From positions 10,118 to 74,117 of the forward strand of contig CAMDBH010000008.1 in the NCBI GenBank assembly GCA_945889325.1: DNA of 64,000 nucleotides, given 5' to 3'. The DNA is from Klebsiella pneumoniae (GTDB lineage: Bacteria > Myxococcota_A > UBA9042). The position numbers and the translations under genes were made by a program. How positions within the stretch are numbered: position 1 is the first letter of the stretch; each line of letters opens with the position of its first letter. The notes beneath the pieces were generated by a model that worked only from the letters and a program-made list of their open reading frames with translations, had not been told where the DNA came from and did no database searches. This document shows, one piece after another, positions 1 through 64,000 of this stretch.

Positions 1-1
1 G

Positions 2-655
2 GCTCTTGTCGACGCCTCGTGGGATTTTCGCAATTACGCCACCCAGCAATTGGCAACGATCGGGTTGGCGAGCAATTCTAAACCTTTCCGCGCGCGCGTC
101 GGTTTGGCCGGCGCCCTCACCAAACGCACCAGCTTTGATGTTCGCGTCGGTTGGGGTTCGTCGCTTTCCGTCAACACCGCTCAGCGTTTTGGTTCTGTGA
201 TCGGATCGGTCAACGTCGGCTTCTTGCCAGCGCCCAACACCCGCCTCGTCGCTGGATTCGCCCGCGATTTTCGCGACTCTTTTTATGGCAGCGCGGCAGA
301 AAGCGATCGCGGCTCAATTTCTCTCAAGCAGCGCTTCGGCACGATCATGGATGTGACTGCCAGCTTCGGCGCGGCCTATGTACTGTACGGTGCCGTTGAC
401 AAGATTCCCGCGGGACTGTCGGTGACCGGGCAAATCGCCGGCAAGCAACGGCATGACGTCCAACTCGATGGCGGAGTATCTGCCAGTTTTGAAGTGGCAC
501 GTTACTGGGGCCTGCAAATTGGCTATACGCTTCGTTCGGTTATCACGCCATTTGCGTTGACGGGTGCCAAGGGTACGCAGTTTGAAGGCATCATTTTGGA
601 TACTGGCGCGTACACCGGGCATGAGATTTTTGCTTCAGCCGTGCTGCGTTACTGA
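2..655 (+). CDS. Outer-membrane beta-barrel protein, 5'-truncated by the window edge; candidate Wzp-type porin partner of the adjacent OPX protein
   Basis: The frame is open from nt 2, with no stop before the listed start at 50. The sequence shows an alternating beta-strand pattern rich in G/S/T/Y. The C-terminus is ...SAVLRY, and an aromatic last residue is typical of OMPs. The gene ends 3 nt before the listed start (659) of the wza-like ORF. Confidence 0.55.
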   Translation, partial: ALVDASWDFRNYATQQLATIGLASNSKPFRARVGLAGALTKRTSFDVRVGWGSSLSVNTAQRFGSVIGSVNVGFLPAPNTRLVAGFARDFRDSFYGSAAESDRGSISLKQRFGTIMDVTASFGAAYVLYGAVDKIPAGLSVTGQIAGKQRHDVQLDGGVSASFEVARYWGLQIGYTLRSVITPFALTGAKGTQFEGIILDTGAYTGHEIFASAVLRY

Positions 656-733
656 GCCATGGACGCGCCTGCACAGCTAGTTCGTGTGCAAGTGAAATAC
701 GGACAGCCACGTCGAAACACAGCATTGCAGCCC

Positions 734-1336
734 ATGTATTTTAAGCAGTTGTCCGTACTTGCGGTCGTCTGGCTGGTCGGTTGTTCAACCACCGCAACGC
801 TTGATTACAGCAACGTGCATGTCGACACGCGATCGGCCATTCAAGCTGCGAGCTTGGGGCCCGGCGATGAATTTGAAGTTCGGGCCTACGAGGAACCGGC
901 GATGAGCGGTCAGTTTGTGGTCAGTCAGGCGGGGCAAATCGACTATCCCCTGCTGGGCACGATTACCGTGGAGGGTTTGGCAGCCGCGCAGGTCGCGCGA
1001 CTTCTGCGCGAACAGCTGATTGCACGGCGTCTGATTAAGAATCCTTCGATTCTGGTCCAGGTCAAGACACTGAGCAGCAAAAAAGTGTTTGTTCTCGGTG
1101 AAGTGAAAGCGCCAGGCCGCTTTGCCTTTGTCGACAACATGTCGATTGTGGAAGGCGTGACGTTGGCCGGCGGCTTTACCCAACTCGCCGAACGCAATTA
1201 CGCAATTGTGACGCGAGCCGATACGAGCGGTCAGCGCAGGATTCCGGTGCCAGTTGAAAAAATCATGCAAGGACTGGCCGAGAATTTTGTACTTCAACCA
1301 GGCGATATTATTTATATTCCTGAAACAGTGATGTAG
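734..1336 (+). CDS. wza: Polysaccharide export (OPX/Wza-family) lipoprotein, short form without a C-terminal OM-spanning helix
   Basis: The internal ATG at 734 gives a lipoprotein signal, MYFKQLSVLAVVWLVGC. A Poly_export-like core is present (PGDEFEVRAYEEPAMSGQFVVSQAGQIDYPLLG). An SLBB-like segment follows (KKVFVLGEVKAPGRFAF ... LQPGDIIYIPE). The protein is only about 200 aa. Confidence 0.85.
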   Translation: MYFKQLSVLAVVWLVGCSTTATLDYSNVHVDTRSAIQAASLGPGDEFEVRAYEEPAMSGQFVVSQAGQIDYPLLGTITVEGLAAAQVARLLREQLIARRLIKNPSILVQVKTLSSKKVFVLGEVKAPGRFAFVDNMSIVEGVTLAGGFTQLAERNYAIVTRADTSGQRRIPVPVEKIMQGLAENFVLQPGDIIYIPETVM

Positions 1337-1403
1337 CAACGATCGCGACGGTTCGCTAAAGTTAGCGAAACACAGACCCAAAAAGACCTCGCCACCGGAC
1401 GCA

Positions 1404-3617
1404 ATGACCAACGACTTGCCCAACGCCGCACCAGTTGCGGATCAGTTGCAAACTGAGGAAATGTTGCGCCGCGGCTTGGATATTTTGTCCAAACGGCGCT
1501 GGTGGTTCATTTTGGCGACGGCTATCGTGCTCGTGGGCGCCATCGTGTTCGTGCGTCACCAAAAGCCGATCTTCAAGGCCACGGGGATGCTGCATATCGA
1601 CGCGCAACCGCCCAAGCTCCTTTCCGAAGTTAGTGAAATTGTGCAGTTGGGTGCGACCGGCTACGGTTCCTCCATCAGGGCCTATTACGCCGCGCAGTTG
1701 CAGATCATGCAGTCGCGTTCGGTTGCCAGCATTGTCGCTACACGTCTGCATTTGCAGTCGGATCCTAAGTTTTTGGGCATCGACGATCCCGAAAAGCGCC
1801 TAACCAAAGTGCAGCAAAATCTGATCATGACAAACGCCGATGTGGTGGGCATTTTGGCCTCGCGCGTTCTGGTTGAGCTGTCCGAAGATTCCATGATCGC
1901 TAAAGTTTCTATCGAGGACGCCAATCCGCAGATGGCGGCGACTTTGGTCAATGCGGTGATGCAGGCGTACAAAGAACGCAACATGCAGCAGAAGCGGGCC
2001 ACGGTGCAGACGGCTTTTCAAGATCTGCGCGGCTTGCGTGAAAAAATGGAAACCGAAAGGCGGTCAACGCAGGAGAACCTATATAAATTTGAAAAAGAAC
2101 ACGACCTTAGCGACAACCGCCGCTTGGCGGTCAACGAGCGCATCTTGGCGCTCAACCGCGATCTGCGCGAGGTGCACGCCGCGAGGCTGCGCGCTTCTCA
2201 GGAAGTCGCTCAGTTGAAGAAGTATCGAAATTCAAAAGATATTTTCAGTGCGTCAGCGCCCGGACTCATGCGCGATTCGCTTGTAAGCGATCTCAAACGA
2301 CGCTGGCTCGATGTCGACGTGCGCCGGCGCGAAGTTGAAACGGTGTACCTTGAGAACCATCCTAAAGTTCAGATGTTGCAACATCAGATGGATCAACTGG
2401 TGACCCTGGGCGGCAAGCACGTGGCTGCGATGTACGATGCGGCCAGCCAAACGCTGCAGACCGCGACCGTGGAAGAAAGCGATCTGATTGCTCAACTGGC
2501 CAAATCGAAAGCAGAAGATGCGGAAATTCGCCAGACGAAGATAGATTACGATCGCCTCAAGGACAAAGCCGATGAGGTGCGGTCATTTTACGACAAGGTG
2601 GCAAAACGTTTTGCAGAAACCGACTTGACCAAAGAAGTGGGCTTCAACAACGTGTCCGTGCTCGATCCCGCCGTCGTGCCGGTGGTGCCGGTGCGCCCCA
2701 ATGTGCAGTTGAATTTGCTCATCGGCGTTTTGCTGTCGCTCATCATCGGCGTTGCGGTCGCGGTGGCGGTGGAAATGCTCGACAACACGATCAAAGATCG
2801 CTTGGATATCGAGCAGGTGCTGCAAGTGCCCTATCTGGGCTCGATTCCGACGTTTTCACCGAGCAACCAAACCGACGGCCTGGCGGTGCCGGACGGCAAA
2901 CTGGATCTGTATGTGCATTATCGGCCCAATTCGCGGGTGGCCGAGGCTGCGCGCTCGCTGCGGACAAATTTGCTTTTCATGCGACCGGACAAGGCGTTGC
3001 GCAGCATTTTGGTGACAAGCGGCCAGCCGCGTGAAGGCAAAACGTCGACGTCGACCACGTTGGCCATCACGCTGGCTGCGTCGACGGGCAGCACGATCCT
3101 AGTCGACACCGATCTGCGCAAACCGCGCTTGCACCGTGTTTTTGGCGTGCCGAGCGATGGCGGCGTGACCGGCTACATCGTCGGCCACGACACGATCGAC
3201 AAGTTTACCAAGAAAACCGACATCCCCGGCTTGGACATTTTGCCGTGCGGCGCGCTGCCACCCAATCCATCGGAAATTCTGCACACGGAGCGGTTCCGCC
3301 AGATGATCGTCGAATTGACGCAACATTACGAATGTGTCGTGTTCGACTCGCCGCCGATAGAAATTGTTTCGGACGCGTTGGTCATGGCCACGCTGGTCGA
3401 CGGCGTGATTCTGGTTGCGCAAGCCGAGCGCAGTCGCCGCGATTCGGTTGGACAAACCGTTGCCGCGTTGCGCGCCGTGAACGGCAATTTGTTGGGGATC
3501 GCGTTATCGCGCACCCAAACCCGCGGCACCGGCTATGGTTATTACTACCGCGGCCGCGGCTATCGTCGCGAGGCGGCTTACCGATATCGCTACGCAGCCG
3601 ACGCCGAAAAAGACTGA
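1404..3617 (+). CDS. wzc: Polysaccharide co-polymerase PCP-2a / BY-kinase (Wzc-like tyrosine autokinase)
   Basis: Two TM segments flank a long coiled periplasmic region. The Walker A motif is GQPREGKTST and the Walker A'-like motif is ILVDTDLRKP. The C-terminal Tyr cluster is GYGYYYRGRGYRREAAYRYRY. Confidence 0.9.
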   Translation: MTNDLPNAAPVADQLQTEEMLRRGLDILSKRRWWFILATAIVLVGAIVFVRHQKPIFKATGMLHIDAQPPKLLSEVSEIVQLGATGYGSSIRAYYAAQLQIMQSRSVASIVATRLHLQSDPKFLGIDDPEKRLTKVQQNLIMTNADVVGILASRVLVELSEDSMIAKVSIEDANPQMAATLVNAVMQAYKERNMQQKRATVQTAFQDLRGLREKMETERRSTQENLYKFEKEHDLSDNRRLAVNERILALNRDLREVHAARLRASQEVAQLKKYRNSKDIFSASAPGLMRDSLVSDLKRRWLDVDVRRREVETVYLENHPKVQMLQHQMDQLVTLGGKHVAAMYDAASQTLQTATVEESDLIAQLAKSKAEDAEIRQTKIDYDRLKDKADEVRSFYDKVAKRFAETDLTKEVGFNNVSVLDPAVVPVVPVRPNVQLNLLIGVLLSLIIGVAVAVAVEMLDNTIKDRLDIEQVLQVPYLGSIPTFSPSNQTDGLAVPDGKLDLYVHYRPNSRVAEAARSLRTNLLFMRPDKALRSILVTSGQPREGKTSTSTTLAITLAASTGSTILVDTDLRKPRLHRVFGVPSDGGVTGYIVGHDTIDKFTKKTDIPGLDILPCGALPPNPSEILHTERFRQMIVELTQHYECVVFDSPPIEIVSDALVMATLVDGVILVAQAERSRRDSVGQTVAALRAVNGNLLGIALSRTQTRGTGYGYYYRGRGYRREAAYRYRYAADAEKD

Positions 3618-3751
3618 TGCAGCGAAATTTTGCAGTCGCTTGACCGCCGAGGGCCTTTCGCGCCATGCTAACGGCAATCCGCCATTAGTCAGCAGCGTAC
3701 GACATAAAATCCTCGCGCAGTTGGCACAAGATATCAGAAGGGTAATGAGCA

Positions 3752-5560
3752 ATGGATAAGGTGATCGGGATCGACTTGGGCACGACAAACTCGTGCGTGG
3801 TCGTTTATGAATCAGGTGTTGCGCACGTGATTCCGAACTCAGAAGGCTCCCGCACGACGCCGTCGATGGTCGCCTTTACGCCAGACGGCCAGCGTTTGGT
3901 CGGCAACATCGCCAAGCGCCAAGCGGTCGCCAACGCGCAAAACACCGTGTTTGCCACCAAGCGTATGATGGGCCGCAAGTCCAACTCCCCCGAAGTACAA
4001 CGGATGCGGCAAAGCACGCCGTTCAAAATTGTCGCGCACGACAACGGCGACGCCGCGGTCATGGTCCACGGCAAACGCTATTCGCCGGCCGAGATAGGTG
4101 CGTTCGTTCTGCGTCAACTGCGTGATTCAGCGCAGGAATATACCGATGCGGGCGTCAAAGACGCCGTGATCACCGTGCCGGCCTATTTTGACGACAGCCA
4201 GCGTCAGGCGACGCGCGATGCGGGCCGTTTGGCCGGTCTCAACGTGCTGCGCATTATTAACGAACCAACGGCAGCGGCACTCGCCTACGGCATAAACGCC
4301 GAATCATCCGGAATTATTGCCGTATACGACTTAGGCGGCGGCACTTTCGATATTTCGATCCTCGAATTCTCCAACGGGGTGTTTCAGGTCAAGGCCACCC
4401 ACGGCGACACGTTTCTGGGCGGCGAGGACGTCGACGCGCGTTTGATGGACGGCCTCATCGAGGGCTTCGGGATGGAAACCGGCATCGATTTGCGCCAGGA
4501 TCCCGTGGCGTTGCAGCGCCTGAAAGATGCGGCCGAACGGGCAAAGATTGAGCTGTCGTCCATTGAGGAGACCGAAATCTCTTTGCCGTTTCTGAGCGCT
4601 GATGCCAGCGGTCCCAAACACATGAACCGCTTGCTCACGCGCCGAGAATTGGAAGAAATCTGCGCAGATCTGATTGAAACGACCATTGAGCATTGCCGCG
4701 AGGCACTCGCCGCTGCCAGCATCGGCGTGCAGGATATCACCGACGTTTTGCTGGTCGGTGGTATGACAAAAATGCCGGCCGTGCAGCGCGCGGTTCAAGA
4801 TTTTTTTGGTCGAACGCCCAACCGCAGCGTCAATCCAGATGAGGCCGTGGCCGTCGGTGCTGCGATCCAAGGTGCGATTTTGTCAGGCGATGTCGGCGAT
4901 GTCGTGTTGCTCGACGTCAATCCGCTGTCTTTGGGCTTGGAGACAGCTGGCGGCGTGATGACCAAACTCATCGCGCGCAACGTCACCGTGCCGGTTAGCG
5001 TCACCGAAGTGTTCACAACTTCAGACGATTATCAGCCGTTGGTCAACTTGCACGTGCTGCAGGGCGAACGCCCGTTGGCGGGCGACAACACGAGTTTGGC
5101 GCGTTTTGAACTTACCGGTATTCCGCCGGCATTGCGCGGTGTTCCCAAGATCGAGGTCACATTCTCCATCGATGTCAACGGCATTTTGGGTGTTTCCGCG
5201 CGCGATCTCGGCACCAAACGCGAACAGCAGATCAAATTGCGCGCGACCAGCGGCCTGAGTGAAGCGGCGATCGAGCGGATGCTGGCCGAAGCCGAGCAGT
5301 ACAACGAAGTCGATCGCGATTTGTTGGAACTTTCGGAGATGAAGCGCCGCCTTTCCGGCCTGATCTACACAACGGAACGATCGCTTGCCGAGAGCGCGAA
5401 CTATTTGACAGAAGGCGAACTAGGCCAAATTCGAACCGATTTGGATGTGGCGCGGCGCTCGGTTGACTCGCCGGATATCAACCGACTGCAAAACTCGCTG
5501 CGCGACTTGGAAAAATCTGCTTTCCGCGTCACTGAAGTGATGTACAAAGATTTCGCGTAA
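3752..5560 (+). CDS. dnaK: Hsp70 chaperone (DnaK family paralog)
   Basis: Hsp70 signatures are present: IGIDLGTTNS, DLGGGTFDIS and VLLVGGMTKMP. The protein is 602 aa. Confidence 0.9.
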   Translation: MDKVIGIDLGTTNSCVVVYESGVAHVIPNSEGSRTTPSMVAFTPDGQRLVGNIAKRQAVANAQNTVFATKRMMGRKSNSPEVQRMRQSTPFKIVAHDNGDAAVMVHGKRYSPAEIGAFVLRQLRDSAQEYTDAGVKDAVITVPAYFDDSQRQATRDAGRLAGLNVLRIINEPTAAALAYGINAESSGIIAVYDLGGGTFDISILEFSNGVFQVKATHGDTFLGGEDVDARLMDGLIEGFGMETGIDLRQDPVALQRLKDAAERAKIELSSIEETEISLPFLSADASGPKHMNRLLTRRELEEICADLIETTIEHCREALAAASIGVQDITDVLLVGGMTKMPAVQRAVQDFFGRTPNRSVNPDEAVAVGAAIQGAILSGDVGDVVLLDVNPLSLGLETAGGVMTKLIARNVTVPVSVTEVFTTSDDYQPLVNLHVLQGERPLAGDNTSLARFELTGIPPALRGVPKIEVTFSIDVNGILGVSARDLGTKREQQIKLRATSGLSEAAIERMLAEAEQYNEVDRDLLELSEMKRRLSGLIYTTERSLAESANYLTEGELGQIRTDLDVARRSVDSPDINRLQNSLRDLEKSAFRVTEVMYKDFA

Positions 5561-5571
5561 TCCTTGCCGAG

Positions 5572-6732
5572 ATGGACACGCTAATCCCCGATCATTACCG
5601 CATTTTGGGGGTGCAGCCGCACGCCAGCGAAGCGGACATCAAAAACGCGTACCGCAAGTTGTCGCGGATTTATCACCCCGACGCCCAGATGGGTTCGGAC
5701 CGTGCGACCGATTGCTTCAAACAAATATCTAGTGCTTATACGGATTTAGGCGACCCGTCGCGGCGATTGCTGTACGATCGCCAGTTGCTGCTCAAAGACC
5801 CCGTGCGGCTCATCGATGACCCGCGTGCCGAAAAGGCACTGGATGTGCTGGACAATGTCGTTTCGCGCTTGCGGCGGCGCCCGCTGGCGCTGCCCACCAG
5901 CGCGCGCGGGCGAGATTTGCGTGTACAGCAAACGATCCCTTTCATCTTGGCCATGACCGGCGGGCCGCTGGAAGTGAAGGCGCAGTACGACACAATTTGC
6001 AACGATTGCAATGGGATGGGGACCACCGATCCGAACAGGATGCCTGTCTGTCACGTGTGTTTGGGCAGCGGCACCTTCAAAGTAGGTTTGCGGCGGCACG
6101 ACGGCATCTGCGGCTTTTGCTTGGGGCGTGGAACGGTCGTGCTCGCGGCCTGCCCGACCTGCCGCGCCCGCGGCCAAGTCTCGGTGATGAAAACGATTGT
6201 CGCGCAAGTGCCGCCGCGCGTTCGCGCCGGTAGCCAACTTCGGGTGCGCGGCGCCGGTGAGAAGCTCAGCGGTGAAAAATCCGCTGGCGCCCAGCCCGGT
6301 GACGTCATTGTTGTGATTCAAATCCAAGCCCATCCACTGCTTACGGTCGACGGCGACGATTTGCATTGCTCGGTCCCGGTGACCTGGGCCCAGGCAGTTT
6401 TGGGCGTCAAAGTCGCAGTTCCCACGTTAGAGGGTATTGAAATATTGAGCCTATTGCCAGAAATGGTCGCGTCGCGCCATGTGCGCATCGCCCAGCGCGG
6501 CTTGCTGAAGGGCGCAGGCGCCACGGGCATAGCTGCGTCCGCCGCACAGCGCGGCTATTTGCATTTGCATTTGGAAGTGGACACCCCCGAAGCGCTGCCG
6601 CCGGAACAATTGCAGGCCGTCAAAACGCTGGAGCAATTCATTGGGGAACATCGGTTTGGCCGCGTGGTCGCCTACCAAAAGCTGGTTTCGGAAAAAGGGG
6701 TCCCTCCGGTAGAACTAGATGACCGTTGGTGA
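5572..6732 (+). CDS. DnaJ-like co-chaperone (J domain plus zinc finger, no G/F linker)
   Basis: The J domain carries HPD (YRILGV...IYHPDAQ). There are four CxxCxGxG repeats: CNDCNGMG, CHVCLGSG, CGFCLGRG and CPTCRARG. The gene starts 12 nt after the dnaK stop. Confidence 0.85.
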   Translation: MDTLIPDHYRILGVQPHASEADIKNAYRKLSRIYHPDAQMGSDRATDCFKQISSAYTDLGDPSRRLLYDRQLLLKDPVRLIDDPRAEKALDVLDNVVSRLRRRPLALPTSARGRDLRVQQTIPFILAMTGGPLEVKAQYDTICNDCNGMGTTDPNRMPVCHVCLGSGTFKVGLRRHDGICGFCLGRGTVVLAACPTCRARGQVSVMKTIVAQVPPRVRAGSQLRVRGAGEKLSGEKSAGAQPGDVIVVIQIQAHPLLTVDGDDLHCSVPVTWAQAVLGVKVAVPTLEGIEILSLLPEMVASRHVRIAQRGLLKGAGATGIAASAAQRGYLHLHLEVDTPEALPPEQLQAVKTLEQFIGEHRFGRVVAYQKLVSEKGVPPVELDDRW

Positions 6733-7693
6733 ATTGGGTGAAATGGCGTTGATCGCGCAACTGCGCGCGCTCCTCGATCGGCCGCTGACCGCGCTGTTGT
6801 TGGGCAATGGCGATGACGCGGCAGTTCTACGCGCCGACGGTGACGTGGTGTTGACGGTCGATTCGGTCGTCGAGGGCGTGGATTGGCTGCCGCAAAAGAT
6901 GCCGTTGCGGGCCATAGGTCACCGCGCTGCGGCGGTCAATCTGTCCGATTTGGCCGCCATGGGCGCCCAGCCCCAAGCGCTGCTGCTGGCTTTGGAATTG
7001 CCGGTCTCGACTTTGGTCAGCGACGTCCTTGAGGCGCTCGAGGGCCTTGCTGCCCTCGCTGATCAGCACGGCTGCGGCGTGGTTGGCGGTGACGTCGGCT
7101 TTTCGCCAGGTCCTGCCCGCTGGACTGTGACGGCTGTCGGACAACTCCACGGCGCGGGGCTACAGCGCGATCGCGCGCGTGCGGGCGATGCGATCTGGTT
7201 GATCGGCGACGTCGGGTTGGCGGCGCTCGGCCTGCGCCTGCTTGCTGCGGAATTGCCACTGGATCAACCGTGGATGCAACAATGTGTTTACGCGCATGTA
7301 TGGCCAGAACCGCTGGTTAACGCGGGCCTCGCACTGCAAGCGACCCGTGAACGCATGGCCGCCATCGACATTTCTGACGGCTTGTGGCGCGATGCCGACA
7401 GGCTGGGTCGCGCAAGCAGCGTGCATTTGGACTTGGCGCTGACCACGCCGCGCAAACTGCTGGCAGCGACAGAAATGGGCTATGATGTCGCCACCGCAAT
7501 GGCACATGGCGGTGACGACTATGCCTTATTGGTCGCGGTGCCCGCGCAATTTGATGTGGCGGCGGTGGTCGGCGCGGGCGCACAGCGAATTGGAAGGGCC
7601 CGAGCCGGACAAGCCGGCGCGACGCTGGTCCTCGACGGCGTCGAGATGGGGCAGGGCGGCTACCAACACGGTCGTTGGTCACTTCGCAAGTAG
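6719..7693 (+). CDS. thiL: Thiamine-monophosphate kinase
   Basis: The N-terminus reads GELGEMALIAQL...GDDAAVL. The motif NLSDLAAMGA indicates a PurM/AIR-synthase-like fold. The gene overlaps the upstream stop by 14 nt. Confidence 0.8.
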   Translation: MTVGELGEMALIAQLRALLDRPLTALLLGNGDDAAVLRADGDVVLTVDSVVEGVDWLPQKMPLRAIGHRAAAVNLSDLAAMGAQPQALLLALELPVSTLVSDVLEALEGLAALADQHGCGVVGGDVGFSPGPARWTVTAVGQLHGAGLQRDRARAGDAIWLIGDVGLAALGLRLLAAELPLDQPWMQQCVYAHVWPEPLVNAGLALQATRERMAAIDISDGLWRDADRLGRASSVHLDLALTTPRKLLAATEMGYDVATAMAHGGDDYALLVAVPAQFDVAAVVGAGAQRIGRARAGQAGATLVLDGVEMGQGGYQHGRWSLRK

Positions 7694-8416
7694 CAACTTC
7701 GCACTTGCAACAACCAGCACCAGCGCCAGCAAGCGACGCAGCGCGATCGGTGGCAAGCGCCTCGCGCCCAGTCCGGCGCCAATCGTCCCGCCCAGCACGG
7801 CGGCGATGGCCCACACAGGAGTTGCGCTGGGAATCAGGGCGACCGACTGCCAATTGCCCAACAGACCGGCAACCGAATTGAGCCAAATGAACACGCCTGA
7901 AAGCCCTGCGGCTTGGCGCGGTGTCGCCCACCCGCGTAAAATCGCCAGTGGCGACAGGAAGATGCCGCCGCCTGTGCCGGTTAGGCCGGCGAGCAGTCCG
8001 ATGCCGCTGCCGGTGGCAAGCGCCACCGAGGTGGGCGGCAATTTCACCGCCGCCGCGTCTTGCGCTCCGGTGCGCCGGCCCAGCCGAAACGCCGAATAAA
8101 GCAGGACCAAGCCGACGAGCCAGCGGTACCATTGGCCCGGCAGTGCGACCCAGCCTCCCAAAAATGCACACGGCACGGAGGCCAACGCAAACGGCAGCAA
8201 CGCGCGCCACGGCACCAATTGCGCGCGCCAGAACCGCAAGACGACCACAGTTGAAACCAAGATGTTGAGCACAAGCGCGGTCGGCTTCATCGCCGCGGGC
8301 GCGAGTTCGGTGAGCGCCAGCACGGCAAGATAGCCCGACGCCCCGGCATGTCCCACAGACGCGTACAAAAGAGCGGCGACGAAAATTGGGATCGGCAACC
8401 AGATGGGCATCAGCAC
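7679..8416 (-). CDS. TauE/SafE (TSUP) family membrane transporter
   Basis: This is a 245-aa multi-pass membrane protein with Gly-rich helices. Motifs include YASVGHAGASGYLAVLAL and GTGGGIFLSPL, as in sulfite-exporter TauE-like proteins. Confidence 0.75.
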   Translation of the reverse strand: MLMPIWLPIPIFVAALLYASVGHAGASGYLAVLALTELAPAAMKPTALVLNILVSTVVVLRFWRAQLVPWRALLPFALASVPCAFLGGWVALPGQWYRWLVGLVLLYSAFRLGRRTGAQDAAAVKLPPTSVALATGSGIGLLAGLTGTGGGIFLSPLAILRGWATPRQAAGLSGVFIWLNSVAGLLGNWQSVALIPSATPVWAIAAVLGGTIGAGLGARRLPPIALRRLLALVLVVASAKLLLAK

Positions 8417-8811
8417 TCCGTGGACAAGCGAAGATAATTTGCGCGCGAGGCGTGTGCAAGTCGTCTGAGCCGCGAAAAAGGGCCAAATGACAAATTTGCG
8501 ATCCAGAATGACTGGTTAGACGTAAATCCATGATTATAATATTTATTTGCGTTTGTTAACAAATAATCAAATGGGGTTCGCGACTTGTCGTTTGCCGCAG
8601 ATTGGCGTCGCGCGGGATGATCAGGGAGCAAGTGACGGCGATGATCGCGCTGTTGAGGTCTAGGTTCCTCTGGTTTCTTGGGTTTATTGCTTTGCTGCCG
8701 TCGCCACGTGGGCAGGATTTTTTTTGCTGGCCAAAGATTTGTTGGTGGCGCTTTTGCGGCCTTGGCCAAGCGCAAATAGGGTGCAAATGGGTCGCAAACG
8801 CGATCGGCGAT

Positions 8812-8858
8812 CCACTAGATGTAGGGGTGACAAATTTTCTTGACACAAGATGTGGCGT
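8812..8858 (+). promoter_or_regulatory. Two NrdR-box-like 16-mers 31 bp apart, bracketing a TTGACA hexamer
   Basis: The 16-mers are CCACTAGATGTAGGGG (8812-8827) and ACACAAGATGTGGCGT (8843-8858). Both share CAC-W-AGATGT-R-G. They match 11 and 12 of 16 positions of the published NrdR box acaCwAtATaTwGtgt. The 31-bp register is typical of tandem NrdR boxes. The site lies upstream of nrdJ. Confidence 0.3.
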
Positions 8859-9002
8859 TTTTTTGACAACCGCCGCAGCCGTGCAACGCTCAAGGCGCTT
8901 GACCCCGCCGGTGGGCCAAGTTAGGTTTAGGACGGTTGAGTTGCTGGTTGTGACGACTTTTCAATTGTGCCAGATGTCGTCCGTGGACCACATGGCGTCC
9001 AT

Positions 9003-9037
9003 GGATCACGAAAACGGTGTGGGATCATGAAAACGGT
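9003..9037 (+). repeat. Tandem direct repeat GGATCAYGAAAACGGT x2 (19-bp register) in the nrdJ leader
   Basis: Copies are GGATCACGAAAACGGT at 9003-9018 and GGATCATGAAAACGGT at 9022-9037, with 15/16 identity. Confidence 0.6.
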
Positions 9038-9629
9038 ATGAAAAGCGTCAAAAGGTAGCGAAACCAATCCAAAAATCCATCATGCCAAACCGGCCCGACG
9101 CGGAAAGTCCGCGTCGACTTGCGGCGATCGCGCTTTAGTTTTAGTGCGTTGTGGGAAGTGATGACGGTGATTTGGGCAACACGATCGGTAAGCGTGTGAT
9201 ATTCAAAAGTTTTGGCAAAGGCAAGATGCAAAGGACAGTCGGCAGGGCCGCCGAAGAGACCAGACCCATCGCGCAATTCTGACAACAGGCGAAACACAGC
9301 AAGATCTTTATTTATTTGTCGGTAGACCGCAGGTGATGCGGCACCACAACTGAGAAAAACGGGGCGGAATCATGGAACAGATGTTGGGGAAAAACGAAAA
9401 TATGCACAGTGAACTGACCAAGCACGGTGAAAAGCCTGCGAAAAGCGACAATTCTGCGGAATCCAGCAAGGGAGAAAGCAGCAAAAACGACAGCGCGCCA
9501 CACGTCGCAAACTTGCGCACGGCCAAGCAAAATGGTCGGCAGAATGAAGAATTTACGTTGCAAAGCAGCCTATTGGGTATTGGGCAAGGCCAGCAGGCCA
9601 ATGAACGCATCTTGGCGACGGAGATAGTT

Positions 9630-12569
9630 ATGGCCGACGCGCAGGACAGTTTGACGCAAGCAACCGAAAGCGTGACGCATGTGTCCAGTTCACGCACGCC
9701 GGGCGGGCAATTGCCGGCGTCGCAAAAGGGGGATCGCGGCCCCGGCATCGCGATGGCGCGCTTGCACACCAAAGTCGGCGTGCATCCCTTTGAGGAAGTG
9801 GCGTGGGAGCGCCGCACGGCGAGCATCACCAACACCCGCGGCGAAACGATTTTTGAGCAGAAAAATGTCGAGTTTCCCTCAACTTGGTCGCAAACAGCGA
9901 CGGCTGTCGTGGTGTCAAAGTATTTTCGCGGCACGTTGGGCACGCCGGAGCGCGAGTACAGCGTGCGCCAGTTGATCGGCCGGGTTGTCAATACGATCGG
10001 CCAGTGGGCGCGTCAGGGCCAGTATTTTGCAACGGAAATCGACTGCAAAGTTTTTGAAGATGAATTGACATGGCTGCTTTTGCACCAGCGCATGGCCTTC
10101 AACAGCCCTGTGTGGTTCAACGTCGGCGTTGAAGCAAAACCGCAATGTTCGGCCTGCTTTATCAACAGCGTCGACGACACGATGGAATCCATCCTGTCGC
10201 TGGCCAAAACCGAAGGCATGTTGTTCAAATTCGGCAGCGGCACCGGCAGCAATTTGTCGCCGATTCGCAGCTCTCGCGAAGCCTTGGCTGGCGGTGGCGA
10301 GGCCAGCGGTCCCGTGAGTTTCATGAAGGGTTTTGACGCTTTTGCCGGTGTGATCAAGTCCGGTGGCAAGACGCGGCGGGCGGCGAAAATGGTGATTTTG
10401 GATGTACAACATCCAGATATTGTTGAATTTATTCGCTGCAAGATGAAAGAAGAAAAGAAGGCCCATGCGCTGATCGATGCGGGCTACGACGGGCGCATCG
10501 ACGGCGAGGCCTATACTTCGGTGTTCTTTCAGAATTCGAACAATTCTGTGCGGGTTAACGACGAATTCATGCGCGCTTTTGAAAACGGCGAACAGTGGCA
10601 GACCAAGGCCATTCGCGACGGCCGCGTGGTTGATACACATCAAGCCAAAGACATTATGCATGAAATTGCCGATTCGACCTGGCAATGCGGCGATCCCGGC
10701 ATGCAGTACGACACGACCATCAACGACTGGCACACCTGTCCGAACACGGCGCGCATCAACGCGTCCAATCCGTGCAGCGAATACATGTTTTTGGACGATT
10801 CTGCTTGCAATTTGGCAAGTTTGAACCTGATGAAGTTTGTCACGCCGCAAGGTGAGTTTGACTGCAAAGAATTTCAACACGCGGTCGACGTCACGATTAC
10901 GGCGCAGGAAATTTTGGTCGATTTTGCGGCCTATCCGACGGCGCGTATCGAAAAAAATAGTCATTTGTTCCGGCCGCTTGGATTGGGTTTCGCCAATTTG
11001 GGGGCCCTGCTCATGACGCGCGGTTTGGCTTACGATTCGGCGGAAGGTCGCGCGTATGCGGGCGCAATCACGGCGCTGATGCACGGTCAAGCCAACTTGC
11101 AATCTGCGCATATTGCTGAGCAAATCGGCGCATTTCCGGGCTATGATCTCAACCGCGAGCCGATGCTGCGGGTAATGAACAAGCACCGCGCAGCTGTCAA
11201 TGCCATTGATACCGTAGCGGTTTCGGGCGATCTGATGGCGTCGGTCCGCCAAGTGTGGGACGACGTCGTGGCGGCGGGTGGGCAGTTTGGTTACCGCAAT
11301 GCGCAAGTCAGCGTGCTCGCACCTACTGGAACTATTGCCTTTATGATGGATTGCGATACGACGGGCATTGAACCAGACATCGCACTTGTGAAATACAAGA
11401 AGCTGGTCGGTGGCGGTACGTTGAAGATCGTTAACAATGCGGTACCGCAAGCCCTGCAAAAGCTCGGCTATTCGGCCCAGCAAGTTGAAGATATCACGAC
11501 GTATATTGACCAGAACGATACGATCGAAGGCGCGCCGCATCTGCGTTCGGGGCATCTGGCCGTGTTCGATTGCGCGTTTACGCCGGCCAACGGCACGCGG
11601 TCTATCCATTATCAGGGGCACTTGAAAATGATGGCGGCCTGTCAGCCGTTTCTGTCGGGCGCGATCAGCAAAACCGTCAATTTACCGCATGATGCGACGA
11701 TTGAAGACATCGAACGCACGTATTTGGAAGCGTGGAAATTGGGCATCAAGGCGGTGGCGGTGTACCGCGACGGCTGCAAGCGCAGTCAACCGCTGAGCGT
11801 GAAAAAAACCAGTGATACCAAAGAAGGCAACACGTTGGGGCACGCGGAAAATCAAGCCGACGTGCGCGCGGGCGGGGGGGGGGCTGAACGAGTCGTTGAA
11901 AAAATTGTTGAAAAAGTGGTCGAAGTGACCAAGCCCGGACGGCGCAAACTTCCAGAGGAGCGTCAGGCACTTACGCATAAATTCAGCATCGCGGGCCACG
12001 AGGGCTACATCACGGTGGGCATGTACGAGGACGGCACGCCGGGCGAGATGTTCATCCGGATGGCCAAGGAAGGCTCAACCCTGAGCGGACTTCTGGATGC
12101 TTTTGCCACTTCGATCTCCATGGCGCTGCAATACGGCGTGCCGCTGCAGGTGTTGTGCGACAAGTTCACGGCGACGCGCTTTGAACCCAGTGGTTTTACA
12201 GGCAATCGCGACATTCCGATCGCCAAGTCGATCACCGATTACATTTTCCGTTGGATGGCGCTGAAGTTTTTGGACGCTGGTGAACAGGATATCGTCGAAT
12301 TGCCGCCCGTCGAGGCGCCTGTGGCGCCAACGGTCAGTTCGTCGGCACCGTCGGCGGCGCCGCGGATTAAAGCCAGCAAAACTGTTGGTTTTGCGGTCGA
12401 TTCAGTTGCGGCCGTGAAAGCAGACGTGGTGCCGACAAAAGCTGACAACAGCAAGCTCTTTAAGGCCTACATGGACAGCCCGCTGTGCTCGAGTTGCGGT
12501 CGCATGATGGTGCCGGCGGGCAAGTGTTACCGCTGCGATTGTGGGGCAACGTCGGGCGGTTGTTCGTGA
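9630..12569 (+). CDS. nrdJ: Adenosylcobalamin-dependent ribonucleotide reductase, class II
   Basis: Class II RNR blocks are present: VGVHPFEEVAWERR, VVSKYFRG, PVWFNVG, CSACFI and FKFGSGTGSNLSPIR. The C-terminal zinc ribbon is CSSCG...CYRCDC. I prefer the ATG at 9630, which has GGAGA 6 nt upstream. The listed ORF start at 9372 would add an 86-aa low-complexity extension. Confidence 0.92.
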   Translation: MADAQDSLTQATESVTHVSSSRTPGGQLPASQKGDRGPGIAMARLHTKVGVHPFEEVAWERRTASITNTRGETIFEQKNVEFPSTWSQTATAVVVSKYFRGTLGTPEREYSVRQLIGRVVNTIGQWARQGQYFATEIDCKVFEDELTWLLLHQRMAFNSPVWFNVGVEAKPQCSACFINSVDDTMESILSLAKTEGMLFKFGSGTGSNLSPIRSSREALAGGGEASGPVSFMKGFDAFAGVIKSGGKTRRAAKMVILDVQHPDIVEFIRCKMKEEKKAHALIDAGYDGRIDGEAYTSVFFQNSNNSVRVNDEFMRAFENGEQWQTKAIRDGRVVDTHQAKDIMHEIADSTWQCGDPGMQYDTTINDWHTCPNTARINASNPCSEYMFLDDSACNLASLNLMKFVTPQGEFDCKEFQHAVDVTITAQEILVDFAAYPTARIEKNSHLFRPLGLGFANLGALLMTRGLAYDSAEGRAYAGAITALMHGQANLQSAHIAEQIGAFPGYDLNREPMLRVMNKHRAAVNAIDTVAVSGDLMASVRQVWDDVVAAGGQFGYRNAQVSVLAPTGTIAFMMDCDTTGIEPDIALVKYKKLVGGGTLKIVNNAVPQALQKLGYSAQQVEDITTYIDQNDTIEGAPHLRSGHLAVFDCAFTPANGTRSIHYQGHLKMMAACQPFLSGAISKTVNLPHDATIEDIERTYLEAWKLGIKAVAVYRDGCKRSQPLSVKKTSDTKEGNTLGHAENQADVRAGGGGAERVVEKIVEKVVEVTKPGRRKLPEERQALTHKFSIAGHEGYITVGMYEDGTPGEMFIRMAKEGSTLSGLLDAFATSISMALQYGVPLQVLCDKFTATRFEPSGFTGNRDIPIAKSITDYIFRWMALKFLDAGEQDIVELPPVEAPVAPTVSSSAPSAAPRIKASKTVGFAVDSVAAVKADVVPTKADNSKLFKAYMDSPLCSSCGRMMVPAGKCYRCDCGATSGGCS

Positions 12570-12578
12570 CGCTCAGCA

Positions 12579-12610
12579 GCTGTGAAATGGATATTTCACA
12601 GCCTCTGAGG
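12579..12610 (+). repeat. AT-rich hairpin element H1 (GCTGTGAAAT-GGAT-ATTTCACAGC plus CTCTGAGG), 10 nt after the nrdJ stop
   Basis: The stem is a perfect 10 bp with a 4-nt loop. The element is 30/34 identical to the inverted copy at 29764-29797 and is related to the copy at 30064-30095. Confidence 0.7.
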
Positions 12611-12660
12611 TTTGCCCAACGGGTCGAGCACACACAGGCGAAAGTGCGGCGCGCCGACGA

Positions 12661-12692
12661 ATCGGAAAAAGGGAATCGGAAAAAGGTGTCCC
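12661..12692 (+). repeat. Tandem pair of A5 motifs (ATCGGAAAAAGGGA / ATCGGAAAAAGGTGTCCC)
   Basis: The pair lies in the convergent nrdJ-gpmI spacer and belongs to the A5 motif family described in the findings. Confidence 0.6.
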
Positions 12693-12740
12693 GTTGGCAA
12701 CACCATGGCACGACAGTAAAAAGCTAGGGCCGCTGACGCT

Positions 12741-14411
12741 TCAGGCGATCAAACTGGGCTCGTAGTCAGCCGGTGCGTCGTACCCAAGCAAATTGCAAAG
12801 CGTCGCTGCGACATTGGCCAAACCGGCGTCGGGGAGGTCAGTGCGCAATTGCCAAGCTTGCTGCGGCCGCGCGTCGAAAATGGTGAATGGCACGGGGTTG
12901 AGCGTGTGGCTGGTTTTGGGCTGCGGTACGCCGTCTCGCATCACCGGCTTGCCTTTGCTGTCTCGGGTCCACATGTCGTCCGCGTTGCCGTGGTCGGCGG
13001 TCACGACTAGGATTCCGTTGAATTCCTTGACTAAATCGAGTAGGCGGCCTATTTCCGAATCGACGGTTTCAATGGCCGCTATCGTCGCCCGCAAGTCGCC
13101 AGTGTGCCCGACCATGTCGCCATTGGCATAATTGAGCCGAACAAAATCCGGCCGTTGCGCGTCGCGCAGGCTTTTTTCCACCAAGTCGGTAATCTCCCTT
13201 GCGCGCATTTGCGGTCGTTGGTCAAAACTGAGCCGATCCGAAGGCACTTCCGCATAGATTTCATGGTTAGCATCCAGAACGCCCGAACGATTGCCATTCC
13301 AAAAATACGTGACGTGGCCGTATTTTTGCGTCTCACTCACCGCGAACGTATGCACGCCAAGGGCCGCAAAATATTCGCCAACCGTGCGTTCAATCGCTGG
13401 CGGCGTCACCAGAAAACGTTTAGGCAGCTGCAAATCACCGTCGTACTGCATCATGCCGGCATAACGCACATCCGGCTGAAAAATGCGCTCGAAGTGTTTG
13501 AATTCATCGCGTTGTTCAAAGCACTGCGTCAATTCGATCGCCCGATCGCCGCGAAAATTCCAAAGAGCAAAACTGTCGCCATTGCGCACGCGGCCCAGCG
13601 GTTCGTTGTCGGCATCGGCCAAGACGAACGGACCCAGCTTTTGATCCGAATCGCCGCCCGGCTGCGCGCGCAAAAAAGCCAAGGCGTTTTGCAGCGTCGG
13701 AAAAAGGGGTCCCTCACCTAAAACATGACATCGCCAGCCTTTTTCGACAATGGACCAATCGGCCTCATAGCGATCCATAGTCACAGTCATGCGCCCGCCC
13801 CCCGACGCGACCAAGTAATCGCGATGGGGATACAGACGCAAATGGTCCTGCAATTGCTGAAGATAATGCTCAAACGACGGATCGGCCACGTCTCGCCCAT
13901 CCGCGAGCACATGCAGGCGAACGCGCTGCACGCCGCCGCGATCGGCCGCGGCGAGCAAAGCCAAAACGTGGTCGATATGGGCGTGGACATTGCCATCCGA
14001 CAATAGGCCGCATAAATGCAAGGTGCTTTGCGGATTCAGCTGTTGCGGTTCAATCAACCATTGCCAGGTGTCGCCGCTAAACAGGCGGCCGTTTTGGATG
14101 GCGTCCGCGACGAGCGCCGCGCCTTGGCGAAAAATTCGCCCAGCGCCCAACGCGTTGTGGCCGACTTCACTGTTGCCCATATCGGCGTCGCTCGGCATGC
14201 CGACGGCCACACCGTGTGCGCGCAGGTTTCGCGTCGGCGCATTTTGCCAAAGCCAAGTTAGCGTTGGCTTTTCAGCCAGAAACACCGCGTCGCCGCCGTC
14301 ACCCAGACCCATGCCAACACCGTCCATGATCGCAAAAATCACTGGGCCGGTCGGCGGCAAAAACGCAGCATGCGGCTTGAGCTTTTCTACGGTCATTTCA
14401 GGTCCTTTCAA
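12741..14411 (-). CDS. gpmI: 2,3-bisphosphoglycerate-independent phosphoglycerate mutase
   Basis: Signature motifs are GNSEVGHNALGAGR and VVTADHGNADDM. The 556-aa length is typical of iPGM. Confidence 0.92.
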   Translation of the reverse strand: MKGPEMTVEKLKPHAAFLPPTGPVIFAIMDGVGMGLGDGGDAVFLAEKPTLTWLWQNAPTRNLRAHGVAVGMPSDADMGNSEVGHNALGAGRIFRQGAALVADAIQNGRLFSGDTWQWLIEPQQLNPQSTLHLCGLLSDGNVHAHIDHVLALLAAADRGGVQRVRLHVLADGRDVADPSFEHYLQQLQDHLRLYPHRDYLVASGGGRMTVTMDRYEADWSIVEKGWRCHVLGEGPLFPTLQNALAFLRAQPGGDSDQKLGPFVLADADNEPLGRVRNGDSFALWNFRGDRAIELTQCFEQRDEFKHFERIFQPDVRYAGMMQYDGDLQLPKRFLVTPPAIERTVGEYFAALGVHTFAVSETQKYGHVTYFWNGNRSGVLDANHEIYAEVPSDRLSFDQRPQMRAREITDLVEKSLRDAQRPDFVRLNYANGDMVGHTGDLRATIAAIETVDSEIGRLLDLVKEFNGILVVTADHGNADDMWTRDSKGKPVMRDGVPQPKTSHTLNPVPFTIFDARPQQAWQLRTDLPDAGLANVAATLCNLLGYDAPADYEPSLIA

Positions 14412-16015
14412 AAGCGATAGCCCATGCCGATCTCGCCTGAAACCGGATAGTTGAGGCGCTCGGTGCCCGCAAGTGGCAAAAAATACGACGACATGGAGGC
14501 TTGTAGCGACACAAAGAAATGGCGACCTAAGTCCAAGTTGACGCCGGTGGCCAAGTTCAAGCCCAAAAGAATGTGCGAATCTAGGTCAAGCAGCGTGCTG
14601 CGATCGCATTGCGGCGAGGTGGTGCCGAACAACTTGCATTGCGGATCTCTTGTTTCAATGAAGCTGCCGAGCAAATGTACGTCGATGGCGGGGCGAAAAA
14701 AAACGCGCAAGGTCTGCGTGCGGTAGGTGAATCCCAGACCGAACATGGCGCGTACCGAGTTGAAAGTATGAAGTAAATCGCGATATGGGTCGGAAATGCT
14801 GGTGTACATGTTGAGGCGCGAAAACCATTCGAGGTTGCCGCGAAACTCTTGGGCAACGCCTAACGCGAAACCAAGACTATGAAATGCTTCACGTGTGGGA
14901 TGACGCACGTACAACGCATACGAGGCGGCCGTGTCGAGGCGGACATCGTCGCTGCGCGACGGAGAAATAGGAGCAAGTTCAGTTACTTGTGCACAAGCCA
15001 GCCACCGAGTCAGAAAAGCGTCGAGGCGATCGGTCGAATTGTCGGCGGCGAGGCGAATTTCAGCATCGATCACACGGCGTTGTGCATCGTAGATCGCCAA
15101 CCACAATTCAGGCGGCGCGTTGGGCTGCGCAGCCGGCCGCAGCGAGCCAAAAATCAACCATTGCACGCCCAAACGCTGCGCCAGTTGCCACATTCTGCGG
15201 TTGTCACCGTAGGGATGAATTGGATCCGCTGTTTTTTGGCGATCGTACAGTGCCGCCAACAGGGCCGCGTTGACTGCCGGCGGAAAAAAATTGGCGCGGA
15301 ACCGGCGCATGGGTTCCAAGCGAAACGCCTCCTTGAGCGCGATGTGGCCCGCATCCTTGTCACCGCTGTCGATCAGGCTGACGCCCAACATGAACTGCGC
15401 GTCGGCAAATGGCTTGGCCTCGATCAAATCTTGAAAAGCTGCCGTGTAGTCGCTTACCGCCTGCCGCAGATACACCGGCGCCTGCGGACCCAAACCCAAG
15501 TACAGCTGCAAACCCTTGCGATACCAATCTTCCGCATTGTGCGCGCGCAGTTGCCCCTCTGCGTCGCCAGCCAGCGCGTCGCGCACGCGGGCCACCGACA
15601 GCACAGCCACGTACGGCTGCCCCGTCGCGACGCGCAAGATGCTCGCTGCGATATCGGGTACCGCGGGTGCGCTGCGTTGGCGATCTGCGCCAAAAAGGTC
15701 TTCGACGGCAGGCAAGTCCACCAAAATAGGCAGGATGGCCACGCTTCGCGAGCGCTTCTGCACGTCCGGCAGGTCGTCGCGCACCAGCGGGGCGGGGTTT
15801 GGCGGCGCGGGGACGGTCTGGGCCACGCTCGGCAACGCCACAGTCAGACCAAGGCAAACAAGTGCGACACGCCAACCGACAGCGTGCAGGGTTGGCTGTG
15901 GGTTGGGCAAAATTTGGCGCAACGGTTTGCGAAAATTTGGCCACAGCCGCGCCTGCGTCGTGAATTGATCAGCGACCACTGAACGAATTTCCTTCAGCTT
16001 CAGTGGGATGTGCAC
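14408..16015 (-). CDS. Outer-membrane protein: TPR-like periplasmic region plus C-terminal beta-barrel
   Basis: A signal-like segment (WRVALVCLGLTVALPSVAQ) begins near aa 45, so the true start may be internal, for example the TTG at 15910. A TPR-like stretch follows (DWYRKGLQLYLG...AFRLEP). The C-terminus is ...GEIGMGYRF, and a terminal Phe is typical of OMPs. The stop overlaps the gpmI start by 4 nt. Confidence 0.6.
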   Translation of the reverse strand: MHIPLKLKEIRSVVADQFTTQARLWPNFRKPLRQILPNPQPTLHAVGWRVALVCLGLTVALPSVAQTVPAPPNPAPLVRDDLPDVQKRSRSVAILPILVDLPAVEDLFGADRQRSAPAVPDIAASILRVATGQPYVAVLSVARVRDALAGDAEGQLRAHNAEDWYRKGLQLYLGLGPQAPVYLRQAVSDYTAAFQDLIEAKPFADAQFMLGVSLIDSGDKDAGHIALKEAFRLEPMRRFRANFFPPAVNAALLAALYDRQKTADPIHPYGDNRRMWQLAQRLGVQWLIFGSLRPAAQPNAPPELWLAIYDAQRRVIDAEIRLAADNSTDRLDAFLTRWLACAQVTELAPISPSRSDDVRLDTAASYALYVRHPTREAFHSLGFALGVAQEFRGNLEWFSRLNMYTSISDPYRDLLHTFNSVRAMFGLGFTYRTQTLRVFFRPAIDVHLLGSFIETRDPQCKLFGTTSPQCDRSTLLDLDSHILLGLNLATGVNLDLGRHFFVSLQASMSSYFLPLAGTERLNYPVSGEIGMGYRF

Positions 16016-16565
16016 AAACCAGGTCGGCGGGATCGATCTGACCTACGTTGTCACGGCGCGAGAAAGTTAAGGGCAACACGGCGCCACCCGGGGTTTCCAC
16101 GGTCAGCGTGCCGACCAAATTGCCAGCGACATCTAAGGTGAGTTCGCCGTAAATGGGCAGTTCGGCCTGCGTCGCCGCACCTTGAACGCAGCCGCGCAAT
16201 CGGAAGTGCAGCGTGTTGGACGAGAGATCCATGCTGCCATCGTGTAAGTACGCACAAGCACACTGATTTAGCGGCGCCAATGCCGATTGCTTTACGTCAA
16301 AAATCTGCGTGCGGTAAAAATGCACCACCCCCGTCGCGTCCGGGCCATATTCGCCTATGACGATTTCAATGCCGATAGGGTCGCCCGCGGCATTGAAAAC
16401 TAAGGGGTTTGCTTTGGGTTTGGCGCGCCATACCCCTTCGACGTCGGTGCTCGCGGTGCAAGCAGACCCAAAGGAAACGAGGGCCGCAAAAGCAAGCGCC
16501 CAAACATTGTCAAACCGCCATGGCATCTTTGTCTTATTGCCCAATGTTGGCACAAGCATACGCAA
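15969..16565 (-). CDS. Hypothetical lipoprotein
   Basis: The signal and lipobox read WALAFAALVSFGSAC. No domain was recognised. The gene lies in an operon-like arrangement. Confidence 0.55.
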   Translation of the reverse strand: MRMLVPTLGNKTKMPWRFDNVWALAFAALVSFGSACTASTDVEGVWRAKPKANPLVFNAAGDPIGIEIVIGEYGPDATGVVHFYRTQIFDVKQSALAPLNQCACAYLHDGSMDLSSNTLHFRLRGCVQGAATQAELPIYGELTLDVAGNLVGTLTVETPGGAVLPLTFSRRDNVGQIDPADLVCAHPTEAEGNSFSGR

Positions 16566-16576
16566 CCCGAGGGCGG

Positions 16577-17035
16577 TCAGCGCGCGTGTGCTGGCACAAA
16601 GCGACCACTTAGGTAGTCGCCGACCACTTGGGCGTGATCAAAGCACAACGGCGGCAGGGCGTCGAGCGGCCAAAAGCGCAACGCCGCCGCATCGTCGCCA
16701 GCCGTCGGCTCGCCGTCGCTGCGGACAACATAAACCACGGTTGCCGTCGCACGCCGCGGGTCTCGCTTGGGGTCGGAGTAAACTTGGAGTTGATAGGCGA
16801 TGGTGCCAACCAGTGAAGTTTCTTCTAGCAATTCACGCAGACATGCCTGTTCGCAGGATTCGCCAGCTTCCACAAAGCCGCCTGGCAACGCCCAGCCGAA
16901 GGGAGGCCACCGGCGTTCTACAAGCAAAATCGCGCGCTTACCGTTAACAAGCTGGCGTTCGACGATGGCATCCGCGGTCAGCGCGGGTCCAGGAAGAAAA
17001 TCTGCCATCGTTGCAATTACTCCAGCGGTGCGCAA
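16577..17035 (-). CDS. NUDIX hydrolase
   Basis: The Nudix box is GGFVEAGESCEQACLRELLEETSL. Confidence 0.85.
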   Translation of the reverse strand: MRTAGVIATMADFLPGPALTADAIVERQLVNGKRAILLVERRWPPFGWALPGGFVEAGESCEQACLRELLEETSLVGTIAYQLQVYSDPKRDPRRATATVVYVVRSDGEPTAGDDAAALRFWPLDALPPLCFDHAQVVGDYLSGRFVPAHAR

Positions 17036-17787
17036 ATCACTTGGAAGTTATCGATATAGATGCCCGAGCCGCCGCGAATGCCAACCGCGACATGCCCCGG
17101 CGGGCAAAGCGATTCAAACGGTTGGCCGCCAGCGCCACCGATACTGGCGGTGTTCTGGTAATTTTTGCCAATTTTGACTTTCAACTTCTTTTTGTCCAAT
17201 GCGTCCAGCGTGTCCTGCAGCAATTTCGCGGTGTAGTTGCCAATTCGCTCGGCAACGGCGCTTTTTTCGGCTTCGTAGGCAAATCCCGATTTTTCAGCGT
17301 ATTGCACGATCCGTTTGCCGGTTTCTCCCTTGCCGCCCCCAGTTAAATCAGCGATTTCAGAGGTTTCTCCCGCCAACGGTTCCTGCAGAATTTCACCCGA
17401 CCCAACGATGCTCACGACCATGATCGCCGTTTTTGGGTCGAGGCCTTTGGGCAAACTGGTGGCTTTGCCCAGCTGCACATTGTATTTGCCGTTGTCGACC
17501 GCAACCCAGAGCTTTTCTTTCCAAAAAGCCTTTTTTTGCTTGGGCTTGCGCAGTTCAAACTGCATCGGAAAAATGCCCGCCACCGGTTTGTTTTCGTCGT
17601 CTTTGAGGGTGCTATCGAATTGCAGCACCGTGCGCTTGTCCTTGACACCATCGCTGGCGCCGGCGCCCTTAGCCGCTGATTTAATGGCGGGTTCCGCGGC
17701 CACGGCGGCAAAGCCCGATGTGAGCGATGCGGCAGCACAGCCCACCAAAACGGCCCATTTAGCAAAAACCGTTGAAAAAATTCGCAT
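17017..17787 (-). CDS. Secreted hypothetical protein with a Cys-flanked beta-prism-like C-terminal blade
   Basis: The ATG at 17787 has GAGGAAG upstream and gives the signal peptide MRIFSTVFAKWAVLVGCAAASLTSGFAAVAA. The C-terminus GGAGGQPFESLCPPGHVAVGIRGGSGIYIDNFQVIC resembles one jacalin/VMO-I-type blade; this call is weak. Confidence 0.5.
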   Translation of the reverse strand: MRIFSTVFAKWAVLVGCAAASLTSGFAAVAAEPAIKSAAKGAGASDGVKDKRTVLQFDSTLKDDENKPVAGIFPMQFELRKPKQKKAFWKEKLWVAVDNGKYNVQLGKATSLPKGLDPKTAIMVVSIVGSGEILQEPLAGETSEIADLTGGGKGETGKRIVQYAEKSGFAYEAEKSAVAERIGNYTAKLLQDTLDALDKKKLKVKIGKNYQNTASIGGAGGQPFESLCPPGHVAVGIRGGSGIYIDNFQVICAPLE

Positions 17788-17892
17788 ACTTACTTCCTCA
17801 AGAATCGCCACAGCAGCGGCCGTCGCGGATGGCCGAGCATAACCCAGTTGGCCAGTCGCGCCAACAATGACAAAACGTCATGAAACAATGAA

Positions 17893-19416
17893 TTAATTCG
17901 GAGGTGCGCCATCCAGCCACAGCCAAAACGCCTCGCCGCTGCGGGTCAAACCCGTTGCAACCGTGCCTTTGGGCAGCAGCGCGTTAAGCGGAAACACAGG
18001 GGTTTGTTGAAAAATTCCGCGCAAGGCGCTGTCTACCAGTTGATCGAGAATCGCGCGGCTTTCGGCGCTGCTGTCGGCGCTGCTGTTTCCAGCCAAAATG
18101 GGGCTCAGCACATGTCGGTCATCGCTTTGCACGTCCACGATTTCCAATTGCAAGTTGGAGCCGCCGACGATCGCGGTGCGCACGCGGGCGCGAAAACCTC
18201 CGTTGATGCGCAGCACCACAACTTCCATGTCGCCGATGCGGCCGAGAATTTCCAACGTCGCTTTGTCGAATTTCCACTCCGCCGCCGGTCCGCTCGGTGT
18301 GTCGACCGCTTTGATTTCGGGCGAAGACTCCGGCCACAAACGCGCACCGCTGGGCGGACCGTCGACCCATGGCGCCAAATCGGGCATCGCGATCGCAGCC
18401 CAATTGGGCGCGAAGGCATGTTCAAACTGTTTGGTCGTCTGCCTCGCCAATGCCCCCGATCGCGCGACCGCCCAGCCAACCCGCGCCATCGCGGTGCCGT
18501 CCACCACCAGAGCGCGTCGGACAAATGCTTTGGAAACAGGCGCAGTTGGAGGCTGCGGTGCAACTGAAGCGACGGCGCCCGAGGGCAGCGGAGCGTCGAC
18601 CGCCGTCGGCGCACGGTCCACGTCCAAACCCACCGCAAGGGAGGCGACTGTGCGCGCGCCCGCATGAATCGCCAGTTGTTCACCCGCCGCGGGGTGCAAA
18701 AAGTCCGCTGAAACCCGCGCCTGAACCTGATGCGCCCACGGGGCTTGCACGTGGAATTGTGCAGCAAATTCTAAGGATGGCGGAAATAGCGCTGCCAACG
18801 CGTTGAGCGTAGATTTCGTGAGCGGATTGGCCGCTTGATTGCGCAGCATCGCCTCCAAGTGTTTTTGCAGCGCCTTCGCTGTTCCTTCAGGTTCACTTTT
18901 GAGACAGGATTCCGTGTCCGCGAGCGTCGGCATTTGCCACACCAGACTTGGCTCAGCTGCCAAGGTTGCTGCCAGTTGGCCTTGAAGGGAGCGAATCACT
19001 TCGACTTGCAGTTGCAGCAAGCCGCCCGAGCTCGACCAGGTCAGTTTGCAGGCCGGTTGGCCTTGCACGCCCAGCGCCAGCGGCACGACGACTTTGTCAA
19101 TTTCAAAATTCAACACCAGATGCTGACCTGCGCTCCAGTTCGCCGCGGCGTGCTTCAAGGTCAGCGACGTGCTCCAAGCACCGAGTTTGTGATCGTCGGT
19201 TTGCGGCAGCGTCCAAGGCGCGCCGGGTACGTCGATGGTTTTGCCGGCGCCGATGCGCACGGTTTCGGCGAACGTGGGCAAGTCGCTGTCGGCAACGACG
19301 ATGCGCAAACCGCCCTCAACGCGATATTGGGCCGCCAGTGGTTTTTCCAGTGGCAACGGCGGATTGCCGCAACCCTGCGCAAATATGAAGCAAATGCACA
19401 GCGTTTGCCGCATCAT
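17893..19416 (-). CDS. Hypothetical lipoprotein (507 aa)
   Basis: The lipobox reads MMRQTLCICFIFAQGCG. No domain was recognised. The start overlaps the upstream gene's stop by 4 nt. Confidence 0.55.
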   Translation of the reverse strand: MMRQTLCICFIFAQGCGNPPLPLEKPLAAQYRVEGGLRIVVADSDLPTFAETVRIGAGKTIDVPGAPWTLPQTDDHKLGAWSTSLTLKHAAANWSAGQHLVLNFEIDKVVVPLALGVQGQPACKLTWSSSGGLLQLQVEVIRSLQGQLAATLAAEPSLVWQMPTLADTESCLKSEPEGTAKALQKHLEAMLRNQAANPLTKSTLNALAALFPPSLEFAAQFHVQAPWAHQVQARVSADFLHPAAGEQLAIHAGARTVASLAVGLDVDRAPTAVDAPLPSGAVASVAPQPPTAPVSKAFVRRALVVDGTAMARVGWAVARSGALARQTTKQFEHAFAPNWAAIAMPDLAPWVDGPPSGARLWPESSPEIKAVDTPSGPAAEWKFDKATLEILGRIGDMEVVVLRINGGFRARVRTAIVGGSNLQLEIVDVQSDDRHVLSPILAGNSSADSSAESRAILDQLVDSALRGIFQQTPVFPLNALLPKGTVATGLTRSGEAFWLWLDGAPPN

Positions 19417-20657
19417 TTGCCACCGCCGGGCAGGTTCCAGTGGTCAAAACGGCCGGTACTCGGTCCGCCTTGGCCACTGAGCGCAATGTAACCCACAGCA
19501 AGGCCGCCATCCGTCTGGCGCAATAGCCGCGGCCAAGCGTGGGCGTCGCCCGGCACATCGATGCGCTTGAAACCGCCTGTCGCTTTGTCGACTGCCACAA
19601 TCACGCGCATGGTGCTGCCATTTTGCATCGCCACAGCGACGCCGCCGTCGGCCAGCACCGCGATGTCCAGCGCCGAACCCACCACATCGACGCGAGATAG
19701 CTGGCTGCTGTCATCGGTATGTTCGCCAGACAAGACGACTTGCGTTGAGATTTCACCGGCTTTAGATCGCACGAGTTGTACCTGACCGCTGCTGCGGTTG
19801 CGGTAGGCGACGGCCAATTCACCCGTCGGTCCGACCGCGAGCGCAGATGGGTCGCCGACATCGCCCGTATCGACGCCCGACGCTGCATCTGTGCCGGCCA
19901 AACGCACGACGCTCCAAACGCCACCGGAGCGTGCGGCCAAAATCAAATCGCCGGCGCTTGCATCGTACGCGCTGATGGCGGGGCCCGAAGGCCCGATCGC
20001 CATCGACAGCGACCGCCCCACGTCAGCCGCAACCGTTAAACCGGCGACCGGCGCTGGCGCAGGCACTTGTTCGATTTGCCACTCCGAGGTCGCCCCGCGC
20101 TGGGCCACGTGGATTGTGTGCGTTTTTTCGGAGTGATACGCCACAACCGGCGCACCTTGAAAAAGTCCGATCGCGACGTCGCGGCCGATCTCGCCATCCA
20201 CTGCGATCTGTTGGCGCGACCATTGCGTTGCACCGCCCGCTGCGTACCAAAGCGTGGCATCGGTCTGGCGGAACCAAGCAACGTGAACTTGGCCGTCAGC
20301 GGCGACCACCGCGGCGCTTGACTCGCCCGCAGCCGGTTCATCGGGCGCAGCAGCTGGACCGGCGATGAAGCTGACCTGGGCCTCGCCGTCCGGATGTAGC
20401 ACAAATACAAGGCTTTTTCGCTGCGCCGAGTAGCCCACCAGCGCCGTTTGACCGTCGGCCATGCGCAACCACTGAATGCGGCCGAACAGTCCGAGCGAGC
20501 CGCTGCTCGAAGCGGCATTCTTGTCACACAAACCGGTGGTTGGGTTGCAAGTCGTGGCCGTTGGGCACAGGCCGTCTTCGCAGTGCTCGATGGCGCGGCC
20601 GCAGCCCGTGATCGCGATGAAACTGACACAGGCCCAATAGAAAAATTGTGATAACAT
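19413..20657 (-). CDS. Hypothetical lipoprotein with repetitive beta-propeller-like segments
   Basis: The internal ATG at 20657 gives MLSQFFYWACVSFIAITGC. Strand motifs of about 45 aa recur (VAWFRQ.., VVAYHSE.., ISAYDAS.., AVAYRNR.., VAVAMQN..). Confidence 0.55.
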   Translation of the reverse strand: MLSQFFYWACVSFIAITGCGRAIEHCEDGLCPTATTCNPTTGLCDKNAASSSGSLGLFGRIQWLRMADGQTALVGYSAQRKSLVFVLHPDGEAQVSFIAGPAAAPDEPAAGESSAAVVAADGQVHVAWFRQTDATLWYAAGGATQWSRQQIAVDGEIGRDVAIGLFQGAPVVAYHSEKTHTIHVAQRGATSEWQIEQVPAPAPVAGLTVAADVGRSLSMAIGPSGPAISAYDASAGDLILAARSGGVWSVVRLAGTDAASGVDTGDVGDPSALAVGPTGELAVAYRNRSSGQVQLVRSKAGEISTQVVLSGEHTDDSSQLSRVDVVGSALDIAVLADGGVAVAMQNGSTMRVIVAVDKATGGFKRIDVPGDAHAWPRLLRQTDGGLAVGYIALSGQGGPSTGRFDHWNLPGGGK

Positions 20658-20847
20658 GACATTGGCTCGTTTGGGGGCGATTTCAACTGGTGTCAACGAC
20701 GGCCAACGCATGAACACAGCATGTAAGCGCTCGGGCGGAGTGTCAAAAGAACCGCCGGTGCAACGGTGCAAAGCTGGCAAGCCGCTCTGATCGTGTTATT
20801 GTTCCACAGCGCGGGGCAGTGGGCTGGAGAGCGAGGAGGAACAGAAG

Positions 20848-21414
20848 ATGAGCGCCGAGAAACGAGCTTTGGTTCGCAAAGTTCCATTGTTCCATGATTT
20901 TTCCGACGGCGACTGCGATGCGATGTTGCACGTGCTGCGGGCGCGGCGTTTTACCGTCGGTGAATATGTTTTTGAGCAAGGCGCGACCGGCGACACGATG
21001 GTCATCGTGCTCGATGGGCGATTGCGGGTGGAGACTGTGGATGCGCAGGGAAACCGCCAAGAATTGGGCGCCATTGGCCCCGGAGAAATTGTCGGCGAAA
21101 GCGCGGTCCTGGATCCGGCAAAGCGTTCCGCAAGTGTCGTTGCGGCTTCGGACGCTTTTGTCTACGAGCTCAACCGCTTGGGCCTGCTTTCGTTGCGGAA
21201 TTCGGCCCCGTTTGCCGCGTCGACTATCACCACGCAGATCATTTCCGAGGTGACCAAGCGCCTGCGCGCCACCAACGGGCGGATCGACTTGCTGCTCAAC
21301 CCCAACGCGAGCGCGCCGCGCAAACGCCCGCTGTCGGGTGCGGTGGAGCCAACCCAGGAACCAGAATCGGGTTCCATGTTCTCGCGCCTTTGGTCGCGTT
21401 TGACCGGCGCGTGA
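20848..21414 (+). CDS. Stand-alone cyclic-nucleotide-binding domain protein
   Basis: The cNMP-binding pattern reads VPLFHDFSDGD...FEQGATGDTMVIVLDGRLRV...GPGEIVGESAVLD...RSASVVA. A strong RBS (GAGGAGGAACAGAAG) precedes the ATG. Confidence 0.8.
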   Translation: MSAEKRALVRKVPLFHDFSDGDCDAMLHVLRARRFTVGEYVFEQGATGDTMVIVLDGRLRVETVDAQGNRQELGAIGPGEIVGESAVLDPAKRSASVVAASDAFVYELNRLGLLSLRNSAPFAASTITTQIISEVTKRLRATNGRIDLLLNPNASAPRKRPLSGAVEPTQEPESGSMFSRLWSRLTGA

Positions 21415-21433
21415 TCGCAATCGGAGGTGGAAA

Positions 21434-22081
21434 ATGGCTCAGGTGAATTTGCGCGCGCTGCCGTCGCTAAAAGATTACAGCAACAATGAACTCAAACTGC
21501 TCGCCAATGTCGCTCCGGCGCGCGAGTATCCGGTCGGGCAGGTCATTTGCCGCGAGGGTGCAGGTGCGGCGTCCTGTTTTTTGCTTGCGACTGGCGAAGT
21601 CAACATTTCCAAAAAGACCGAAGAGGGCGACAAAATACTCGCAACGTTGCGCGCGGGCGCGATCGTGGGCCAAATGGCCTTGGTTGATCGCGCACCTCGC
21701 TCGGCTACGGTCACGACGTCGGCAGAAACGATTGCGCTTGAACTCACGCGCGACGTGTTTGAAGATTTGTTGCGATCTTCGAGCGCGCTAGCCTTGCGCT
21801 TTCAGGAACAAATTGCCATTGCCGGCATTCGGCAGCTGCGTGTGGCCACGCAGCGTTTGGCCACGATCTTGGCCGATATTCACGCCGCGGCTGAAAAAAC
21901 GCGGGCAAAAAAAGAACCGGATGCGCCGATCGCAGGTGCGCAGCGCGACCAATTGCTGACCGTGCAAGCTGCGCTGGATGAGTGGGATATGTCATTGGAA
22001 GATCTAGACAACGTCCATGTTTACACCCCCGACGGCCAGATGGGGCAGGCCGAACTAAAAGCGCGCATGGGCATCCGCTGA
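21434..22081 (+). CDS. Second stand-alone cyclic-nucleotide-binding domain protein
   Basis: The pattern reads ...YPVGQVICREGAGAASCFLLATGEVNI...LRAGAIVGQMALVDRAPRSATVTT. The gene starts 19 nt after the first cNMP gene. Confidence 0.8.
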   Translation: MAQVNLRALPSLKDYSNNELKLLANVAPAREYPVGQVICREGAGAASCFLLATGEVNISKKTEEGDKILATLRAGAIVGQMALVDRAPRSATVTTSAETIALELTRDVFEDLLRSSSALALRFQEQIAIAGIRQLRVATQRLATILADIHAAAEKTRAKKEPDAPIAGAQRDQLLTVQAALDEWDMSLEDLDNVHVYTPDGQMGQAELKARMGIR

Positions 22082-22083
22082 TC

Positions 22084-22105
22084 GCGAGGTGGCCTTTTTC
22101 CGAGC
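22084..22105 (-). repeat. A5 motif copy (reverse orientation): GCTCGGAAAAAGGCCACCTCGC
   Basis: The copy lies between the cNMP gene stop (22081) and the dus start (22126). On the + strand it sits in the loop of GGTGGC...GCCACC. Confidence 0.55.
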
Positions 22106-22125
22106 CACCCTTGGAATCTTTAGTT

Positions 22126-23247
22126 ATGGCTAACGCGCCTGAATGTTCACCTTTTGACCGGCCGCCGATCGAACTCCCCGCGGGTCCGCATCCTGAAGTC
22201 GTGCCCTTTGCCGTCGCTGGCCAAGTCCGCGTTGAAAAACCGTTTATTCTCGCGCCGATGTCGGGGGTAACCGACAGTCCGTTTCGGCGTATGGTCCAAT
22301 CGGCTTCGCAAGGTTCGGTCGGCCTTTTAGTGACAGAATTCATCTCGATTGAAGGTTTGACGCGCAAGAACATGAAATCAGCGGCGCGCATGGCCTTTGA
22401 CGCTCAAGCGGAAAAGCCTCTCTCCGTGCAGATTTTTGGTGGCGAGTTGGAGCGAATGGGCAACGCCGCTCAAATCATAGAAGAATCTGGCGCCCAAATC
22501 GTCGACATCAACTGCGGTTGTCCGGCGCCCAAAGTAGTGCGCCGCGGTGGTGGCGCGGAATTGCTGCGCCAATGCGATCTGCTGGCGCGTTTGGTCGAAG
22601 GCACCGTGAAATCAGTGCGCATTCCGGTGACGGTCAAAATTCGCACGGGCTGGAGCAGCGATAGCATCAACGCACTGCAAGTCGCTAAAATGGTGGAAGA
22701 AGCTGGGGCATCGATGCTGGCCGTTCACGGCCGCACGCGCATGCAAATGTACACAGGCGAGGCCGATTGGGACCTCATCGGTGACGTCGCAAAACATGTT
22801 TCTATTCCGGTTGTTGGGTCCGGAGATGTCACGACGCCCGAGGAAGCCGTGTGGCGCTACCGTTCGAGCGGCGTCGCAGGTGTGATGATCGGTCGCGCGG
22901 CGATCATGAATCCGTGGATTTTTGCCCAAATCGACGATCTGGTTGCGGGCTTGCCGGTGCGGGAAATTGACAGCCGCGAGCGCATCCGTGTGCTGCGAGA
23001 ATTTGCGGCCATGATGGCGGTTTCTATGCCCGATCACGTCATTCCGGGTCGGCTCAAGCAAGTGTTGGCGCGGATGACCAAAGGTTTTTCCTACGGTTCG
23101 CTTTTGCGCGAACGGGCCATGCGCGCCCATACGACGGTCGAAATGTTCGATTGGATCGAGGCGTTTTTCGGCGCGCTTGACGACGGTTCTGTCGAGCATT
23201 GGGCACAAAAAGTCCGCAGTCAGATCACCACCGTGGCCATCAATTAG
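22126..23247 (+). CDS. dus: tRNA-dihydrouridine synthase
   Basis: Motifs include LAPMSGVTDSPFRRM, IVDINCGCPAPKV and AVHGRTR. I prefer the internal ATG at 22126 (MANAPE...) over the listed start at 21982, which overlaps the previous gene. Confidence 0.85.
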   Translation: MANAPECSPFDRPPIELPAGPHPEVVPFAVAGQVRVEKPFILAPMSGVTDSPFRRMVQSASQGSVGLLVTEFISIEGLTRKNMKSAARMAFDAQAEKPLSVQIFGGELERMGNAAQIIEESGAQIVDINCGCPAPKVVRRGGGAELLRQCDLLARLVEGTVKSVRIPVTVKIRTGWSSDSINALQVAKMVEEAGASMLAVHGRTRMQMYTGEADWDLIGDVAKHVSIPVVGSGDVTTPEEAVWRYRSSGVAGVMIGRAAIMNPWIFAQIDDLVAGLPVREIDSRERIRVLREFAAMMAVSMPDHVIPGRLKQVLARMTKGFSYGSLLRERAMRAHTTVEMFDWIEAFFGALDDGSVEHWAQKVRSQITTVAIN

Positions 23248-23590
23248 GCTTTGCCTCTGCCGGACTTGCAGGCTTGTCTGCAGTTGGTTCGCTGGATTTT
23301 TCGGTTGGTTTTTCACTCACTGTTGGTTGTGGCGCATCGCTTGTTGCTTCCGCCGTCGTCTCTTTTTCGGCTGCTGGCGGTTTGTCGCTTGGGTGAGGCA
23401 CCCCTGTTTTTGCACCGTAATCCGAGGCATACCAGCCGCTGCCCTTCAAATGAAACGTCCCACCGCTGATGATGCGCGTGCAGTCGGCGCTGTCGCATTG
23501 CGGACAATTGGCGCCAGACGGTGCCGTAATACGTTGAGTTTTTTCGAAAACATGGAGACAGGCGTTGCAGCGATAATCGTAGTCGGGCAT
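23240..23590 (-). CDS. FmdB-family zinc-ribbon protein with a Pro/Glu/Thr-rich tail
   Basis: The ATG at 23590 gives MPDYDYRCNACLHVFE...CPQCDS, a CxxC...CxxC pattern. Confidence 0.75.
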   Translation of the reverse strand: MPDYDYRCNACLHVFEKTQRITAPSGANCPQCDSADCTRIISGGTFHLKGSGWYASDYGAKTGVPHPSDKPPAAEKETTAEATSDAPQPTVSEKPTEKSSEPTADKPASPAEAKPN

Positions 23591-23818
23591 GGCGTTCTCG
23601 CAGTCGGCGGGCGCGCGACTGTGCAAACCTAAGTCGCGCACAGAGCCTGTCAAGATCGCCGACAAACCGCTCGGCGGCGTCGCACGTCAAAACGAAATGA
23701 TCTCGCGCGCAGCATAAATTTGAGCGCGAAGCCGTCACGTGTTACCCTAATATGTGGCTTTGTAAGCGCGCCGGTACCCCCGCCGCCGCGGTTTGCTAAC
23801 GGCCATCGCGGTTTCAAA

Positions 23819-25570
23819 ATGCGTGTTTGTCCCATTTGCTCCAACGAACGCACCGACGTTGTCTGCCCAGACGACGGCGCAACGACGATCGAAGTCCACG
23901 ACAACCAGCCTGCCACGCTGGATGCTGGTACCATGATCGCCGATCGCTACCGCGTGGACGGCGTTATCGGCGTCGGCGGTTTTGGTGCGGTGTACAAGTG
24001 CACGCAAATGAATATGAATCAGACCGTCGCCGTCAAAGTGCTGCGCAGCGAGCATCTGACGTCGGTCGAGCACGTGAAGCGTTTTACCCGTGAGGCGCAA
24101 GCCGTCAGCAAGCTGAAGCACCCGAATACAATACGGATTTTTGACTTCGGGACCCACAGCGATGGCGCGCTATTTTTGGCGATGGAATTTGTTGAGGGCG
24201 AAACCCTTGGACATCGTTTGGATATGTTGCACACCATTCATTGGGAAACGCTGACGCATATCATCGTGCAAATTTGCCACTCGCTGACCGAAGCGCACGC
24301 GGCGGGCTTGGTACACCGCGATTTGAAACCGGAAAATATCATGCTGCTGCCGGTGGCGGGTGATCCCAATTATGTCAAGGTGTTGGACTTTGGTATTGCA
24401 AAAGTGCAAAAAGTACCGGGACATCCAGCAGAGAACAGCCTGACCGAGAGCGGCATGATCATGGGTACGCCCACGTACATGTCGCCGGAACAGGCCAAAG
24501 GCGAGCAAATCGATCGGCGCTGCGACATTTACGCGTTGGGCGTGTTGCTGTACGAGGGCCTGACAGGCAAGCCGCCGTTTTTGGGTGAAACGCCGATGCA
24601 GGTGCTGATCGCGCATATCAAGGATCAGCCGGCGGCGATGCTGCGCGATGGCAGTGTGCCGATCGTGCCTGCGGCCCTTGAACGGGTTGTATTGGAATGT
24701 TTGGAGAAAGACCCAGCCAAACGCCCGCAGTCGACGGTTTCACTTGTGGACAAGCTCACGACGGCCGTCAAGTTGGCGCGAGAGCCGGAGCCTACCACGG
24801 CCAGTCGGGCGCTTGTTGAGCCACAAGCAACGACAACTATGGGGCAATTGCAAACAGCCGCGCTTAACGCTGTGGGCGGCGTGCCAACGCCGCGCCGCGA
24901 TGCGACGCCTCCCGCAGCCGCGCCGAATCGCACGCCGCTGTGGATCGGCGTTGGCGCGTTTGTCGTGATCGGCGTGGGTGCGATCGCTGCCGTTGCGTTG
25001 GGCGGCAAAACGCAAAACGCGGGCGAACAGACCCAAGTAGCCTCCGCGCCACGAGAACCGGGCAGGTCGACAGCGCAAGAAATCCCCCCCGTGGAATCCA
25101 AAGCGGCGCAAGATCTCAATGCTGCCGCGTTGCAGGCGGCGACTGTGCAAGGCCTACAGCCCAAGGGAATTGCTGCAAAACTGGAAGCCAAGCCGGACAA
25201 AGCGGCGCTGGAATTGGCTGAACAGGCGCGAAAAGATCGCGCGGCGGCTGAAAAAGCCACGGCGGAAAACCGCGCGCTGAGCAAGAAAATGGAAGAAGAG
25301 CGCGCGGCGCAGCAAAAAGCCGAAGCGATCAGGCTGGCTAAAGAAAAGGCGGAGGCGGAAGCTCGGGCGATCGCCGACGCAAAGGCCGCGGCCGAAGCCA
25401 AGGCGGCCGCGGAAGCCAAAGCGGCGGCGGAGGCGAAAAAGCTGAAACTCTCGCATGTTCCGGATACGGCTGTGGTGAAACCGGAAGACAAAGTCCCCGT
25501 GGAGCCCAAGCACAAAGATCCCAAACCCGGCGATTTCAAGCTGGATGACGAGCCGGCCAAAAAGCAGTAG
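23819..25570 (+). CDS. Ser/Thr protein kinase with N-terminal zinc ribbon, one TM and an Ala/Glu/Lys-rich C-terminal region
   Basis: The N-terminus is MRVCPICSNE...VCPDDG. Kinase motifs are GVGGFGAVY, VAVKVL, HRDLKPENI, VLDFGIA and YMSPEQ. The TM segment is LWIGVGAFVVIGVGAIAAVAL. Confidence 0.9.
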   Translation: MRVCPICSNERTDVVCPDDGATTIEVHDNQPATLDAGTMIADRYRVDGVIGVGGFGAVYKCTQMNMNQTVAVKVLRSEHLTSVEHVKRFTREAQAVSKLKHPNTIRIFDFGTHSDGALFLAMEFVEGETLGHRLDMLHTIHWETLTHIIVQICHSLTEAHAAGLVHRDLKPENIMLLPVAGDPNYVKVLDFGIAKVQKVPGHPAENSLTESGMIMGTPTYMSPEQAKGEQIDRRCDIYALGVLLYEGLTGKPPFLGETPMQVLIAHIKDQPAAMLRDGSVPIVPAALERVVLECLEKDPAKRPQSTVSLVDKLTTAVKLAREPEPTTASRALVEPQATTTMGQLQTAALNAVGGVPTPRRDATPPAAAPNRTPLWIGVGAFVVIGVGAIAAVALGGKTQNAGEQTQVASAPREPGRSTAQEIPPVESKAAQDLNAAALQAATVQGLQPKGIAAKLEAKPDKAALELAEQARKDRAAAEKATAENRALSKKMEEERAAQQKAEAIRLAKEKAEAEARAIADAKAAAEAKAAAEAKAAAEAKKLKLSHVPDTAVVKPEDKVPVEPKHKDPKPGDFKLDDEPAKKQ

Positions 25571-25667
25571 TCAGCGGGCCATTTTGCGCCAAAACATTGA
25601 CGAAGGCCGGCACATGCGCGACACATCGCGCTGCGCGGCCGCCAACGCCGCAACGGAAATACGGCCA

Positions 25668-26780
25668 ATGATCGGCAGGGCCCAGAAAAATAGCGGTGTG
25701 CGCCAAGCGATTTCAGTGATATTGCTGATTTGTTTTGGGCTATTGCAACCAATTCGCTTGCCCGTGGCTTTGGGGCAGAACGCGCCCATCTCAGCCGAGG
25801 ATGCCAAAGCGCGTGAGGAGGCGATTGAACTTTTCAATCAAGGTAAGGCGGCGTATAAAGCCAATGATTTTGATGCGGCGGAGAAACTTTTTCGGCGAGC
25901 GCAGGCGCGTTATGACAAGGAGCCGTTGATTATTTTGGCGCTGGCCAAGACGTTGGACAAGCACGGCGATCTCAAAACTGCGCAGGGTTACTATGAAATG
26001 TACCTGCGCCTTGCCCCCGTGGGTCCCAATTTTGCCAAAGATCGCGAGGCAACCGTCAAAAGACTTGAAGAGATCAAGCAAACTTTGGCGTCGCTGCCTG
26101 GAACGTTGAAATTGAAAGGTTTTCCATCGGGCGCGCAACTGTGGTTGGATGGCAAAGTGGCCGACGTCGACGCGCAAAATGAGATCAAAGTGCCGGCGGG
26201 GACCCATGCTGTCAAAGTCACGATGGATCGGCGCTTGCCGTACGAAAGAGGCGCGATCGCGGTGGGGCCGGGTGAGACCAAAGAAATCGACGTCGTGTTG
26301 CTGGATCCGGTTGATCCGAGTCTGCTGCCGCACGATCACAAATGGACTTGGGTTGCGGGCAGTGCGGCGACCGCGTTGCTTATCGGCACGGCCGTGTTCG
26401 CGGGGCTGATGACTAGCGAACTATCGGATTATAATCAGAGGTTTATCGGCGCAGATGGCAATGCTCCGGCTGCAACCATCGTGCAGTATCAACACACCGA
26501 TGGCAGCACCTGTCACAAAGGTGACGCGGCGAGATGCCAAGGCTTGGACGCCGATGCGGCTGTTCGCTGGTCTTCGGTCAGCACAAAGCAGAATCTTACC
26601 ATTGGTTTAGGTGCTGCTTCGGTGGCTTTGATCGGTCTGACGGTGCTGGCCTATTATCAGGCGCCGGTGAAGGATTTGGACCCAAATGGGCCAGGCAAGC
26701 CATCGCGCACGACGCTGCGCCTGGTGCCAACGTTTGACGCCGAGCGCAGCGTGGGCGCGGCGCTGTCGCTGGATTGGTAG
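25668..26780 (+). CDS. TPR plus PEGA domain membrane protein
   Basis: The signal-like N-terminus is MIGRAQKNSGVRQAISVILLICFGLL. TPR-like helices are present (AIELFNQGKAAYKANDFDAAEKLF...). A PEGA-like strand set follows (LKLKGFPSGAQLWLDGKV...VPAGTHAVKVT). Two TM segments are present. The start is uncertain; the listed ORF starts at 25545. Confidence 0.65.
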   Translation: MIGRAQKNSGVRQAISVILLICFGLLQPIRLPVALGQNAPISAEDAKAREEAIELFNQGKAAYKANDFDAAEKLFRRAQARYDKEPLIILALAKTLDKHGDLKTAQGYYEMYLRLAPVGPNFAKDREATVKRLEEIKQTLASLPGTLKLKGFPSGAQLWLDGKVADVDAQNEIKVPAGTHAVKVTMDRRLPYERGAIAVGPGETKEIDVVLLDPVDPSLLPHDHKWTWVAGSAATALLIGTAVFAGLMTSELSDYNQRFIGADGNAPAATIVQYQHTDGSTCHKGDAARCQGLDADAAVRWSSVSTKQNLTIGLGAASVALIGLTVLAYYQAPVKDLDPNGPGKPSRTTLRLVPTFDAERSVGAALSLDW

Positions 26781-26805
26781 CAAATACCGTACTTAATTCT
26801 CGGAT

Positions 26806-27369
26806 TTACCGATTGCCCATGCGCTGATCGAGTTCGCGAATCGTGCGATCGAGCAGCGGCTGGACTTGGTCCGATTTCTCTTGCGCGCGCGCCTTGGCCG
26901 CGATCAAACGCGCGGCCGCGGGATCTTGCACAAATGTGAGCGCGCGCGCGGCCGCTGCGCGGACGCTGACCTCGGGGTCGCGCAGCAGTTTGTCGGCGAA
27001 TTTCAACGCGAGTTTGCTGTCGCGGCGGCCGACGCCGCCGAGCCACGCCACCACGGCAGTAGCCCGCAAAGCCGCATCGCGGTTGCGCAGCTGGCCTTGC
27101 AACAACGCGACCGCTTTGGGGCTGTCCAGGGAACCCAACAAAGAAAGCGCGCGATGTCGAGCGTAAATCGGCTCTTGCGCATCGCTCACCACGGCCTCCA
27201 GCAGCTTTTCCGTTTGTGAACCGCCTGCACGGCGCAATTGTTCGGCGTTGGGCAGCGCCTCAATGGCCATGAGCCAACTGCGCAAAGCGGGCGGAATTTC
27301 AGCGGCAAAGGCATGATAACCTTGCGATAATAGAACCAGTACCGCGCAACACTGAACAAGCTTTGCCAT
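26806..27369 (-). CDS. HEAT-repeat protein (secreted or periplasmic)
   Basis: The signal reads MAKLVQCCAVLVLLSQGYHAFA. HEAT-like repeats include ...RHRALSLLGSLDSPKAVALL, ...DAALRATAVVAWLG and DPEVSVRAAAARALTFV. Confidence 0.7.
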   Translation of the reverse strand: MAKLVQCCAVLVLLSQGYHAFAAEIPPALRSWLMAIEALPNAEQLRRAGGSQTEKLLEAVVSDAQEPIYARHRALSLLGSLDSPKAVALLQGQLRNRDAALRATAVVAWLGGVGRRDSKLALKFADKLLRDPEVSVRAAAARALTFVQDPAAARLIAAKARAQEKSDQVQPLLDRTIRELDQRMGNR

Positions 27370-27414
27370 CCATTGCCTCCGAACTGTCATCGTATCGTTT
27401 GCGGGTCGATCTGG

Positions 27415-28677
27415 CTACTCGGAAAAAGGTATCACCGCCGGATTTGCTTGCAATACAGCGGCTTGCTGCGGCGTCAGTTTGCTCGCAGCCTGACTGGTTT
27501 TGAAGTACATCAAGTTGGTGTCGTCGCCGGTTTCGGGGGTGTCCGGGATGGCGTCATGCAGCGGTTGGCCGGTCGGCGGATCGGCTTCGGTAGTATGAAA
27601 CAGCCCAAGATAATGACAAATCTCGTGGGCCATCACCTTGCCGATCAGATCCTGGCCCGCGTTGGTCGCCAACACCACGCCCGACCGCGGCCCGGGCTGC
27701 CGCGCGATCAAGCCCGACGGCGGCCCGGGAATGCCGCCGGAAAGTCCAGCAATTGTGACGGGCGCGGCGCCAGTGTCGACCATGATCGCGTCGACGAGAA
27801 AAACATTTATGCCCGGCGGCAGCGCCGGCGCCCCCAAAAACAGCGAGGCGATCTCAAGGTCCAGTCCGTTGTCATGTTTGACGATCAAGGTCGTTTGGGC
27901 CATGTCGAACAGGCGAAAGTGGGCGATTTCAATGCCGGCCTGGGCCAGAATGTCCTTCACATCCGCGAACATTTGCACGATCAGTGGGTGCTGCGAGGCG
28001 TTCGTCGCCGTGATACCCTTGGTGCCGCTGAGGCACAGGTTGATGTCGATCGCCCCAGCCTTTTTTTGTTCTGGGGTTTTGCAAACGATATCAAGGGAAA
28101 CGGCGACCGAAGCGCTGGCGCCTTTGATCGTGCCCGCCGCGGCGTCATAATCAAATGCGAAAGCGGAAAGGGTATTTTCGCCAGGGTGAAGTACGAGTTG
28201 CGGCGAATTTGGCAACAAAAAAGCGGCGGCCTGCGGTTGCGCGCGCACGCGATTTTGGCACGCCGCGCAAAGCCACGGCGCGTCGGCATCTTGCAGCCAG
28301 GTTTTGGGCACGACCAGATCGCCTGCGCCGCCCGTCCATTGGGCCACCTGAATTTGGTGTTTTGCACTAGAAAACGTAGCGACAACGGAGGACGCACCCA
28401 TGGGAATCTGCACACCAAAAGCCGCGGTGCGTCCGGCATCGTCGGTTGTAAAATGGCCTGCGTCGACTTGCAGGCGCCAGGCAGGGCAACCATCGGCCGC
28501 TTCATCGGGAGGGGTATCGGCGGCGGACTGGTCTACGGGCGCACTGTCCTGCGCATCTGCCCCAGTGCCAGGGGTCGAACACGCGAAAAAAGTCAATAAT
28601 AACAAGGTTGTGAAGATATATGTGCAAAACTTGGTCGCAGCTGTTGCCGACTGGAATAGAACGCTACGGGCTGGCAT
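27415..28677 (-). CDS. Metzincin lipoprotein, M43 (pappalysin/ulilysin)-like
   Basis: The internal ATG at 28677 gives MPARSVLF...LLLLTFFAC. The zinc site is HEICHYLGLFHTTE, followed by IPDTPE and NLMYF as in M43. The listed ORF runs to 29544, but its first 289 codons look non-coding. Confidence 0.75.
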   Translation of the reverse strand: MPARSVLFQSATAATKFCTYIFTTLLLLTFFACSTPGTGADAQDSAPVDQSAADTPPDEAADGCPAWRLQVDAGHFTTDDAGRTAAFGVQIPMGASSVVATFSSAKHQIQVAQWTGGAGDLVVPKTWLQDADAPWLCAACQNRVRAQPQAAAFLLPNSPQLVLHPGENTLSAFAFDYDAAAGTIKGASASVAVSLDIVCKTPEQKKAGAIDINLCLSGTKGITATNASQHPLIVQMFADVKDILAQAGIEIAHFRLFDMAQTTLIVKHDNGLDLEIASLFLGAPALPPGINVFLVDAIMVDTGAAPVTIAGLSGGIPGPPSGLIARQPGPRSGVVLATNAGQDLIGKVMAHEICHYLGLFHTTEADPPTGQPLHDAIPDTPETGDDTNLMYFKTSQAASKLTPQQAAVLQANPAVIPFSE

Positions 28678-28986
28678 TGTATGAATGGAACCTGCGCGGG
28701 CTGTTCCCTCCCGCACGCCGACGCGCAGCGATTCCGTGGTGTGGCTGCCTGGGCCCGACGTAAGTGGTCCCCCTCCCCCCCGACCGACCCGGTCGGGCTT
28801 CAGGCGAGCCCCCAGTACCGCGCGGTTTTGTTCGCATTTTTTGTCAATCCGGCGGGCTGATCTCTCCACTTTTGCACGCCGCGCGTCCTTTGACGCAGCC
28901 ATCAAACCGCGCGTTCGTGATCTATCCTCCACGTTCTGGCAACGAAAGCAAGCGCAGAGGCCGGGCCGACTTGCGCAAAACGGCGT

Positions 28987-29622
28987 TTGTGGGCGACGAT
29001 CGGCCAAACACGCGCGGCCAGCCATCGCGCCGAGGTGACTCTGATTCGCAATCTTTCGCTGATTATTTTGTTGTTGAGTTTGCCCTATTCGGCATTCGCG
29101 CTGGATTACGACCGCAATGAGGTCGTCAGTCGCGAGCTGGCTTTGGGCGGCATGATGGCGCCGTTTGACATCGACCCGCGCCCGCCGGTGGCTTGCCCCT
29201 ACGACAAGCGTTTGGTCTGCGAATCGTACAACTCCAAACCGGTCGGCTTCTTCATCCGCGGTAGCGCACGTCGGCACCGCCGGAATTTCTACGTAGGGGC
29301 CGAAGCGCAACTTGGCCTCACTTTGCCTTTGGACAGCTTTGGCCCGCACCCGTGGGTGGGTGTCGGCGGCGCCGTCGGCGTGGAAACCGCCGACAATGGC
29401 TGGGCGCGAGTCCGCGGATACTCCGAGCTCGGCGTTGGCATCTATTTTGCTAATAGTTCCATCACAGACATGCTCAATTTCTTTTTTGAGGTCGGTGGGC
29501 GCTACCAACTCCGCGTTTTTGATCGGCCGCACTTTTTGCTGCACCTCGGTATTCGCGGGATGACCAGCTTTAGCGAACTAGGGCTGCAGGTTGCCGCCGG
29601 GGTCGGTTGGACTTTTGACTGA
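28987..29622 (+). CDS. Small OMP-like beta-barrel protein
   Basis: The signal reads LIRNLSLIILLLSLPYSAFA, and the real start may be the GTG at 29035. The sequence has a Gly/aromatic strand pattern and ends ...AAGVGWTFD. Confidence 0.55.
   Translation: MWATIGQTRAASHRAEVTLIRNLSLIILLLSLPYSAFALDYDRNEVVSRELALGGMMAPFDIDPRPPVACPYDKRLVCESYNSKPVGFFIRGSARRHRRNFYVGAEAQLGLTLPLDSFGPHPWVGVGGAVGVETADNGWARVRGYSELGVGIYFANSSITDMLNFFFEVGGRYQLRVFDRPHFLLHLGIRGMTSFSELGLQVAAGVGWTFD
29435..29454 (+). promoter_or_regulatory. Sigma-54-type promoter-like element P3 (TTGGCATCTATTTTGCTAAT), orphan
   Basis: The GG-N10-GC spacing is correct and the -12 element is a perfect TTGCT. P3 shares 14 fixed positions with P1 (47121) and P2 (56797). 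It lies inside the 3' end of the OMP-like ORF and faces a 470-bp gene-free spacer. Confidence 0.4.
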
Positions 29623-29742
29623 GGCGATCCCGCAAAATTTTGTTCTTGCGGATGCCAGTTTTGCTGGCTGGGCTTGGTTTGAGGAGGGGCTTGTCGGTCG
29701 AAGCGTCGCGCCTAGCATTTTGTAAAGATTTTGGGTGGTTTT

Positions 29743-29766
29743 GCAGAGGTGCCCTTTTTCCGAAAC
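29743..29766 (-). repeat. A5 motif copy (reverse): GTTTCGGAAAAAGGGCACCTCTGC
   Basis: This copy directly abuts hairpin H2. Together they form the composite hairpin-CTCTGAG-TTTCGGAAAAAGGGCACCTC. Confidence 0.6.
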
Positions 29767-29797
29767 TCAGAGGTTGTGAAATATTCATTTCACAACC
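29764..29797 (-). repeat. AT-rich hairpin element H2 (GGTTGTGAAAT-loop-ATTTCACAACC plus CTCTGAG), inverted relative to H1
   Basis: The stem is a perfect 11 bp (29772-29782 pairs with 29787-29797) with a 4-nt loop. Confidence 0.7.
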
Positions 29798-30027
29798 AGC
29801 TTCGCAGGGGGCAGGTATTGCCAGTTTCTGTTCCGCAATTTCATAATCCATTGATATTATTTGATTCAGTTTTTGCCTGTGAGCACGCGGCGGGTCGATC
29901 GGCAGAAATTGACAACACCTGACCCCAATTAGAGATGCAGCATGCCGCCGCGGTCGGCACCCTCGATGGACGAAACAGCAGTGCGGCAGGCTGCATGCAG
30001 GCCGCGGATGCGGGCTGCCGCGGGGGT

Positions 30028-30054
30028 TTGGGGGCGGCGCGCCCCCAAGTTTCT
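30028..30054 (+). terminator. GC-rich hairpin TTGGGGGCG-GCG-CGCCCCCAA followed by GTTTCT
   Basis: The stem is 9 bp and is followed by a short T-rich tract on the + strand only. No annotated + strand gene ends here. Confidence 0.4.
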
Positions 30055-30063
30055 ATATAGAGC

Positions 30064-30095
30064 GGTGAAAAAGGGATTTTTCACACGCTCTCAGG
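30064..30095 (+). repeat. AT-rich hairpin element H3 (GTGAAAAA-GGGA-TTTTTCAC plus ACGCTCTCAGG), overlapping the pyrE stop
   Basis: The stem is a perfect 8 bp and the flank CTCTCAGG resembles the CTCTGAGG of H1. The stem-loop contains the A5 core GAAAAAGGGA. Confidence 0.6.
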
Positions 30096-30699
30096 CAACA
30101 GGGACCGGTTCGCCCAATTCTTTGGCGTGGGTTTGAGCCGCGGTGCGGCGGGCCATCAGTTCGCTCAAAGTGATCATCGCATGCACTTGCACGCCGTAGG
30201 CTTGAACCGCTTCACGGCCGCCCTGCTCGCGGTCCACCAGCACGATCGCGTCTTCTACTTGGAGCCCTGCCTCTCTCGCGCGCTCGATCGCGCTGATCGT
30301 CGAAGCCCCCGTGGTCAGCACGTCATCCAGTACAGCAACAGGCGTCCCTGGCGGCAATTCGCCCTCGATCCAGCGATCCAAACCATGTCCTTTTGCAACT
30401 TTGCGCACGACGAATGCCTGCATCGGCTTGGAGCGGGCGTGGCTGTGACTGGCAATTGCGCACGCAATTGGGTCTGCGCCAAGTGTAAGCCCGCCGACTG
30501 CGGTTACGCCGAGGCGTTTGGCGTGTTCGTAGCCAAGTGCGCCAATTAGATTCAGCCCTTCAGGATGCAGCGTGACGGGCTTGCAGTTGATGTAGTACGG
30601 CGACGTCTTTCCGCTCGCCAACACAAAGGGTGGATTTTCACTGTATTGAAACGATCGCAGCAATAGCAACTCGATCAAGCGGTCCTTTCGTGCATCCAT
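30091..30699 (-). CDS. pyrE: Orotate phosphoribosyltransferase
   Basis: Motifs include LASGKTSPYYINCK, FVVRKVAKGHG and the PRPP loop VAVLDDVLTTGAS. Confidence 0.9.
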   Translation of the reverse strand: MDARKDRLIELLLLRSFQYSENPPFVLASGKTSPYYINCKPVTLHPEGLNLIGALGYEHAKRLGVTAVGGLTLGADPIACAIASHSHARSKPMQAFVVRKVAKGHGLDRWIEGELPPGTPVAVLDDVLTTGASTISAIERAREAGLQVEDAIVLVDREQGGREAVQAYGVQVHAMITLSELMARRTAAQTHAKELGEPVPVA

Positions 30700-31107
30700 T
30701 GGATTCTCCTTCTCTAGGTCGATCAGCCCGTCGTCCGATCAAAGTTGTGGCGCCGGAATCGCCGAAATTTGGTGGGCACATCTTCTTTCTGTGACAATCC
30801 GTCCGCGCCGCGACACCCGCGATTTTTGTTGGCGCGACGCGCAGCAGGCCGTTCTATACGCCAATTGTGGTTGTTGTCCATAGCGTCACAAATACTGATT
30901 GCTGAACATGGTTGCGCGGCGCCCGCTCAACGCCTGACGGAGAAATCGCGCGGTACTGCGGCAACAACTTACCTCTCAGCGACGCCCGACCGAACCATTT
31001 CGTCCACGGCTTGCTGGCGATGTTAGTTTGACGCCAGTCCAGTGGGCGTGTATCGAGACGCCACTTTCGCACAACGCGACGATGCGCTTAGCGCACAATA
31101 GGCAAAA

Positions 31108-32277
31108 ATGGCCGTTTCGCTTGCCCAATTGATTGAAACTAAGCGTATTATTGTGTGTGTCGGCGCTGGTGGCGTTGGCAAGACGACGATTTCGGCCGCC
31201 CTGGGCGTGCTAGCGGCGCGCTCAGGTCGTCGCGCGCTCGTGCTAACGGTCGATCCGGCAAAAAGATTAGCCAATGCCTTGGGACTAGAAGCATTTTCTG
31301 AAAACATTCAGCGCATCGAGCCCGACGCATTCGCGGCCCAGGGCTGCGCCGTCGCGGTGCCGTTGGATGCGGCGATGTTGGACGTCAAGCGCACTTTTGA
31401 TCGCGTCGTGTCGCGCTACAGCAAGACCGCGCAAAGTCGAGATAAAATTTTGAACCATCCATTTTACCAACAAGCGTCGACCGCGTTGGCCGGTTCGCAG
31501 GAATACATGGCGATGGAACGCCTGTACGAATGCGCATCTACAGGCGATTACGACCTAATTGTGTTGGACACGCCGCCATCGGCCCATGCACTGGATTTTC
31601 TGGACGCGCCCAATCGATTGGTCGATTTGTTTGATTCCACGGCCTTTCGCCTGCTGCTCAAGCCGACCCAAAAATTGCGCAGCAATCCATTTCGCGGTGG
31701 CTCGATCGTGATGCGCGGCCTGTCGAAGTTTACTAGCGTGGAAATGTTCGGCAATCTTCTTGAATTTTTTGGGCATCTTTCTGAAACGTTTGATGGCTTT
31801 GTCCAGAGAGCCCGCGATGTACAGCGGCTTTTGCACAGCCCCGACACGACGTTTGTGTTGGTTTCCGCTTGTGATGCCACCAGTGGCGAACAGGCGGCCT
31901 ATCTGCGCGATCAACTGACCGAACAGAAATTGCAGGTCGGTGCATTGGTCCTCAATCGAGTAGCGCCGTTTCCGCCCAAGTTGAGCGATGCAGGTAGCGA
32001 ATTAGACGCTGGTTTTGCCGAGTTGCTGCAGCATATCGGCGGCGAGCTGGCGTCGGGCGACGTCGGCAAGACGGCACGCCAACTCGCCATGGCAGCTAGA
32101 CAATTGTCGAACCTGGCCCGGGCAGATGCCCGACATCTCGCGCAGGTTCGGGCGGGATTGCCGCGCGACGCGGCACTTGTGGCCGTGCCGCGCGCGAACG
32201 ACGAGCCCGACACCTTATCGCGCCTGTTTCGACTGGCAGAGCTGCTTCAGGCTGGAGGCATGGCGCAACCGAACTAG
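31108..32277 (+). CDS. ArsA/GET3-family P-loop ATPase
   Basis: Motifs include IIVCVGAGGVGKTTISAALG, LVLTVDPAKRLANALG and VLDTPPSAHALDFL. Confidence 0.8.
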   Translation: MAVSLAQLIETKRIIVCVGAGGVGKTTISAALGVLAARSGRRALVLTVDPAKRLANALGLEAFSENIQRIEPDAFAAQGCAVAVPLDAAMLDVKRTFDRVVSRYSKTAQSRDKILNHPFYQQASTALAGSQEYMAMERLYECASTGDYDLIVLDTPPSAHALDFLDAPNRLVDLFDSTAFRLLLKPTQKLRSNPFRGGSIVMRGLSKFTSVEMFGNLLEFFGHLSETFDGFVQRARDVQRLLHSPDTTFVLVSACDATSGEQAAYLRDQLTEQKLQVGALVLNRVAPFPPKLSDAGSELDAGFAELLQHIGGELASGDVGKTARQLAMAARQLSNLARADARHLAQVRAGLPRDAALVAVPRANDEPDTLSRLFRLAELLQAGGMAQPN

Positions 32278-32289
32278 ATGAATCTAGTT
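32272..32289 (+). other. AT-rich hairpin AACTAGA-TGAA-TCTAGTT spanning the ArsA-like stop codon
   Basis: The stem is a perfect 7 bp and the stop TAG (32275-32277) lies inside the left arm. Confidence 0.45.
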
Positions 32290-32447
32290 GTATTTATCTG
32301 TTTCACCCAACGTCTTGAACGTCCTCCACCGCGGTGGGACCGCGCAATAACCCGCTGGAATCAGGCTTGTCGCAAACGGATGCAGGCCATGAAAGGCCAA
32401 AACGGCCCTTTGATGTAGGACGCGCGTAGCAAAGGAAGGACCCGATC

Positions 32448-34775
32448 GTGAGTTCACGCACACTTGCCATCGCGACCGTCGCAGTTTGTGTGATGCTGGC
32501 TTCGCCGTTGCTGTGGACGCTGTCGCAACCCGGGGTCTATGTAGGCAACGGCACTGACCTTTTTTCCTATCAGATTCCGGCACGGGCGTTTGTCGCAACC
32601 TCCTTGCGCGCCGGCGAATTTCCGTTTTGGAATCCGTACGTTCTGGGAGGAGTTTCGCTCCACGCCGCAACCCAACTCGGTCTGACTTATCCGCCCAACC
32701 TTCTGGCGGCACTGTGCTTCGGCGTGCACTGCAACACTTGGTTGCTCGCGTTGCACCTGCTGTGGCTAGCGTTCGGTGCGATGGTTCTTGCCAGGGCCCA
32801 TCAAGGGCAATTGGCGAATTTTTCAAAGATTTCGCCACGCGAATGGCTGACCGCGTGTGGTGTTGCCACGGTGCTAATCGGGAGCGGGCCCTGTTGGGGT
32901 CATGTTTTCGCCGGTCATATCAGTTTTATAGCAGCATTTTCGTGGCTTCCGTTTGTTTGGGCCTTCGCGATCGATGCGCAGCTGCGGCACAAACTTGCGT
33001 CGCTTTTGGCGGCCGGAGCTGCGCTTGCCCTGCAAGTGCTGGCCGGCCATCCGCAGGTCACGTATCTGACGATTGTTGGGTTGGGATTTGCGCTGTTGGC
33101 GCACGCGGTCGGGCCGCAAGCGACTTTCGGAAAAAGGTATCCCTCAAGCAACTCGCTGATCATGATAGTCGTTGCTGCCTTCACCGGCGCAATCGCCCTA
33201 GCGCTTTCAGCCGCGCAGTGGTGGCCGACCCTGCAGGTCGCCGACACCTTCAACCGCTCATTGGCGACGCCACACGAGATTGCGACGGCCTATTCCGCAC
33301 CCGTGCAAAGTTTGTGGACGCTCCTCGCTCCGCAGATTTGGGGAGGCGTTTCGACTCCGTTAGCAGCATTTTCGTACCATGAAACAGTGGCTTATGTGCC
33401 GTCAGCGGCGCTGGCATTGGTGCTCCTCCGGTTCCCTTGGACGGGTCCGCGCGGCTGGGTTCTCGCTGCAGGAGTCGCATTTTGTCTAACGATGTCACTG
33501 GGCGATCACGGCCCGCTGCTGGAACCATTGCTAGATCTGCTGCCGGGCGCGGCGAGTTTTCGCGTGCCCGGTCGGTGGCTTTTGCCTGCCACCGGATTGC
33601 TGGCGCTCCTCGTTGCAGAAACGTCGGATGTAGATGATCTAAAACAGAAAAAACCTCGGTGGCCGACGCTCGCGCTGTGCGCTCTGGTCGCGACCTGGCT
33701 TGCAATTCAGGCAACAACTCTGGACGGCGCTCACGGTTGGTGGGCTGACGCGATTTTACCCAAACTAAAAGGTTCGAACTCCGCACAACTTTTGGCCATT
33801 ACATCCAGAAATGCACTGATGCTTGCCGCGTGTCTGGCGGCGATTGGCTGTCTAGCGGCTTGGTGGACCAAGCGAACGTGGATTTCCGGCGGTCTGGTCG
33901 CAATATCTCTGTTGCAAGGCGTATGGTTTGGCGCCCAACATGTCGGAGCTGAGCGGCAAATGCCGTCGGAGAACCTGCAATGGCAACCGGATGAGGTGGC
34001 GGCTCTGCAAAAGCTGGTCGACGATCAGCATCGCCTAGCGACCGCGCCGGCTTTGCGGATGACAAATTGGGCAGGGCAGTATCGATTGCGGGCGGCAGGC
34101 GGTTACGAACCCGTTGTCAGCGTTGACACCAATCGATACGCAAACTTACTTGCCGGTCGTGCGACCGACGGGTACGCAGTGATGTTCCAGATTCGCCGAC
34201 CATCACCCTGGCTCGACCGCATGGCCGTCGGTGCGTTGTTGTTGGACGGCTCTGACCGATCTTCGGCGCAAGCTTTTTCTACATGGCCGCAAATACAAAG
34301 CTTTGCTTCGGGGCGGGTGCTACGGCAGAACCCTCACCCGCTGCCACGTTTGGCTTGGGCAGGTCGCCTCGACGTGCAAAAGGACAATAAGCTTGCCGTG
34401 GAAGCGATCAAAATTGCGCCCGTGGACGTTTCCATCTTGTCTCGGCCCCTGACGCATGTTCAAGGTGCTGGCCTTTCTATCGAGGTCACTGGTGACCATG
34501 CGACAGAATTGCATGTAAAAGCTGCCGCTTCCGCGCCTTGCGTCTTGCTCGTTCGCGATGCGCTGGCGCCGGGCTGGCAGGCAACCGTAGACGGCGTCGC
34601 TGTCCAGGCAGCCGTCGCAGACGGACTGTTCCGCGCAATTTCAGTGCCATCCGGAACGCATGACGTCGTGTGGCGCTACCGAGCGCCCGGATTTGCCGGT
34701 GCCTTTGTCTTTAGTTTGCTCGCGTGGATCGCCCTTGGCGTGGCGTTGGCGATCGCGGTTAAGCGGCGAATTTGA
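32448..34775 (+). CDS. Large polytopic membrane protein, YfhO/GT-C-like (putative extracytoplasmic glycosyltransferase)
   Basis: The GTG start has GGAAGGA upstream. There are about 12 or more N-terminal TM helices, a large soluble C-terminal part and one terminal TM (FVFSLLAWIALGVALAIAV). This topology matches YfhO-like proteins. No catalytic motif was verified. Confidence 0.5.
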   Translation: MSSRTLAIATVAVCVMLASPLLWTLSQPGVYVGNGTDLFSYQIPARAFVATSLRAGEFPFWNPYVLGGVSLHAATQLGLTYPPNLLAALCFGVHCNTWLLALHLLWLAFGAMVLARAHQGQLANFSKISPREWLTACGVATVLIGSGPCWGHVFAGHISFIAAFSWLPFVWAFAIDAQLRHKLASLLAAGAALALQVLAGHPQVTYLTIVGLGFALLAHAVGPQATFGKRYPSSNSLIMIVVAAFTGAIALALSAAQWWPTLQVADTFNRSLATPHEIATAYSAPVQSLWTLLAPQIWGGVSTPLAAFSYHETVAYVPSAALALVLLRFPWTGPRGWVLAAGVAFCLTMSLGDHGPLLEPLLDLLPGAASFRVPGRWLLPATGLLALLVAETSDVDDLKQKKPRWPTLALCALVATWLAIQATTLDGAHGWWADAILPKLKGSNSAQLLAITSRNALMLAACLAAIGCLAAWWTKRTWISGGLVAISLLQGVWFGAQHVGAERQMPSENLQWQPDEVAALQKLVDDQHRLATAPALRMTNWAGQYRLRAAGGYEPVVSVDTNRYANLLAGRATDGYAVMFQIRRPSPWLDRMAVGALLLDGSDRSSAQAFSTWPQIQSFASGRVLRQNPHPLPRLAWAGRLDVQKDNKLAVEAIKIAPVDVSILSRPLTHVQGAGLSIEVTGDHATELHVKAAASAPCVLLVRDALAPGWQATVDGVAVQAAVADGLFRAISVPSGTHDVVWRYRAPGFAGAFVFSLLAWIALGVALAIAVKRRI

Positions 34776-35000
34776 CGCAGATCGCTGGTTTGGTTATACG
34801 CCCAACATGCCGCGACGCGAGACGCCCAGAGTGCTGCAGGAAATCGCCAAGAACGGCGGGCAGTTTTTGCCATGCCCGCAGCGCAAGAATCGGGTAATTG
34901 TCGACGTGCGCGTTTGCCAAAGCAATTGCCGATTCGCGCGCAAGTGTGTCGTTTTTGCCGCGTGGCAAAGGCCGATGTTCAGTATTTTCTTGGTCGACTG

Positions 35001-36728
35001 CTAGCGAACCATGAACCAAATTGGGGCGGCCTTGCAAAAACCGGCAATGCATTTGGTGCCTTGGAGCGCCGCGTTGCCTTCGGTATCCGTATAATTGTTA
35101 GTGCCATCCTGCCCGCTCCACATGTCCAACCATTGATCACTGTTGGCGTGTTGCTCCGAGATACCGTTGCCGGTGTAATAGTGAATTTGGCCCACGAGCG
35201 ACGGCCCCGTAACGACACCGGCGACATATCTGGTTAAGCCACCGACCGCGGGATTGTTGCTGACGTTGGCTCCGTTCAAGAAGGATGTAAATTCGGCGGC
35301 GGCGGCTTTGTCATAGGTCACGAAGATCGTTGCAGGTACCTTGAAACGCCACAGCGCGGTGGTCCATGCAAGCGCGGACGGCACCGCAGAAGCGCAGCTG
35401 GCGTCGAGGCTGTTGGCGCATCCGAGGTTGCCAGTTCCGCTCCACGTAACAAATCCAGGTTCAACTTTGGTGTAAACGAGCGTCCAACCGCCGCCGAGTG
35501 TGTCCATGTCACAATAAGCTTGGTACGGCGCGCCTAGTCCTGGACCGTCAGGATCGATCCAGTAGCTCCCCGATTTGGCTGCCGGCACCTTCTTTATCAG
35601 GTCCAAGCAGGAAAGCGCGGGGGTTGGTTGGGTTCCAAGTGCGCTCATGGTGATCGGAAAATACAAAGCGCCATTGCAAATATACAGCGTATTGTCCGCC
35701 TTGCTTGCATAGGCCCACCCGAAGTGCGCGCCGTCACAGGCGATTGGTGCCTTATCCGCGACGGGAAACATGAAACTGCCGATTTTGGGCGCCGTCACGG
35801 CGCCATCGGCGATTTGGGCCGAAGCTACTGCGGCGCTGCCAATTTTGCCGTTGGTCACGGCGCCGTCCGCGATAGATGCGGACGACACGGCATTTGGACC
35901 AATTTTTCCGGCAACCACGGCGCCATCGGCGAGTTTGACAGCGGAAATTGCGTTTGCAGTAATCATGTCGCCCACCACACATCCTGTGCAATCCAGCGCG
36001 CTTGCAGAATTTGCGAATGACGCTGCGCCACCCTTCTTGTCGCTCGCGGCATAATTGAAATTGACCTTGGCTAACGTCACCGCGCCGTCGGCCAACTTTT
36101 CAGTTGTCACTGCGGCGTCCGCGATTTTTGCTGTGGTCACGCTACTGTCCGTCAATTCGGCCGTGTCCACGCAACCAGAGCATTGCAGGTCGCTTGCGCT
36201 GGTCGCGGCACCACCCTTGGCGTTTGAGCCAGCGTAATTAAAGCCGACCTTGTCGGCAGTGACCGAGCCGGGAGCCAGACTTTCAGGACCGAGTGGTTTG
36301 GTAATCGCATCAGCTATTGCGGCGTGTTGTGCTTCAGACGTCGCGATCGCATAGGGCACGCTGGACACGCGTTGCCGCGGCAGCTCGGGCTCGCCGTTGA
36401 CGGAGACTCCTTCCCACAATTCCACATTCTTATTAAATAAATCGGTAGTTAGTGGGTTTTTCGCGTTGCCACCCAGCGACATCGCGAAAAGGCCGTCTTT
36501 TACATTTAGGGCGACGAACCCCTCACTCCAAACCGAATCGACGGCGCTCTCACTGGCGTACAGCGATGCGATGAGGCCATATTTGCCATCGCTTACTGGG
36601 CCGCCGGCGTTTGTGACAAGGCGTCCTTGGTGCGCGATGAGCAGCGGCGCGGCCAGCGCAGCGCTGGCACCTATGCCGACTTCAAGCCAACACAGGATCG
36701 ACACCGCATGCACAATTTTCCTCAACAT
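35001..36728 (-). CDS. Secreted fibre-like repeat protein with a fibrinogen-related (FReD-like) C-terminal domain
   Basis: The signal reads MLRKIVHAVSILCWLEVGIGASAALA. Fibre-type repeats are present (IADAAVTTEKLADGAVTLAKV, LADGAVVAGKIGPNAVSSASIADGAVTNGKIGSAAVASAQIADGAVTAPKIG). A unit of about 60 aa is duplicated (FNYAGSNAKGGAA...CSGC / FNYAASDKKGGAA...CTGC). The C-terminal signature is SCLDLIKK...SGSYWIDPDG...YQAYCDMDTLGGGWTLVY. Confidence 0.7.
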   Translation of the reverse strand: MLRKIVHAVSILCWLEVGIGASAALAAPLLIAHQGRLVTNAGGPVSDGKYGLIASLYASESAVDSVWSEGFVALNVKDGLFAMSLGGNAKNPLTTDLFNKNVELWEGVSVNGEPELPRQRVSSVPYAIATSEAQHAAIADAITKPLGPESLAPGSVTADKVGFNYAGSNAKGGAATSASDLQCSGCVDTAELTDSSVTTAKIADAAVTTEKLADGAVTLAKVNFNYAASDKKGGAASFANSASALDCTGCVVGDMITANAISAVKLADGAVVAGKIGPNAVSSASIADGAVTNGKIGSAAVASAQIADGAVTAPKIGSFMFPVADKAPIACDGAHFGWAYASKADNTLYICNGALYFPITMSALGTQPTPALSCLDLIKKVPAAKSGSYWIDPDGPGLGAPYQAYCDMDTLGGGWTLVYTKVEPGFVTWSGTGNLGCANSLDASCASAVPSALAWTTALWRFKVPATIFVTYDKAAAAEFTSFLNGANVSNNPAVGGLTRYVAGVVTGPSLVGQIHYYTGNGISEQHANSDQWLDMWSGQDGTNNYTDTEGNAALQGTKCIAGFCKAAPIWFMVR

Positions 36729-36795
36729 GATGAACTCCATAGGTGGGGAATCGCGCGCAGGTACGTAAAACGCTAAAAAACAAACAATATCAGGG

Positions 36796-36815
36796 ACTAG
36801 AAAAAGGGGTCCTGC
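36796..36815 (+). repeat. A5 motif copy: ACTAGAAAAAGGGGTCCTGC
   Basis: The copy lies immediately 3' of the CRTAC1-like gene stop (36819), in the loop of CAGGGAC...GTCCTG. Confidence 0.5.
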
Positions 36816-36818
36816 AAA

Positions 36819-38948
36819 TTACTTTTGAGTCACGGTGACGCGACGGTGCACGGGGATGTCTCCAAATTTCTGTACCGTCCCGTCGGGCCAACTGATCGAC
36901 AATTCTTCCACTTTTTGCGCGTTCCCCAAGCCAAAGAGCGCGGCAGCTTCGTTGGTGCCCCAAAGGCCGGTCGAGCCCGCGTCAATCTGTCTAATTTGAT
37001 TCACTTTACCGGCTTTGATTGCCACGGTTGCTCCGATGCCGCGGCTGTTACCGCCCTTGCCAATCAGGCGGACGTGTAACCAGCCGCTACTATCGCAGCC
37101 GTTGCGGTAAACCCTAGGTGCCCCATAGACTTGGCCCACCACGAAATCTGCAAAACCGTCGTTGTCCAAGTCACCCCAACTCGGTGATCGACTTGGTCCT
37201 TCCCAGTTCACCCCGGCGGATGCACCTTTGTCGCTAAATGTCCCGTCGCCATTGGCATGAAATAAATTGTCATTTTGTAACTTGGGTCCGCTCACCGTGA
37301 TGCCGCCACCACCGAACTTTTCGTCGCCAAATCCGGGTTTCAGATAACCATTGGCGATGAACAAGTCCAACCACCCGTCGTTGTCAAAGTCCACGAAGAG
37401 CGTGCCCCATGACACATAATTTTCACCGGGATACCAAACTTTTGCGTCGCCGGTCTTGTCTTCAAACGTCAACGCGCCGGTATTGGCCATTAGAAAATTA
37501 CCGTTGGTCCGCCCCGTGATGTACACGTCGAAATCGCCGTCGCGATCGTAATCACCAACGGCGAACCCCATGCCATTGGCCGCGATGTCCAAGCCTGAAT
37601 CGAATGCGACGTCGACGAATTTGAATGGCGCACCCGGACCCGCGGTGTCGTTGCGCAACATTTGGTTACCACCATACATCTGTCCAAAATCATTAACTAA
37701 ATATAGATCCAAGTCGCCATCGCCGTCGGCGTCAAACCACGACCCGAGATAACACGGATGCAATTTCTTGAGCGGCAACGTTTCAGATTCATCGATAAAG
37801 TTCCAATTGCCCTTGTTTCGATACAACTTGTGTTTGTAGAGCGGCGGCGGAAAAACCTCGGCTCCCGCCGGTTTTTCGATTTTATTAGCAACAACAACGA
37901 GATCGAGCAAACCGTCGCGATCGACGTCACCAGCCGCCGCGGCCTGAAACGGCAAGCCGGTCAGCTTGTCCATGCCCAGCGCCGCCGTCATATCCGTGAA
38001 TTTTATGCCATTAACGGTTGAAGGGCCGTCGTTGCGCAACACGCGAAGCGAGTTTCCGCTGACCACGAGATCGGGATCGCCGTCCCCATCAAAATCGGCA
38101 GCCAAAGCGGCGGTTTCCTCGATCGTCGTCGACTCAACGTCGTAACCGACGTATTTCCAGGGAGCACTCGCGAGGTAAATCCGATCTTTACCTGTCGCTT
38201 CCGGGATGTACATGTCTAACAAACCGTCGCCGTTGAAGTCGGCCAAGGCGATGCCCGTGCCGACCCGCACCTCAGCATCCGGATACGCGGAGTTTTTTGG
38301 CCACAAGGTCGGCGTCACGAAGTCAATCCCAGACGCAGCGGCAACTTCTGTGAACACACCCGCAGGTTTGCCTGTTGCGTTGGCCGGACAATAAATCGGT
38401 GCCGACGCGCTTAATCCGGCAGGTGGGAGCCAAGGATCGACAACCGCCGAGATTTCTCCAGCTGCGTCGGCGACGACTTCATCGCTAATTCCGTCAGCAG
38501 GTTGCGCTACGTCGCCGCTGTCGACCTCAGATTTTGTAATCGAATCCGCGTCAGATGGGCCGACCTCGATGTCATCCGGCGTGGCGTCGGTGTCGGCGCC
38601 GCCCGTTGCATAGCCGACGTCTACTTGATCGCTCTTAATCTCGCTTTCCGTCGTCTCTGGAGTAGCCGTACCGTCAAGACCGGCGACGTGATCAATCGGT
38701 GCGTCATCGTTGGCGGAAGCGTCATAGAATTTGTCGCTTTGCTCATCGACGTCGTAAGAATCCGTGCCGTTTTTTGCGTCGGCGCCGAAATCGAACGGTG
38801 CATCGGCGAAATCATTGACGGCGCTGTCCAGCGCGACGACCGCATCTTCGACGCTAGCCGGCCCAGAACCACAACAAACCGTTGTCGGGCTGAAGGTTAG
38901 CACCAACAGCACCAAATATTTACGGAATTTTGTAGACGGCGAGGTCAT
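36819..38948 (-). CDS. CRTAC1-family FG-GAP/VCBS repeat protein with UnbV/ASPIC C-terminal domain
   Basis: There are at least 7 Ca-binding FG-GAP loops (DFNGDGLLDMY, DFDGDGDPDLVV, DVDRDGLLDLVV, DADGDGDLDLYLVND, DYDRDGDFDVYI, DFDNDGWLDLFI, DLDNDGFADFVV). The C-terminus reads GATVAIKAGKVNQIRQIDAGSTGLWGTNE...LSISWPDGTVQ. An acidic low-complexity N-terminal region follows the signal. Confidence 0.8.
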   Translation of the reverse strand: MTSPSTKFRKYLVLLVLTFSPTTVCCGSGPASVEDAVVALDSAVNDFADAPFDFGADAKNGTDSYDVDEQSDKFYDASANDDAPIDHVAGLDGTATPETTESEIKSDQVDVGYATGGADTDATPDDIEVGPSDADSITKSEVDSGDVAQPADGISDEVVADAAGEISAVVDPWLPPAGLSASAPIYCPANATGKPAGVFTEVAAASGIDFVTPTLWPKNSAYPDAEVRVGTGIALADFNGDGLLDMYIPEATGKDRIYLASAPWKYVGYDVESTTIEETAALAADFDGDGDPDLVVSGNSLRVLRNDGPSTVNGIKFTDMTAALGMDKLTGLPFQAAAAGDVDRDGLLDLVVVANKIEKPAGAEVFPPPLYKHKLYRNKGNWNFIDESETLPLKKLHPCYLGSWFDADGDGDLDLYLVNDFGQMYGGNQMLRNDTAGPGAPFKFVDVAFDSGLDIAANGMGFAVGDYDRDGDFDVYITGRTNGNFLMANTGALTFEDKTGDAKVWYPGENYVSWGTLFVDFDNDGWLDLFIANGYLKPGFGDEKFGGGGITVSGPKLQNDNLFHANGDGTFSDKGASAGVNWEGPSRSPSWGDLDNDGFADFVVGQVYGAPRVYRNGCDSSGWLHVRLIGKGGNSRGIGATVAIKAGKVNQIRQIDAGSTGLWGTNEAAALFGLGNAQKVEELSISWPDGTVQKFGDIPVHRRVTVTQK

Positions 38949-39150
38949 CTTTGGCCAAATGCGCGCAGTTTGCAACGGCACGATTTGCAGCATAACAATT
39001 GCGCTGCCGCTTGTCAGCGTTGGCCAAATTGGCAGGGCCGGGCGCGATGTTGGAGATCAAAGATTGCGAATCCTCGTCGATGCGCTATCGCGCGTAGTGC
39101 GGGTCTGCCCCGCCGCGGAACGCAGGCCCTGTGGCGCGGGAAAAAATCGG

Positions 39151-40266
39151 TCATCGCGCGGCCGACAGTTTAAACCGCGACAGGTCGTGGCCGACGTCGC
39201 CTCCGGTTACGAGCATTGCGCAAATTTTTCCCATCAAAACGGTAAACTTGAATCCGTGTCCACTACACGCACTTACGACGCACACGTTTGAAATATTCGG
39301 GACAAAGTCAAGAATAAAGTCTTCATTTGAGGTACTTGTGTACAGACACGTTTGGGCGTATTCGACGGTCGCACCCACATAGCGAAGCCGCCGTTTGGCT
39401 TGGGCTACCGCGTCCGCGGTGATTGCGTCGCAGATCGCGCGAGACCCAGAATCTGGGTCGATATCGGGCCCGAGCGTATGGGATGCCAACTTGATGCCGG
39501 CAATTTGCCCATCAGCGGGAAATCCGTAGTAGAGCGTTTCGGCGTCAATCCAAACCGGGAATTTGCCAACAGCGAATAGTTCGTAATGGTCCTGAATTTG
39601 CAAGTAAATGACTTGGCGACGTCCGACGCGGAGGGGCAGTTTCAGGTGAGGCAACAATTTTGCGCTCCAAGCGCCGGCCGTGACAATAATGCCGTCAAAA
39701 ACCGCGAGTTCATGACTGGCCAAGCGCACCGCCGCCTGGCCGTCACGCTCGACGATCTCAGTAACTTCAGTATTTTCAAAGATTTGCGCCCCGTGCGCGC
39801 GCGCAGATCTGACGTTTGCGAGCACGCAACGCGACGACCGTAGGTACCCTGCGTCAGGCTGATACAGTGCAATTTCATGTGGTTGAAGTGCGATCGCCTC
39901 AAAGCGCTGACTTGATTGCTGCGGGCTTAATGTTTCGAACGGCGTAGCCGATTCTCGCAGGGCTTGTGTTGTCTGGACCACAAGCGGGTTTTCCGGCCTG
40001 CCGATCAACAGTCCTCCGCAGGGAACGAGCAACTCTTCGACTGATTCGACTTGCAGATCTCGCCACAGGTCGTACGCGCTGCGCATCATTTGCGTGTAGA
40101 GTAAATCGGGGTACGCGTAGCGAATAATCCGCGACTCGCCATGCGAACTGCCGTGGCGGTGGCCGATCGCAAATTGTTCGAATCCGACGACCGTGTGGCC
40201 CGCTTTCGCCAAGTGCCGACACGCGGCGCTGCCGACGCCTCCGATTCCGATGACCGCGACTCGCAT
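39151..40266 (-). CDS. FAD-dependent amine oxidase, monomeric sarcosine oxidase / N-methyltryptophan oxidase (MSOX/SolA)-like
   Basis: The dinucleotide fold is MRVAVIGIGGVGSAACRHLA. The C-terminal motif CSGHGFKF is the covalent-FAD Cys motif of the MSOX family. Confidence 0.75.
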   Translation of the reverse strand: MRVAVIGIGGVGSAACRHLAKAGHTVVGFEQFAIGHRHGSSHGESRIIRYAYPDLLYTQMMRSAYDLWRDLQVESVEELLVPCGGLLIGRPENPLVVQTTQALRESATPFETLSPQQSSQRFEAIALQPHEIALYQPDAGYLRSSRCVLANVRSARAHGAQIFENTEVTEIVERDGQAAVRLASHELAVFDGIIVTAGAWSAKLLPHLKLPLRVGRRQVIYLQIQDHYELFAVGKFPVWIDAETLYYGFPADGQIAGIKLASHTLGPDIDPDSGSRAICDAITADAVAQAKRRLRYVGATVEYAQTCLYTSTSNEDFILDFVPNISNVCVVSACSGHGFKFTVLMGKICAMLVTGGDVGHDLSRFKLSAAR

Positions 40267-40296
40267 ATTTCTCCAGAAATGGTTGTAATTACAGAA

Positions 40297-40320
40297 TACA
40301 GAAAAAGGTCACCTCTCACC
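40297..40320 (+). repeat. A5 motif copy: ATACAGAAAAAGGTCACCTCTCACC
   Basis: The copy lies in the divergent spacer between the oxidase and GNAT genes. Confidence 0.5.
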
Positions 40321-40579
40321 TGTTGAGCTAGCTTAGCGAAGCCGCTTCGAAAATTCGACCCCGCGCCGAGCGCCTGCCCACGCCGCCGCCGACGCGAAAA
40401 ACAGGGCGCCGCGACCATTTGGCCACGTCAATTTGCTGTAGTCCGGCTTCTCTCAGTCGTCGGCTTGCGGAGGCAAGCGGGCCTTGACCCGCCGCCCCTC
40501 GCGGGTTAGACGCAGGGCGGTCTTGCGGGTGGCGCTGCCAGTTTGGCGTCGACGCAGGCGACGATCAAGGGAGCGAAAC

Positions 40580-41173
40580 GTGGGGCAAACGCGCACGAAA
40601 TCAAATATCGAGATCCGATTGATGGAAATTGGTGACTTGGCACACGTTTATTCTCTCGGCAAATTGTTGTTCACCGCAGAGAAATGGCAAACACTTTATC
40701 GCACTTGGGATGAATACGAATTGGCGGCGTTGTTCGCCGCCGATGGCGATCTGTGCTACGTCGCGGAGTCCGGCACCCGCATCGTAGGCTTTGCGGTTGG
40801 AACAATTCTGGAAAAACGCGGGTCTGCTTGGACCTATGGCCATTTGCTTTGGCTCGGCGTCGAGTGCGGCAACGGGCGGAGGGGTGTGGCGCGCAAACTG
40901 CTTGAACGAGTCACTCAAGATTTTATCGAAGGCGGCGCGCGGATCTTGTTGGTCGATACTGCGTCGGATAACGAAGCCGCCTTGGCATTTTTTCAAAAGG
41001 CTGGATTCGGCCACCAAGAGGGCCACGTCTATCTGTCCAAAAATCTAACAGAAGATCCGGAATACAAGGCGCACCGGAAACGCGAACGCCTTCGCGATGC
41101 TGCCGCAAAGCGTCGTGCGTCGGTCAAACGGCGGCTTCAGCCGCGGAGTACAACCCCCGCTGAAATTTTGTAG
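40580..41173 (+). CDS. GNAT-family N-acetyltransferase
   Basis: The acetyl-CoA site reads GVECGNGRRGVARKLLE with ...NEAALAFFQKAGF. I prefer the GTG at 40580, which has AAGGGAG upstream. The listed TTG at 40484 would add an Arg-rich extension. Confidence 0.75.
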   Translation: MGQTRTKSNIEIRLMEIGDLAHVYSLGKLLFTAEKWQTLYRTWDEYELAALFAADGDLCYVAESGTRIVGFAVGTILEKRGSAWTYGHLLWLGVECGNGRRGVARKLLERVTQDFIEGGARILLVDTASDNEAALAFFQKAGFGHQEGHVYLSKNLTEDPEYKAHRKRERLRDAAAKRRASVKRRLQPRSTTPAEIL

Positions 41174-41190
41174 TAAATTTCCTTCACGCG

Positions 41191-41210
41191 GGCTTTGGCG
41201 AACCAAAGCC
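41191..41210 (+). terminator. Hairpin GGCTTTGG-CGAA-CCAAAGCC, 18 nt after the GNAT stop
   Basis: The stem is a perfect 8 bp with a weak T content downstream (GTTGCTCTC). Confidence 0.35.
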
Positions 41211-41284
41211 GTTGCTCTCGGACAGCCCGCCGCCGATGGTGCACAATGCCAAGGTCGTTTGGGTCGGGGTGAATGTTCTGCCCT

Positions 41285-42316
41285 TCAAAAAATATTTTTT
41301 CCCATAGTGCTAGCCACTTTGGCTCGCACTGCAAGCACGGCCGGTGCGGCCGAGCCACCGTTGCCGCGCACTCCTGCCCGACAAGGAAACGCGAGAAATG
41401 GAAAAACCACCGCTCTGGCTCGACGGCCATTGCGCCCGCGTTGTTCTTGAGCGCGCAACTCTTGGCGGGCCAGGTCGTATTCATCCTCAAATGCCTGAAA
41501 CCGTTTGATGTATTCGTCCCGATCGCGTGCCGTAGGGGCGTGCACGATAGGTTTTCGGCGCGGGAGGGGCGGTGGTGCCGAGCGCTGCGGTTGATCTGGT
41601 GGGTCAGTTTGACTAGATTTATCAATTGGTTGTGGGGTGTCCTCGCCTTCGATGGCTTTGGTTCGCCGTTCAGAGATGTCCTTTGCAATATCCTGATATA
41701 ATTTGTGAAAAACATCGTCGGCCAATCCTTCGTGGCACGGCAAACGCGACATCGTGACGCTGACGCGTTTGCCGTAGGCTTCATCGACCTTCGGCCCCGA
41801 TTTCCGGCGCGCGTCCAACGTTCTGGCCGTTTGATCGAATTTCGTGCCATCGATCGAATCTCCGCGCAACATCCAAGGCAAGCTGCTTGCACCGCGGAAC
41901 TCGCTGGGATGTGAAGCGAGTCCGGCCTTGACCGCTTGTCCCATGATATAATCGATCCGTTTCATCAGGGTTGTCTCATCGATGACGACCGGAATGACAT
42001 GCGCGCTGCTGTTCCAAACTGGGCCGCGTCGGTTGTGGCGCCGGTTGGCAATACGCGCCAACGCCGCGTGAAGATGATTGAGAAATTTTGCCATTGTTTC
42101 AGGATCGGGAGCCCAGTATAGCCCGTGGTAGTGGTTAGAAAGCATGTGATAGGCGTAGATCTTCACAGGGTGCCGCAACTGTGCCGCTGCGAAGGCGCCA
42201 TTTATTGCTGCAGTTTGTGCGGGGTCGTCATCGTGAAACCAGAAGGTCCCCTCTATGGTCCTGATTGTGACCTCGAAAAATAGGTCTTGGGCGTACATGC
42301 GGATTGGATGCGACAT
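41285..42316 (-). mobile_element. HUH/Y1 tyrosine transposase-like gene (IS200/RayT-like), solitary, with a long C-terminal extension
   Basis: The HUH motif is LSNHYHGLYW. The Tyr helix is RIDYIMGQAVKAGL, compared with YIxxNPVKAGL in RayT-like proteins. The protein is 343 aa against about 150-190 aa for typical members. I saw no terminal hairpins or a second IS gene. Confidence 0.6.
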
Positions 42317-42582
42317 TTTCCACTCTTCGCGCTCGTTGTTTGGCGCACGAGGGAGTTATCGGCAACTGGCGTATTTTTGCCTCGCCTAGAACCGAAAAAA
42401 GTTTTGACGGGGGGCGTCTCAAATTCATCTTCGATTCCACACAGACGAAGCGACCTTACGCAACGGTGGAGAATTTGACACGACAAGCAACCAATAATCA
42501 TGCTGTTGAACGCGGGTGCCCATTTTCGGATTTCTGTTACGCTACGTAGATCGGCGATTGGGAAGTGCCGAAAGGCGGCGCA

Positions 42583-43281
42583 ATGGAAGAACAACATGTG
42601 GAGACAATTTCAGTAATTCTAGCTGCTTATAATGAAGTCGACAACATTGAGGCCGTTGTCAACGAGATCCAAGACGTTCTAACTTCTCTGCGCGTGCCGA
42701 CCGAACTCTTGATCGTGGACGACGGCAGCCTCGATGGAACGGGCGAGGTCGCCGATGAACTCCAACGTCGTTATCAAAATGTTCGAGTGGTTCACCACGG
42801 CGGTAACCAAGGCTTGGGTGGCGTTTATCGAACCGGACTGAGGGAGGCAGTTGGTGAATTTGTTACGTTTTTTCCAGCTGACGGTCAGTTTCCTGCAAGT
42901 ATCATCGCGAATTTCTTTGCGCTCATCGTCGATCACGAACTTGTCCTTGGCTACATTCCACAACGTAAATCGTCGATTGTCGCTTTGGGCCTTTCTGCGG
43001 CGGAACGAGTGATTTACCGCGCGCTGTTCGGCCGCTTCCCTCGATTTCAGGGCATTTTCATGGTGAGACGCAGCATTCTTGCCGAAATTCCTCTGGTTTC
43101 CGATGGTCGCGGTTGGGCCGTGAGCATGGAACTGATCCTGCGCATCTCCAGAGGGCCATACCGCGTCATCTCGGCACCGAACGAACTGCGCCCGCGCCTT
43201 TCTGGGCAAAGCAAGGTCAACAATTTTCGCAATATTGTGGCGAATCTAAAACAAGTTTTGGTTCTACGCACCAAACTTTGA
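42583..43281 (+). CDS. GT2 glycosyltransferase, polyprenol-phosphate sugar synthase (DPM1/GtrB/CsbB)-like, soluble form
   Basis: Motifs include ISVILAAYNEVDNI, LLIVDDGSLDGT and HGGNQGLGGVYRTG. The protein is about 232 aa with no TM tail. Confidence 0.75.
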   Translation: MEEQHVETISVILAAYNEVDNIEAVVNEIQDVLTSLRVPTELLIVDDGSLDGTGEVADELQRRYQNVRVVHHGGNQGLGGVYRTGLREAVGEFVTFFPADGQFPASIIANFFALIVDHELVLGYIPQRKSSIVALGLSAAERVIYRALFGRFPRFQGIFMVRRSILAEIPLVSDGRGWAVSMELILRISRGPYRVISAPNELRPRLSGQSKVNNFRNIVANLKQVLVLRTKL

Positions 43282-43364
43282 GACCCAACGGCATCGATCT
43301 TACTTGCGAGATCCGCGACGAAACGCCATGATAGCGAAGCCCTTCATGGGCGTTGGGTTCAATC

Positions 43365-46300
43365 ATGCGCACGTCAAGCCAACGAAACGATCTGGTGGCC
43401 AATATCTTCGCCCTAGGCGCGGCCACATTGAGCGCGGCCCACTGTTCCGGCACGGCCGGCAATGGCGGATCGCCAGATGCGGAATCCGATGTAATTACAG
43501 TGGAGTTGTCGATTTCCGACTTAGGTAAAGCACCATCGGACGCGACGGTCGATACGGCGGTGCCGTCAGACACAGCATCAGAAAATGACAGCGCATCCGA
43601 CGTCATCAGCAGCGACAGCCAAGGGAAATGCCCCGGCGCATCTGGCTGTGTGTGCAAAGAAAACGGCGACTGCGACAACGCCAAATGCATCGAAACCGGC
43701 AGCAGCAAGGTGTGCGCAACGCCGTGTGTCGACAAGTGTGAAGACGGCTACAAATGCACGCTGATCAACGGCACAAACGGCGATTCGTCAACGATCTGCG
43801 TACCCAAATTCCTGCACTTGTGCGATCCGTGCGTGAAATCAAAAGATTGCCAGACGCTCGGCAATGGTGACGCGGCCTGCGTCAACGAGGGCGGTCAAGG
43901 CAACTTTTGCGGCACCGCTTGCGGTACGGACGCCGATTGCGCGGCCGGTTACAGTTGCCAAAACGTGATTTCTGTCGAAGGCGCCCCAATAAAGCAGTGC
44001 GCCAAGACGTCGACGGCTCCTGAATTGAAGTTCGGCGAATGCATTTGTAGCGACCTAGCCACAGGACAAAAGCTGCAAACAAGTTGTTTTGTCGAGCACA
44101 AAAATGACAAGGGCGAACTCACCGGCAAATGTGCGGGCGTTAGGGTCTGTGCCGCCACAGGACTTACGAGCTGCGCCGCACCGGCGCTGGACGTTGAGGT
44201 TTGCGACGGCAAGGACAATGACTGCGACGGCAGCACAGACGAAAATACCTGCGACGCTGGCGGTGCTTGCAATGTGGGCTCTTGCGATCCGCAGGCGGGA
44301 TGCCAGTACAACAAGCTCAACAATGTGCCATGCGACGCAGACAAGAATGCCTGTACTGATAATGATCAGTGCAAACAAGGTGTTTGTGTGCCTGGGGCCG
44401 GCAAAATCTGCGATGATGGCAACCCTTGCACGACGGACAGTTGCGATCCGGCGAGCGGCTGCACGAAAACCAGCGACGACGGCAAAGCGTGCGACGCGGA
44501 CGGCAATGCATGCACGGCCGCCGATCATTGTGTTGGTTCAACCTGCACCGTCGGCAAGATCGTTGTATGCGAGAACACCGATTCCTGCAAAAAGGCCACC
44601 TGTGATCTAACTACAGGTAAATGCATCGGTAAATCGCTCCAAGACGGCGTCCCCTGCGACGATGCCACGGTGTGCACGCAAGGCGATCACTGCCAGTCGG
44701 GTGAGTGCTTGGGCAAGATTGTCAGCTGCGATGACAACAATCCGTGTACCGGCAATATTTGCGATGCCATCAACGGCTGCAGCACGTCGAATTTGGAGGG
44801 CATCGCTTGCGATGACGATAACCCGTGTACGATCGGGGACTTGTGTAAAGGTGGCCTTTGTGCAAACGGCGCCCTGAAGGTGTGCAACTCCGGGATGGCC
44901 TGCACGCTGGGCACATGCGATTTGGCAAATGGCAAGTGCAATTACAAGAACAAGGCCCTCGGCGCGCCCTGCAATGACGGCGACGCGTGCTCGGAAAACG
45001 ATGGCTGTGCCGACGGCGCGTGTCAGGGAAAAGCGCTGAATTGTGATGACTCAAACGCTTGCACAAACGACAGTTGCGACATGCTTGTGGGTTGCGCGCA
45101 CAAACCCAACGTGTCGCCGTGTTCCGATGGCGACGCCTGCACGCAGAGCGACAACTGCGTGAACAGCGCGTGCATCTCCGGACCCAACAAAGTTTGCGAG
45201 GACGGCGTTCTCTGCACCGCTGACACCTGCAACAAGACCAGCGGCGCATGTGTTTTTGATGCGGTCGGCATCAACGGGACGCCGTGCGATGACGGCAACG
45301 TTTGCACGCTCGGGGACAACTGCAAAAACGGCCTTTGCTCGGTCGGCATCGTCAAAGATTGCAACGACAACAACGCTTGCACCGATGATTTGTGCGACAA
45401 AATCAAAGGTTGCAGCCCCAACTTCAACAGCAAAGCCTGCGACGACAGCAACGCCTGCACCAAGGACGACCTTTGTAAATTTGGCGACTGCGAGGGCAGC
45501 ATGGTCAATTGCAATGACGGCAACCCCTGCACAGACGATGCCTGCGAAGCGAAAAAGGGTTGCCTCACAGCAAGCAACACCGCATTATGCAATGACAATA
45601 GTGCCTGCACTTCTGGTGACGCGTGCAAAAACAGCGTCTGCGGCGGCGCGCCGGTGAACTGCGACGACGGAAATCCCTGCAGCGACGATAGTTGTGATAA
45701 AACAGCCGGTTGTGTAAATACGCCCAACGCTGCGCTCTGCCCAGACAACGATGCGTGCACGACCGCTGAAACATGTAAGAATCTCAATTGCATCAAAAAG
45801 GCCACCGTCTGTGACGACGCCAACGAGTGCACGATTGACACCTGTGACGGCGTAAAAGGTTGTCAAGTGGCCAATATGGTAGACAAAAGCTTATGCGCCG
45901 GTGGCGCAAAATGGTGCGTGGCAGGAAGTTGCGTCGCCAAGGCGTTCTGCGGCGACGGTATTGTCAATCAAGCGACCGAGGACTGCGACGATGGCAATTT
46001 GGTCGACAACGACGGTTGCAACAATGCGTGCAAGAGCACGATACCCGTAAGTTTTACCCTTAGCCCGTGCGGCGCAACTGGGCCCACCGGCCCGACCCAA
46101 GCCCAATGCGACGCCGCATACGCCGCCCAAAAGCTTGTTGTCAAAATCAACGGTGGATTTCAAGAGATTACTGTGCCAGCGACGGGCACTTATCATATTG
46201 AAGCTTATGGCGCCCAAGGTGGCGGCAACGGCGGCAACGGTGCCAAGGCCACGGGCGATGTCACGATCCAAGCTGGGACGGTTTTACGTTTCATGGTTGG

Positions 46301-46883
46301 TCAGATCGGTCTCGCCGCACCGGCGCAGGTTGGCAATGGCGGTGGCGGCGGGTCGTTTGTCGCGACGGCTGCCAACGTGCCGTTGGTGATTGCCGGCGGC
46401 GGCGGTGGTTGCGGCCACAACACCTGGAATGGCGGGCCTTGGGCCGAGCTCACCGGACGGGCGGGCAACGACGGCGGCGCAGGCATGTACGTCGGAGGCA
46501 ATGGTGGCGTCGGTGGCGCTGGCGGAAAATTCAGCATAACCACAGGCAACGGCACGCCCAATGGCGGCGGCGGTGGCGGTTTCAACGGCGATGGCGGCAG
46601 TTCCGGCGCGTCGACGGGAGGCAAGTCCTTTGTCAACGGCGGCGCTGGTGGTAATTCTACGGGTGGTTTCGGCGGCGGCGGTGGATCCAACGTCTTTATT
46701 TACGGCTGCGGCGCATCGCCCCACGGTGGCAGCGGCGGCGGCGGTTACTCCGGCGGCGGCGGCGGCGGCGACAATTGCAACGGCCCGGGCGGCGGCGGTG
46801 GCTCCTATGTAAGCGGCGCCAACACTGCGATGACTGCCGGTGCAAACGCGGGCGCGGGCAAGATCATCTTCACCAAACTGTAG
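43365..46883 (+). CDS. Giant secreted Cys-rich repeat protein 1, with a C-terminal ALK/LTK-type glycine-rich domain
   Basis: The signal reads [27 protein letters not shown]. The N-terminal Cys module carries a MopE-type motif ([14 protein letters not shown]). About 20 four-Cys repeats of about 25 aa follow (CDDxNxCTxDxCxxxxGC). One myxo-type repeat is present ([28 protein letters not shown]). The last 280 aa are Gly-rich with the motifs [14 protein letters not shown] and [17 protein letters not shown]. Confidence 0.85.
   Translation: [1172 protein letters not shown]
44250..45900 (+). repeat. In-frame tandem array of four-Cys repeats of about 25 aa (protein 1)
   Basis: The periodic pattern is C-x5-C-x4/5-C-x4/5-C, alternating CDDxNxCTxDxC and CxDGxxCTxGDxC units. 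Confidence 0.8.
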
Positions 46884-46892
46884 AAAAGCACT

Positions 46893-46924
46893 GGAAAAAC
46901 TGGAGGGTGACCTTTTTCCGAAGC
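46893..46924 (-). repeat. A5 motif copy with A5/T5 inverted repeat: GGAAAAA-CTGGAGGGTGACC-TTTTTCC
   Basis: The copy lies 10-40 nt after the stop of Cys-repeat gene 1. The reverse strand reads GCTTCGGAAAAAGGTCACCCTCCAG. Confidence 0.6.
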
Positions 46925-47120
46925 ACAGTCACGATACCAACTCGCCGGCACGCTCCGCACACTTTCCTGTCACACCGCCCATGTGCGCCGACGGGCTCGC
47001 TCGGCCTGATCCTGCTTGCTCGCCCGCACGCCTGGCCATAGTCAGCCTTCCCCGGGCGTAAACCTAATCGATATTGCGGGTTTGACATGGTTCGGAGATT
47101 TCGCCGAAATACTGGCTTGC

Positions 47121-47140
47121 TTGGCATAATTTGTGCTAAT
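47121..47140 (+). promoter_or_regulatory. Sigma-54-type promoter-like element P1 (TTGGCATAATTTGTGCTAAT) upstream of Cys-repeat gene 2
   Basis: The sequence is TGGCAT-N5-GTGCT with correct GG-N10-GC spacing, about 90 nt upstream of the ATG at 47231. It is 16/20 identical to P2. The palindrome ATTTCG-C-CGAAAT at 47098-47110 lies just upstream. Confidence 0.45.
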
Positions 47141-47230
47141 GTTGAAAAAGCCGCCGTGCTGGGGCGCGGTTGGTGCGCGTGTGTCTTTTTCGCGCCAATC
47201 AATCGGCGCGAAATGTTGTTGGAGGAAAAG

Positions 47231-50200
47231 ATGAATTGTTCCAAGTCCACAGGCGAAATTCGGCGTTTCACGCGCGTTTTTACGGTTGCGATTGCGCTGG
47301 GCCTGAGCCTGTTGCCAGTCGGCTGCGGCAGTGACGAAGAAAACGCCAACCTCGGCACCGATGCCAGCGACAACGACGGCGATGCCGCGGCGAACAACCT
47401 CGACGGCGCCGATGTTGCTGATGTCGCAGTACCGATTTTAGGCCTCGATCATCTCTGCGATCCGTGCACAAAGGATAGCGATTGTGCTGGCGGGACCTGC
47501 ATCGCCGTCGGCACGCCGGCCGGCAGCAAGGGCAGTTTTTGCACTTCCGTTTGCAAGATCGACAGCGACTGCGGCACGGGCTACAAATGCTTGGACAAGA
47601 TCGCCGCAAGCGGCTCGGTCTGCGTGCCGGAAAAAGCCGAATGTGCGTGCAGCGATGCGGCCAAGAAGGCGAAATTGCAGACCGCATGCTTTGCAGCTTC
47701 ACTAGACGCAGACGGCAAGGTCGTTGGAAAGTGTGGCGGCGTAAGGACTTGTGGCGATATCGGCTTAAGCGTCTGTGACGCGCCAAACCCAGCCACTGAA
47801 ACCTGCAACGGCGTCGATGACGATTGCAACGGCACGACCGACGACATCAATGCTAGTGCTTGCGACGACTTGAACGCCTGCACCGACGACAGCTGTGACG
47901 GCAAAGCCTGCGCCCACGCCCAAAACACCAAAGCCTGTGACGACAGCTCCGCTTGCACAAAGGACGACATCTGTACTTTGGGCAGTTGCGCAGGCGCGGC
48001 CATTGTCTGCGATGACGCCAACGTGTGCACGGATGACAGCTGCGACAAGAAGTCGGGTTGTGTCAATGTGAACAACGTCTTGGGCTGCAATGACAACAAC
48101 AAGTGCACGGAAAAAGACACCTGCGCTGTCGGGCTATGCGCCGGCGCAACCGTCAGTTGTGACGACAAGAATCCGTGCACCGACGAGGCCTGCGACGTGG
48201 CCACCGGCTGTTCAAGCACCATTAACACGGTCGGTTGCACTGATGGTGACGGTTGCACGCTGGTCGACCTCTGCGTTGGCGGCAAGTGCGTTCCTGGCGA
48301 AAAACTCGACTGCGACGACAAGAATCCTTGCACCAAGGACAGTTGCGATTCGAAGACCGGAGAATGCCTGCATCCCGCAATCGCCGACGACACCGTGTGC
48401 ACGGACAACAGCGTGTGCACCACCGGCGACGCTTGCAAAGGCGGATTGTGTATTGGCAAAGCCATCGTTTGCGACGACGCCGAACTTTGCACCAAAGACA
48501 GTTGCGACCCAGCAACGGGCTGCACCGTGACGAATTTGGACGGCTTGGCTTGCGATGACGAAAATCTCTGCACCGTAGGCGATGCTTGCGCGGTGGGCAA
48601 GTGCGTTTCTGGCAAAGGCAAAGAATGCAAGTCGGCGGAATTTTGCATTGAATCTAAGTGCAACATCTTGGACGGCAAATGCAAATTGACGGCCAAAGCC
48701 GCTGGCGTGCCGTGCACCGACGGCACCGCCTGCACAGAAAAAGACGTTTGCGCGGACGGCAGTTGCGTCGGCCAGGGCGTCAATTGCGACGACAAAAACC
48801 CATGTACCCAGGACTCCTGCGATCTTGCAACCGGATGCGGACATAGCGACAGCAACCAGCCTTGCGATGACGGCAACAAGTGCACCGTTGGCGACCTGTG
48901 CAACGCCAGCGCCTGCGTGCCGGGTGGTCCGCTCAAATGCGACGACGGCAACCCGTGTACCCAAGACGCTTGCGACGGCACCAGCGGCCTGTGCGCGTTC
49001 AAGAATTTAGACACGCCTTGCGATGACGGCTCCTCTTGCACGACCGGCGAGGTTTGCAACGGCGGTGCGTGCGTCGGCAAAGCAATTAGCTGTGATGACG
49101 GAAACCCTTGCAGCGATGACGGTTGCGACGCCAAGCTCGGTTGCACGCATGTGAACAACACGGCGCCCTGCAATGATGCCAATGCTTGCACGGACTTTGA
49201 CGTTTGCGCTGCAGGCGAGTGTGCCGGCAAGAAGATTTTCGTCGCCATCTATTGCGACGACGGCAATATTTGTACAAACGACGGCTGCGACAAGAAATTT
49301 GGCTGTGTCAATACGTCCAACCTAGAACTGTGCAACGACGGCAATATTTGTACCGTAGGCGATTCTTGCAAAGACACCGTCTGCTTGCCGGGCCCCAACG
49401 TTTGTTCTTGCCAGACCGACGTGGACTGCAAGAAAGAAGACGATGGCAACTTCTGCAACGGCACGTTGTTTTGCGACAAGTCCAACGGCCTGAACAAATG
49501 CAAGGTCAATCCGGCAACCATCATCACTTGCCCGACCGGCAATGACAACGAATGCCAAAGCAACGAATGTGACCCGCCCACGGGCAAGTGCGCCCTGGCC
49601 GCGCAGAATGAAGCCAAGCCTTGTGATGCCGACGGCAGCGTTTGTACCGTCGGAGACATCTGCAAGAGCGGCCTGTGCACCATCGGACCATTGCAGACTT
49701 GCGATGACGGCAACGGCTGCACCAGTGATTCCTGCGATCCGAAAGCCGGTTGCTTGCACACGGCCAATGCCACGCCCTGCGATGCCGACCAAAATGCCTG
49801 CACCGTCGGCGACGTTTGCGCCGACAAGGTCTGCCAGAAGGGGCCCCTCAAACAATGCTCGGACGGCCAAGTTTGCACGTTGGACAGTTGCGACATCAAA
49901 ACCGGTAATTGCGTCTTTGACGCCGTCGCGCAGGAGGGCGCGGCTTGCGATGCCGATGGCAGCGTTTGCACGATCGGTGACACTTGCAAAGCGGGCGTCT
50001 GCGCTGCCGGCAAGGCCGCCAATTGCGATGACGCCAATCCTTGCACCAACGACAGCTGTGACAACAAACTCGGCTGCCAAAATGTTGCAAATACAGCCGC
50101 TTGTGATGCGGACAAAGATGCCTGCACGGTCGGCGACGTTTGCGCGGACAAGGTTTGCCTCAAAGGCAAAGCGACGACTTGTGACGACGGCAACCTCTGC

Positions 50201-51862
50201 ACAAGTGACGCCTGCGACGCGGCGAGCGGCAACTGTTTGGTCGCCAACCTGGCCACGCCGTGCAACGACGGTTCCGTTTGCACCACCGAGGATGTTTGCA
50301 CAAACGGCGCCTGCGTCGGCGTCCAAGTGCAATGCGATGACAAGAACCCGTGCACAAATGACGTGTGCGACCCCAAACAGGGCTGCACGTACACCAACAA
50401 TACGGTGCCTTGCGATGACAAGAACGCCTGCACTGACTTTGACATTTGCGGCAGCGGCGCCTGCAAAGGCACGCCAAAGGTGCCCGCCACCGATTGCGCG
50501 GATGGCAACGATTGCACCGACGATACGTGTGACCCTGCAACGGGTTGCGTGCACACCAACAACACTGCGCCTTGCGACGATGGCAACAAGTGCACCAACG
50601 CCGACAAATGCGCCGCCGGAAAATGTGTAGGCGGCGCCAGCATTTGTGCGTGCCAGAAGGACTCGGATTGCGCAGGCCAAGAGGACGGCAATTTCTGCAA
50701 CGGCACCTTGATCTGTTCCAACAACAAGTGCGCCATCAATCCGGCTTCGGTGATCGTCTGCAACGCGTCTGGCGATAATGCTTGCACCAAGAATACTTGC
50801 ACGCCATTGACCGGCAAATGCGCGATGGTATCGCAAAATGAGGCTGGGCCTTGCAGCGACAGCAGCGTTTGCACGCAGGGCGACATCTGCAAGGCCGGCG
50901 CGTGCATACCGGGCGCTCAGGTCAACTGCGACGACGGCAATTTGTGCAGCAACGACAGTTGCGATGCGATCAGCGGTTGCGTGCACACGGCCAATGCGCT
51001 GCCTTGCAACGCCGACAGCAATCTGTGCACCGTCGGCGACGCTTGTGCTCTTAGCGCCTGTAAAGCGGGGCCTGCCAAAGACTGCAACGACAAAAATGCT
51101 TGCACAAACGACAGTTGCACAAAAGCTACCGGCAACTGCGTCAACGATGCAGGGGCTCTGCAATTTCAGCCGTGCAACGACGGCAACGCGTGCACAACGG
51201 GTGACGTGTGTCTGGCGGGCACATGCACACCTCAGGGCAACAAAAATTGCAACGACTTCAACGTGTGCACCGACAACGCCTGTGATCCGGTGAAAGACTG
51301 CGTGTTCACCGCCAATGTGCTGCCGTGCAATGCCGACAACAACGCGTGCACGGTTGGCGACACTTGCGCAGCCAGCGTCTGCGTGGCCGGCGCAGCCAAA
51401 GTGTGCAACGACAACCTGCCCTGCACGCAGGACTCTTGCAGTACGCAAAGTGGCAATTGCTCGTTCCAGTCCGGCCCCTTGGACGGCAAGAGCTGCGACT
51501 TTGATCAGAGCGTTTGCACAGTCAACGACTTCTGCAACAACGGCTTGTGCAACGCCGGGCCCAAAGTCAACTGCGGCGACGGCAACGTCTGCACCGACGA
51601 TACGTGCGACGCGGTCAAGGGCTGCCAGCATGGTGCCAATACTGCAGGCTGTAACGCCGACAACAATGCCTGTACGGTCAGCGATGTATGTGCGGCCAAG
51701 GTGTGCACGCCAGGTCCGGTGAAGAACTGCGACGACCTCAACGTTTGCACCGTCGATTCTTGCAAAACGCAAAATGGCGATTGTAGCCATAATCCTCAGC
51801 CGCTTATTGGCTCGGTCTGTGCGCTCGGCAAGAAATGCAGCAACGCTGGCGTTTGCCAGTAA
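47231..51862 (+). CDS. Giant Cys-rich repeat lipoprotein 2 (1543 aa)
   Basis: The ATG at 47231 has GGAGGAAAAG upstream. The signal with Cys reads [32 protein letters not shown]. The N-terminal module is homologous to that of protein 1 and includes [14 protein letters not shown]. About 50 four-Cys repeats follow, interrupted twice by a DDGNFCNG module of about 60 aa. Confidence 0.85.
   Translation: [1543 protein letters not shown]
47861..51859 (+). repeat. In-frame tandem array of four-Cys repeats of about 25 aa (protein 2)
   Basis: The period is the same as in protein 1. The repeats create very long stop-free antisense frames. Confidence 0.8.
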
Positions 51863-51944
51863 ACAGCTGCTTGGGCGGCCGTTGATGTTCGCGATGATGC
51901 AAGTTCGGCGGCGGGTCGAACGGATGCACAGTCAGGAGTCGCCG

Positions 51945-54900
51945 ATGTTCAGACGTGCAACCGTTGGATTTGTCTTGATATTGGCCGGATGTGAGGATGC
52001 CGTCGTCGAAGGCCCTGTGGACTTGGGCGATGCAGTTGCCGGCGATATCGCCACCGACGTTGTTCAAGACATAGCTGCCGTCGACACCGGCCCGGACGTC
52101 ACGGTCGCCGATGTCGCCGCGGCCGATCTCGGAAGTGAGGTTGCCGACGTCCCAGCCGTGGAGGAGGTCGGTCCTGATGCTGAAGTTCAGACGGAATCGG
52201 ATGTTGCGCCCGACGTCGCTGAGGATATCGCGCCAGATATCGCGCCTGACAGCGGTCCGGAGGTCGCCATCGATGCCGGTTGCCAAAACGACCTGCAGTG
52301 CGTGGTCATGGACGACGGGGATTTGTGCAACGGTATTTGGCGTTGCAAAGCAGGGACATGTGAGCCAGATCCGACGAGCGCAGTTGTCTGTGCAGCTGTC
52401 CCGCAATGCAACCTCAACATTTGTGCGCCCAAAACGGGCAAGTGCGAAGCTGGTTTTGTCATCAACGGCGTGATCTGTGACGACGGCAGTGTGTGCACGG
52501 CGAGCGACGCCTGCAACGCCGCTGGCATCTGCGTGGGCAAGGGCATTGTTTGTGATGACAAAAATGTTTGCACGACAGATAGTTGCGACAAGACGACCGG
52601 TTGCGTGTTCACGGCCAACACCATCGCCTGCGATGACGGCAACGCCTGTACCAAAGACGACGCGTGCGCGAACCAACTTTGCGGCGGTGTCGGATTCGAT
52701 TGCGACGACAAAAACGTTTGCACCGACGACCTTTGCAAACCAGTGGTCGGCTGCACCCACAGCGCCAACGCCTTGGTGTGCGACGACGGCAGCGCTTGCA
52801 CGACTGGCGATGTTTGCGCCGCCAACATCTGCGCCGGCAAAACTTTCAGTTGCGACGATAAAAACGTTTGCACCAACGACAGTTGTAACGCGGTCACTGG
52901 CTGCGTCAACGCGCCGAACAGCATCCTGTGCAATGACGGCAGCGCATGCACGGTCACCGACGGCTGCGCCGGTGGAAAATGCGTCGGCAAGGCATTGGCT
53001 TGTGATGACAGCAACCTGTGCACCGACGACGCCTGCAACCCTGCAAGTGGCTGTGTGTTTTCAGCAAGTTCGATTGCCTGCGACGATGGCAGCAAGTGCA
53101 CCACAGGCGATGCGTGCGCGGCGAGTTTGTGCAAGGGTCTGGCGGTCAACTGCGATGACAGCAACCCGTGTACGACGGATGCTTGCGCGCCCGCCAGTGG
53201 CTGCACCCACGTCAACAACACAGGTCCTTGTAGCGACGGCACATTGTGCACGACAGGTGACGTTTGCAACGGCGGCCTTTGCAAAACGAGCCCCGTCAAC
53301 TGTGACGACAACAACGCCTGCACCGACGACGGTTGCGATCAAGCTGCCGGTTGCGTCCACGTGAACAACAGTGTCTCTTGCAATGATGGCACGTTATGCA
53401 CGGCCAGTGATGCCTGCGCAGCCGGCGTTTGCAAAGGCGTTGCGGTCAATTGCGACGACAGCAACGTCTGCACGTCGGACATTTGCGCTGGGCTAACGGG
53501 CTGTAAGCACAATCCAATCTTGGGCGTTTGCAGCGACAACAATGCGTGCACCAATTCTGACACCTGCACAAACGGCGCTTGCGTCGGCGGCACGGTGAAC
53601 TGCAACGATGTCAATGTTTGCACAGACGACAGTTGCGATGTGATCAAGGGGTGTCAACACGCTGCAAATACGGCTAGTTGTGATGATGGCAGCGGCTGCA
53701 CAGTCGGCGATATTTGTGCCAGCAGCCTGTGCAAATCTGGTCCGGCCAAGGTTTGCAATGACAATGACAGTTGCACGTCCGACAGCTGCTCTGGCGTGTC
53801 CGGCAAGTGCGTTTACAGCAAAATACTTGGTTGTGCCGGTGGCGGTGGCTGCAAGATCGATGCAGATTGCAACGACAACGATCTTTGTACCAACGACGTT
53901 TGCAATGTGGGCGCCGGCTGTATTTCGACGTTCAATGCCGCGGCTTGCAACGACGGCAACGCGTGCACGAGCGGCGACGCCTGCACGGTGGGGTTGTGCC
54001 AGGGCGCGGCCGCCGTCTGCGACGACAAAAATCCGTGCACCGATGATACGTGCAAAGCGGCAACCGGTTGCAGTTTCATCAATAATCTTCAGGCTTGTGA
54101 CGATGGCAGCGCTTGCACAAGCGACGACAAATGTGCCGCAGGCGTCTGCGGCGGCGCGAACATTTGCGACGACAGCAACGCCTGCACGACCGATAGCTGC
54201 GGCGCCAACAACAGTTGCGTGCACACGCCGATTGTCGGGCTCTGCGACGATGGCAACGCTTGCACGGGTGGCGACAGCTGCGCCACGGGCGCTTGCGTCG
54301 GTAAAGTCATTAGTTGCGATGACAAAAATGTCTGTACCGATGATGCTTGCTCAGCCAAGAGCGGTTGCGCCCACGTCAGCAACACTTCTGGTTGCGACGA
54401 CGGCAACAGTTGCTCCAGTGCCGACATCTGCGCCGGCGGGCTTTGCGCGGGCAAGGGCCTGATTTGCGACGACAAGAACCCTTGCACGACCGACACGTGT
54501 GGCAACAACGGCTGCATTTTTACCAATAATACAGCGGGTTGCGATGACGCCAGCGCCTGCACCAGCGGCGATGTCTGCTCTGCGGGAAATTGTTCGGGTG
54601 TCGCAATCGCTTGTGACGATGGCAATTCGTGCACCGACGACAGTTGTGACAAGGCCACCGGCTGCGCTCACGCCAACAATGCGGCGGCTTGCAGTGACAG
54701 CAACCTGTGCACGACCGGTGACTTTTGCAGTGGCGGCCTTTGCAAGGCTGGCGTGGCGAAAAGCTGCGATGATGCAAATGCTTGTACGACAGACAGTTGC
54801 GACGCAGCGACCGGCAACTGCGTCAACAGTCCGATTTTGGGTTGCGGCGCGACACCGACCTGGACGGACACTTGCAACAAAGTCATTTTGGGCAATGGCT

Positions 54901-55184
54901 GCACTGGGTGTCATGGCGGACCCGGCGGATCGGGCGGATTTTCCATGGGGCAGACCTGCGACGCGATTTACACGGGGATTGTTAATAAGACTACAAATAC
55001 ACCCAATTGTGCGTCTAAGACCTATGTCAAACCGAGTAGCGCCAGCGGCAGTTTGGTTTGGCTCAAGGCAGACCCGAATGCGGTCCAAGCGTGCGGCGGG
55101 AAAATGCCTTTGGGTTCCAGCGGCGTGTCGCAAGCCGATGCGGACATGTTGAAGGCTTGGATCGATGGCGGCGCGCTGAAGTAG
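51945..55184 (+). CDS. Giant Cys-rich repeat lipoprotein 3 (1079 aa), with a C-terminal CxxCH PSCyt1-like domain
   Basis: The ATG at 51945 has AGGAG upstream. The lipobox is MFRRATVGFVLILAGC. An acidic linker is followed by a DDGDLCNG module and about 30 four-Cys repeats. The C-terminus reads VILGNGCTGCHGG...VKPSSASGSLVWLKA...CGGKMPLGSSGVSQADADMLKAWIDGGA. Confidence 0.85.
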   Translation: MFRRATVGFVLILAGCEDAVVEGPVDLGDAVAGDIATDVVQDIAAVDTGPDVTVADVAAADLGSEVADVPAVEEVGPDAEVQTESDVAPDVAEDIAPDIAPDSGPEVAIDAGCQNDLQCVVMDDGDLCNGIWRCKAGTCEPDPTSAVVCAAVPQCNLNICAPKTGKCEAGFVINGVICDDGSVCTASDACNAAGICVGKGIVCDDKNVCTTDSCDKTTGCVFTANTIACDDGNACTKDDACANQLCGGVGFDCDDKNVCTDDLCKPVVGCTHSANALVCDDGSACTTGDVCAANICAGKTFSCDDKNVCTNDSCNAVTGCVNAPNSILCNDGSACTVTDGCAGGKCVGKALACDDSNLCTDDACNPASGCVFSASSIACDDGSKCTTGDACAASLCKGLAVNCDDSNPCTTDACAPASGCTHVNNTGPCSDGTLCTTGDVCNGGLCKTSPVNCDDNNACTDDGCDQAAGCVHVNNSVSCNDGTLCTASDACAAGVCKGVAVNCDDSNVCTSDICAGLTGCKHNPILGVCSDNNACTNSDTCTNGACVGGTVNCNDVNVCTDDSCDVIKGCQHAANTASCDDGSGCTVGDICASSLCKSGPAKVCNDNDSCTSDSCSGVSGKCVYSKILGCAGGGGCKIDADCNDNDLCTNDVCNVGAGCISTFNAAACNDGNACTSGDACTVGLCQGAAAVCDDKNPCTDDTCKAATGCSFINNLQACDDGSACTSDDKCAAGVCGGANICDDSNACTTDSCGANNSCVHTPIVGLCDDGNACTGGDSCATGACVGKVISCDDKNVCTDDACSAKSGCAHVSNTSGCDDGNSCSSADICAGGLCAGKGLICDDKNPCTTDTCGNNGCIFTNNTAGCDDASACTSGDVCSAGNCSGVAIACDDGNSCTDDSCDKATGCAHANNAAACSDSNLCTTGDFCSGGLCKAGVAKSCDDANACTTDSCDAATGNCVNSPILGCGATPTWTDTCNKVILGNGCTGCHGGPGGSGGFSMGQTCDAIYTGIVNKTTNTPNCASKTYVKPSSASGSLVWLKADPNAVQACGGKMPLGSSGVSQADADMLKAWIDGGALK
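52475..54845 (+). repeat. In-frame tandem array of four-Cys repeats of about 25 aa (protein 3)
   Basis: The period is the same as in proteins 1 and 2. Confidence 0.8.
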
Positions 55185-55253
55185 GCGTTGGTCTGTTGCC
55201 GGTGGCTCGTGCGGCAAAAACGACCAATTCCGCCAAACCCCTGTCATTTCATG

Positions 55254-55283
55254 GATCAGAAAAAGGGTGCCCTCCCACTTTTT
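55254..55283 (+). repeat. A5 motif copy with A5/T5 inverted repeat: GATCAGAAAAAG-GGTGCCCTCCCA-CTTTTTG
   Basis: The copy lies 70 nt after the stop of Cys-repeat gene 3 and upstream of the next lipoprotein gene. Confidence 0.6.
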
Positions 55284-55339
55284 GCGCATCGTCGGACTCT
55301 CCGCTACGCTTAAGGGCCACCGGTGGGCGACACAACAAA

Positions 55340-56575
55340 ATGACGCGAGAAATCCTTATTAGCCTCACCTTCACAGCGCTGTGCGGCTGCTACGACGACA
55401 CCACGGATCGCCCTGCGCCTGCAAATACCCTAAATAATATCGGTTTTACCCTCGCCGCCTCCAAACGTGTCTTGGTGGTCGTCGATTCCGACTACGCCTC
55501 GTCCGCGGTCGCCTTCGTCGACCTCACCAGCGGTGAAGTGGCCTCAAAAATCCTGACATCCGGCACAAAAGTCTCCGCAACCACCACGGCGCTCAGCGGT
55601 GATCTCGTCGTTGCCCAATCGCCGGCTTTGGACCTCACGGCTGTGCTTGTCGATCGCAACCACAGCGTTATTACCTGGATCGGGCGCGGCGGGGGCATCT
55701 CACAACTATCCGTATCTACGGGATTTGCTGCAAATCCTCAGGACTACGCACAAGTTTCAGCGCAGTACGGCTGGGCGTCGCGCAATGCCCGCAATCCGTT
55801 GCCGTCGGCCCCAACCGACGATTTCGACGAAGGCGACGACTTGGTCGAAATCGACCTAGCGACGCACAAGATCGTGCGCCGCGTACCCCTTGGCGCGCAC
55901 ACGAGCCTGCCCGGGGCCGCCGCTGGAGCGATGCGCATGGCGTTCGACGGCGTGTCACTTTGGGTGCCGCTGTCGTCGATCAGCGCCGATTTCAAAGCGC
56001 AAGGCGCCGGACGTGTCCTTGCCGTTGATGCCAAAGCTGCCGCCATTGTGGCTACGGTTGACCTACCGACAACCAAAAATTGCACGACGGTGCGCTACCT
56101 TGCAAAAACGCAGCGGTTGGCTGTCGCTTGCTCGGGGTCATTTGCAGAGCCGACCAAGCAAACGCAACAGAGCGCCATCGCGGTGTTTTCGGCGGCGACG
56201 CCTTCGGATGCAGAAATTGTCTTTCAAGCTAATGAGTTGCCTGGTGGGACCCCTTTTTCCAAAGACTTCGTTTGCCTAGACGAGCGCCACTGCGCCGTCA
56301 TCGGTTTCGGCGATTTCGCCATCGGCCGCCCCGACAAATTGTGGCATCTCGACCTAGTCACCCGCAAAGCAACCTTTGTCGCCAATTGCGCCGCCCCTTT
56401 CGCCGGCAGCGGCCTATTTGCCGATGCAGCCACCGGCATCGTCTGGCTCGGCGAACGCAAACGCAGCAACGGCGACCTGCGACGATTCGATTTCACCAAC
56501 GGCAACAAAGAATTGCCCGCGATCTCCAGCAATCCTGGCGGCCTCGGCGCCACAGAGTTCGGCGCGATGCAATGA
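55340..56575 (+). CDS. Hypothetical lipoprotein, beta-propeller-like
   Basis: The internal ATG at 55340 gives MTREILISLTFTALCGC. The sequence is beta-rich and repetitive (VLVVVDSDYASSAVAFVDL..., VLAVDAKAAAIVATVDL...). No domain was recognised with certainty. Confidence 0.6.
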   Translation: MTREILISLTFTALCGCYDDTTDRPAPANTLNNIGFTLAASKRVLVVVDSDYASSAVAFVDLTSGEVASKILTSGTKVSATTTALSGDLVVAQSPALDLTAVLVDRNHSVITWIGRGGGISQLSVSTGFAANPQDYAQVSAQYGWASRNARNPLPSAPTDDFDEGDDLVEIDLATHKIVRRVPLGAHTSLPGAAAGAMRMAFDGVSLWVPLSSISADFKAQGAGRVLAVDAKAAAIVATVDLPTTKNCTTVRYLAKTQRLAVACSGSFAEPTKQTQQSAIAVFSAATPSDAEIVFQANELPGGTPFSKDFVCLDERHCAVIGFGDFAIGRPDKLWHLDLVTRKATFVANCAAPFAGSGLFADAATGIVWLGERKRSNGDLRRFDFTNGNKELPAISSNPGGLGATEFGAMQ

Positions 56576-56796
56576 CACCGCCAAACGCTGACCGTTAGCG
56601 AGCGCACCGGCGCTGCGGCTTCTGCCGCCGCCTCGCCGACCGGCGTTCGTCGAAGGCACCCCTCTTGAATTTTCGCAATAAGCGACCAATGTTCTTCCAT
56701 GCCCCACCGCCAGCGCCCCACCCGCGCTGATCGCCGCCGCAAACGCCAACTTCGGTCGCTAATCTCGCCGAATCTCGGCGAATTTTGGCTTGACAC

Positions 56797-56816
56797 TTGG
56801 CATTTTTGCTGCTAAT
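56797..56816 (+). promoter_or_regulatory. Sigma-54-type promoter-like element P2 (TTGGCATTTTTGCTGCTAAT) upstream of the 998-aa lipoprotein gene
   Basis: The sequence is TGGCAT-N5-CTGCT with correct GG-N10-GC spacing, about 125 nt upstream of the ATG at 56940. The palindrome TCGCCGA-ATC-TCGGCGA lies at 56765-56781. Similarity to the P1 region extends over about 50 nt. Confidence 0.45.
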
Positions 56817-56939
56817 TCCCCCGCACCGCGCGTCACCTGCGCCAAACGGCACCGCGGTGGTTGCTGCCTGCCTGTGCCACTCTTTCTGCCCAACCGGGCA
56901 TGTTCGACCCGTGTCATCACCGGGTCTTGGATTTTTCGA

Positions 56940-59936
56940 ATGAAAACCAGCACATTCAAAAAAATCGCCTGCTTTCGCCGCCGCGCACTGAGCGTGCTGA
57001 CCGTGTTGTGCGCTCTCGCGACCAGCGCCTGCGAAGACGGTCCCTATCAGACATTCAGCGCGGCGCCGACAGGGGCGCAAAAACGTTGGAACGACGGCAC
57101 GCCGCCAGCCAATGCAAATCCACCTGCTTCTCAGGGTTTTGCCAGCGATTTTGCGGGCGGCGGCAACAAGCAGGAGATTTGCACTGGCGAGGAGCGGGCA
57201 AAGCGCTGGGCGGCAATGGTCCACGAGCCGATTATCCCGCCGACGCAGGCAGCCGGCTTGGACGGTGCGGGCGGGGCGGCGTGGCAAGGGCTGACTGTGG
57301 AGCAAGCGGAGAAAATCAACTGTCAAAGCACGTCCTTGGGCGATTATTACGGCGACGGCACGTTGGTCAATCTGTGGGGCGACAACGGCGAGGTTTTGAT
57401 CAACTATAGCTTGTCAAACCACAATAAAATTGTCGGGATTTCCTTGTCGACCGGTTACTTGGGCGCGTTGAATTTCAAAAGCCGCGATGGCAAAAACAAC
57501 TTCCAAATTGTGCTTAACACCCAGATCACCAAGAACGGCAATCCGTACCAAGTGGATTGGGATGACGACGCCAAATTTAACATTGAAGCGACTGAAATTG
57601 CAGATGCTTTGCTTGCAACGTACGCGCCGCAATTGCCGGCCGAAAACATCAAGGCGGGCAGTTGTATCGCCAATGGCCATTGCACCAAGGCGCTGTATCC
57701 GGATCAAGCCGCGCTGCGGGTTTGGCCGTTGGGCGTGCATTTGTCAGCCGATTACCCGTATTCGGCCCAGCCGATTCCGTCCAAATTCACAGGCATTGAC
57801 CTCAGTATGCCGCGGGTGATGCCGTATTCACTGGCGGCCACGCAGATGAAATTGGACAAGCAGGGCCCCCTTGCGCAAATCGGCGGATTGGGCGGCGGCG
57901 CCAAGACCTGCAAGATCGAACTGGGCATGACTTGGAAGGAATTCTTGGCCAATTGCGTCAATGTGACGGGTAAAAAGGAGCTAGACGATGTGGCCTACGC
58001 CAAGCTGACGGGCAACATCGGTCACGGCGCGGAGTCGTTTTTGTTCGATACTTCCGGCATCGACGTCAATTTCTTGTCGTCGACGCTGGCGCCGTTTGAA
58101 GTATTGCTGGATGCCGATCGACCCCAAGACGGCGACAAGGCCGACAGTGTGAGCATCGATGCCGAATCACTTGGAGTATTTACGAATGATTACGCAAATG
58201 ATGGCAAGACGCAGGATTTGCACGGCACAGGGGCCATCTACTTCGAATACGCGCGGCTGGTGCAAGCCGAGATCAACCGCCAGATTAAGCTCAAGAATCC
58301 CGCGGCTGTGACACATGAACTGGGAGATCCGGCCTGCCTTTTCCCCGATTCGGCCAACTTTGACCCTGCAACCTTCAAATACGCTGAAAATTGCACAGGT
58401 TTTGAAGGTTTTTTGACCCCGCTTGCGCCCTTGACCGACAAAGCCGGCGTGGCGATGCCGGTGGACGTCAGCCCGACCAACCGCTTGCGTTTGGGCGTCG
58501 ATGCCGCCGAGATCATTGGCGCTTTGGGCATGAAGCCGGGCAAGCCGCTGGCGGCCTTTTGCATGGACGCCAACGGCAACTTTGATACTGGCTATTTTTA
58601 TTGCGGCACGGGCGACAAATACGGTGCAAAAGGCGCGTTTTGGGATGTGTCGTATCAGCGGGTGCTCAGCGTGTTGGGCAAGGGGCAACTGACCAATCTG
58701 CCACTGGAATGTCGCGATAGGCGCTTCTACTTCCGCATGTACGCCACGGCCGTGGTCAAGTACCTGACAGTCGCAGCCGATCCGCTGGTTGTCGATCTCA
58801 GCGCCGTCGACATCGATTTGAACAACTTGATCTTCGACACCGAGGGCTCGGGGCAGTCCGAATCGGCCGAGTTCATCGACCGGCGTTTTGTCTCGGGCAC
58901 CCAAGCGCCGTTAGATTTTGTGATCGCCGCCGATATCGTCAACGGTACGCTTTATAACTACAGTTTTGCGCGCTATCTCGTGCGCGAAGAAGCTGCGATG
59001 TACCAGGCGATGACGGAGAAGTCAGGTACCCCTCTGGGCAAGGAAAATGGCTTGAGCCTGACAAATGTCTTTGGTAGTCCAGTGTTAGCTAACGGTTGGA
59101 CGGATCACGAGGTCAAGGGCGCCGCCAAGAAATCGGCGTATCAATGTGCGACGGCCGATTGGAAGACCAAAGACGAATACACCAAAATTTACAGCGCTTG
59201 TGAAGGAGAGTTGCCGCCACTGGATCCGACTTATGCCACAGATCCGACCGATCCGACGGCGCCGCCGGCGATGCCGCTGCGTGAAAATGGCAAACCGTAT
59301 TTGACGCCATACAAAGGCGCATTTGCGGGCAGCGAAACGCCATTTTCCCTTGGTTCGGCGCGCATCGACGTTGAAGCGACGTTGCCCGCATTGGCGTCGG
59401 CCAAAGTCAAAATCCACCGCACAAGCGACCCGTACGACCCAGAAAGCAGCGCGCTTGCACCGATTGCGGTCCTGGTGCCTTGGTTGCCACCGCAGCCGGG
59501 CTCGGGCTATTTTGTGCCGACCAACGCGCAGCAGGACAAGTTAATTGAAGCAGGACTCATTGATTTTTCCGGCGTGACGACCAGTTTTAGCGTTTATTAC
59601 CATCAAGTTGAGCAGACAGACGGTGGCTTGGGCCCTGTGCAAATCGCCGCCGTGGAGGCCAAGACCTTTCTGGGCGACGTATTCCTCTGCCAAGATCCGC
59701 AGTCCCGCGACATCCTGCGCACGCGCATGTACGGGTCGGTGCAAGCGATTATTGAATGGATCGATGCACATCCAGGTGTTTACGACGCCTGCGGCCTGCT
59801 CATCCGCTACAGCCCTTACGACAATTTTCCCGACTTCATCTTGTCGACTGTCAACGGCGTGCGTATCGGCGTAAGTCAAGGCGGCGGTTACGGTCGCGTC
59901 AATGACGCCACGCTGTCGTACGTCGAAACGAACTAA
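56940..59936 (+). CDS. Large orphan lipoprotein (998 aa), no recognisable domain
   Basis: The internal ATG at 56940 gives MKTSTFKKIACFRRRALSVLTVLCALATSAC. The reading frame is long and uninterrupted with coding-like composition. Confidence 0.65.
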   Translation: MKTSTFKKIACFRRRALSVLTVLCALATSACEDGPYQTFSAAPTGAQKRWNDGTPPANANPPASQGFASDFAGGGNKQEICTGEERAKRWAAMVHEPIIPPTQAAGLDGAGGAAWQGLTVEQAEKINCQSTSLGDYYGDGTLVNLWGDNGEVLINYSLSNHNKIVGISLSTGYLGALNFKSRDGKNNFQIVLNTQITKNGNPYQVDWDDDAKFNIEATEIADALLATYAPQLPAENIKAGSCIANGHCTKALYPDQAALRVWPLGVHLSADYPYSAQPIPSKFTGIDLSMPRVMPYSLAATQMKLDKQGPLAQIGGLGGGAKTCKIELGMTWKEFLANCVNVTGKKELDDVAYAKLTGNIGHGAESFLFDTSGIDVNFLSSTLAPFEVLLDADRPQDGDKADSVSIDAESLGVFTNDYANDGKTQDLHGTGAIYFEYARLVQAEINRQIKLKNPAAVTHELGDPACLFPDSANFDPATFKYAENCTGFEGFLTPLAPLTDKAGVAMPVDVSPTNRLRLGVDAAEIIGALGMKPGKPLAAFCMDANGNFDTGYFYCGTGDKYGAKGAFWDVSYQRVLSVLGKGQLTNLPLECRDRRFYFRMYATAVVKYLTVAADPLVVDLSAVDIDLNNLIFDTEGSGQSESAEFIDRRFVSGTQAPLDFVIAADIVNGTLYNYSFARYLVREEAAMYQAMTEKSGTPLGKENGLSLTNVFGSPVLANGWTDHEVKGAAKKSAYQCATADWKTKDEYTKIYSACEGELPPLDPTYATDPTDPTAPPAMPLRENGKPYLTPYKGAFAGSETPFSLGSARIDVEATLPALASAKVKIHRTSDPYDPESSALAPIAVLVPWLPPQPGSGYFVPTNAQQDKLIEAGLIDFSGVTTSFSVYYHQVEQTDGGLGPVQIAAVEAKTFLGDVFLCQDPQSRDILRTRMYGSVQAIIEWIDAHPGVYDACGLLIRYSPYDNFPDFILSTVNGVRIGVSQGGGYGRVNDATLSYVETN

Positions 59937-60010
59937 CTGACGGCAGTGCTGCCTCGGCGCGGCCCGTTGCAACGTGTGTGTCTGCGCATCGCGCGCAAGT
60001 AGGTGATCAG

Positions 60011-63000
60011 ATGGTCAAATTCAGTCATGTCGCCGTTCGGTTGCTGCTTTTGTGTTTGGCGGCATCGGCTTGCGTACAAGATCGCCCGGCGCGCAACGGC
60101 GTGTTCAATGAGAATCAGTACCTACGCAAGGATTTCCTAATCCAGGCCGGCAACGGCGCGACGACGGATCCGGGCTGGTTTGTGAAAGCGACGGTGGTTG
60201 AAACGTCGTCGCCCAATCCTCTCGGCGGTGAAGCCATTGATTTGTTTCCGGGTCTTGAAAATGGCGGTGCCTACGTGCGCTTTCGCGTCACCCAAGACAA
60301 GTTGGAAATGGTCAGTTTGCGCGAACTTGGTCCAGATGCCGTCGGGAAAACCCAAACGGTTATCAATAGTTGGCCGGCGACCAACGTCGACTTGAAATTC
60401 CGCGTCAATTTAGACGGTGAGAACACCAATTTTTACGAAGAAAACCAAGAACTGGACTGGGACGTGCGTCAGTGGGTCAAATTGCAGTTTAATGTCAATG
60501 ATGGCGGCGACTTGCTGATGTTTGGACCGTACACCGGCGCGGGCTTGCAGCGCTGCACCGATCTGGGCCACGCCACGGTGACGCTGGTGCCCGATTCATA
60601 CTATGTCTTAGAAGATCAAGGCTATTTCCAATGGATCGAGGAGATTTCCTTGCCATTGCAGTGGAATGACGACACCTGTTACCAAGAATTTGGCGCAGCC
60701 GGCGATACTGCCCTGTCTTTGGGCCGTTCGCACGTGACTTTGCGCATCATGTTCAGCATGATGCGCGCCAATCCAGCGCCGACGTATCAGCCGCTGCAAG
60801 TGCAGGAAAAAGATCCGATCCACCACAAGTACGGCCCGATCGAGTTCTTAAGCATCGCCCGAGACCCGGACAGCGGTTTGCTGGCGGCGCGCAGCTTGGT
60901 CATGCGATTTGATCCCAAAAACCCGATGATGACTTGGTATTTTGCCCAAGGCTATCCAGAAGCATACAAGAAGCATTTCACCGACAAGAACGGCATCGTC
61001 GATCAAACCAATGCAATCCTGACCGCGGCCGGTGCGACCTTGCGTATGGAAGTCAAGAACTTTGATCAGGATCTGGCCAAAGATGAACGGCCACGGCAGT
61101 ACGGCGACATTCGCTACAATTTCCTGCGCTGGATGAGCGACAAGGATACCCAAGACACTTTTGCCGGTGTGGCGCAGTTCATTACAGATCCGCGGACGGG
61201 TGAGACGCTGTCAGCCTCGATCAACTTGAACGATTTTGCGATTAAAGACGAATATGTGCAGCGCATCGACTTCTATTTGCAGCAGATCGGCGCCAGCGCA
61301 AACATCAACAGCGCTGACGCTTGGCCCGACTTGTGCCCCAATGGCACCGCGCCCGCTTGCCGCAACGCCGACGATGCGGTCACGCCCTGCGCGGCCAACC
61401 AAGCCAAAGTCTGCGCCAAAGCCGCCGCAGTCGGCACGTGCGCTGAAGGTGCGGTGGCGGCGCTGGACGAGAAAAAGGTGGTGACGCTGCACAACACCAA
61501 TTCATCGCTCTTTGGCAAGATGCAGGAATACTTGCAAAAGCCGGTGGCGGATGTAGGTCCGCTTGGGCCAAAGGATTTTATCGCCAAGCAAGACCAAGAT
61601 TTTTACAACGCTTATTACGCGGTTTTGCCGTATTGGATTTACGCCGATCCGTGGATGAACTTGTTTGTCATGCCCGAAGGTCAAGACGGCGTCTACGGGC
61701 CGGAGGAAATTTGGAAGTCTTTGGCCGATGAAGCGGAATTTCACAAATTGACCGGTGCCATCGATCACGGCAAACAGCCGATTGCGGGCATGGCTGGCAA
61801 AGATGGGCTGGCCAACACCGCGGCTTTCCTTAACAAAATGAAAAAGCTCACCCGCAACCACGTCGAATTGCCGCGCAAACTGCAGCGGGCGCATAGTCGA
61901 GTCAAGAAAGACGTGCCAGCGGCGTTTTCCTTCCTAGAAATGATGAAGAAGAACGCGCGCCATTGTGTCGGCGGCAAATGGGAGACCAAGGAGCAATGGA
62001 CCCAAGCGTTTATCGATAGTTACTGGAGCCAAGTGATGTGGCATGAATTTGGCCATGTGCTAGGGCTGGAGCACAACTTCATGGCTTCGGTCGATAGGCC
62101 AAACTTTCCGACGTACAAAATCGGTGACACCACGAATGTGAGCATGTATTCGTCCAGCGTGATGGAATACAACGCCGCGCCGGATCGGGTGTTTTGGCAT
62201 CCCGGCTTTGGGCCCTACGATGCCGGTGCCATCGCTTGGATTTACGCCAACACCCAGAAAAGCGGCAAAGGCGGCAGCAGCATTTCCGGCCAAGTCAGCG
62301 CGACCGCGCCGTGGAACGACCCACTGGGCTTTAACAAAGACGGCAAGGAAACGCAGTTTTTATATTGTTCTCATCAGCACTTGCAGTATACACCCCTTTG
62401 CCGCATGGGCGATTCCGGGACCACGCCGAGCGAAATTATCGCCAACGACATCGACCGCTATGAATGGCAGTACCAATGGACCAATTTCCGCGTCTATCGC
62501 AAGTTCTGGGATCTACATGCTTATGCCGATGCGCCGGCGACGATGATAACCGAGTTGCGCCGCTTCTTGCCGATGTGGACCACCGATTGGGCGCCGGACG
62601 TGTTGGTCGACGCTTTTCGGCGGGTCGGCGTGGTCAATCCGGCGGCAAAAGGCTCTGATGTCGATTACTACGACACCTTGGTGTCAAAATTCAACAAGGA
62701 AGCGTCGCAAGCCAATCAGATGATGGCGGCTTTCCATAAGGCCGTGATTCAACAGTCTTCTGGTGAGCGACCCTTTAGCACGACCTACGACAAGTTTTAC
62801 GGCGACGTGACGCAGCAAGGCATCATTTTGGACAAACTTTTTGCGATGCAGGCCTTTGTCGGGCTTTGGCCGATCGACAATTACGACTTGAATCAAACCG
62901 AAGGCTATTACATGGCCAGTTTTTCTGAAGCAGGCGACGCGTCTTACAACGCTGTCGCCGAAGACGTCGTGGCCAGCATGATCGGCGGTCAATACGATGT

Positions 63001-63481
63001 TTATCCTTACTTTAAGCCACTTGCAGTCGCTCAATTTGCCGCTGACACCCATGACCCGGCCTTTAGCGGCCGCATTGAGATGCGCGACTGGATCGGCGGC
63101 AAAATCTTTGAGCGTGAACAGGATTTCCTAGATTTCTTTCGCAGCATGGCGGTCAAATACGCCTTTGGCGGTTGTACGGCGCTCAACACCTGCAAGTACG
63201 ACCCGCAAACGCCCGCCGTCGATGCGACTGACACCCACCATAGTGATACTTATAACGAATTCATCGGTCCCGATGGTCGCCGCTACATTTGGGCCTACAT
63301 CGCCAACCGCAACCAGTGGGTGGCCGTCGACCGCGACCGGAACATTGCTAGCTATTTGATTGTACGGGCTTATACCGCCGACGTCATCAACCAACAGGAC
63401 GATGGCGGCTCCCCCGGTTTCGCTTATGATTACGAGTTGGAGATGAAGTACTTCCTCGATGCCTTCACTTATTACAATTAG
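60011..63481 (+). CDS. Large zinc metalloprotease lipoprotein (metzincin, DUF4953/Met-zincin-like)
   Basis: The ATG at 60011 has AGGTGA upstream. The lipobox is MVKFSHVAVRLLLLCLAASAC. The zinc site is MWHEFGHVLGLEHNF, followed by SSSVMEYN and GPYDAGAIAWIYAN. Confidence 0.8.
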   Translation: MVKFSHVAVRLLLLCLAASACVQDRPARNGVFNENQYLRKDFLIQAGNGATTDPGWFVKATVVETSSPNPLGGEAIDLFPGLENGGAYVRFRVTQDKLEMVSLRELGPDAVGKTQTVINSWPATNVDLKFRVNLDGENTNFYEENQELDWDVRQWVKLQFNVNDGGDLLMFGPYTGAGLQRCTDLGHATVTLVPDSYYVLEDQGYFQWIEEISLPLQWNDDTCYQEFGAAGDTALSLGRSHVTLRIMFSMMRANPAPTYQPLQVQEKDPIHHKYGPIEFLSIARDPDSGLLAARSLVMRFDPKNPMMTWYFAQGYPEAYKKHFTDKNGIVDQTNAILTAAGATLRMEVKNFDQDLAKDERPRQYGDIRYNFLRWMSDKDTQDTFAGVAQFITDPRTGETLSASINLNDFAIKDEYVQRIDFYLQQIGASANINSADAWPDLCPNGTAPACRNADDAVTPCAANQAKVCAKAAAVGTCAEGAVAALDEKKVVTLHNTNSSLFGKMQEYLQKPVADVGPLGPKDFIAKQDQDFYNAYYAVLPYWIYADPWMNLFVMPEGQDGVYGPEEIWKSLADEAEFHKLTGAIDHGKQPIAGMAGKDGLANTAAFLNKMKKLTRNHVELPRKLQRAHSRVKKDVPAAFSFLEMMKKNARHCVGGKWETKEQWTQAFIDSYWSQVMWHEFGHVLGLEHNFMASVDRPNFPTYKIGDTTNVSMYSSSVMEYNAAPDRVFWHPGFGPYDAGAIAWIYANTQKSGKGGSSISGQVSATAPWNDPLGFNKDGKETQFLYCSHQHLQYTPLCRMGDSGTTPSEIIANDIDRYEWQYQWTNFRVYRKFWDLHAYADAPATMITELRRFLPMWTTDWAPDVLVDAFRRVGVVNPAAKGSDVDYYDTLVSKFNKEASQANQMMAAFHKAVIQQSSGERPFSTTYDKFYGDVTQQGIILDKLFAMQAFVGLWPIDNYDLNQTEGYYMASFSEAGDASYNAVAEDVVASMIGGQYDVYPYFKPLAVAQFAADTHDPAFSGRIEMRDWIGGKIFEREQDFLDFFRSMAVKYAFGGCTALNTCKYDPQTPAVDATDTHHSDTYNEFIGPDGRRYIWAYIANRNQWVAVDRDRNIASYLIVRAYTADVINQQDDGGSPGFAYDYELEMKYFLDAFTYYN

Positions 63482-63485
63482 TTGC

Positions 63486-64000
63486 GTGCGGTTGTCGCTT
63501 CTGGCGCTGCTGTTTGTGGCGCAGACCGCCGCGGCCCAGGAGCCGCCAGCGCTCGCGCTGGAGGTTACGCCAGCTATTACGCCGGAAATACCAGGACTTG
63601 AGCTAGAAATCACAGCCACGACCCTGCCAACGGCGGCGACGGTCGCGGCTAGCGAAAAACTGTGGGAAGTTGGCCTGACCGTTGAAACTCACCGCTTGCT
63701 CATCCAAAACGACCTGGAAGGCGCCGCCAACAACAAATTGGTTAACTTCCTGTATGCTTACGTGGGCTATCACCTCACAAAGCAGGATACTGTTGAAGTC
63801 CGTGGCTATTTCTACCAACGCTTCTTGGCCGACCCGGGCGAAACGGGTCTGCGCAATGACGATATTGCGCTTTATTACAAGCACTTGTTGCCTAGGATAC
63901 CATTTTCCGGCGGCGAACTGGAAGCGCGCATCACCGGCGCCCTTTCGATTCCCGGCTCGTTTTCGACCAAGCTGATGGGCCCATACACCGCCCCGCGCCT
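63486..64000 (+). CDS. OMP-like secreted protein, 3'-truncated by the window edge; absent from the supplied ORF track
   Basis: A GTG at 63486, 5 nt after the metalloprotease stop, opens a frame that stays stop-free to the window end. It gives the signal peptide VRLSLLALLFVAQTAAAQEP. Beta-strand/aromatic-rich text follows (NFLYAYVGYHLT, VRGYFYQRF, IALYYKHL). Confidence 0.55.
   Translation, partial: MRLSLLALLFVAQTAAAQEPPALALEVTPAITPEIPGLELEITATTLPTAATVAASEKLWEVGLTVETHRLLIQNDLEGAANNKLVNFLYAYVGYHLTKQDTVEVRGYFYQRFLADPGETGLRNDDIALYYKHLLPRIPFSGGELEARITGALSIPGSFSTKLMGPYTAPR

Follow-up and report, generated by a model that had tools for sequence, protein, structure and literature searches.

Several classes of short recurrent sequence are described in bacteria. 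REP/REPIN elements of E. coli and Pseudomonas, associated with RAYT (Y1 HUH) genes, are imperfect palindromes with a hairpin and a GTAG-type head, and reach hundreds of copies. The uptake sequences of Neisseria (DUS) and Pasteurellaceae (USS) combine an asymmetric core of 10-12 nt with a weaker extension and occur genome-wide at about 1 per kb, in hundreds to thousands of copies. Site arrays such as chromosomal parS clusters (ParB), the 12 KorB operators on the 60-kb plasmid RK2 and matS (MatP) are palindromes that act on a defined DNA domain. Neisseria dRS3 is a symmetric 20-bp inverted repeat with conserved arms and a variable centre; it numbers hundreds of copies, lies at the edges of larger mosaic elements and is a target of phage integration. 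Here we describe an asymmetric DNA motif of 22-24 nt, TTCGGAAAAAGG-KNW-CCY, which occurs 12 times in one 50-kb stretch of the genome of an uncultured, myxobacterium-like bacterium and almost nowhere else. All 13 copies of an earlier note on this DNA are present where it had placed them in the window (the whole stretch of 64,000 nucleotides that was analysed), as 12 full copies, with leave-one-out scores of 16-30 bits, and one tandem half-copy:

6685-6708, + strand: copy 1, GTTTCGGAAAAAGGGGTCCCTCCG, 30.2 bits (leave-one-out, as for all full copies), within the variable C-terminal tail of DnaJ (VSEKGVPP), ending 11 nt before the thiL ATG at 6719
12659-12672, + strand: tandem half-copy, GAATCGGAAAAAGG, 13.7 bits, directly abutting copy 2 and forming a 14-nt direct repeat with its start
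12673-12696, + strand: copy 2, GAATCGGAAAAAGGTGTCCCGTTG, 21.3 bits, in the convergent spacer between the stops of nrdJ (12569) and iPGM (12741)
13694-13717, + strand: copy 3, GCGTCGGAAAAAGGGGTCCCTCAC, 25.6 bits, antisense within iPGM, at the codons for GEGPLFPT
22083-22106, - strand: copy 4, GGCTCGGAAAAAGGCCACCTCGCG, 17.3 bits, in a spacer of 44 nt that separates a cNMP-binding gene (stop at 22081) from dus (ATG at 22126)
27416-27439, + strand: copy 5, TACTCGGAAAAAGGTATCACCGCC, 16.2 bits, overlapping the last 8 codons (..PFSE*) of a - strand 705-aa gene, 47 nt upstream of the start of the next gene (27369)
29743-29766, - strand: copy 6, GTTTCGGAAAAAGGGCACCTCTGC, 21.9 bits, upstream of the 705-aa gene (211 nt from its start) in a spacer of 558 nt, adjoining a type-A hairpin repeat
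33124-33147, + strand: copy 7, CTTTCGGAAAAAGGTATCCCTCAA, 27.2 bits, in sense orientation within the gene of a YfhO-like membrane protein (FGKRYPS)
36794-36817, + strand: copy 8, GGACTAGAAAAAGGGGTCCTGCAA, 17.8 bits, between two - strand genes, 2 nt from an FG-GAP/ASPIC stop and 66 nt upstream of a fibre gene start
40295-40318, + strand: copy 9, AATACAGAAAAAGGTCACCTCTCA, 17.7 bits, in a divergent spacer, 29 nt from a DAO oxidoreductase start and 304 nt from an acetyltransferase start
41285-42316, - strand: divergent RAYT-like Y1 (HUH) gene, inside the array
46901-46924, - strand: copy 10, GCTTCGGAAAAAGGTCACCCTCCA, 29.5 bits, between Cys-repeat proteins 1 (stop 18 nt before the copy) and 2 (start 163 nt after it), framed by GGAAAAA/TTTTTCC
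55253-55276, + strand: copy 11, GGATCAGAAAAAGGGTGCCCTCCC, 22.6 bits, between Cys-repeat protein 3 (stop 69 nt before the copy) and a lipoprotein gene (64 nt to its ATG, re-assigned to 55340); CTTTTT follows
56242-56265, - strand: copy 12, TCTTTGGAAAAAGGGGTCCCACCA, 21.9 bits, antisense within the gene of a 411-aa lipoprotein, at the codons for GGTPFSKD

The octamer GAAAAAGG occurs 18 times in the window, on both strands, which agrees with the earlier count of about 17; dinucleotide-preserving shuffles contain 2.8 on average (maximum 7), and about 5.1 would be expected from the genome-wide count of 276 in 3.47 Mb. Five of the 18 octamers are not motif copies. No extended match surrounds those at 8474 and 61471; 13738(-) codes for VEKGW, which is conserved in iPGM; the octamer at 30067 forms the loop of an unrelated hairpin repeat; and 45551 reaches only 8.2 bits in the leave-one-out scoring. 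Where GAAAAAGG occurs in the rest of the genome, its flanks are not conserved. At 19 bits or more the motif has 18 matches in the whole genome versus 0.75 expected under a Markov-3 null, and 12 of them lie inside 49.6 kb of the window. Moreover, TCGGAAAAAGG is the most contig-clustered 11-mer of the genome, words of protein repeats excepted, and the remaining 29 kb of the same contig, which flank the array, contain no motif match; the array has sharp boundaries inside the contig. About 6 copies lie outside the 50-kb stretch. A smaller cluster occupies C1:131.0-137.3 kb and single copies are scattered elsewhere; the array is thus not strictly unique. Degenerate copies elsewhere (15-19 bits) show a modest excess, 18 versus about 9.5 expected. 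The over-representation of the extended motif claimed in the earlier note is essentially local and does not hold genome-wide.

The genome as a whole abounds in A/T-run words, many 8-mers occurring at 9-13 times the composition expectation, and loops of hairpin repeats supply part of the genome-wide octamer excess. Such features would speak for chance, base composition, a coding repeat or an assembly artefact, to which we assign a negligible probability: this explanation is refuted by the Markov-3 null, by the identical sequence in three independent assemblies and by the unrelated flanks of the copies, which moreover lie in different frames and strands. Flank identity between copies is 8/30, the chance level, and the repeated unit is only the 22-24 nt. 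Local duplication had been raised as a reason why copies might be confined to the window; they are largely confined to it, but the unrelated flanks show that they are not a duplication, and we therefore take their confinement as the principal result and not as a refutation.

The motif is private to this lineage. In the closest relatives, at 65-69% amino-acid identity, the four syntenic loci lack it, and no analogous dispersed motif was found there either; it is also absent from 30 related genomes, and among 185,579 GTDB species representatives no genome has more than one exact match. These results bear on an improbable alternative, in which the 50-kb stretch and smaller tracts on C1, C13 and C27 would have come by homologous recombination from an unsampled sister lineage carrying the motif genome-wide, for example as a DNA-uptake-type signal. 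Such an origin would fit the sharp array boundaries, the density of the C1:131-137 kb cluster, which is similar to that of the window, and the DUS/USS-like anatomy, with a short asymmetric core in both orientations, enriched between genes and near stops, and coding copies at compatible peptides. Against it, the composition of the contig (C8) is typical of the genome (rank 87 of 94 by tetranucleotide distance from the mean), the array genes are single-copy housekeeping genes, and no species representative has more than the one exact match stated above. Among 5.8 billion proteins, the nearest homologue of the central array gene shares only 69% identity, and thus no such sister lineage is sampled.

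Two parts can be distinguished in the motif, a near-invariant 12-bp arm, TTCGGAAAAAGG, centred on the A5 tract, and a short GG-KNW-CC(Y) element with palindromic edges and a variable centre. Across copies, G-A5-GG and the CC at positions 18-19 are invariant, position 17 is W and the positions between are free, a profile that resembles that of a binding site. The variable centre falls into recurring classes (GGT in five, TAT in three, CCA in three, TCA in two and GCA in two), and some pairs of copies are identical at 19-22 of 24 nt, with 22 of 24 shared between copy 7 and the copy at C1:131598. Such a pattern suggests that the copies derive from common sources and did not originate independently.

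The main rival explanation is spread by copying: an ultra-short interspersed repeat with little or no host function, which could spread by short-patch gene conversion or by an HUH/Y1-type single-strand DNA enzyme such as the RAYT-like protein at 41285-42316. We consider it rather unlikely. Local spread would explain the clustering, and the privacy to one lineage is as in REP-type families. Also in its favour are the preference for extragenic sites, near stop codons or where operons meet and in either orientation, the centre subfamilies and the modest excess of degenerate copies. The RAYT-like gene, the assembly's only Y1/RAYT-like gene, lies inside the array and may be linked to the motif; it matches NCBIfam NF047646 REP_Tyr_transpos at E 8e-13 over profile positions 4-143 of 146, with 48 bits, below the cut-off of 80 bits. 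However, it is not flanked by motif copies (the nearest are 1.0 and 4.6 kb away), no repeats were found in its flanks, and relatives without the motif have its family in multiple, IS-like copies. The genome's separate hairpin repeat family is a better candidate substrate for a Y1 enzyme than the motif, in which no palindrome or hairpin common to the copies was found, as single-stranded DNA or RNA; to our knowledge, every known Y1/RAYT substrate has a hairpin. Around the copies, neither inverted terminal repeats nor a target-site duplication nor flank homology was found. These features, with about 18 copies instead of hundreds, also tell against the earlier candidate of a degenerate REP/MITE-like repeat. 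As for traces of insertion, the cNMP-dus junction is 44 nt here versus 1 nt in one relative (L009), but it is 117 nt in another (L180), so that lengths differ among relatives anyway, from 1 to 117 nt. Copy 1 is no clear insertion because the DnaJ tails of relatives are similar in length, though variable in sequence, and copy 3 shows no indel versus solved iPGM structures or 11 family relatives; it is of substitution type, with length unchanged.

Seven of the 12 copies are fully non-coding, versus 8% non-coding DNA in the span (p about 1e-5), and two further copies lie within the last 8-16 codons of a gene; 7 of the 9 intergenic or terminal copies are less than 100 nt from a stop codon. The earlier note had likewise placed more than half of the extended copies between genes, mostly within 100 nt of a stop codon. 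The nearness to stops would also suit a 3'-end, terminator, processing or stability signal in transcripts, which we regard as very unlikely. In its favour, CCTTTTTCC directly follows a short stem on the reverse strand of copies 2 and 4: in copy 2 a T-run after a 6-bp stem is terminator-like for iPGM. Likewise in favour, reverse-strand RNA of several copies can form a weak purine/U-run wobble hairpin, and the A5/T5 framing noted before for two copies is present (46895-46919 and 55258-55282), with a third case at 13698-13745. Nevertheless, the copies are on both strands with no bias relative to transcription (4 sense, 6 antisense, 2 ambiguous), several lie deep inside genes on the antisense strand, and a consistent terminator was not found across the copies, only 2 of 12 being terminator-like. 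Terminator-like matches are at shuffle level in three scans (32 vs 30, 19 vs 29 and 23 vs 26), three of five copies have the fold energies of shuffles, and the motif has no match in Rfam. The core is in the loop of a 6-bp hairpin in copy 4 alone. The earlier candidate of a 3'-end processing signal thus fails on orientation and on the rarity of terminator-like copies. The intragenic peptides had been read correctly (SEKGVPP, GPLFPT, TPFSKD, PFSE*, FGKRYP), and since these copies fall in different frames and on both strands, the signal is in nucleic acid and not in protein. Both orientations and the lack of transcription bias favour recognition of duplex DNA over RNA; the motif is a DNA-level signal.

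Among the three candidates named before, a protein-binding site fits best. Our preferred reading, held tentatively and at somewhat less than an even chance, is an array of binding sites for a putative sequence-specific DNA-binding protein. One such protein would recognise the motif as duplex DNA, and selection would keep the sites where coding constraint is lowest, in short operon-junction spacers, gene termini and variable protein loops. Together the sites may form a bounded array of about 50 kb, with about 1 site per 4.5 kb, acting in cis on that chromosomal stretch, possibly through a regional regulator or roadblock or a nucleoid-structuring protein. The enrichment, the 22-24-nt unit, the non-coding placement and the lack of a common fold or Rfam family are in favour of this reading, as is a copy spacing somewhat more even than random (coefficient of variation 0.56, p = 0.04). 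Binding sites usually arise by substitution in partly matching sequence; the relatives of iPGM read G[ED][AG]PxFPx at the position of copy 3, and without an indel this copy looks like a partly matching site completed by substitutions. Counting against binding sites, a search in and around the array gave no candidate for the binding protein, the recurring centre classes and near-identical pairs suggest copying, and the C1:131.0-137.3 kb cluster and the single copies lie outside the array. The absence from the relatives' syntenic region counts against an important chromosomal function, which would be expected to be conserved. The array genes are functionally unrelated (DnaJ/ThiL, NrdJ, iPGM, Dus and surface proteins), so an ordinary regulon is unlikely.

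Although it shares features with each, the motif is neither parS nor a terminator, and neither a REP element nor an uptake sequence. Intrinsic (Rho-independent) terminators also lie near stop codons, with a T5 run on one strand and, as in two copies here, a short stem before it, but 10 of 12 copies lack a GC-rich stem, several are intragenic, and orientation is independent of the upstream gene. Like dRS3, the motif is very short, interspersed and intergenic with conserved edges and a variable middle; the symmetry, the high copy number, the larger mosaic elements and the phage integration of dRS3 are not seen here. REP/REPIN elements are likewise short, species-private, in both orientations and extragenic at operon junctions near stop codons, with a single RAYT-like gene in the region here, whereas the imperfect palindrome or hairpin, the GTAG-type head, the hundreds of copies and the flanking of the RAYT gene are missing and the motif is confined to about 50 kb. 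Like it, DUS and USS have an asymmetric core and a weaker extension, occur in both orientations, are enriched in intergenic DNA and close to 3' ends and are tolerated in coding DNA at compatible peptides, but they are genome-wide, compared with 12 copies in 50 kb and about 6 elsewhere here. The parS, KorB and matS sites are palindromes conserved across related species, with an identified binding protein that is often encoded nearby, in contrast to an asymmetric motif in one lineage only that has no known binder, in an assembly where ParB_N proteins were not detected; they resemble it in having about a dozen sites over tens of kb, inside and between genes and in either orientation, and the motif may, like them, act on a defined DNA domain.

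The core octamer GAAAAAGG occurs 18 times in the window, against a mean of 2.8 and a maximum of 7 in dinucleotide-preserving shuffles, so that the over-representation claimed in the earlier note stands for this stretch, and the extended motif was recovered at all 13 of the places listed there. A weight matrix was made from the motif copies and tested by leave-one-out scoring and against a third-order Markov copy of the genome. The 12 full copies, numbered here by their position in the window, score 16-30 bits in leave-one-out, and the octamer at 45551 is regarded as a chance match because it reaches only 8 bits. Across the genome 18 matches of at least 19 bits were observed, 12 of them in the window, whereas the third-order Markov model predicts 0.75 per genome. 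The consensus of 17 copies is nnTTCGGAAAAAGG-K-N-W-CC-Y-nnC (about 28 bits; TCGGAAAAAGGNNNCC as a search pattern). The motif is asymmetric: G-A5-GG and the CC pair are invariant, T or A precedes the CC, and the two positions in between are essentially free.

It is also evident that the extended motif is strongly local. It spans 16.8-66.4 kb of C8, the contig that holds the window (window 6685-56265, i.e. 49.6 kb), is absent from the other 29 kb of C8, and has sharp boundaries within the contig. Moreover, TCGGAAAAAGG is the most contig-clustered 11-mer of the genome outside protein repeats, 8 of its 11 occurrences being on this contig (P about 1e-11). About six copies lie outside the window, in 3.4 Mb of an assembly of 3.47 Mb (128 contigs, 84% complete); among them are the following:

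C1, 131.0-137.3 kb: small cluster of copies
C1, 27.6 kb: single copy
C13, 38.0 kb: single copy
C27, 33.7 kb: single copy

On C1, a GT4-type glycosyltransferase gene (130999-131621) bears one strong and one degenerate copy on the sense strand, 600 nt apart, which encode SEKGIPP and SENGIPL; together with two more matches within 6 kb they make up a second small cluster, beside a contig end. Over-representation does not extend to the genome as a whole, where the octamer is only about four times as frequent as composition predicts and, outside the window, has unconserved flanks. The earlier note had also allowed that the copies might be confined to the window by local duplication; the confinement is borne out, and duplication as its source is rejected, because the 30 bases on either side of the copies match at the chance level (8/30). 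Binning contamination is rejected as well, since the tetranucleotide profile of C8 is typical of the genome, and so is an assembly artefact, since three independent assemblies agree at 99.97-100%; with that degree of identity, other assemblies of the same population are uninformative about strain variation.

Seven of the 12 full copies are fully non-coding, compared with 8% non-coding DNA across the span (P about 1e-5), and two further copies fall in the final 8-16 codons of genes. The spacing of the copies is slightly more regular than random (coefficient of variation 0.56, P = 0.04). The array region is ordinary chromosome. Its genes encode polysaccharide-export proteins, DnaK, DnaJ, ThiL, a class II ribonucleotide reductase (NrdJ), a cofactor-independent phosphoglycerate mutase (iPGM), two cNMP-binding proteins, Dus, a Ser/Thr kinase, an ArsA-like ATPase, a YfhO-like protein, a fibre protein, an FG-GAP/ASPIC protein, an FAD oxidoreductase and three giant Cys-repeat surface proteins, and there is an operon of unknown genes. 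Phage and plasmid genes are absent from the stretch, as are recombinases; together with the housekeeping genes (DnaK/DnaJ/ThiL, NrdJ, iPGM and Dus), this excludes a prophage, ICE or plasmid island. A transcription-factor operator set would occupy promoter regions of related genes and have a cognate regulator; of the motif copies, two to three are in promoter-type spacers, six at junctions of co-directional genes (intra-operon), four inside genes, and one, with its half-copy, in a convergent spacer. The genes of the array are functionally unrelated, no regulator was identified, and no second motif co-occurs within 150 nt of the copies. Upstream activator sites for sigma-54 promoters were rejected, as sigma-54-type promoters show no association with the motif. 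One gene boundary was revised: the ORF with a TTG at 55058 most likely starts at ATG 55340 (gene 55340-56575, plus strand), and the N terminus of its protein would then be MTREILISLTFTALCGC, a signal of lipoprotein type that includes a lipobox cysteine; this start makes the motif copy at 55253 intergenic.

Both orientations of the motif are present, with four copies sense, six antisense and two ambiguous relative to local transcription. This mixture, and the terminator-like character of only 2 of the 12 copies, speak against the 3'-end processing signal proposed in the earlier note. In an intrinsic terminator a GC-rich stem-loop precedes a U tract and faces the same way as the upstream gene. 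Only copies 2 (12673-12696) and 4 (22083-22106) match this description, on the reverse strand, and for the region as a whole terminator-like matches stay at the shuffle level. No Rfam match was found in the window or at the external copies, which excludes a known RNA family. The copies share no common RNA fold, their folds differing from copy to copy on both strands, and no shared single-stranded-DNA stem was found in five copies on both strands (Z-scores near 0 for three of the five, no better than shuffles). The core lies in a hairpin loop only in copy 4 and, weakly, in copy 8 (36794-36817). An RNA-level role for the motif is very unlikely.

The copy inside iPGM (copy 3) shows no indel in alignments with solved structures and with 11 family relatives, which already read G-[ED]-[AG]-P-x-F-P-x where the iPGM of the window reads GEGPLFPT. 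Judging from these alignments, substitutions, mostly synonymous, turned a partly matching site into a full copy. The tail of DnaJ that holds a motif copy is variable across all relatives and shows no clear length change, and insertion into iPGM or DnaJ is thus rejected for want of any indel. The iPGM itself (12741-14396, minus strand) is much nearer to trypanosomatid and plant-type enzymes (E = 5e-178 for PDB 3nvl and 2e-173 for 3igy) than to Bacillus-type bacterial ones (1e-85 for 1ejj).

Because the motif is indifferent to orientation, is tolerated in genes at permissive positions and combines a rigid core with a free centre, and because it has no fold and the iPGM copy is of substitution-type origin, we tentatively read the copies as predicted protein-binding sites on duplex DNA, kept by selection. 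A sequence-specific protein would recognize the motif as double-stranded DNA, the sites would be kept where they are cheapest, and the bounded extent of the array suggests a function tied to that stretch of chromosome. However, no binder was found in or near the array, the genes concerned are unrelated in function, and nothing comparable exists in relatives. Moreover, the same few triplets recur in the variable centre (GGT, TAT, CCA, TCA and GCA) and some pairs of copies are identical at 19-22 of 24 positions, which in sequence looks like descent by copying. It is for this reason that the main rival is an ultra-short repeat that spread locally, whether by gene conversion or through an unknown enzyme, which we consider possible but rather unlikely. 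If the protein-binding reading is true, the array would be a new regional DNA-protein system, in a family from which ParB appears to be mostly absent; a copied repeat, in turn, would rank with the shortest known and would call for a hairpin-free copying mechanism. Either answer would be modestly informative.

The earlier note had proposed a comparison with related genomes, and the motif was found in none of them: it shows no enrichment in 30 family or class genomes and is absent from four syntenic loci of the closest relatives (65-69% identity; best matrix score 7 bits). The best of these loci, L009, has no analogous dispersed motif, and the same test ranks the A5 motif as the top word in the window. 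The closest homologue of the central ArsA-like gene is 69% identical (among 5.8 billion proteins), and on such sequence distances the lineage is isolated. Its GC content is 58% and its size about 3.5 Mb (84% complete), compared with 65-70% GC and 5-8 Mb in its closest relatives, a difference that points to a reduced genome and a shift towards AT on an isolated branch. The spacer between the cNMP-binding gene and dus measures 44 nt here, 1 nt in one relative and 117 nt in another, and such lengths carry no information. When 185,579 species genomes (GTDB) were scanned for the exact pattern, 47 gave a single match, which is the chance level, and none gave several; a high-copy donor among GTDB genomes is thus rejected, and it is improbable that the stretch was imported from an unsampled donor in which the signal is genome-wide. 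Searching the literature for the core sequence turned up unrelated primers and viral sequences only.

RAYT proteins are associated with REP repeats, and the presence of a Y1/RAYT-like gene inside the array is suggestive of a companion of the motif. The genome also has a separate hairpin repeat family, spread genome-wide, of about 79 hairpins (type A, GCTCAGAGGCTGTGAAATGAATATTTCACAGCCTCTGAGC; type B, GAGAGCGTGTGAAAAAACCTTTTCACCGCTCTC). These features are located as follows:

Window 41285-42316, minus strand: divergent Y1/RAYT-like HUH protein of 343 aa, with HYH and YIMGQAVKAGL motifs
Window 12582-12617: hairpin repeat
Window 29776-29811: hairpin repeat
Window 30065-30095: hairpin repeat
C1, 82160-82360 (same assembly, G000): hairpin repeats, example
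C1, 92534-92760: hairpin repeats, example
C2, 97358-97550: hairpin repeats, example

The Y1/RAYT-like gene is the sole such gene in the assembly. Its match to Pfam Y1_Tnp is marginal (E = 0.016), and NCBIfam REP_Tyr_transpos aligns with it over profile positions 4-143 of 146 with E = 8e-13 and 48 bits, below the 80-bit cut-off. The C terminus of the protein is extended by about 150 aa, with a high content of Pro, Arg and Gln. However, the link to the motif fails on several points: the motif has no hairpin, the flanks of the gene contain no repeats, the nearest motif copies are 1.0 and 4.6 kb away, and the gene family, single-copy here, numbers 4-13 copies in several family relatives, where the motif is lacking. 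Some copies in those relatives are identical, which suggests an active IS-like element there. The hairpin repeat family is, in sequence terms, the more natural candidate substrate for a Y1 enzyme. Hairpins of types A and B often form a pair, separated by about 160 nt, on either side of an internal inverted repeat (GGGGTCTGGTATT / AATACCTGACCCC), and such a pair resembles a MITE- or PATE-like element some 230 nt long. Because many contigs terminate in hairpin repeats, these probably cause assembly breaks. The hairpin loops are part of the genome-wide GAAAAAGG excess, and membership of the motif in this MITE-like family is rejected because only copy 6 (29743-29766) adjoins a hairpin and the other hairpin copies have unrelated flanks.

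In scale the array resembles a parS cluster, in which sites are grouped within tens of kilobases, a dozen over 50 kb; the motif likewise has 12 sites in 49.6 kb with sharp boundaries. A parS site, however, is a 16-bp palindrome of TGTTNCACGTGAAACA type, and the motif is asymmetric. No ParB_N protein was found in the 84%-complete assembly, and no canonical parS within two mismatches anywhere in it. ParB_N is undetected in 8 of 12 family relatives (89-95% complete) and present in most other families of the class, so ParABS may have been lost across the family. It is very unlikely that the array is a non-canonical chromosome-organizing locus, whether centromere-like, condensin-loading or domain-anchoring, with asymmetric 20-bp sites, evolved in a myxobacterial lineage where, as in most of its family, detectable ParB and parS are missing. 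This grade is low because the motif is not conserved, a second small cluster exists on C1 and the assembly is incomplete. Placement relative to the replication origin or terminus is no guide, as dnaA is on another contig, the GC skew is too weak and no dif-like site was found.

The REP/MITE-like candidate of the earlier note fails for want of a hairpin and of flank homology, and with only 18 copies. REP/REPIN-RAYT systems consist of an imperfect palindrome that folds to a hairpin in single-stranded DNA, in tens to hundreds of dispersed copies, with a cognate RAYT gene flanked by repeats, whereas the motif has no shared stem, 18 matches in 3.47 Mb with 12 of them within 49.6 kb, and a RAYT-like gene without flanking repeats; what it shares with them is that copies of both orientations lie preferentially outside genes, where operon genes adjoin or near 3' ends. 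A MITE has terminal inverted repeats, a target-site duplication and a shared body of 50-500 bp, and the motif unit is 22-24 nt. DUS/USS occur at about one copy per kb genome-wide, compared with six motif matches in 3.4 Mb outside the window. Bacterial short interspersed motifs nearly always fall into one of three groups: those found genome-wide (REP, DUS/USS, Chi), those linked to a mobile element and those linked to a conserved partition system. The motif described here is unlike these three kinds in being asymmetric and hairpin-free, with overwhelming statistical support, and in occupying a bounded 50-kb stretch of ordinary housekeeping and surface-protein genes, private to one deeply branching uncultured lineage.

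What the first reader, a model, noticed from the sequence alone, without database searches (positions are those of the whole stretch)
42583..64000. 21-kb co-directional surface-protein locus: candidate undescribed contact/adhesion apparatus
Nine consecutive + strand genes form a compact block.

Gene order:
- a soluble GT2 polyprenol-phosphate sugar synthase-like enzyme
- three tandem giant Cys-repeat proteins with N-terminal signal/lipobox
- a beta-propeller-like lipoprotein
- a 998-aa lipoprotein with no recognisable domain
- a 1156-aa HExxH metzincin lipoprotein
- an OMP-like protein

Nearly every product carries a signal peptide with a Cys at the cleavage region. None looks cytoplasmic apart from the GT2. 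Two internal promoters share a near-identical sigma-54-type 20-mer, at 47121 and 56797.

I do not recognise this gene set as any named secretion, adhesion, gliding or outer-membrane-exchange system. The nearest analogy is the Cys-rich stalk of myxobacterial TraA, which displays a recognition domain. Here the polarity is reversed: the anchor is N-terminal and the variable tip is C-terminal.

A role in cell-cell or prey contact is inference only.
Basis: partly seen in the sequence, partly recalled or inferred. Interest (0 to 1): 0.85.

Follow-up and report, generated by a model that had tools for sequence, protein, structure and literature searches.

The report
Three unrelated envelope gene modules, adjacent
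The 21-kb block of secreted and lipid-anchored proteins in this uncultured myxobacterium is real, but it is three separately inherited gene modules rather than one contact machine; only the last three genes (an unknown lipoprotein, a zinc-protease lipoprotein and an outer-membrane barrel) travel together across many related genomes, and that trio has never been described.

Summary

- **Conserved triad.** Only g6 (998-aa lipoprotein), g7 (1156-aa metzincin lipoprotein) and g8 (342-aa outer-membrane barrel) stay together. g6 and g7 are adjacent in 14 of 14 Myxococcota MAG or metagenome loci, down to 33% identity. g8 is present in all 9 loci long enough to show it, once in the permuted order g8-g6-g7.
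- **No link to the rest.** No triad locus carries a homologue of the GT2 or g5. Only L014 has a protein related to the Cys-repeat genes.
- **g6 is unclassified.** It has no Pfam, PDB-sequence or fold neighbour.
- **g2-g4** are Dicty_CTDC cysteine-repeat proteins. Their order with g5 is kept only in a close relative. One tip is ALK/LTK-like and glycine-rich; another carries a CxxCH motif.
- **g5** is a seven-bladed propeller lipoprotein with best fold matches to Bacteroides BtuG and XusB. Its relatives sit directly behind TonB-dependent receptors.
- **Promoter motifs.** The sigma-54-like motif is conserved upstream of g3 but not upstream of g6.

Best reading: a patchwork of envelope genes containing one undescribed protease triad. 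Interest is moderate.

The parts
42583..43281 (+). g1: 232-aa soluble GT2 glycosyltransferase. Its specific function is unknown and no link to the rest of the block was shown.
   Evidence: PF00535 E=1.6e-22. All NCBIfam hits are far below their cut-offs and of mixed specificity. No homologue lies near any g6-family locus.
43365..46883 (+). g2: 1172-aa secreted Cys-repeat protein. It has a signal peptide but a non-canonical lipobox. The order of parts is an N-terminal Cys module ending in a MopE-like CDGxDNDCDG motif, Dicty_CTDC repeats, one DUF4215 unit, then a Gly-rich tip.
46044..46880 (+). C-terminal tip of g2, about 279 aa: a homologue of the ALK/LTK TNF-like / glycine-rich ligand-binding domain.
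   Evidence: phmmer against PDB hits human ALK ectodomain structures 7LRZ, 7MZY and 7NWZ at E=2.4e-11, and LTK at 2e-8. The significant alignment covers only about 86 N-terminal residues of the tip.
47121..47140 (+). Sigma-54-like -24/-12 motif (TTGGCAT-N6-TGCTAAT), 109 nt upstream of the g3 start codon.
   Evidence: It is conserved as TGGCACGGTTCATGCTAA in the otherwise diverged intergenic region of the related contig L017.
47231..51862 (+). g3: 1543-aa Cys-repeat protein with about 20 Dicty_CTDC units, an atypical lipobox and no distinct C-terminal tip.
   Evidence: Its orthologue in L017 is 77% identical.
51945..55184 (+). g4: 1079-aa Cys-repeat lipoprotein with lipobox ILAGC, an acidic linker of about 100 aa, and 15-16 repeats of about 50 aa.
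   Evidence: The L017 orthologue is 936 aa, so repeat number varies.
54840..55181 (+). C-terminal tip of g4: a module of about 110 aa carrying a CTGCH (CxxCH) motif. It is possibly cytochrome-c-like.
   Evidence: The only family hit is a weak Pfam Cytochrom_C match, E=0.19. The motif is read directly from the sequence.
55340..56575 (+). g5: 411-aa seven-bladed beta-propeller lipoprotein of a BtuG/XusB-like family associated with TonB-dependent receptors.
   Evidence: AF2 model pLDDT 87, pTM 0.86. Top Foldseek hits are BtuG and XusB, E about 2e-11, TM 0.73-0.76. Relatives sit next to TonB-dependent receptors and Peripla_BP_2/FecCD genes.
56765..56791 (+). Terminator-like hairpin plus T-run between g5 and g6.
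56790..56816 (+). Promoter-like region upstream of g6. TTGACA lies at 56790-56795. It overlaps the sigma-54-like TTGGCAT-N6-TGCTAAT at 56797-56816.
   Evidence: In the 86%-identical orthologue locus L022, TTGACA is kept but the -24 GG is lost. No such motif was found upstream of the other orthologues.
56940..59936 (+). g6: 998-aa lipoprotein, first gene of the conserved triad. The mature N-terminus C-E-D-G-P is invariant and there are 14 invariant Cys. No known domain or fold was found.
60011..63481 (+). g7: 1156-aa metzincin lipoprotein, second gene of the triad. HEFGHVLGLEH is at residues 678-688 (nt 62042-62074) and the Met-turn SVMEY at 716-720.
   Evidence: DUF4953 E=1.5e-11 in all 9 orthologues tested. 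The gene is always adjacent to g6.
63459..64000 (+). g8: outer-membrane beta-barrel-like protein, third gene of the triad. It is 342 aa and continues about 490 nt past the window end. Its start overlaps the g7 stop by 23 nt.
   Evidence: Full sequence from L001:16520-17548. It has a type-I signal peptide, a C-terminal aromatic residue in all orthologues, and amphipathic strands.

Best explanation
The block is a patchwork of three neighbouring envelope modules in an uncultured Myxococcota genome. It is not one machine.

**Module C (g6-g7-g8)** is the only unit conserved across lineages.
- Shown: the three genes are inherited together. g7 has an intact metzincin zinc site. g6 and g7 carry invariant lipobox cysteines. 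g8 has a type-I signal peptide and an outer-membrane-type C-terminal aromatic signal. The g7/g8 start-stop overlap is conserved.
- Inferred: the three products form an outer-membrane-anchored zinc-protease complex. The g8 barrel sits in the outer membrane. g7 (the catalytic subunit) and g6 (a non-catalytic partner for substrate binding, regulation or scaffolding) are lipid-tethered next to it on flexible N-terminal linkers. They cleave envelope or extracellular proteins.
- Whether they face the periplasm or the cell surface is unknown.

**Module B (g3-g4-g5, probably with the paralogue g2)** is lineage-specific.
- g2-g4 are disulfide-rich Dicty_CTDC stalks of about 50-aa repeats that hold different C-terminal tips away from the membrane.
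- The tips are an ALK/LTK-like glycine-rich domain in g2, none in g3, and a CxxCH module in g4.
- g5 is a BtuG/XusB-like propeller lipoprotein. Its relatives cap TonB-dependent receptors, so it most likely captures a small ligand such as a corrinoid, siderophore or haem.

**Module A (g1)** is a generic GT2 with no demonstrated link to the others.

Promoter-like motifs upstream of g3 and g6, plus a terminator-like hairpin after g5, fit separate transcription units.
For: **Triad synteny**
- tblastn of the block's proteins against 13 genome loci, all Myxococcota MAGs, finds g6, g7 and g8 adjacent wherever the contig allows.
- Identities are 38-59% for g6, 48-66% for g7 and 30-54% for g8.
- The same holds at the edge of the family (33-35% g6 identity, L019-L021) and in the 85%-identical L022.
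- L021 has the permuted order g8-g6-g7 (hmmsearch E=4e-84). This argues for selection on linkage rather than simple inheritance of gene order.
- The flanks are unrelated between loci.
- No GT2 or g5 homologue lies in any triad locus. The only hit to a Cys-repeat protein is in L014.

**g7**
- H678, E679, H682, G685, H688 and the Met-turn residues S716, M718, E719, Y720 are invariant.
- DUF4953 is hit in 9 of 9 orthologues.

**g6**
- The family has at least 136 clusters, all from metagenomes or MAGs and all unnamed.
- The lipobox Cys and 14 further Cys are invariant.
- The model has pTM 0.76 with residues 1-78 disordered.

**g8**
- Every orthologue ends in Y or F.
- The overlap with the g7 stop codon is 23-26 nt in 5 loci.

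**g5**
- Fold. TonB-receptor and ABC-importer neighbours.

**Cys-repeat genes**
- The g2-g5 order is kept only in the close relative L017, with a change in repeat number.
- Another MAG (L018) carries a lipobox + Dicty_CTDC + FGE-sulfatase-tip protein. This supports the picture of a stalk displaying a variable tip.

**Transcription units**
-.
Against: - No experiment and no complex prediction shows that g6, g7 and g8 interact physically.
- g8 could not be modelled. Its full sequence lies outside the window and its homologue search returned only 3 hits. It matches no outer-membrane protein family, so its barrel nature rests on sequence features alone.
- g6 has no recognisable fold. Its role as a partner is a guess.
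- One triad locus, L014, does carry a Cys-rich lipoprotein with a g2/g3-like N-terminal module 3 kb upstream. A loose association with Cys-rich lipoproteins is therefore not fully excluded.
- The synteny sample is about 17 loci. They were found by pattern-based or word-based searches, which may miss divergent or cultured-organism members.
- In the window g5 has no TonB-dependent receptor next to it. Its role here may differ from that of its relatives.
Confidence: 0.65

Rival explanations
1. One reading: all the genes form one co-regulated surface apparatus for cell-cell or prey contact. The Cys-repeat stalks act as adhesins, and the protease, lipoprotein and barrel act as its machinery.
For: - The genes are co-directional and tightly packed, and all products except the GT2 are exported.
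- Two similar promoter-like motifs are present.
- One other triad locus, L014, has a related Cys-rich lipoprotein nearby.
Against: - The genes are not co-conserved. 13 of 14 informative triad loci lack any GT2, Cys-repeat or g5 homologue within the available flanks of up to 10 kb.
- g5 relatives belong to TonB-dependent uptake loci.
- A terminator-like hairpin and a separate promoter-like region precede g6.
- The motif upstream of g6 is not conserved.
Confidence: 0.05
2. The triad is a surface-lipoprotein display system. g8 is a dedicated translocon that flips g6 and g7 to the cell surface, as Slam proteins do in Neisseria. On the surface they act on prey or on extracellular protein.
For: - The barrel gene is always next to the two lipoprotein genes and is translationally coupled to g7.
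- g6 has an invariant acidic C-E-D-G-P after the lipid-modified Cys.
- g4 (C-E-D) and g5 (C-Y-D-D) also have acidic residues after the Cys. From memory, this resembles the acidic surface-export signals of Bacteroidota lipoproteins.
Against: - g8 does not match DUF560/Slam or any other outer-membrane protein family.
- At 342 aa it lacks the periplasmic TPR domain that Slam proteins have (from memory).
- No rule for lipoprotein surface export is known for Myxococcota.
Confidence: 0.2
3. The triad is a periplasm-facing housekeeping complex that processes or quality-controls envelope proteins. It would have no role in interactions with other cells.
For: - g7 is the most conserved of the three genes (mean column identity 64%), as expected for an enzyme with a fixed endogenous substrate.
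- The many invariant disulfide cysteines in g6 fit a periplasmic or extracellular location equally well.
Against: - The family was found only in a subset of uncultured Myxococcota lineages. No named cultured-organism homologue appears among the 120 best hits. This argues against a core housekeeping role.
- Proteins of about 1000 aa are unusually large for periplasmic processing enzymes.
Confidence: 0.15
4. g3-g4-g5 form an extracellular cofactor-scavenging relay. The CxxCH tip of g4 and the BtuG/XusB-like g5 would bind a tetrapyrrole or siderophore and pass it to a TonB-dependent receptor encoded elsewhere.
For: - g5's fold and the synteny of its relatives.
- In L024 the relative sits next to a gene of the CbiA/GATase_3 cobyrinic-acid-synthase type.
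- g4 carries a CTGCH motif.
- The g3-g4-g5 order is kept in L017.
- The window encodes a class II B12-dependent ribonucleotide reductase.
Against: - The CxxCH module has only a weak family match, E=0.19.
- No receptor, ABC importer or riboswitch is present in the window.
- The g3-g4-g5 order is known only from one close relative.
- Propellers match one another generically: non-BtuG hits are only 100- to 1000-fold weaker.
Confidence: 0.15

Closest known systems
DUF4953 'Met-zincin' family (Pfam PF16313), large secreted or lipoprotein zinc metalloproteases
   Same: - g7 and all 9 orthologues tested score above the Pfam gathering threshold.
- They have the HExxHxxGxxH-N-F zinc site and the SVM(E/D)Y Met-turn.
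- A second tier of 950-1100-aa relatives at 27-33% identity aligns with residues 665-1015.
   Different: - Only positions 5-100 of the 316-position profile match.
- The N-terminal ~650 aa and the far C-terminus are specific to the triad-linked subfamily.
- The fixed partnership with g6 and g8 is not a described feature of the family.
- No paper in the searchable library mentions the family.
BtuG (vitamin B12) and XusB (xenosiderophore) surface lipoproteins of Bacteroides, which cap TonB-dependent transporters (PMC6143338, PMC10404256, PMC13142918)
   Same: - g5 is a lipoprotein with a seven-bladed propeller fold, and these are its best structural matches.
- g5 relatives are encoded directly downstream of TonB-dependent receptors and next to BtuF/FecCD-type importers.
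   Different: - Sequence identity is only 12-14%, and g5 has no Pfam match.
- The phylum is different.
- In this window there is no adjacent receptor.
- The ligand is unknown.
Myxobacterial TraA: PA14 variable domain, Cys-rich stalk and MYXO-CTERM anchor (described from memory)
   Same: Both are long cysteine-rich repeat stalks that carry a globular domain at the far end. g2 has one DUF4215 (Myxococcus Cys-rich repeat) unit.
   Different: - The repeats are Dicty_CTDC, not the TIGR02232 type.
- No PA14 domain and no MYXO-CTERM tag were detected.
- The anchor is N-terminal, a lipobox or signal peptide.
- No TraB-like partner was identified.
Slam-dependent surface lipoproteins of Neisseria: an outer-membrane barrel encoded next to the lipoproteins it exports (described from memory)
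   Same: A barrel gene is invariably linked to two lipoprotein genes.
   Different: - g8 has no DUF560 match.
- g8 is much smaller, with no periplasmic domain.
- Translocation is untested.
Extracellular TNF-like / glycine-rich domain of the metazoan ALK and LTK receptors (PDB 7LRZ, 7NWZ, 7NX0)
   Same: - The g2 tip aligns with the start of the domain at E=2.4e-11.
- The aligned stretch includes the CGAxGPxGPTQAQC and Y.I..YGA.GG motifs.
- It is followed by long poly-Gly stretches, as in ALK.
   Different: - It is bacterial and sits at the end of a Cys-repeat stalk.
- Only about 86 residues align significantly.
- The function in bacteria is unknown.

Membership tests
Dicty_CTDC repeat proteins (PF00526) | Multiple CTDC cysteine repeats scoring above the Pfam gathering score | tested here: met
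   g2 scores 65 bits (6 units), g3 176 bits (20 units) and g4 218 bits (16 units), against a cut-off of 27.
TraA-type recognition protein | Myxococcus Cys-rich repeat stalk (TIGR02232 / DUF4215) | tested here: not met
   There is only one DUF4215 unit, in g2 (E=2e-7). g3 and g4 have none. NCBIfam gives no hit for g2-g4.
TraA-type recognition protein | PA14 variable domain and C-terminal MYXO-CTERM sorting tag | tested here: not met
   No Pfam or NCBIfam hit was found. The C-termini, read directly, end in a Gly-rich domain, a repeat, or the CxxCH module.
Metzincin / DUF4953 | HExxHxxGxxH zinc site plus a Met-turn, and a score above the Pfam cut-off | tested here: met
   g7 scores 44.5 bits against a cut-off of 24.2. 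The motif residues are invariant in 9 orthologues. 9 of 9 orthologues hit DUF4953.
Metzincin / DUF4953 | Match over the whole 316-position family profile | tested here: not met
   Only profile positions 5-100 align.
BtuG/XusB-like capture lipoproteins | Lipoprotein with a seven-bladed beta-propeller | tested here: met
   The lipobox Cys17 is invariant. The AF2 model has pTM 0.86 and about 27 strands. The top 17 Foldseek hits are all Bacteroides lipoproteins or surface proteins, 16 of them BtuG or XusB entries, at E from 1.7e-11 to 9e-10.
BtuG/XusB-like capture lipoproteins | Encoded next to its TonB-dependent transporter | tested here: inconclusive
   Met for the relatives in L018, L023 and L024. 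Not met in the window itself, where no TonB-dependent receptor was found.
BtuG/XusB-like capture lipoproteins | High-affinity binding of a corrinoid or siderophore | not testable with these tools
   This needs purified protein and binding assays.
Slam (DUF560) lipoprotein translocon | DUF560 14-stranded barrel with an N-terminal periplasmic domain | tested here: not met
   None of the 11 g8-family members hits DUF560 at E<=5. The PDB profile search was empty.
Outer-membrane beta-barrel protein (generic) | Signal peptide, amphipathic beta strands and a C-terminal aromatic residue | tested here: met
   The signal peptide reads AQTAAAQE. All 9 full-length orthologues end in Y or F. At least 9 amphipathic strand segments were found. 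No structure model was possible.
Sigma-54-dependent promoter | TGGCA-N7-TGC with GG-N10-GC spacing, upstream of the gene | tested here: met
   Sites at 47122 and 56798, which are 109 and 142 nt upstream of the start codons.
Sigma-54-dependent promoter | Conservation of the -24 GG and -12 GC in orthologous upstream regions | tested here: inconclusive
   The elements are kept upstream of g3 in L017. Upstream of g6 the GG is lost in L022 while TTGACA is kept. The motif is absent from 15 other g6-orthologue upstream regions.
Sigma-54-dependent promoter | An enhancer-binding protein (Sigma54_activat domain) nearby | tested here: not met
   None was found among the 20 large upstream ORFs scanned in the window.
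ALK/LTK glycine-rich ligand-binding domain | Significant sequence similarity to solved ALK/LTK ectodomains | tested here: met
   E=2.4e-11 to ALK and 2e-8 to LTK. Only the first ~86 residues align significantly.

The most novel reading that the evidence does not exclude
g6-g7-g8 is a previously undescribed three-component outer-membrane machine restricted to uncultured Myxococcota. A dedicated small barrel would anchor or export two ~1000-aa lipoproteins. One is a metzincin. The other has a fold with no neighbour in the PDB. Together they would form a cell-surface proteolytic complex used on prey or on extracellular protein.
Probability: 0.3. Interest if true: 0.6.

Novelty: new variant of a known kind. 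Interest (0 to 1): 0.4.

Why it matters
- **The triad.** If it is a real complex, it adds a new type of outer-membrane lipoprotein-protease module. It also adds two protein families with no domain annotation, one of them (g6) without a detectable structural relative. These come from a predatory phylum whose uncultured lineages are poorly understood.
- **Method.** The case shows that a tidy co-directional block of exported proteins can be a patchwork, and that a synteny test resolves this cheaply.
- **Smaller leads.**
  - BtuG/XusB-style propeller lipoproteins linked to TonB-dependent receptors exist outside Bacteroidota.
  - A bacterial Cys-repeat stalk carries an ALK/LTK-type glycine-rich domain. 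This bears on where that metazoan receptor domain came from.

Tried and rejected
- **g8 homologue search** from the 180 aa inside the window gave only 3 hits and not the full-length protein. g8 therefore could not be folded. A profile of g8 against PDB and Pfam gave nothing.
- **g6 classification** failed by every route:
  - Pfam and NCBIfam.
  - PDB by sequence and by profile.
  - Foldseek against PDB and BFVD.
  - Profile-profile comparison with g7, where only the signal peptides align.
It succeeded with 6 sequences.
- **Apparent g6-g7 fusion proteins** (P0200, P0223) would have been Rosetta-stone evidence. They contain Arg-rich out-of-frame-looking stretches, so I treat them as frameshift artefacts.
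- **Rfam** on the whole window found no riboswitch or any other RNA family.
- **Tandem Repeats Finder** found no long DNA-level repeats in g2-g4, so the protein repeats are old and diverged.
- **Cluster look-up** gave no organism or protein names.
- **Literature searches** for DUF4953, DUF5117, PF16313 and Dicty_CTDC in bacteria returned nothing useful.
- **A sigma-70 reading of the g3 motif** was rejected, because no TTGACA-like -35 lies at the right spacing. For g6 the sigma-70 reading is preferred.

Full report
**1. Observation**

ORF listing and translation confirm a co-directional + strand block from 42583 to the window end.

| Gene | Coordinates | Length | Description |
|---|---|---|---|
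| g1 | 42583-43281 | 232 aa | GT2, PF00535 E=1.6e-22 |
| g2 | 43365-46883 | 1172 aa | Cys-repeat protein |
| g3 | 47231-51862 | 1543 aa | Cys-repeat protein |
| g4 | 51945-55184 | 1079 aa | Cys-repeat lipoprotein |
| g5 | 55340-56575 | 411 aa | propeller lipoprotein |
| g6 | 56940-59936 | 998 aa | lipoprotein, no known domain |
| g7 | 60011-63481 | 1156 aa | metzincin lipoprotein (HEFGHVLGLEH) |
| g8 | 63459 onward | 342 aa | outer-membrane barrel-like protein |

- A 99.95%-identical public contig, L001, extends 4.8 kb past the window. It shows that g8 is 342 aa and is followed by - strand genes: a 260-aa protein, ComEC and a cytochrome c. The block therefore ends with g8.
- That makes eight genes, not nine.
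- g2-g4 are 10.6-14.4% cysteine and hit the Dicty_CTDC repeat strongly. The repeat period is about 50 aa, with no DNA-level tandem repeats.
- Lipoboxes are canonical for g4-g7 and atypical for g2 and g3. g8 has a type-I signal.
- The two sigma-54-like sites exist. They are 16/20 identical, and they lie in the two largest intergenic gaps.

**2. Is it one unit? Synteny test**

- The g6 family has at least 136 clusters at 90% identity in the 5.8-billion-protein collection. All come from metagenomes or MAGs and none is named.
- A scan of one genome per GTDB species returned 13 loci, all from Myxococcota MAGs.
- tblastn of every protein of the block against these loci shows g6, g7 and g8 adjacent wherever the contig is long enough. 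No hit to g1-g5 appears within up to 10 kb on either side.
- All-against-all clustering of the flanking ORFs shows that nothing else is shared between loci.
- Four more loci behave the same way: L019-L021 at 33-35% g6 identity and L022 at 85%.
- In L021 the barrel gene lies upstream, giving the order g8-g6-g7. Linkage survives rearrangement.
- The g7 stop / g8 start overlap of 23-26 nt recurs in 5 loci. This suggests translational coupling.
- One exception is noted. L014 has a 1337-aa lipoprotein with a g2/g3-like N-terminal Cys module and MopE-like repeats 3 kb upstream of its g6 homologue.

A three-gene core, however, is strongly co-conserved.

**3. The triad**

- *g7.* It is a metzincin. 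The zinc ligands and the Met-turn are invariant in 9 orthologues, and all 9 pass the DUF4953 threshold.
  - Only about 95 profile positions match. PDB sequence hits (MMPs, serralysins) are marginal.
  - An exhaustive search of 1.84 billion representatives gave 152 relatives at E<=1e-30.
  - These split into a small full-length tier and a second tier of 950-1100-aa proteins. The second tier aligns only with residues ~665-1015.
  - g7 is therefore a specialised branch of a large, unstudied protease family. No paper in the library mentions that family.
- *g6.* It has an invariant mature N-terminus C-E-D-G-P and 14 invariant cysteines.
  - Its AF2 model is reasonably confident: pLDDT 76 and pTM 0.76, with residues 1-78 disordered.
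  - Foldseek finds nothing better than E=0.35 in the PDB or E=0.57 in BFVD.
  - None of 17 family members hits Pfam.
  - It is unrelated to g7.
- *g8.* All orthologues end in an aromatic residue and show amphipathic strands. No family or structure match was found.
- g7 is the most conserved of the three genes. For example, in L013 the identities are 50% for g7 against 38% for g6 and 37% for g8.

Inference: an outer-membrane-anchored protease complex. Orientation and substrate are unknown.

**4. The Cys-repeat genes and g5**

- The related contig L017 (77-87% identity) keeps the order g2-g3-g4-g5. Its g4 orthologue is 936 aa rather than 1079 aa.
- The g2 tip is homologous to the ALK/LTK TNF-like / glycine-rich domain, E=2.4e-11.
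- The g4 tip has a CTGCH motif and only a weak cytochrome c match. g3 has no distinct tip.
- A different MAG encodes a lipobox + Dicty_CTDC + FGE-sulfatase protein. This fits the idea of a generic stalk that displays varied tips.
- g5 folds confidently (pLDDT 87, pTM 0.86) into a propeller of about 27 strands.
- The 17 best PDB matches to g5 are all Bacteroides lipoproteins or surface proteins; 16 of them are BtuG or XusB entries.
- Independently, g5 relatives at 29-43% identity lie directly behind TonB-dependent receptors in L018, L023 and L024. They lie in front of Peripla_BP_2 / ABC / FecCD importers in L016 and L024. In L024 a gene of the cobyrinic-acid-synthase type is also adjacent.
- g5 is thus best read as a capture lipoprotein linked to a TonB-dependent receptor.
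- The window itself has no such receptor, importer or riboswitch.

**5. Promoters**

- Upstream of g3, the -24 and -12 elements survive in L017 while the surrounding sequence has diverged. This supports a functional sigma-54-type site.
- Upstream of g6, the 86%-identical orthologue locus L022 has lost the -24 GG. It keeps the overlapping TTGACA and the 17-nt spacing to a TA-start hexamer.
- No sigma-54 motif precedes any other g6 orthologue. A sigma-70-type promoter is therefore more likely there.
- A terminator-like hairpin at 56765-56781 precedes that promoter region.
- No enhancer-binding protein is encoded in the window ORFs scanned.

**6. Comparison with known systems, and verdict**

- The block is not a member of any named secretion, gliding or outer-membrane-exchange system.
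- The TraA analogy is architectural only.
- The Slam analogy for g8 fails its family test.
- The g5-BtuG/XusB resemblance is supported by both fold and synteny, but not by sequence-family membership.

What remains novel is the g6-g7-g8 triad. It is a conserved, lineage-restricted trio that includes two unannotated families. Its mechanism is inferred, not shown.

Interest is moderate (0.4). It would be higher if surface exposure, or a three-protein complex, were demonstrated.

Noticed in passing
window 46044-46880 (C-terminus of g2): A bacterial homologue of the metazoan ALK/LTK TNF-like / glycine-rich ligand-binding domain sits at the tip of a Cys-repeat stalk (E=2.4e-11 to PDB 7LRZ and others). 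The L017 orthologue keeps it.
   Followed up: partly
window 54840-55181 (C-terminus of g4): A module of about 110 aa carries CTGCH (CxxCH). From memory it resembles the planctomycete PSCyt1 layout (CxxCH ... MP ... WI..GA). Pfam gives only Cytochrom_C at E=0.19.
   Followed up: partly
window 29435-29454: A third copy of TTGGCAT-N6-TGCTAAT lies on the + strand. It sits inside overlapping ORFs with no obvious downstream + strand gene. It is unexplained.
   Followed up: partly
window 27415-28683, - strand: This is a probable lipoprotein. An internal Met is followed by ...LLTFFAC, and a HEICHYLGLFH metzincin-type motif lies near the C-terminus. It has no Pfam hit. It would be a second metzincin-like lipoprotein in the window.
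   Followed up: no
window 9372-12569: A class II (B12-dependent) ribonucleotide reductase with a low-complexity N-terminal extension of about 150 aa. It shows the organism uses cobalamin, which bears on the BtuG-like reading of g5.
   Followed up: no
window 32448-34775 and 42583-43281: A YfhO-like membrane protein scores just below the Pfam cut-off (26.2 against 28.5 bits). It lies 8 kb upstream of the soluble GT2 g1. Together the two could form a polyprenyl-phosphate-sugar glycosylation pair, by analogy with CsbB/YfhO (from memory).
   Followed up: no
window 35001-38993, - strand: Two domain types more usual in eukaryotic matrix proteins appear here: a 579-aa protein hitting COLFI and Fibrinogen_C, and a 724-aa FG-GAP/ASPIC protein. 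A COLFI-hitting protein also lies near the g5 relative in L016.
   Followed up: no
L021:6408-14177: Permuted triad order g8-g6-g7 in a forest-soil metagenome contig.
   Followed up: yes
L014:278-4291: A 1337-aa lipoprotein with a g2/g3-like N-terminal Cys module followed by about 20 MopE-like CNGxDDNCDGxTDE repeats. It lies 3 kb upstream of a g6 homologue. It is the only hint of any Cys-rich protein near another triad.
   Followed up: partly
L018:14063-16858: A 931-aa lipoprotein combining Dicty_CTDC repeats, MopE-like motifs and a C-terminal FGE-sulfatase domain. It lies 3 kb downstream of a TonB-dependent receptor + g5-homologue pair.
   Followed up: partly
window 47155-47213: A strong hairpin (TTTCGCGCC...GGCGCGAAA) sits in the 5' leader of g3, between the sigma-54-like site and the ribosome-binding site. 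It is only partly conserved in L017, and there is no Rfam match.
   Followed up: no
P0200 and P0223: These called proteins join a g6-like C-terminal part to a g7-like N-terminal part. They contain Arg-rich stretches that look out of frame, so they are probably frameshifted assemblies rather than true fusions. They still show g6-g7 adjacency in lineages where the g6 part is only 27% identical.
   Followed up: partly

Follow-up and report, generated by a model that had tools for sequence, protein, structure and literature searches.

Three neighbouring open reading frames on one strand, here named p1, p2 and p3, lie within the window, by which we mean the whole stretch of 64,000 nucleotides that was analysed (Table 1). 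An independent gene caller run on the ENA contig ERZ27280223:k141_105464 returned identical calls, in agreement with both the open reading frame list and the preliminary description of this DNA, which had given the same overall span and the same three lengths. GGAGG is found upstream of the ATG of p2 and AGGAG upstream of that of p3, and the proteins p1, p2 and p3 end in ...IIFTKL, ...AGVCQ and ...DGGALK, respectively. Cysteine accounts for 10.6% of p1, 14.4% of p2 and 13.3% of p3. From the N- to the C-terminus, p1 consists of a signal peptide, an acidic linker, a Cys-rich base module, a stalk of 21 repeat units, a junction and a TG tip; p2 of a lipoprotein signal, a base module, a 45-unit stalk in three segments and a 25-aa Cys cap; and p3 of a lipobox, an acidic linker of ~95 aa, a module of the type inserted in p2, a stalk of about 31-32 units and a CxxCH tip.

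Table 1. Positions of the genes and of their domains, numbered from the first letter of the window.
Feature	Position	Strand	Remarks
Gene p1	43365..46883	+	1172 aa; ORF list, ENA contig gene call, Pfam Dicty_CTDC and DUF4215
p1 signal peptide	43365..43445	+	Ends in lipobox-like, non-canonical LSAAHC; read from translation
p1 Cys-rich base module	43629..44249	+	aa 89-295; MopE-type CDGKDNDCDG at its end; 40% identity to p2 module
p1 stalk	44250..45863	+	21 alternating A/B units, aa 296-833; regex parse
p1 junction and single myxo_disulf_rpt/DUF4215 unit	45864..46034	+	QVANxVDKxxC...; conserved seam before tip
p1 tip, ALK/LTK-type TG domain (TNF-like and glycine-rich)	46035..46880	+	phmmer, AF2, Foldseek
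Gene p2	47231..51862	+	1543 aa; ORF list, ENA contig gene call, Dicty_CTDC
p2 Cys-rich base module	47411..47860	+	aa 61-210
p2 insert module 1	49403..49621	+	CxCQxDxDC...DGNFCNG..., breaks array; Cys-gap break and alignment
p2 insert module 2	50645..50851	+	56% identity to insert 1
Gene p3	51945..55184	+	1079 aa; ORF list, ENA contig gene call, Dicty_CTDC
p3 N-terminal module	52281..52445	+	Replaces p1/p2 base module; 38% identity to p2 insert 1 (alignment)
p3 tip, PSCyt1-like c-type cytochrome domain	54822..55181	+	CTGCH, conserved CGxKMP motif, WIxxGA (heme attachment predicted)

Measured against a lipobox criterion of a signal peptide ending [LVI][ASTVI][GAS]C, the lipobox of p3 (LILAGC) is canonical, that of p2 (LLPVGC) near-canonical and that of p1 (SAAHC) non-canonical, with His at -1. 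Close homologues of p1 have canonical L-x-[GA]-C lipoboxes, and the Cys that ends the signal peptide is kept in at least 90% of 41 relatives. Judging from sequence, p1-p3 are probably exported and lipid-anchored and, because the signal peptides are of the lipoprotein type, anchoring is favoured over free secretion.

The base modules of p1 and p2 are related to each other (40% identity over 156 aa, E 8e-30). The module is found again in about 58 Myxococcota MAG ORFs, and with the p2 module as query 80 loci were recovered, nearly all of them in Myxococcota or deltaproteobacterial MAGs. It had been proposed that p1 and p2 have a common N-terminal Cys module with a MopE-type motif, and both the module and the motif (CxGxDxDCxG, visible in each) hold; however, PF11617 (Cu-binding_MopE) scores 19.3 bits in p1 and 19.2 bits in p2, under the gathering threshold of 27, a value that 29 of the 41 relatives sharing this base module do reach. 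p3 lacks this module and has instead an N-terminal module homologous to the two inserts of p2, the first of which is kept at 38-57% identity within the arrays of 12 other loci.

The stalks are built from four-Cys units of 24-26 aa, and the series of gaps between the cysteines, [5,4,5,8][5,5,4,6], corresponds to a 50-aa super-repeat of two units. A greedy regex parse gave 98 units in total, 21 in p1, 45 in p2 and 32 in p3, which replace the figures of 20, 50 and 30 estimated earlier from length. The units alternate strictly between consensus A (CDDxNxCTxDxCDxxxGC) and consensus B (CxDGxxCTxGDxCxxGxC), exactly the two motifs that had been read by eye from the sequence. In profile HMM searches Dicty_CTDC (PF00526) scored 65.5, 176.8 and 220.1 bits in p1, p2 and p3 (cut-off 27), with 8, 21 and 16 matched stretches, numbers near the counts of A units alone (11, 22 and 16). 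The B unit has one extra residue (CTxGDxC), and B units may be a distinct sub-type of this repeat. Residues 862-890 of p1 (nt ~45948-46034) match TIGR02232 with 38.8 bits (cut-off 20.8) and PF13948 with 34.7 bits (cut-off 27), while Pfam and NCBIfam scans found no myxo_disulf_rpt/DUF4215 units in p2 or p3. With all three proteins above the PF00526 cut-off and one myxo_disulf_rpt unit among them, the preliminary description was right that the repeat is Dicty_CTDC-like rather than of the myxo_disulf_rpt type, and that one clear copy of the latter occurs at about nt 45945-46030.

An AF2 model of six stalk units has a pLDDT of 92 and folds each unit as one β-hairpin, giving a confident ladder of hairpins. 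Comparison of this model with solved structures returned no significant match, its best resemblances being Cys-rich extracellular rods, namely the Entamoeba Gal/GalNAc lectin (E 0.059) and the Cys-rich domains of TNFR. The even, invariant Cys spacing, taken with the hairpin-ladder model, indicates structural disulfides rather than free thiols. The units are also rich in Asp and Asn.

The tips of the three proteins had been described as ALK-like in p1, missing in p2 and carrying CxxCH in p3, and all three assignments are borne out. For p1, phmmer against the PDB found 7lrz (E 1.8e-11), LTK 7nx0 (2.7e-07) and C. elegans SCD-2 (9.9e-05), and an AF2 model of the tip (pLDDT 91.8, pTM 0.92) retrieved ALK/LTK structures as all of its top 21 Foldseek matches (E 4e-16 to 9e-09, TM 0.53-0.72, best TM 0.64-0.72). 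PF12810 (ALK_LTK_GRD) gave no match on p1 at E<=10, probably owing to a composition filter, and there are precomputed PF12810 matches on many relatives. From homology and predicted fold we regard the p1 tip as a true ALK/LTK-type TG domain, a TNF-like β-sandwich joined to a glycine-rich lattice, with 26-29% identity to that of ALK/LTK and the motif FxxCGAxGxxGPTQxQC common to both. It belongs to no receptor kinase, however, and forms the free C-terminal end of a rod, whereas the TG domain of ALK/LTK adjoins a membrane-proximal EGF domain; no ALKAL ligand is known from bacteria. The p1 tip has viral relatives as well (80 structural matches at E<=0.001; PHROG match E 3.9e-24). In phage Pam3 the tip that binds the receptor, gp24, has this fold (PMC9608196), and phage tail-fibre tips with TNF-like and/or polyglycine domains, such as Pam3 gp24 and S16 gp38, likewise put this fold class at the far end of a long fibre, from which it recognises host receptors. 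Such fibres are trimeric parts of virions with chaperones, whereas p1 is made by a cell and its rod is held by disulfides.

p2 ends in its Cys cap, with no tip domain. The p3 tip has 716 relatives at E<=0.001; relatives match PF07635/PF13442, with P0122, P0124, P0129, P0140 and P0146 passing PF07635, the PSCyt1 'Planctomycete cytochrome C' family, and the p3 tip has CxxCH, KMP and WIxxGA in common with relatives that score on this profile. In a 21-sequence alignment the CTGCH and CGGKMP of p3 fall in columns that are at least 80% conserved, and two further relatives (P0123 and P0127) combine Dicty_CTDC with a p3-type tip in one protein. Searched against Pfam, the p3 tip itself reaches E 0.21 and 13.3 bits for Cytochrom_C (cut-off 21.3) and gives no PF07635 match. 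Going by its conserved motifs, it is a predicted heme-c-type domain, with two extra conserved Cys. Its fusion partner is a Dicty_CTDC rod and not, as for PSCyt1, PSD1/PSCyt2 modules.

The clearest evidence on how such proteins are assembled comes from 18 homologues of p1 in the same metagenome samples, whose assignment as paralogues to one genome is based only on their occurrence in common samples and on a similar GC (0.58-0.59). Each has a body of ~830 aa made of the base module and 21 units, so that the stalk is exactly 21 units long in 19 of 19 genes including p1. The 18 bodies are 69-75% identical to that of p1, and over all pairs identity is 68-83% with a median of 74.5%. The first ~57 aa that follow the body are 67-77% identical though the tips are otherwise unrelated; beyond them the tails range from 67% identity down to unalignable, and at least 10 unrelated tip classes, including Fibrinogen_C and Gly_rich_2, follow the conserved junction. 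Even the closest pair of bodies (P0272/P0280, 83%) has different tips. Conversely, two adjacent genes, one with a Dicty-type and the other with a MopE-type stalk, have one tip in common (57% identity, E 9e-110). At the C-terminus of remoter Dicty-array proteins there are LamG, C-type lectin, FG-GAP, RCC1, S8 protease and other domains, whereas a tip is missing altogether from many relatives of 54-60 units. No conserved partner or export genes were found flanking the relatives. The domains of p1-p3 all belong to known families; it is the organisation, a large multigene family with a nearly constant anchor and rod and many end domains, that appears undescribed.

The view of p1-p3 as three paralogues with swapped tips is overstated, as base module, stalk length and inserts all differ among them, and they therefore represent three subfamilies; clean swapping of tips occurs among p1-type genes elsewhere. 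The underlying idea of an anchor, a rigid stalk and a variable tip is supported, mainly from outside the window, by the confident hairpin ladder, by constant bodies with differing tips and by the tip common to two stalk types.

We propose that p1-p3 are Myxococcota lipoproteins that display binding domains at the cell surface or in a matrix, a reading that we draw from sequence, models and analogy and to which we give a probability of roughly 0.55. It builds on observations of how the proteins are laid out, which domains they contain and how these are predicted to fold, and on two features of the family, the exchange of tips throughout it and a stalk of constant length. What we infer is that the proteins are lipidated, rigid, located at the surface or in a matrix, and able to bind. 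The proteins would be exported from an uncultured Myxococcota cell, and the Cys ending the signal peptide would receive a lipid anchor, followed by an acidic flexible linker and the Cys-rich base module. From there a rod would extend, made of 21-45 A/B-alternating β-hairpin units stapled by disulfides, and in p1 and p3 it would hold a globular C-terminal tip at its far end, p2 being a long rod without one. Such proteins would be built as cassettes, in which a conserved body (base and fixed-length stalk) leads through a seam with one DUF4215 unit to an interchangeable tip, and the tips would be presented at a set distance from the envelope or inside the extracellular matrix, where they would let the cell adhere to polysaccharide, to prey or to its neighbours. 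As p2 has no tip, display is not the whole story.

A possible, though clearly less favoured, explanation is that these are structural proteins of an extracellular matrix, in which the Cys-rich arrays do the work, for example as binders of exopolysaccharide or calcium or as cross-linkers of a matrix, and the tips are accessory, as with EcmA/EcmB of the Dictyostelium slime sheath. Dicty_CTDC proteins of Dictyostelia are matrix proteins, some of them also with a lectin-like PA14 domain (PMC4931340). EcmA, EcmB, PsiA and others have the same four-Cys repeat of ~24 aa (CDDxNxCTxDxC...GC), likewise in long tandem arrays in secreted proteins. The tipless p2 and 54-60-unit relatives fit this explanation, as do Asp/Asn-rich units compatible with Ca2+ binding and a relative that one source names 'extracellular matrix protein'. 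However, p1-p3 differ from the Dictyostelium proteins in being bacterial, in their lipoprotein-type signals, which point to anchoring, and in the strict A/B alternation with a longer B unit, the Myxococcota-specific base module, the insert modules and the exchangeable tips. Moreover, a stalk held at 21 units while tips are exchanged is a better fit to a spacer that carries a payload than to a bulk matrix polymer. A matrix role overlaps with display of binding domains, and the two are not mutually exclusive.

Heme attachment and disulfide formation are both periplasmic processes, and one could suppose that p1-p3 face the periplasm from their anchor, with a metal such as copper bound by the Cys-rich or MopE-like modules and electrons passed on by the heme-c tip. 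The MopE-type motif of p1 and p2, the CxxCH and conserved Met of the p3 tip and the cytochrome c matches of its relatives would agree with this. We nevertheless consider it unlikely, given the sub-threshold PF11617 scores, the regular Cys spacing and hairpin ladder that indicate structural disulfides, and family tips that are mostly lectin- or adhesin-like rather than redox domains; rods of 21-60 units would also be unlikely to fit in the periplasm.

A conserved body followed by abrupt C-terminal variability is equally the signature of polymorphic toxins, and the family might deliver effectors or self-recognition domains in the manner of Rhs, CDI, teneurin-like proteins or TraA. Teneurin-like proteins of Myxococcota are lipoproteins of the SPII class whose N-terminal adhesion-type modules vary, and Dicty_CTDC is among the modules that these toxins can carry (bioRxiv 10.1101/2025.11.11.687626); they resemble the family of p1-p3 in joining a conserved core to hypervariable C-terminal domains. 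M. xanthus TraA carries a variable recognition domain on Cys-rich repeats (PMC13184517), so that it too is a Myxococcota cell-surface protein with a polymorphic domain on a Cys-rich stalk, the surface location being, for p1-p3, a prediction; p1 even has one unit of TraA's repeat type. However, toxin delivery or kin discrimination seems improbable to us: a scan of 13 tips found no toxin Pfam family, the tips being TG, fibrinogen-like, Gly_rich_2 and small Cys-containing domains; no small immunity-type ORFs lie downstream, in the window or in loci L083-L088; and Pfam and NCBIfam scans of p1-p3 found no Rhs/YD shell, PA14-like variable domain or MYXO-CTERM tag. In contrast to the teneurin-like proteins, p1-p3 have no FN-plug, NHL, YD-shell superfold or toxin domain. 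Their topology is the reverse of that of TraA, running from an N-terminal anchor to a C-terminal tip, their stalk is of Dicty_CTDC rather than DUF4215 type, and the family's tips are unrelated folds whereas TraA variants are alleles of one domain.

At the DNA level the longest exact repeat across the 12 kb is 23 nt, and repeat copies are 60-79% identical, which speaks against the suggestion that the locus is recombination-prone and rules out the concern, raised with it, that the genes are fragments of one assembly-collapsed repeat. Nor do the repeats appear to evolve in concert, as super-repeats average 46-55% identity within and between proteins alike and 20 of 46 have their nearest neighbour in their own protein, where we estimate that ~16 would by chance. 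That a short-read assembler mis-assembled or collapsed one gene into three is extremely improbable: the contig is a MEGAHIT k141 metagenome assembly and p1-p3 are highly repetitive as proteins, but the longest repeat is far shorter than k=141, there is a separate RBS, start codon, signal peptide and stop codon for every gene, and several independent contigs hold homologues of similar length and architecture.

Beyond display of binding domains as such, we offer tentatively, as an idea that is rather doubtful at present, that the family forms a combinatorial repertoire of surface receptors, through a 21-unit 'ruler' and exchange of cassettes at the DUF4215 seam, and that a bacterial and phage pool of TG domains was the source of the metazoan ALK/LTK domain. 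If this were true, recognition domains of different kinds would replace one another, at a conserved seam, on a length-calibrated disulfide ruler of exactly 21 units, and one cell would have at least a dozen distinct specificities for binding prey, kin or matrix. The ligand-binding domain of metazoan ALK/LTK would have been acquired from the bacterial/phage TG pool, a counterpart to the bacterial origin that has been proposed for teneurins and to the presence of the Dicty_CTDC matrix repeat in social bacteria and social amoebae alike.

The preliminary description of this DNA noted three tandem, same-strand genes for cysteine-repeat proteins, termed here p1, p2 and p3, and this observation is real, as open reading frames, independent gene calls and a parse of the Cys-Cys gaps all agree. 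From a public contig carrying the window sequence (ENA ERZ27280223:k141_105464, 38.9 kb) an independent gene caller reproduced exactly the products of 1172, 1543 and 1079 amino acids, and GGAGG/AGGAG motifs are found upstream of the ATGs at 47231 (p2) and 51945 (p3). Cysteine accounts for 10.6% of p1, 14.4% of p2 and 13.3% of p3, with Cys-Cys gaps that recur as 5-4-5-8/5-5-4-6, a 50-amino-acid super-repeat of two four-Cys units, A and B. In a non-overlapping parse these units alternate strictly, numbering 21, 45 and 32 in p1, p2 and p3, and their consensus, CDDxNxCTxDxCDxxxGC and CxDGxxCTxGDxCxxGxC, is identical to that first reported.

Open reading frames of the three tandem cysteine-rich genes (window coordinates)
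Feature	Position	Strand	Source
p1 ORF	43353/43365-46883	same strand as p2, p3	ORF list
p2 ORF	47087/47231-51862	same strand as p1, p3	ORF list
p3 ORF	51774/51945-55184	same strand as p1, p2	ORF list

The stalk formed by these units had been likened to the Dictyostelium-type Cys repeat, and the corresponding Pfam model, Dicty_CTDC (PF00526), scores 65.5, 176.8 and 220.1 bits on p1, p2 and p3, far above its threshold of 27 bits. The matched stretches (8, 21 and 16) track the counts of A units (11, 22 and 16), and B units, longer by one residue in CTxGDxC, probably represent a sub-type poorly seen by this model. NCBIfam returned zero matches on the whole of p1, p2 and p3. Six units of the stalk (p3 residues 322–472) were modelled on 15 non-overlapping segments of p1, p2 and p3, aligned in register, with a pLDDT of 92, each unit being one β-hairpin. 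This model has no match among solved structures at E<=0.001; its nearest resemblance is to the Entamoeba Gal/GalNAc lectin heavy chain (E 0.059), and further resemblances are to TNFR Cys-rich domains, follistatin and EGF arrays, all of them Cys-rich extracellular rods. Dicty_CTDC modules have been noted, too, in the N-terminal parts of teneurin-like proteins of bacteria, a family that is commonest in Myxococcota (bioRxiv 10.1101/2025.11.11.687626).

Both p1 and p2 begin with a Cys-rich base module (40% identity, E 8e-30), for which a MopE-type motif had been proposed; the homology stands and the motif is visible, but the profile score of 19 bits lies below the threshold of 27. The third protein, p3, lacks this module and starts with one of ~55 amino acids that is homologous to two modules interrupting the p2 array, and insert modules related to those of p2 lie inside the arrays of 12 other loci. 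Exactly one myxo_disulf_rpt unit, as first described, is found with the TIGR02232/PF13948 profiles (p1 residues 862–890). The C-terminus of p2 is a 25-amino-acid Cys cap, in keeping with the absence of an extra domain, and p2-type rods without a tip have 45–60 units. The CxxCH domain that ends p3 reaches, when taken alone, the threshold of no Pfam family, and has 716 relatives at E<=0.001 among 1.84 billion representatives; several of these match PSCyt1 or Cytochrome_CBB3 profiles, and two join Dicty_CTDC arrays to the same tip. In an alignment of 21 sequences CxxCH, CGxKMP and WIxxGA are conserved.

The glycine-rich end of p1, initially called ALK-like, is a true ALK/LTK TG domain. It matches human ALK by sequence (E 1.8e-11), and the best 21 PDB matches of its AlphaFold2 model (43 sequences; pLDDT 91.8, pTM 0.92) all belong to ALK, LTK or SCD-2 (TM 0.53–0.72, lowest E 4e-16). 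In ALK/LTK the TG fold serves in ligand capture. There are also 80 viral structural matches to the fold and a PHROG match at E 3.9e-24, and at the distal end of phage fibres it recognises host receptors (PMC9608196). The ALK-type TG/glycine-rich domain (window 46035–46880) is very common in bacteria (2417 matches at E<=0.001 among 8000 scored candidates), where its fusion partners are T9SS sorting domains, PKD, FN3, pilin-like N-termini and DUF4215. Proteins of cyanophages and Caulobacter phages commonly contain it too, often under the mistaken name 'receptor protein-tyrosine kinase'. Our literature search for ALK_LTK_GRD in bacteria found no report.

The suggestion that a variable tip is borne on a shared scaffold was upheld by a search with full-length p1, which retrieved 18 homologues of 982–1182 amino acids, every one having the base module followed by 21 units, here termed the body, and differing tips. 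Through the 21st unit these bodies are 69–75% identical to p1, and all 171 pairs fall at 68–83% (median 74.5%). Past that point the tails range from 67% identity over their full length to alignment of the first ~57 residues only, or are unalignable; this ~57-residue segment is the junction, composed of QVANxVDKTxC... and a DUF4215 unit. Tips of the TG type are found in p1 and six homologues, at 38–67% identity to p1, a divergence exceeding that of the bodies, and the remaining tips are of further glycine-rich types (Gly_rich_2 and PF12810), Fibrinogen_C and eight unannotated singletons. The two most similar bodies (P0272 and P0280, 83%) carry a TG and a fibrinogen-like tip, respectively. The clearest single example of cassette sharing is contig L085, on which a gene with a Dicty stalk (P0284, 10001–13081) adjoins one with a MopE stalk (13127–16213), the last 230 residues being 57% identical (E 9e-110) and the N-terminal parts only 28%; ~210 residues of junction and tip are common to the two different stalk chemistries, and this common tip was missed by composition-adjusted BLASTP and found on comparing the tails alone. 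More distant proteins with Dicty arrays end in LamG, C-type lectin, FG-GAP, RCC1, LTD, S8 protease, NHL, FGE-sulfatase and other domains.

The two ENA samples that contain the window are also the source of the p1-type genes, which have a GC content of 0.58–0.59 and lie in differing housekeeping contexts; one contig has four in tandem with a fifth nearby. The simplest reading is that they are a dispersed and tandem multigene family within one population. Locus L084 (ENA ERZ27280297:k141_1680298), with tandem p1-type genes of 1028+, 1155, 982 and 1031 amino acids, is larger than that of the window; downstream of the four come genes for a pair of M16 peptidases and for a VWA protein, and ~10 kb beyond is a fifth of p1 type (1084 amino acids, PF12810 tip). 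At 9372–12569 (+) the window also encodes a TSCPD-domain ribonucleotide reductase of class II (B12-dependent); the organism of the window is linked to both samples by the identical protein, present on a 78.9-kb contig from ERZ27280297.

Searching contigs with the base module gave 80 loci, nearly all in MAGs of uncultured Myxococcota or 'deltaproteobacteria' from lakes, sea water and sediments; several of these MAGs have multiple copies. In ~58 ORFs (480–2770 amino acids) the module is located roughly 130–200 residues from the N-terminus, and among 41 aligned members at least 90% keep the Cys that ends the signal peptide. Downstream of the module are MopE repeats (29/41), Dicty_CTDC (13) and TSP_3 (8), with LamG, SBBP, amidase, disintegrin, EGF or fibrinogen-like domains in occasional members. 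Genes with Dicty arrays recur as tandem pairs or triplets (loci L004, L016, L040, L046, L067, L070 and L081). Some of the proteins with Dicty arrays (those of L011, L012 and L035, with P0304 and P0306) have in common a C-terminal tail of ~126 residues, ...CYxGxxxTxGxGxCxxGxxxC...CDGxDxDCxG..., with an aromatic/hydrophobic GFxxWLKxLL ending, possibly a separate signal for sorting or anchoring at the C-terminus.

The window's flanking genes were not found beside relatives, and a conserved secretion/modification operon was rejected, since relatives lack neighbours corresponding to the downstream 459-residue lipoprotein, 998-residue protein and Met-zincin or to the upstream GT2. The 459-residue call (55196–56575, +) starts 12 nt past the p3 stop, with a lipobox-like TALCGC ~60 residues in, and is followed by the 998-residue protein without a family match (56940–59936, +) and the 1156-residue Met-zincin (DUF4953; 60011–63481, +); all three may be co-transcribed with p3. 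A promoter and terminator scan was uninformative, its counts equalling the shuffle expectation. Upstream, a secreted protein of 579 amino acids (35001–36740, -) has VTxxKIADGAVT-type repeats and a C-terminal fibrinogen/COLFI-like domain (PF01410 E 2.4e-08, PF00147 E 7e-05), and its N-terminal domain of ~100 residues is met again immediately after base-module genes in at least six other Myxococcota loci (L011, L012, L018, L032, L035 and L040). Another eukaryote-like adhesion protein nearby (36819–38993, -; 724 amino acids) has FG-GAP repeats, an ASPIC/UnbV domain, and a lipoprotein-like signal and acidic linker like those of p1–p3. A 343-residue ORF (41285–42316, -) has no Pfam match at E<=0.001 and contains an HxH...Y-type motif (YHMLSNHYHGLY) recalling IS200/REP-associated Y1 transposases; a homologue, 42% identical, is present in L030, a locus with a base-module gene.

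Architecture, domain identities, the constancy of the body at 21 units and the exchange of tips are firm, and the fold predictions are confident. We hypothesise, from sequence, that the family comprises modular surface proteins with Cys-rich stalks. These would be exported by Sec and lipidated through SPII, the lipobox being canonical in p3 and near-canonical in p2, not in p1, and their disulfides, and likewise the p3 heme attachment, would form in the periplasm. A stiff rod, exposed on the cell surface or within the matrix, may keep the tip at a set distance, and the tips would mediate binding, a role suggested by what the TG fold does in its two characterised settings (ligand capture in ALK/LTK and host-receptor recognition by phages) and by the lectin-like nature of other tips. 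Within the phylum, the nearest analogue in function is TraA, with a variable domain on Cys-rich repeats (PMC13184517), although its topology is reversed and its repeat type differs from that of p1–p3.

The main alternative is a purely structural role in the matrix, which is compatible with display; in Dictyostelia the Dicty_CTDC repeat marks matrix proteins (PMC4931340). The structural-disulfide pattern, the size of the rods and the spectrum of tips speak against a role in periplasmic metal or redox handling. A role as polymorphic toxins or in kin recognition is also disfavoured, since toxin domains are absent from the 13 tips scanned and no small immunity-type ORFs follow the genes in the window or in L083–L088. 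That the three genes are an assembly artefact, pieces of one collapsed repeat, is not credible, because the longest exact direct repeat in the 12 kb (23 nt) is far shorter than the assembler's k of 141.

Exact repeats this short, in copies 60–79% identical at the DNA level, are also poor substrates for homologous recombination, and the notion of a recombination-prone locus is not sustained. Concerted evolution or recent homogenisation is rejected on the same DNA divergence and 23-nt maximum and on neighbour counts: the super-repeats average 46–55% protein identity within and between proteins alike (maximum 67%), and 20 of the 46 have their nearest neighbour in their own protein, against a chance estimate of ~16. 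Tandem Repeats Finder reported trivial short arrays only, being blind to stalk arrays whose copies are too diverged.

Every building block of these proteins is a known family, and bacterial Dicty_CTDC and PF12810 are already annotated in databases. In the incomplete library that was searchable, we found no paper on the family, on its constant-body/swapped-tip organisation or on bacterial TG domains on such rods, and a search for the Dictyostelium repeat in myxobacteria found no report. Through the p1 tip, the unusual polyglycine fold that binds ligands in ALK/LTK gains a context in bacteria and phages, where it is abundant, and this is relevant to how the metazoan ALK/LTK ectodomain arose. The stalk offers a sequence-level parallel in extracellular proteins between myxobacteria and dictyostelids, which are independently 'social'. 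The rod, predicted with high confidence and without a solved relative, could be a modular rigid spacer for protein engineering. Myxococcota genomes encode thousands of huge Cys-rich 'hypothetical proteins', and if a constant anchor and rod bears swappable binding heads these would gain a testable function, and the recognition of prey, kin or matrix by predatory or social bacteria would become open to study.
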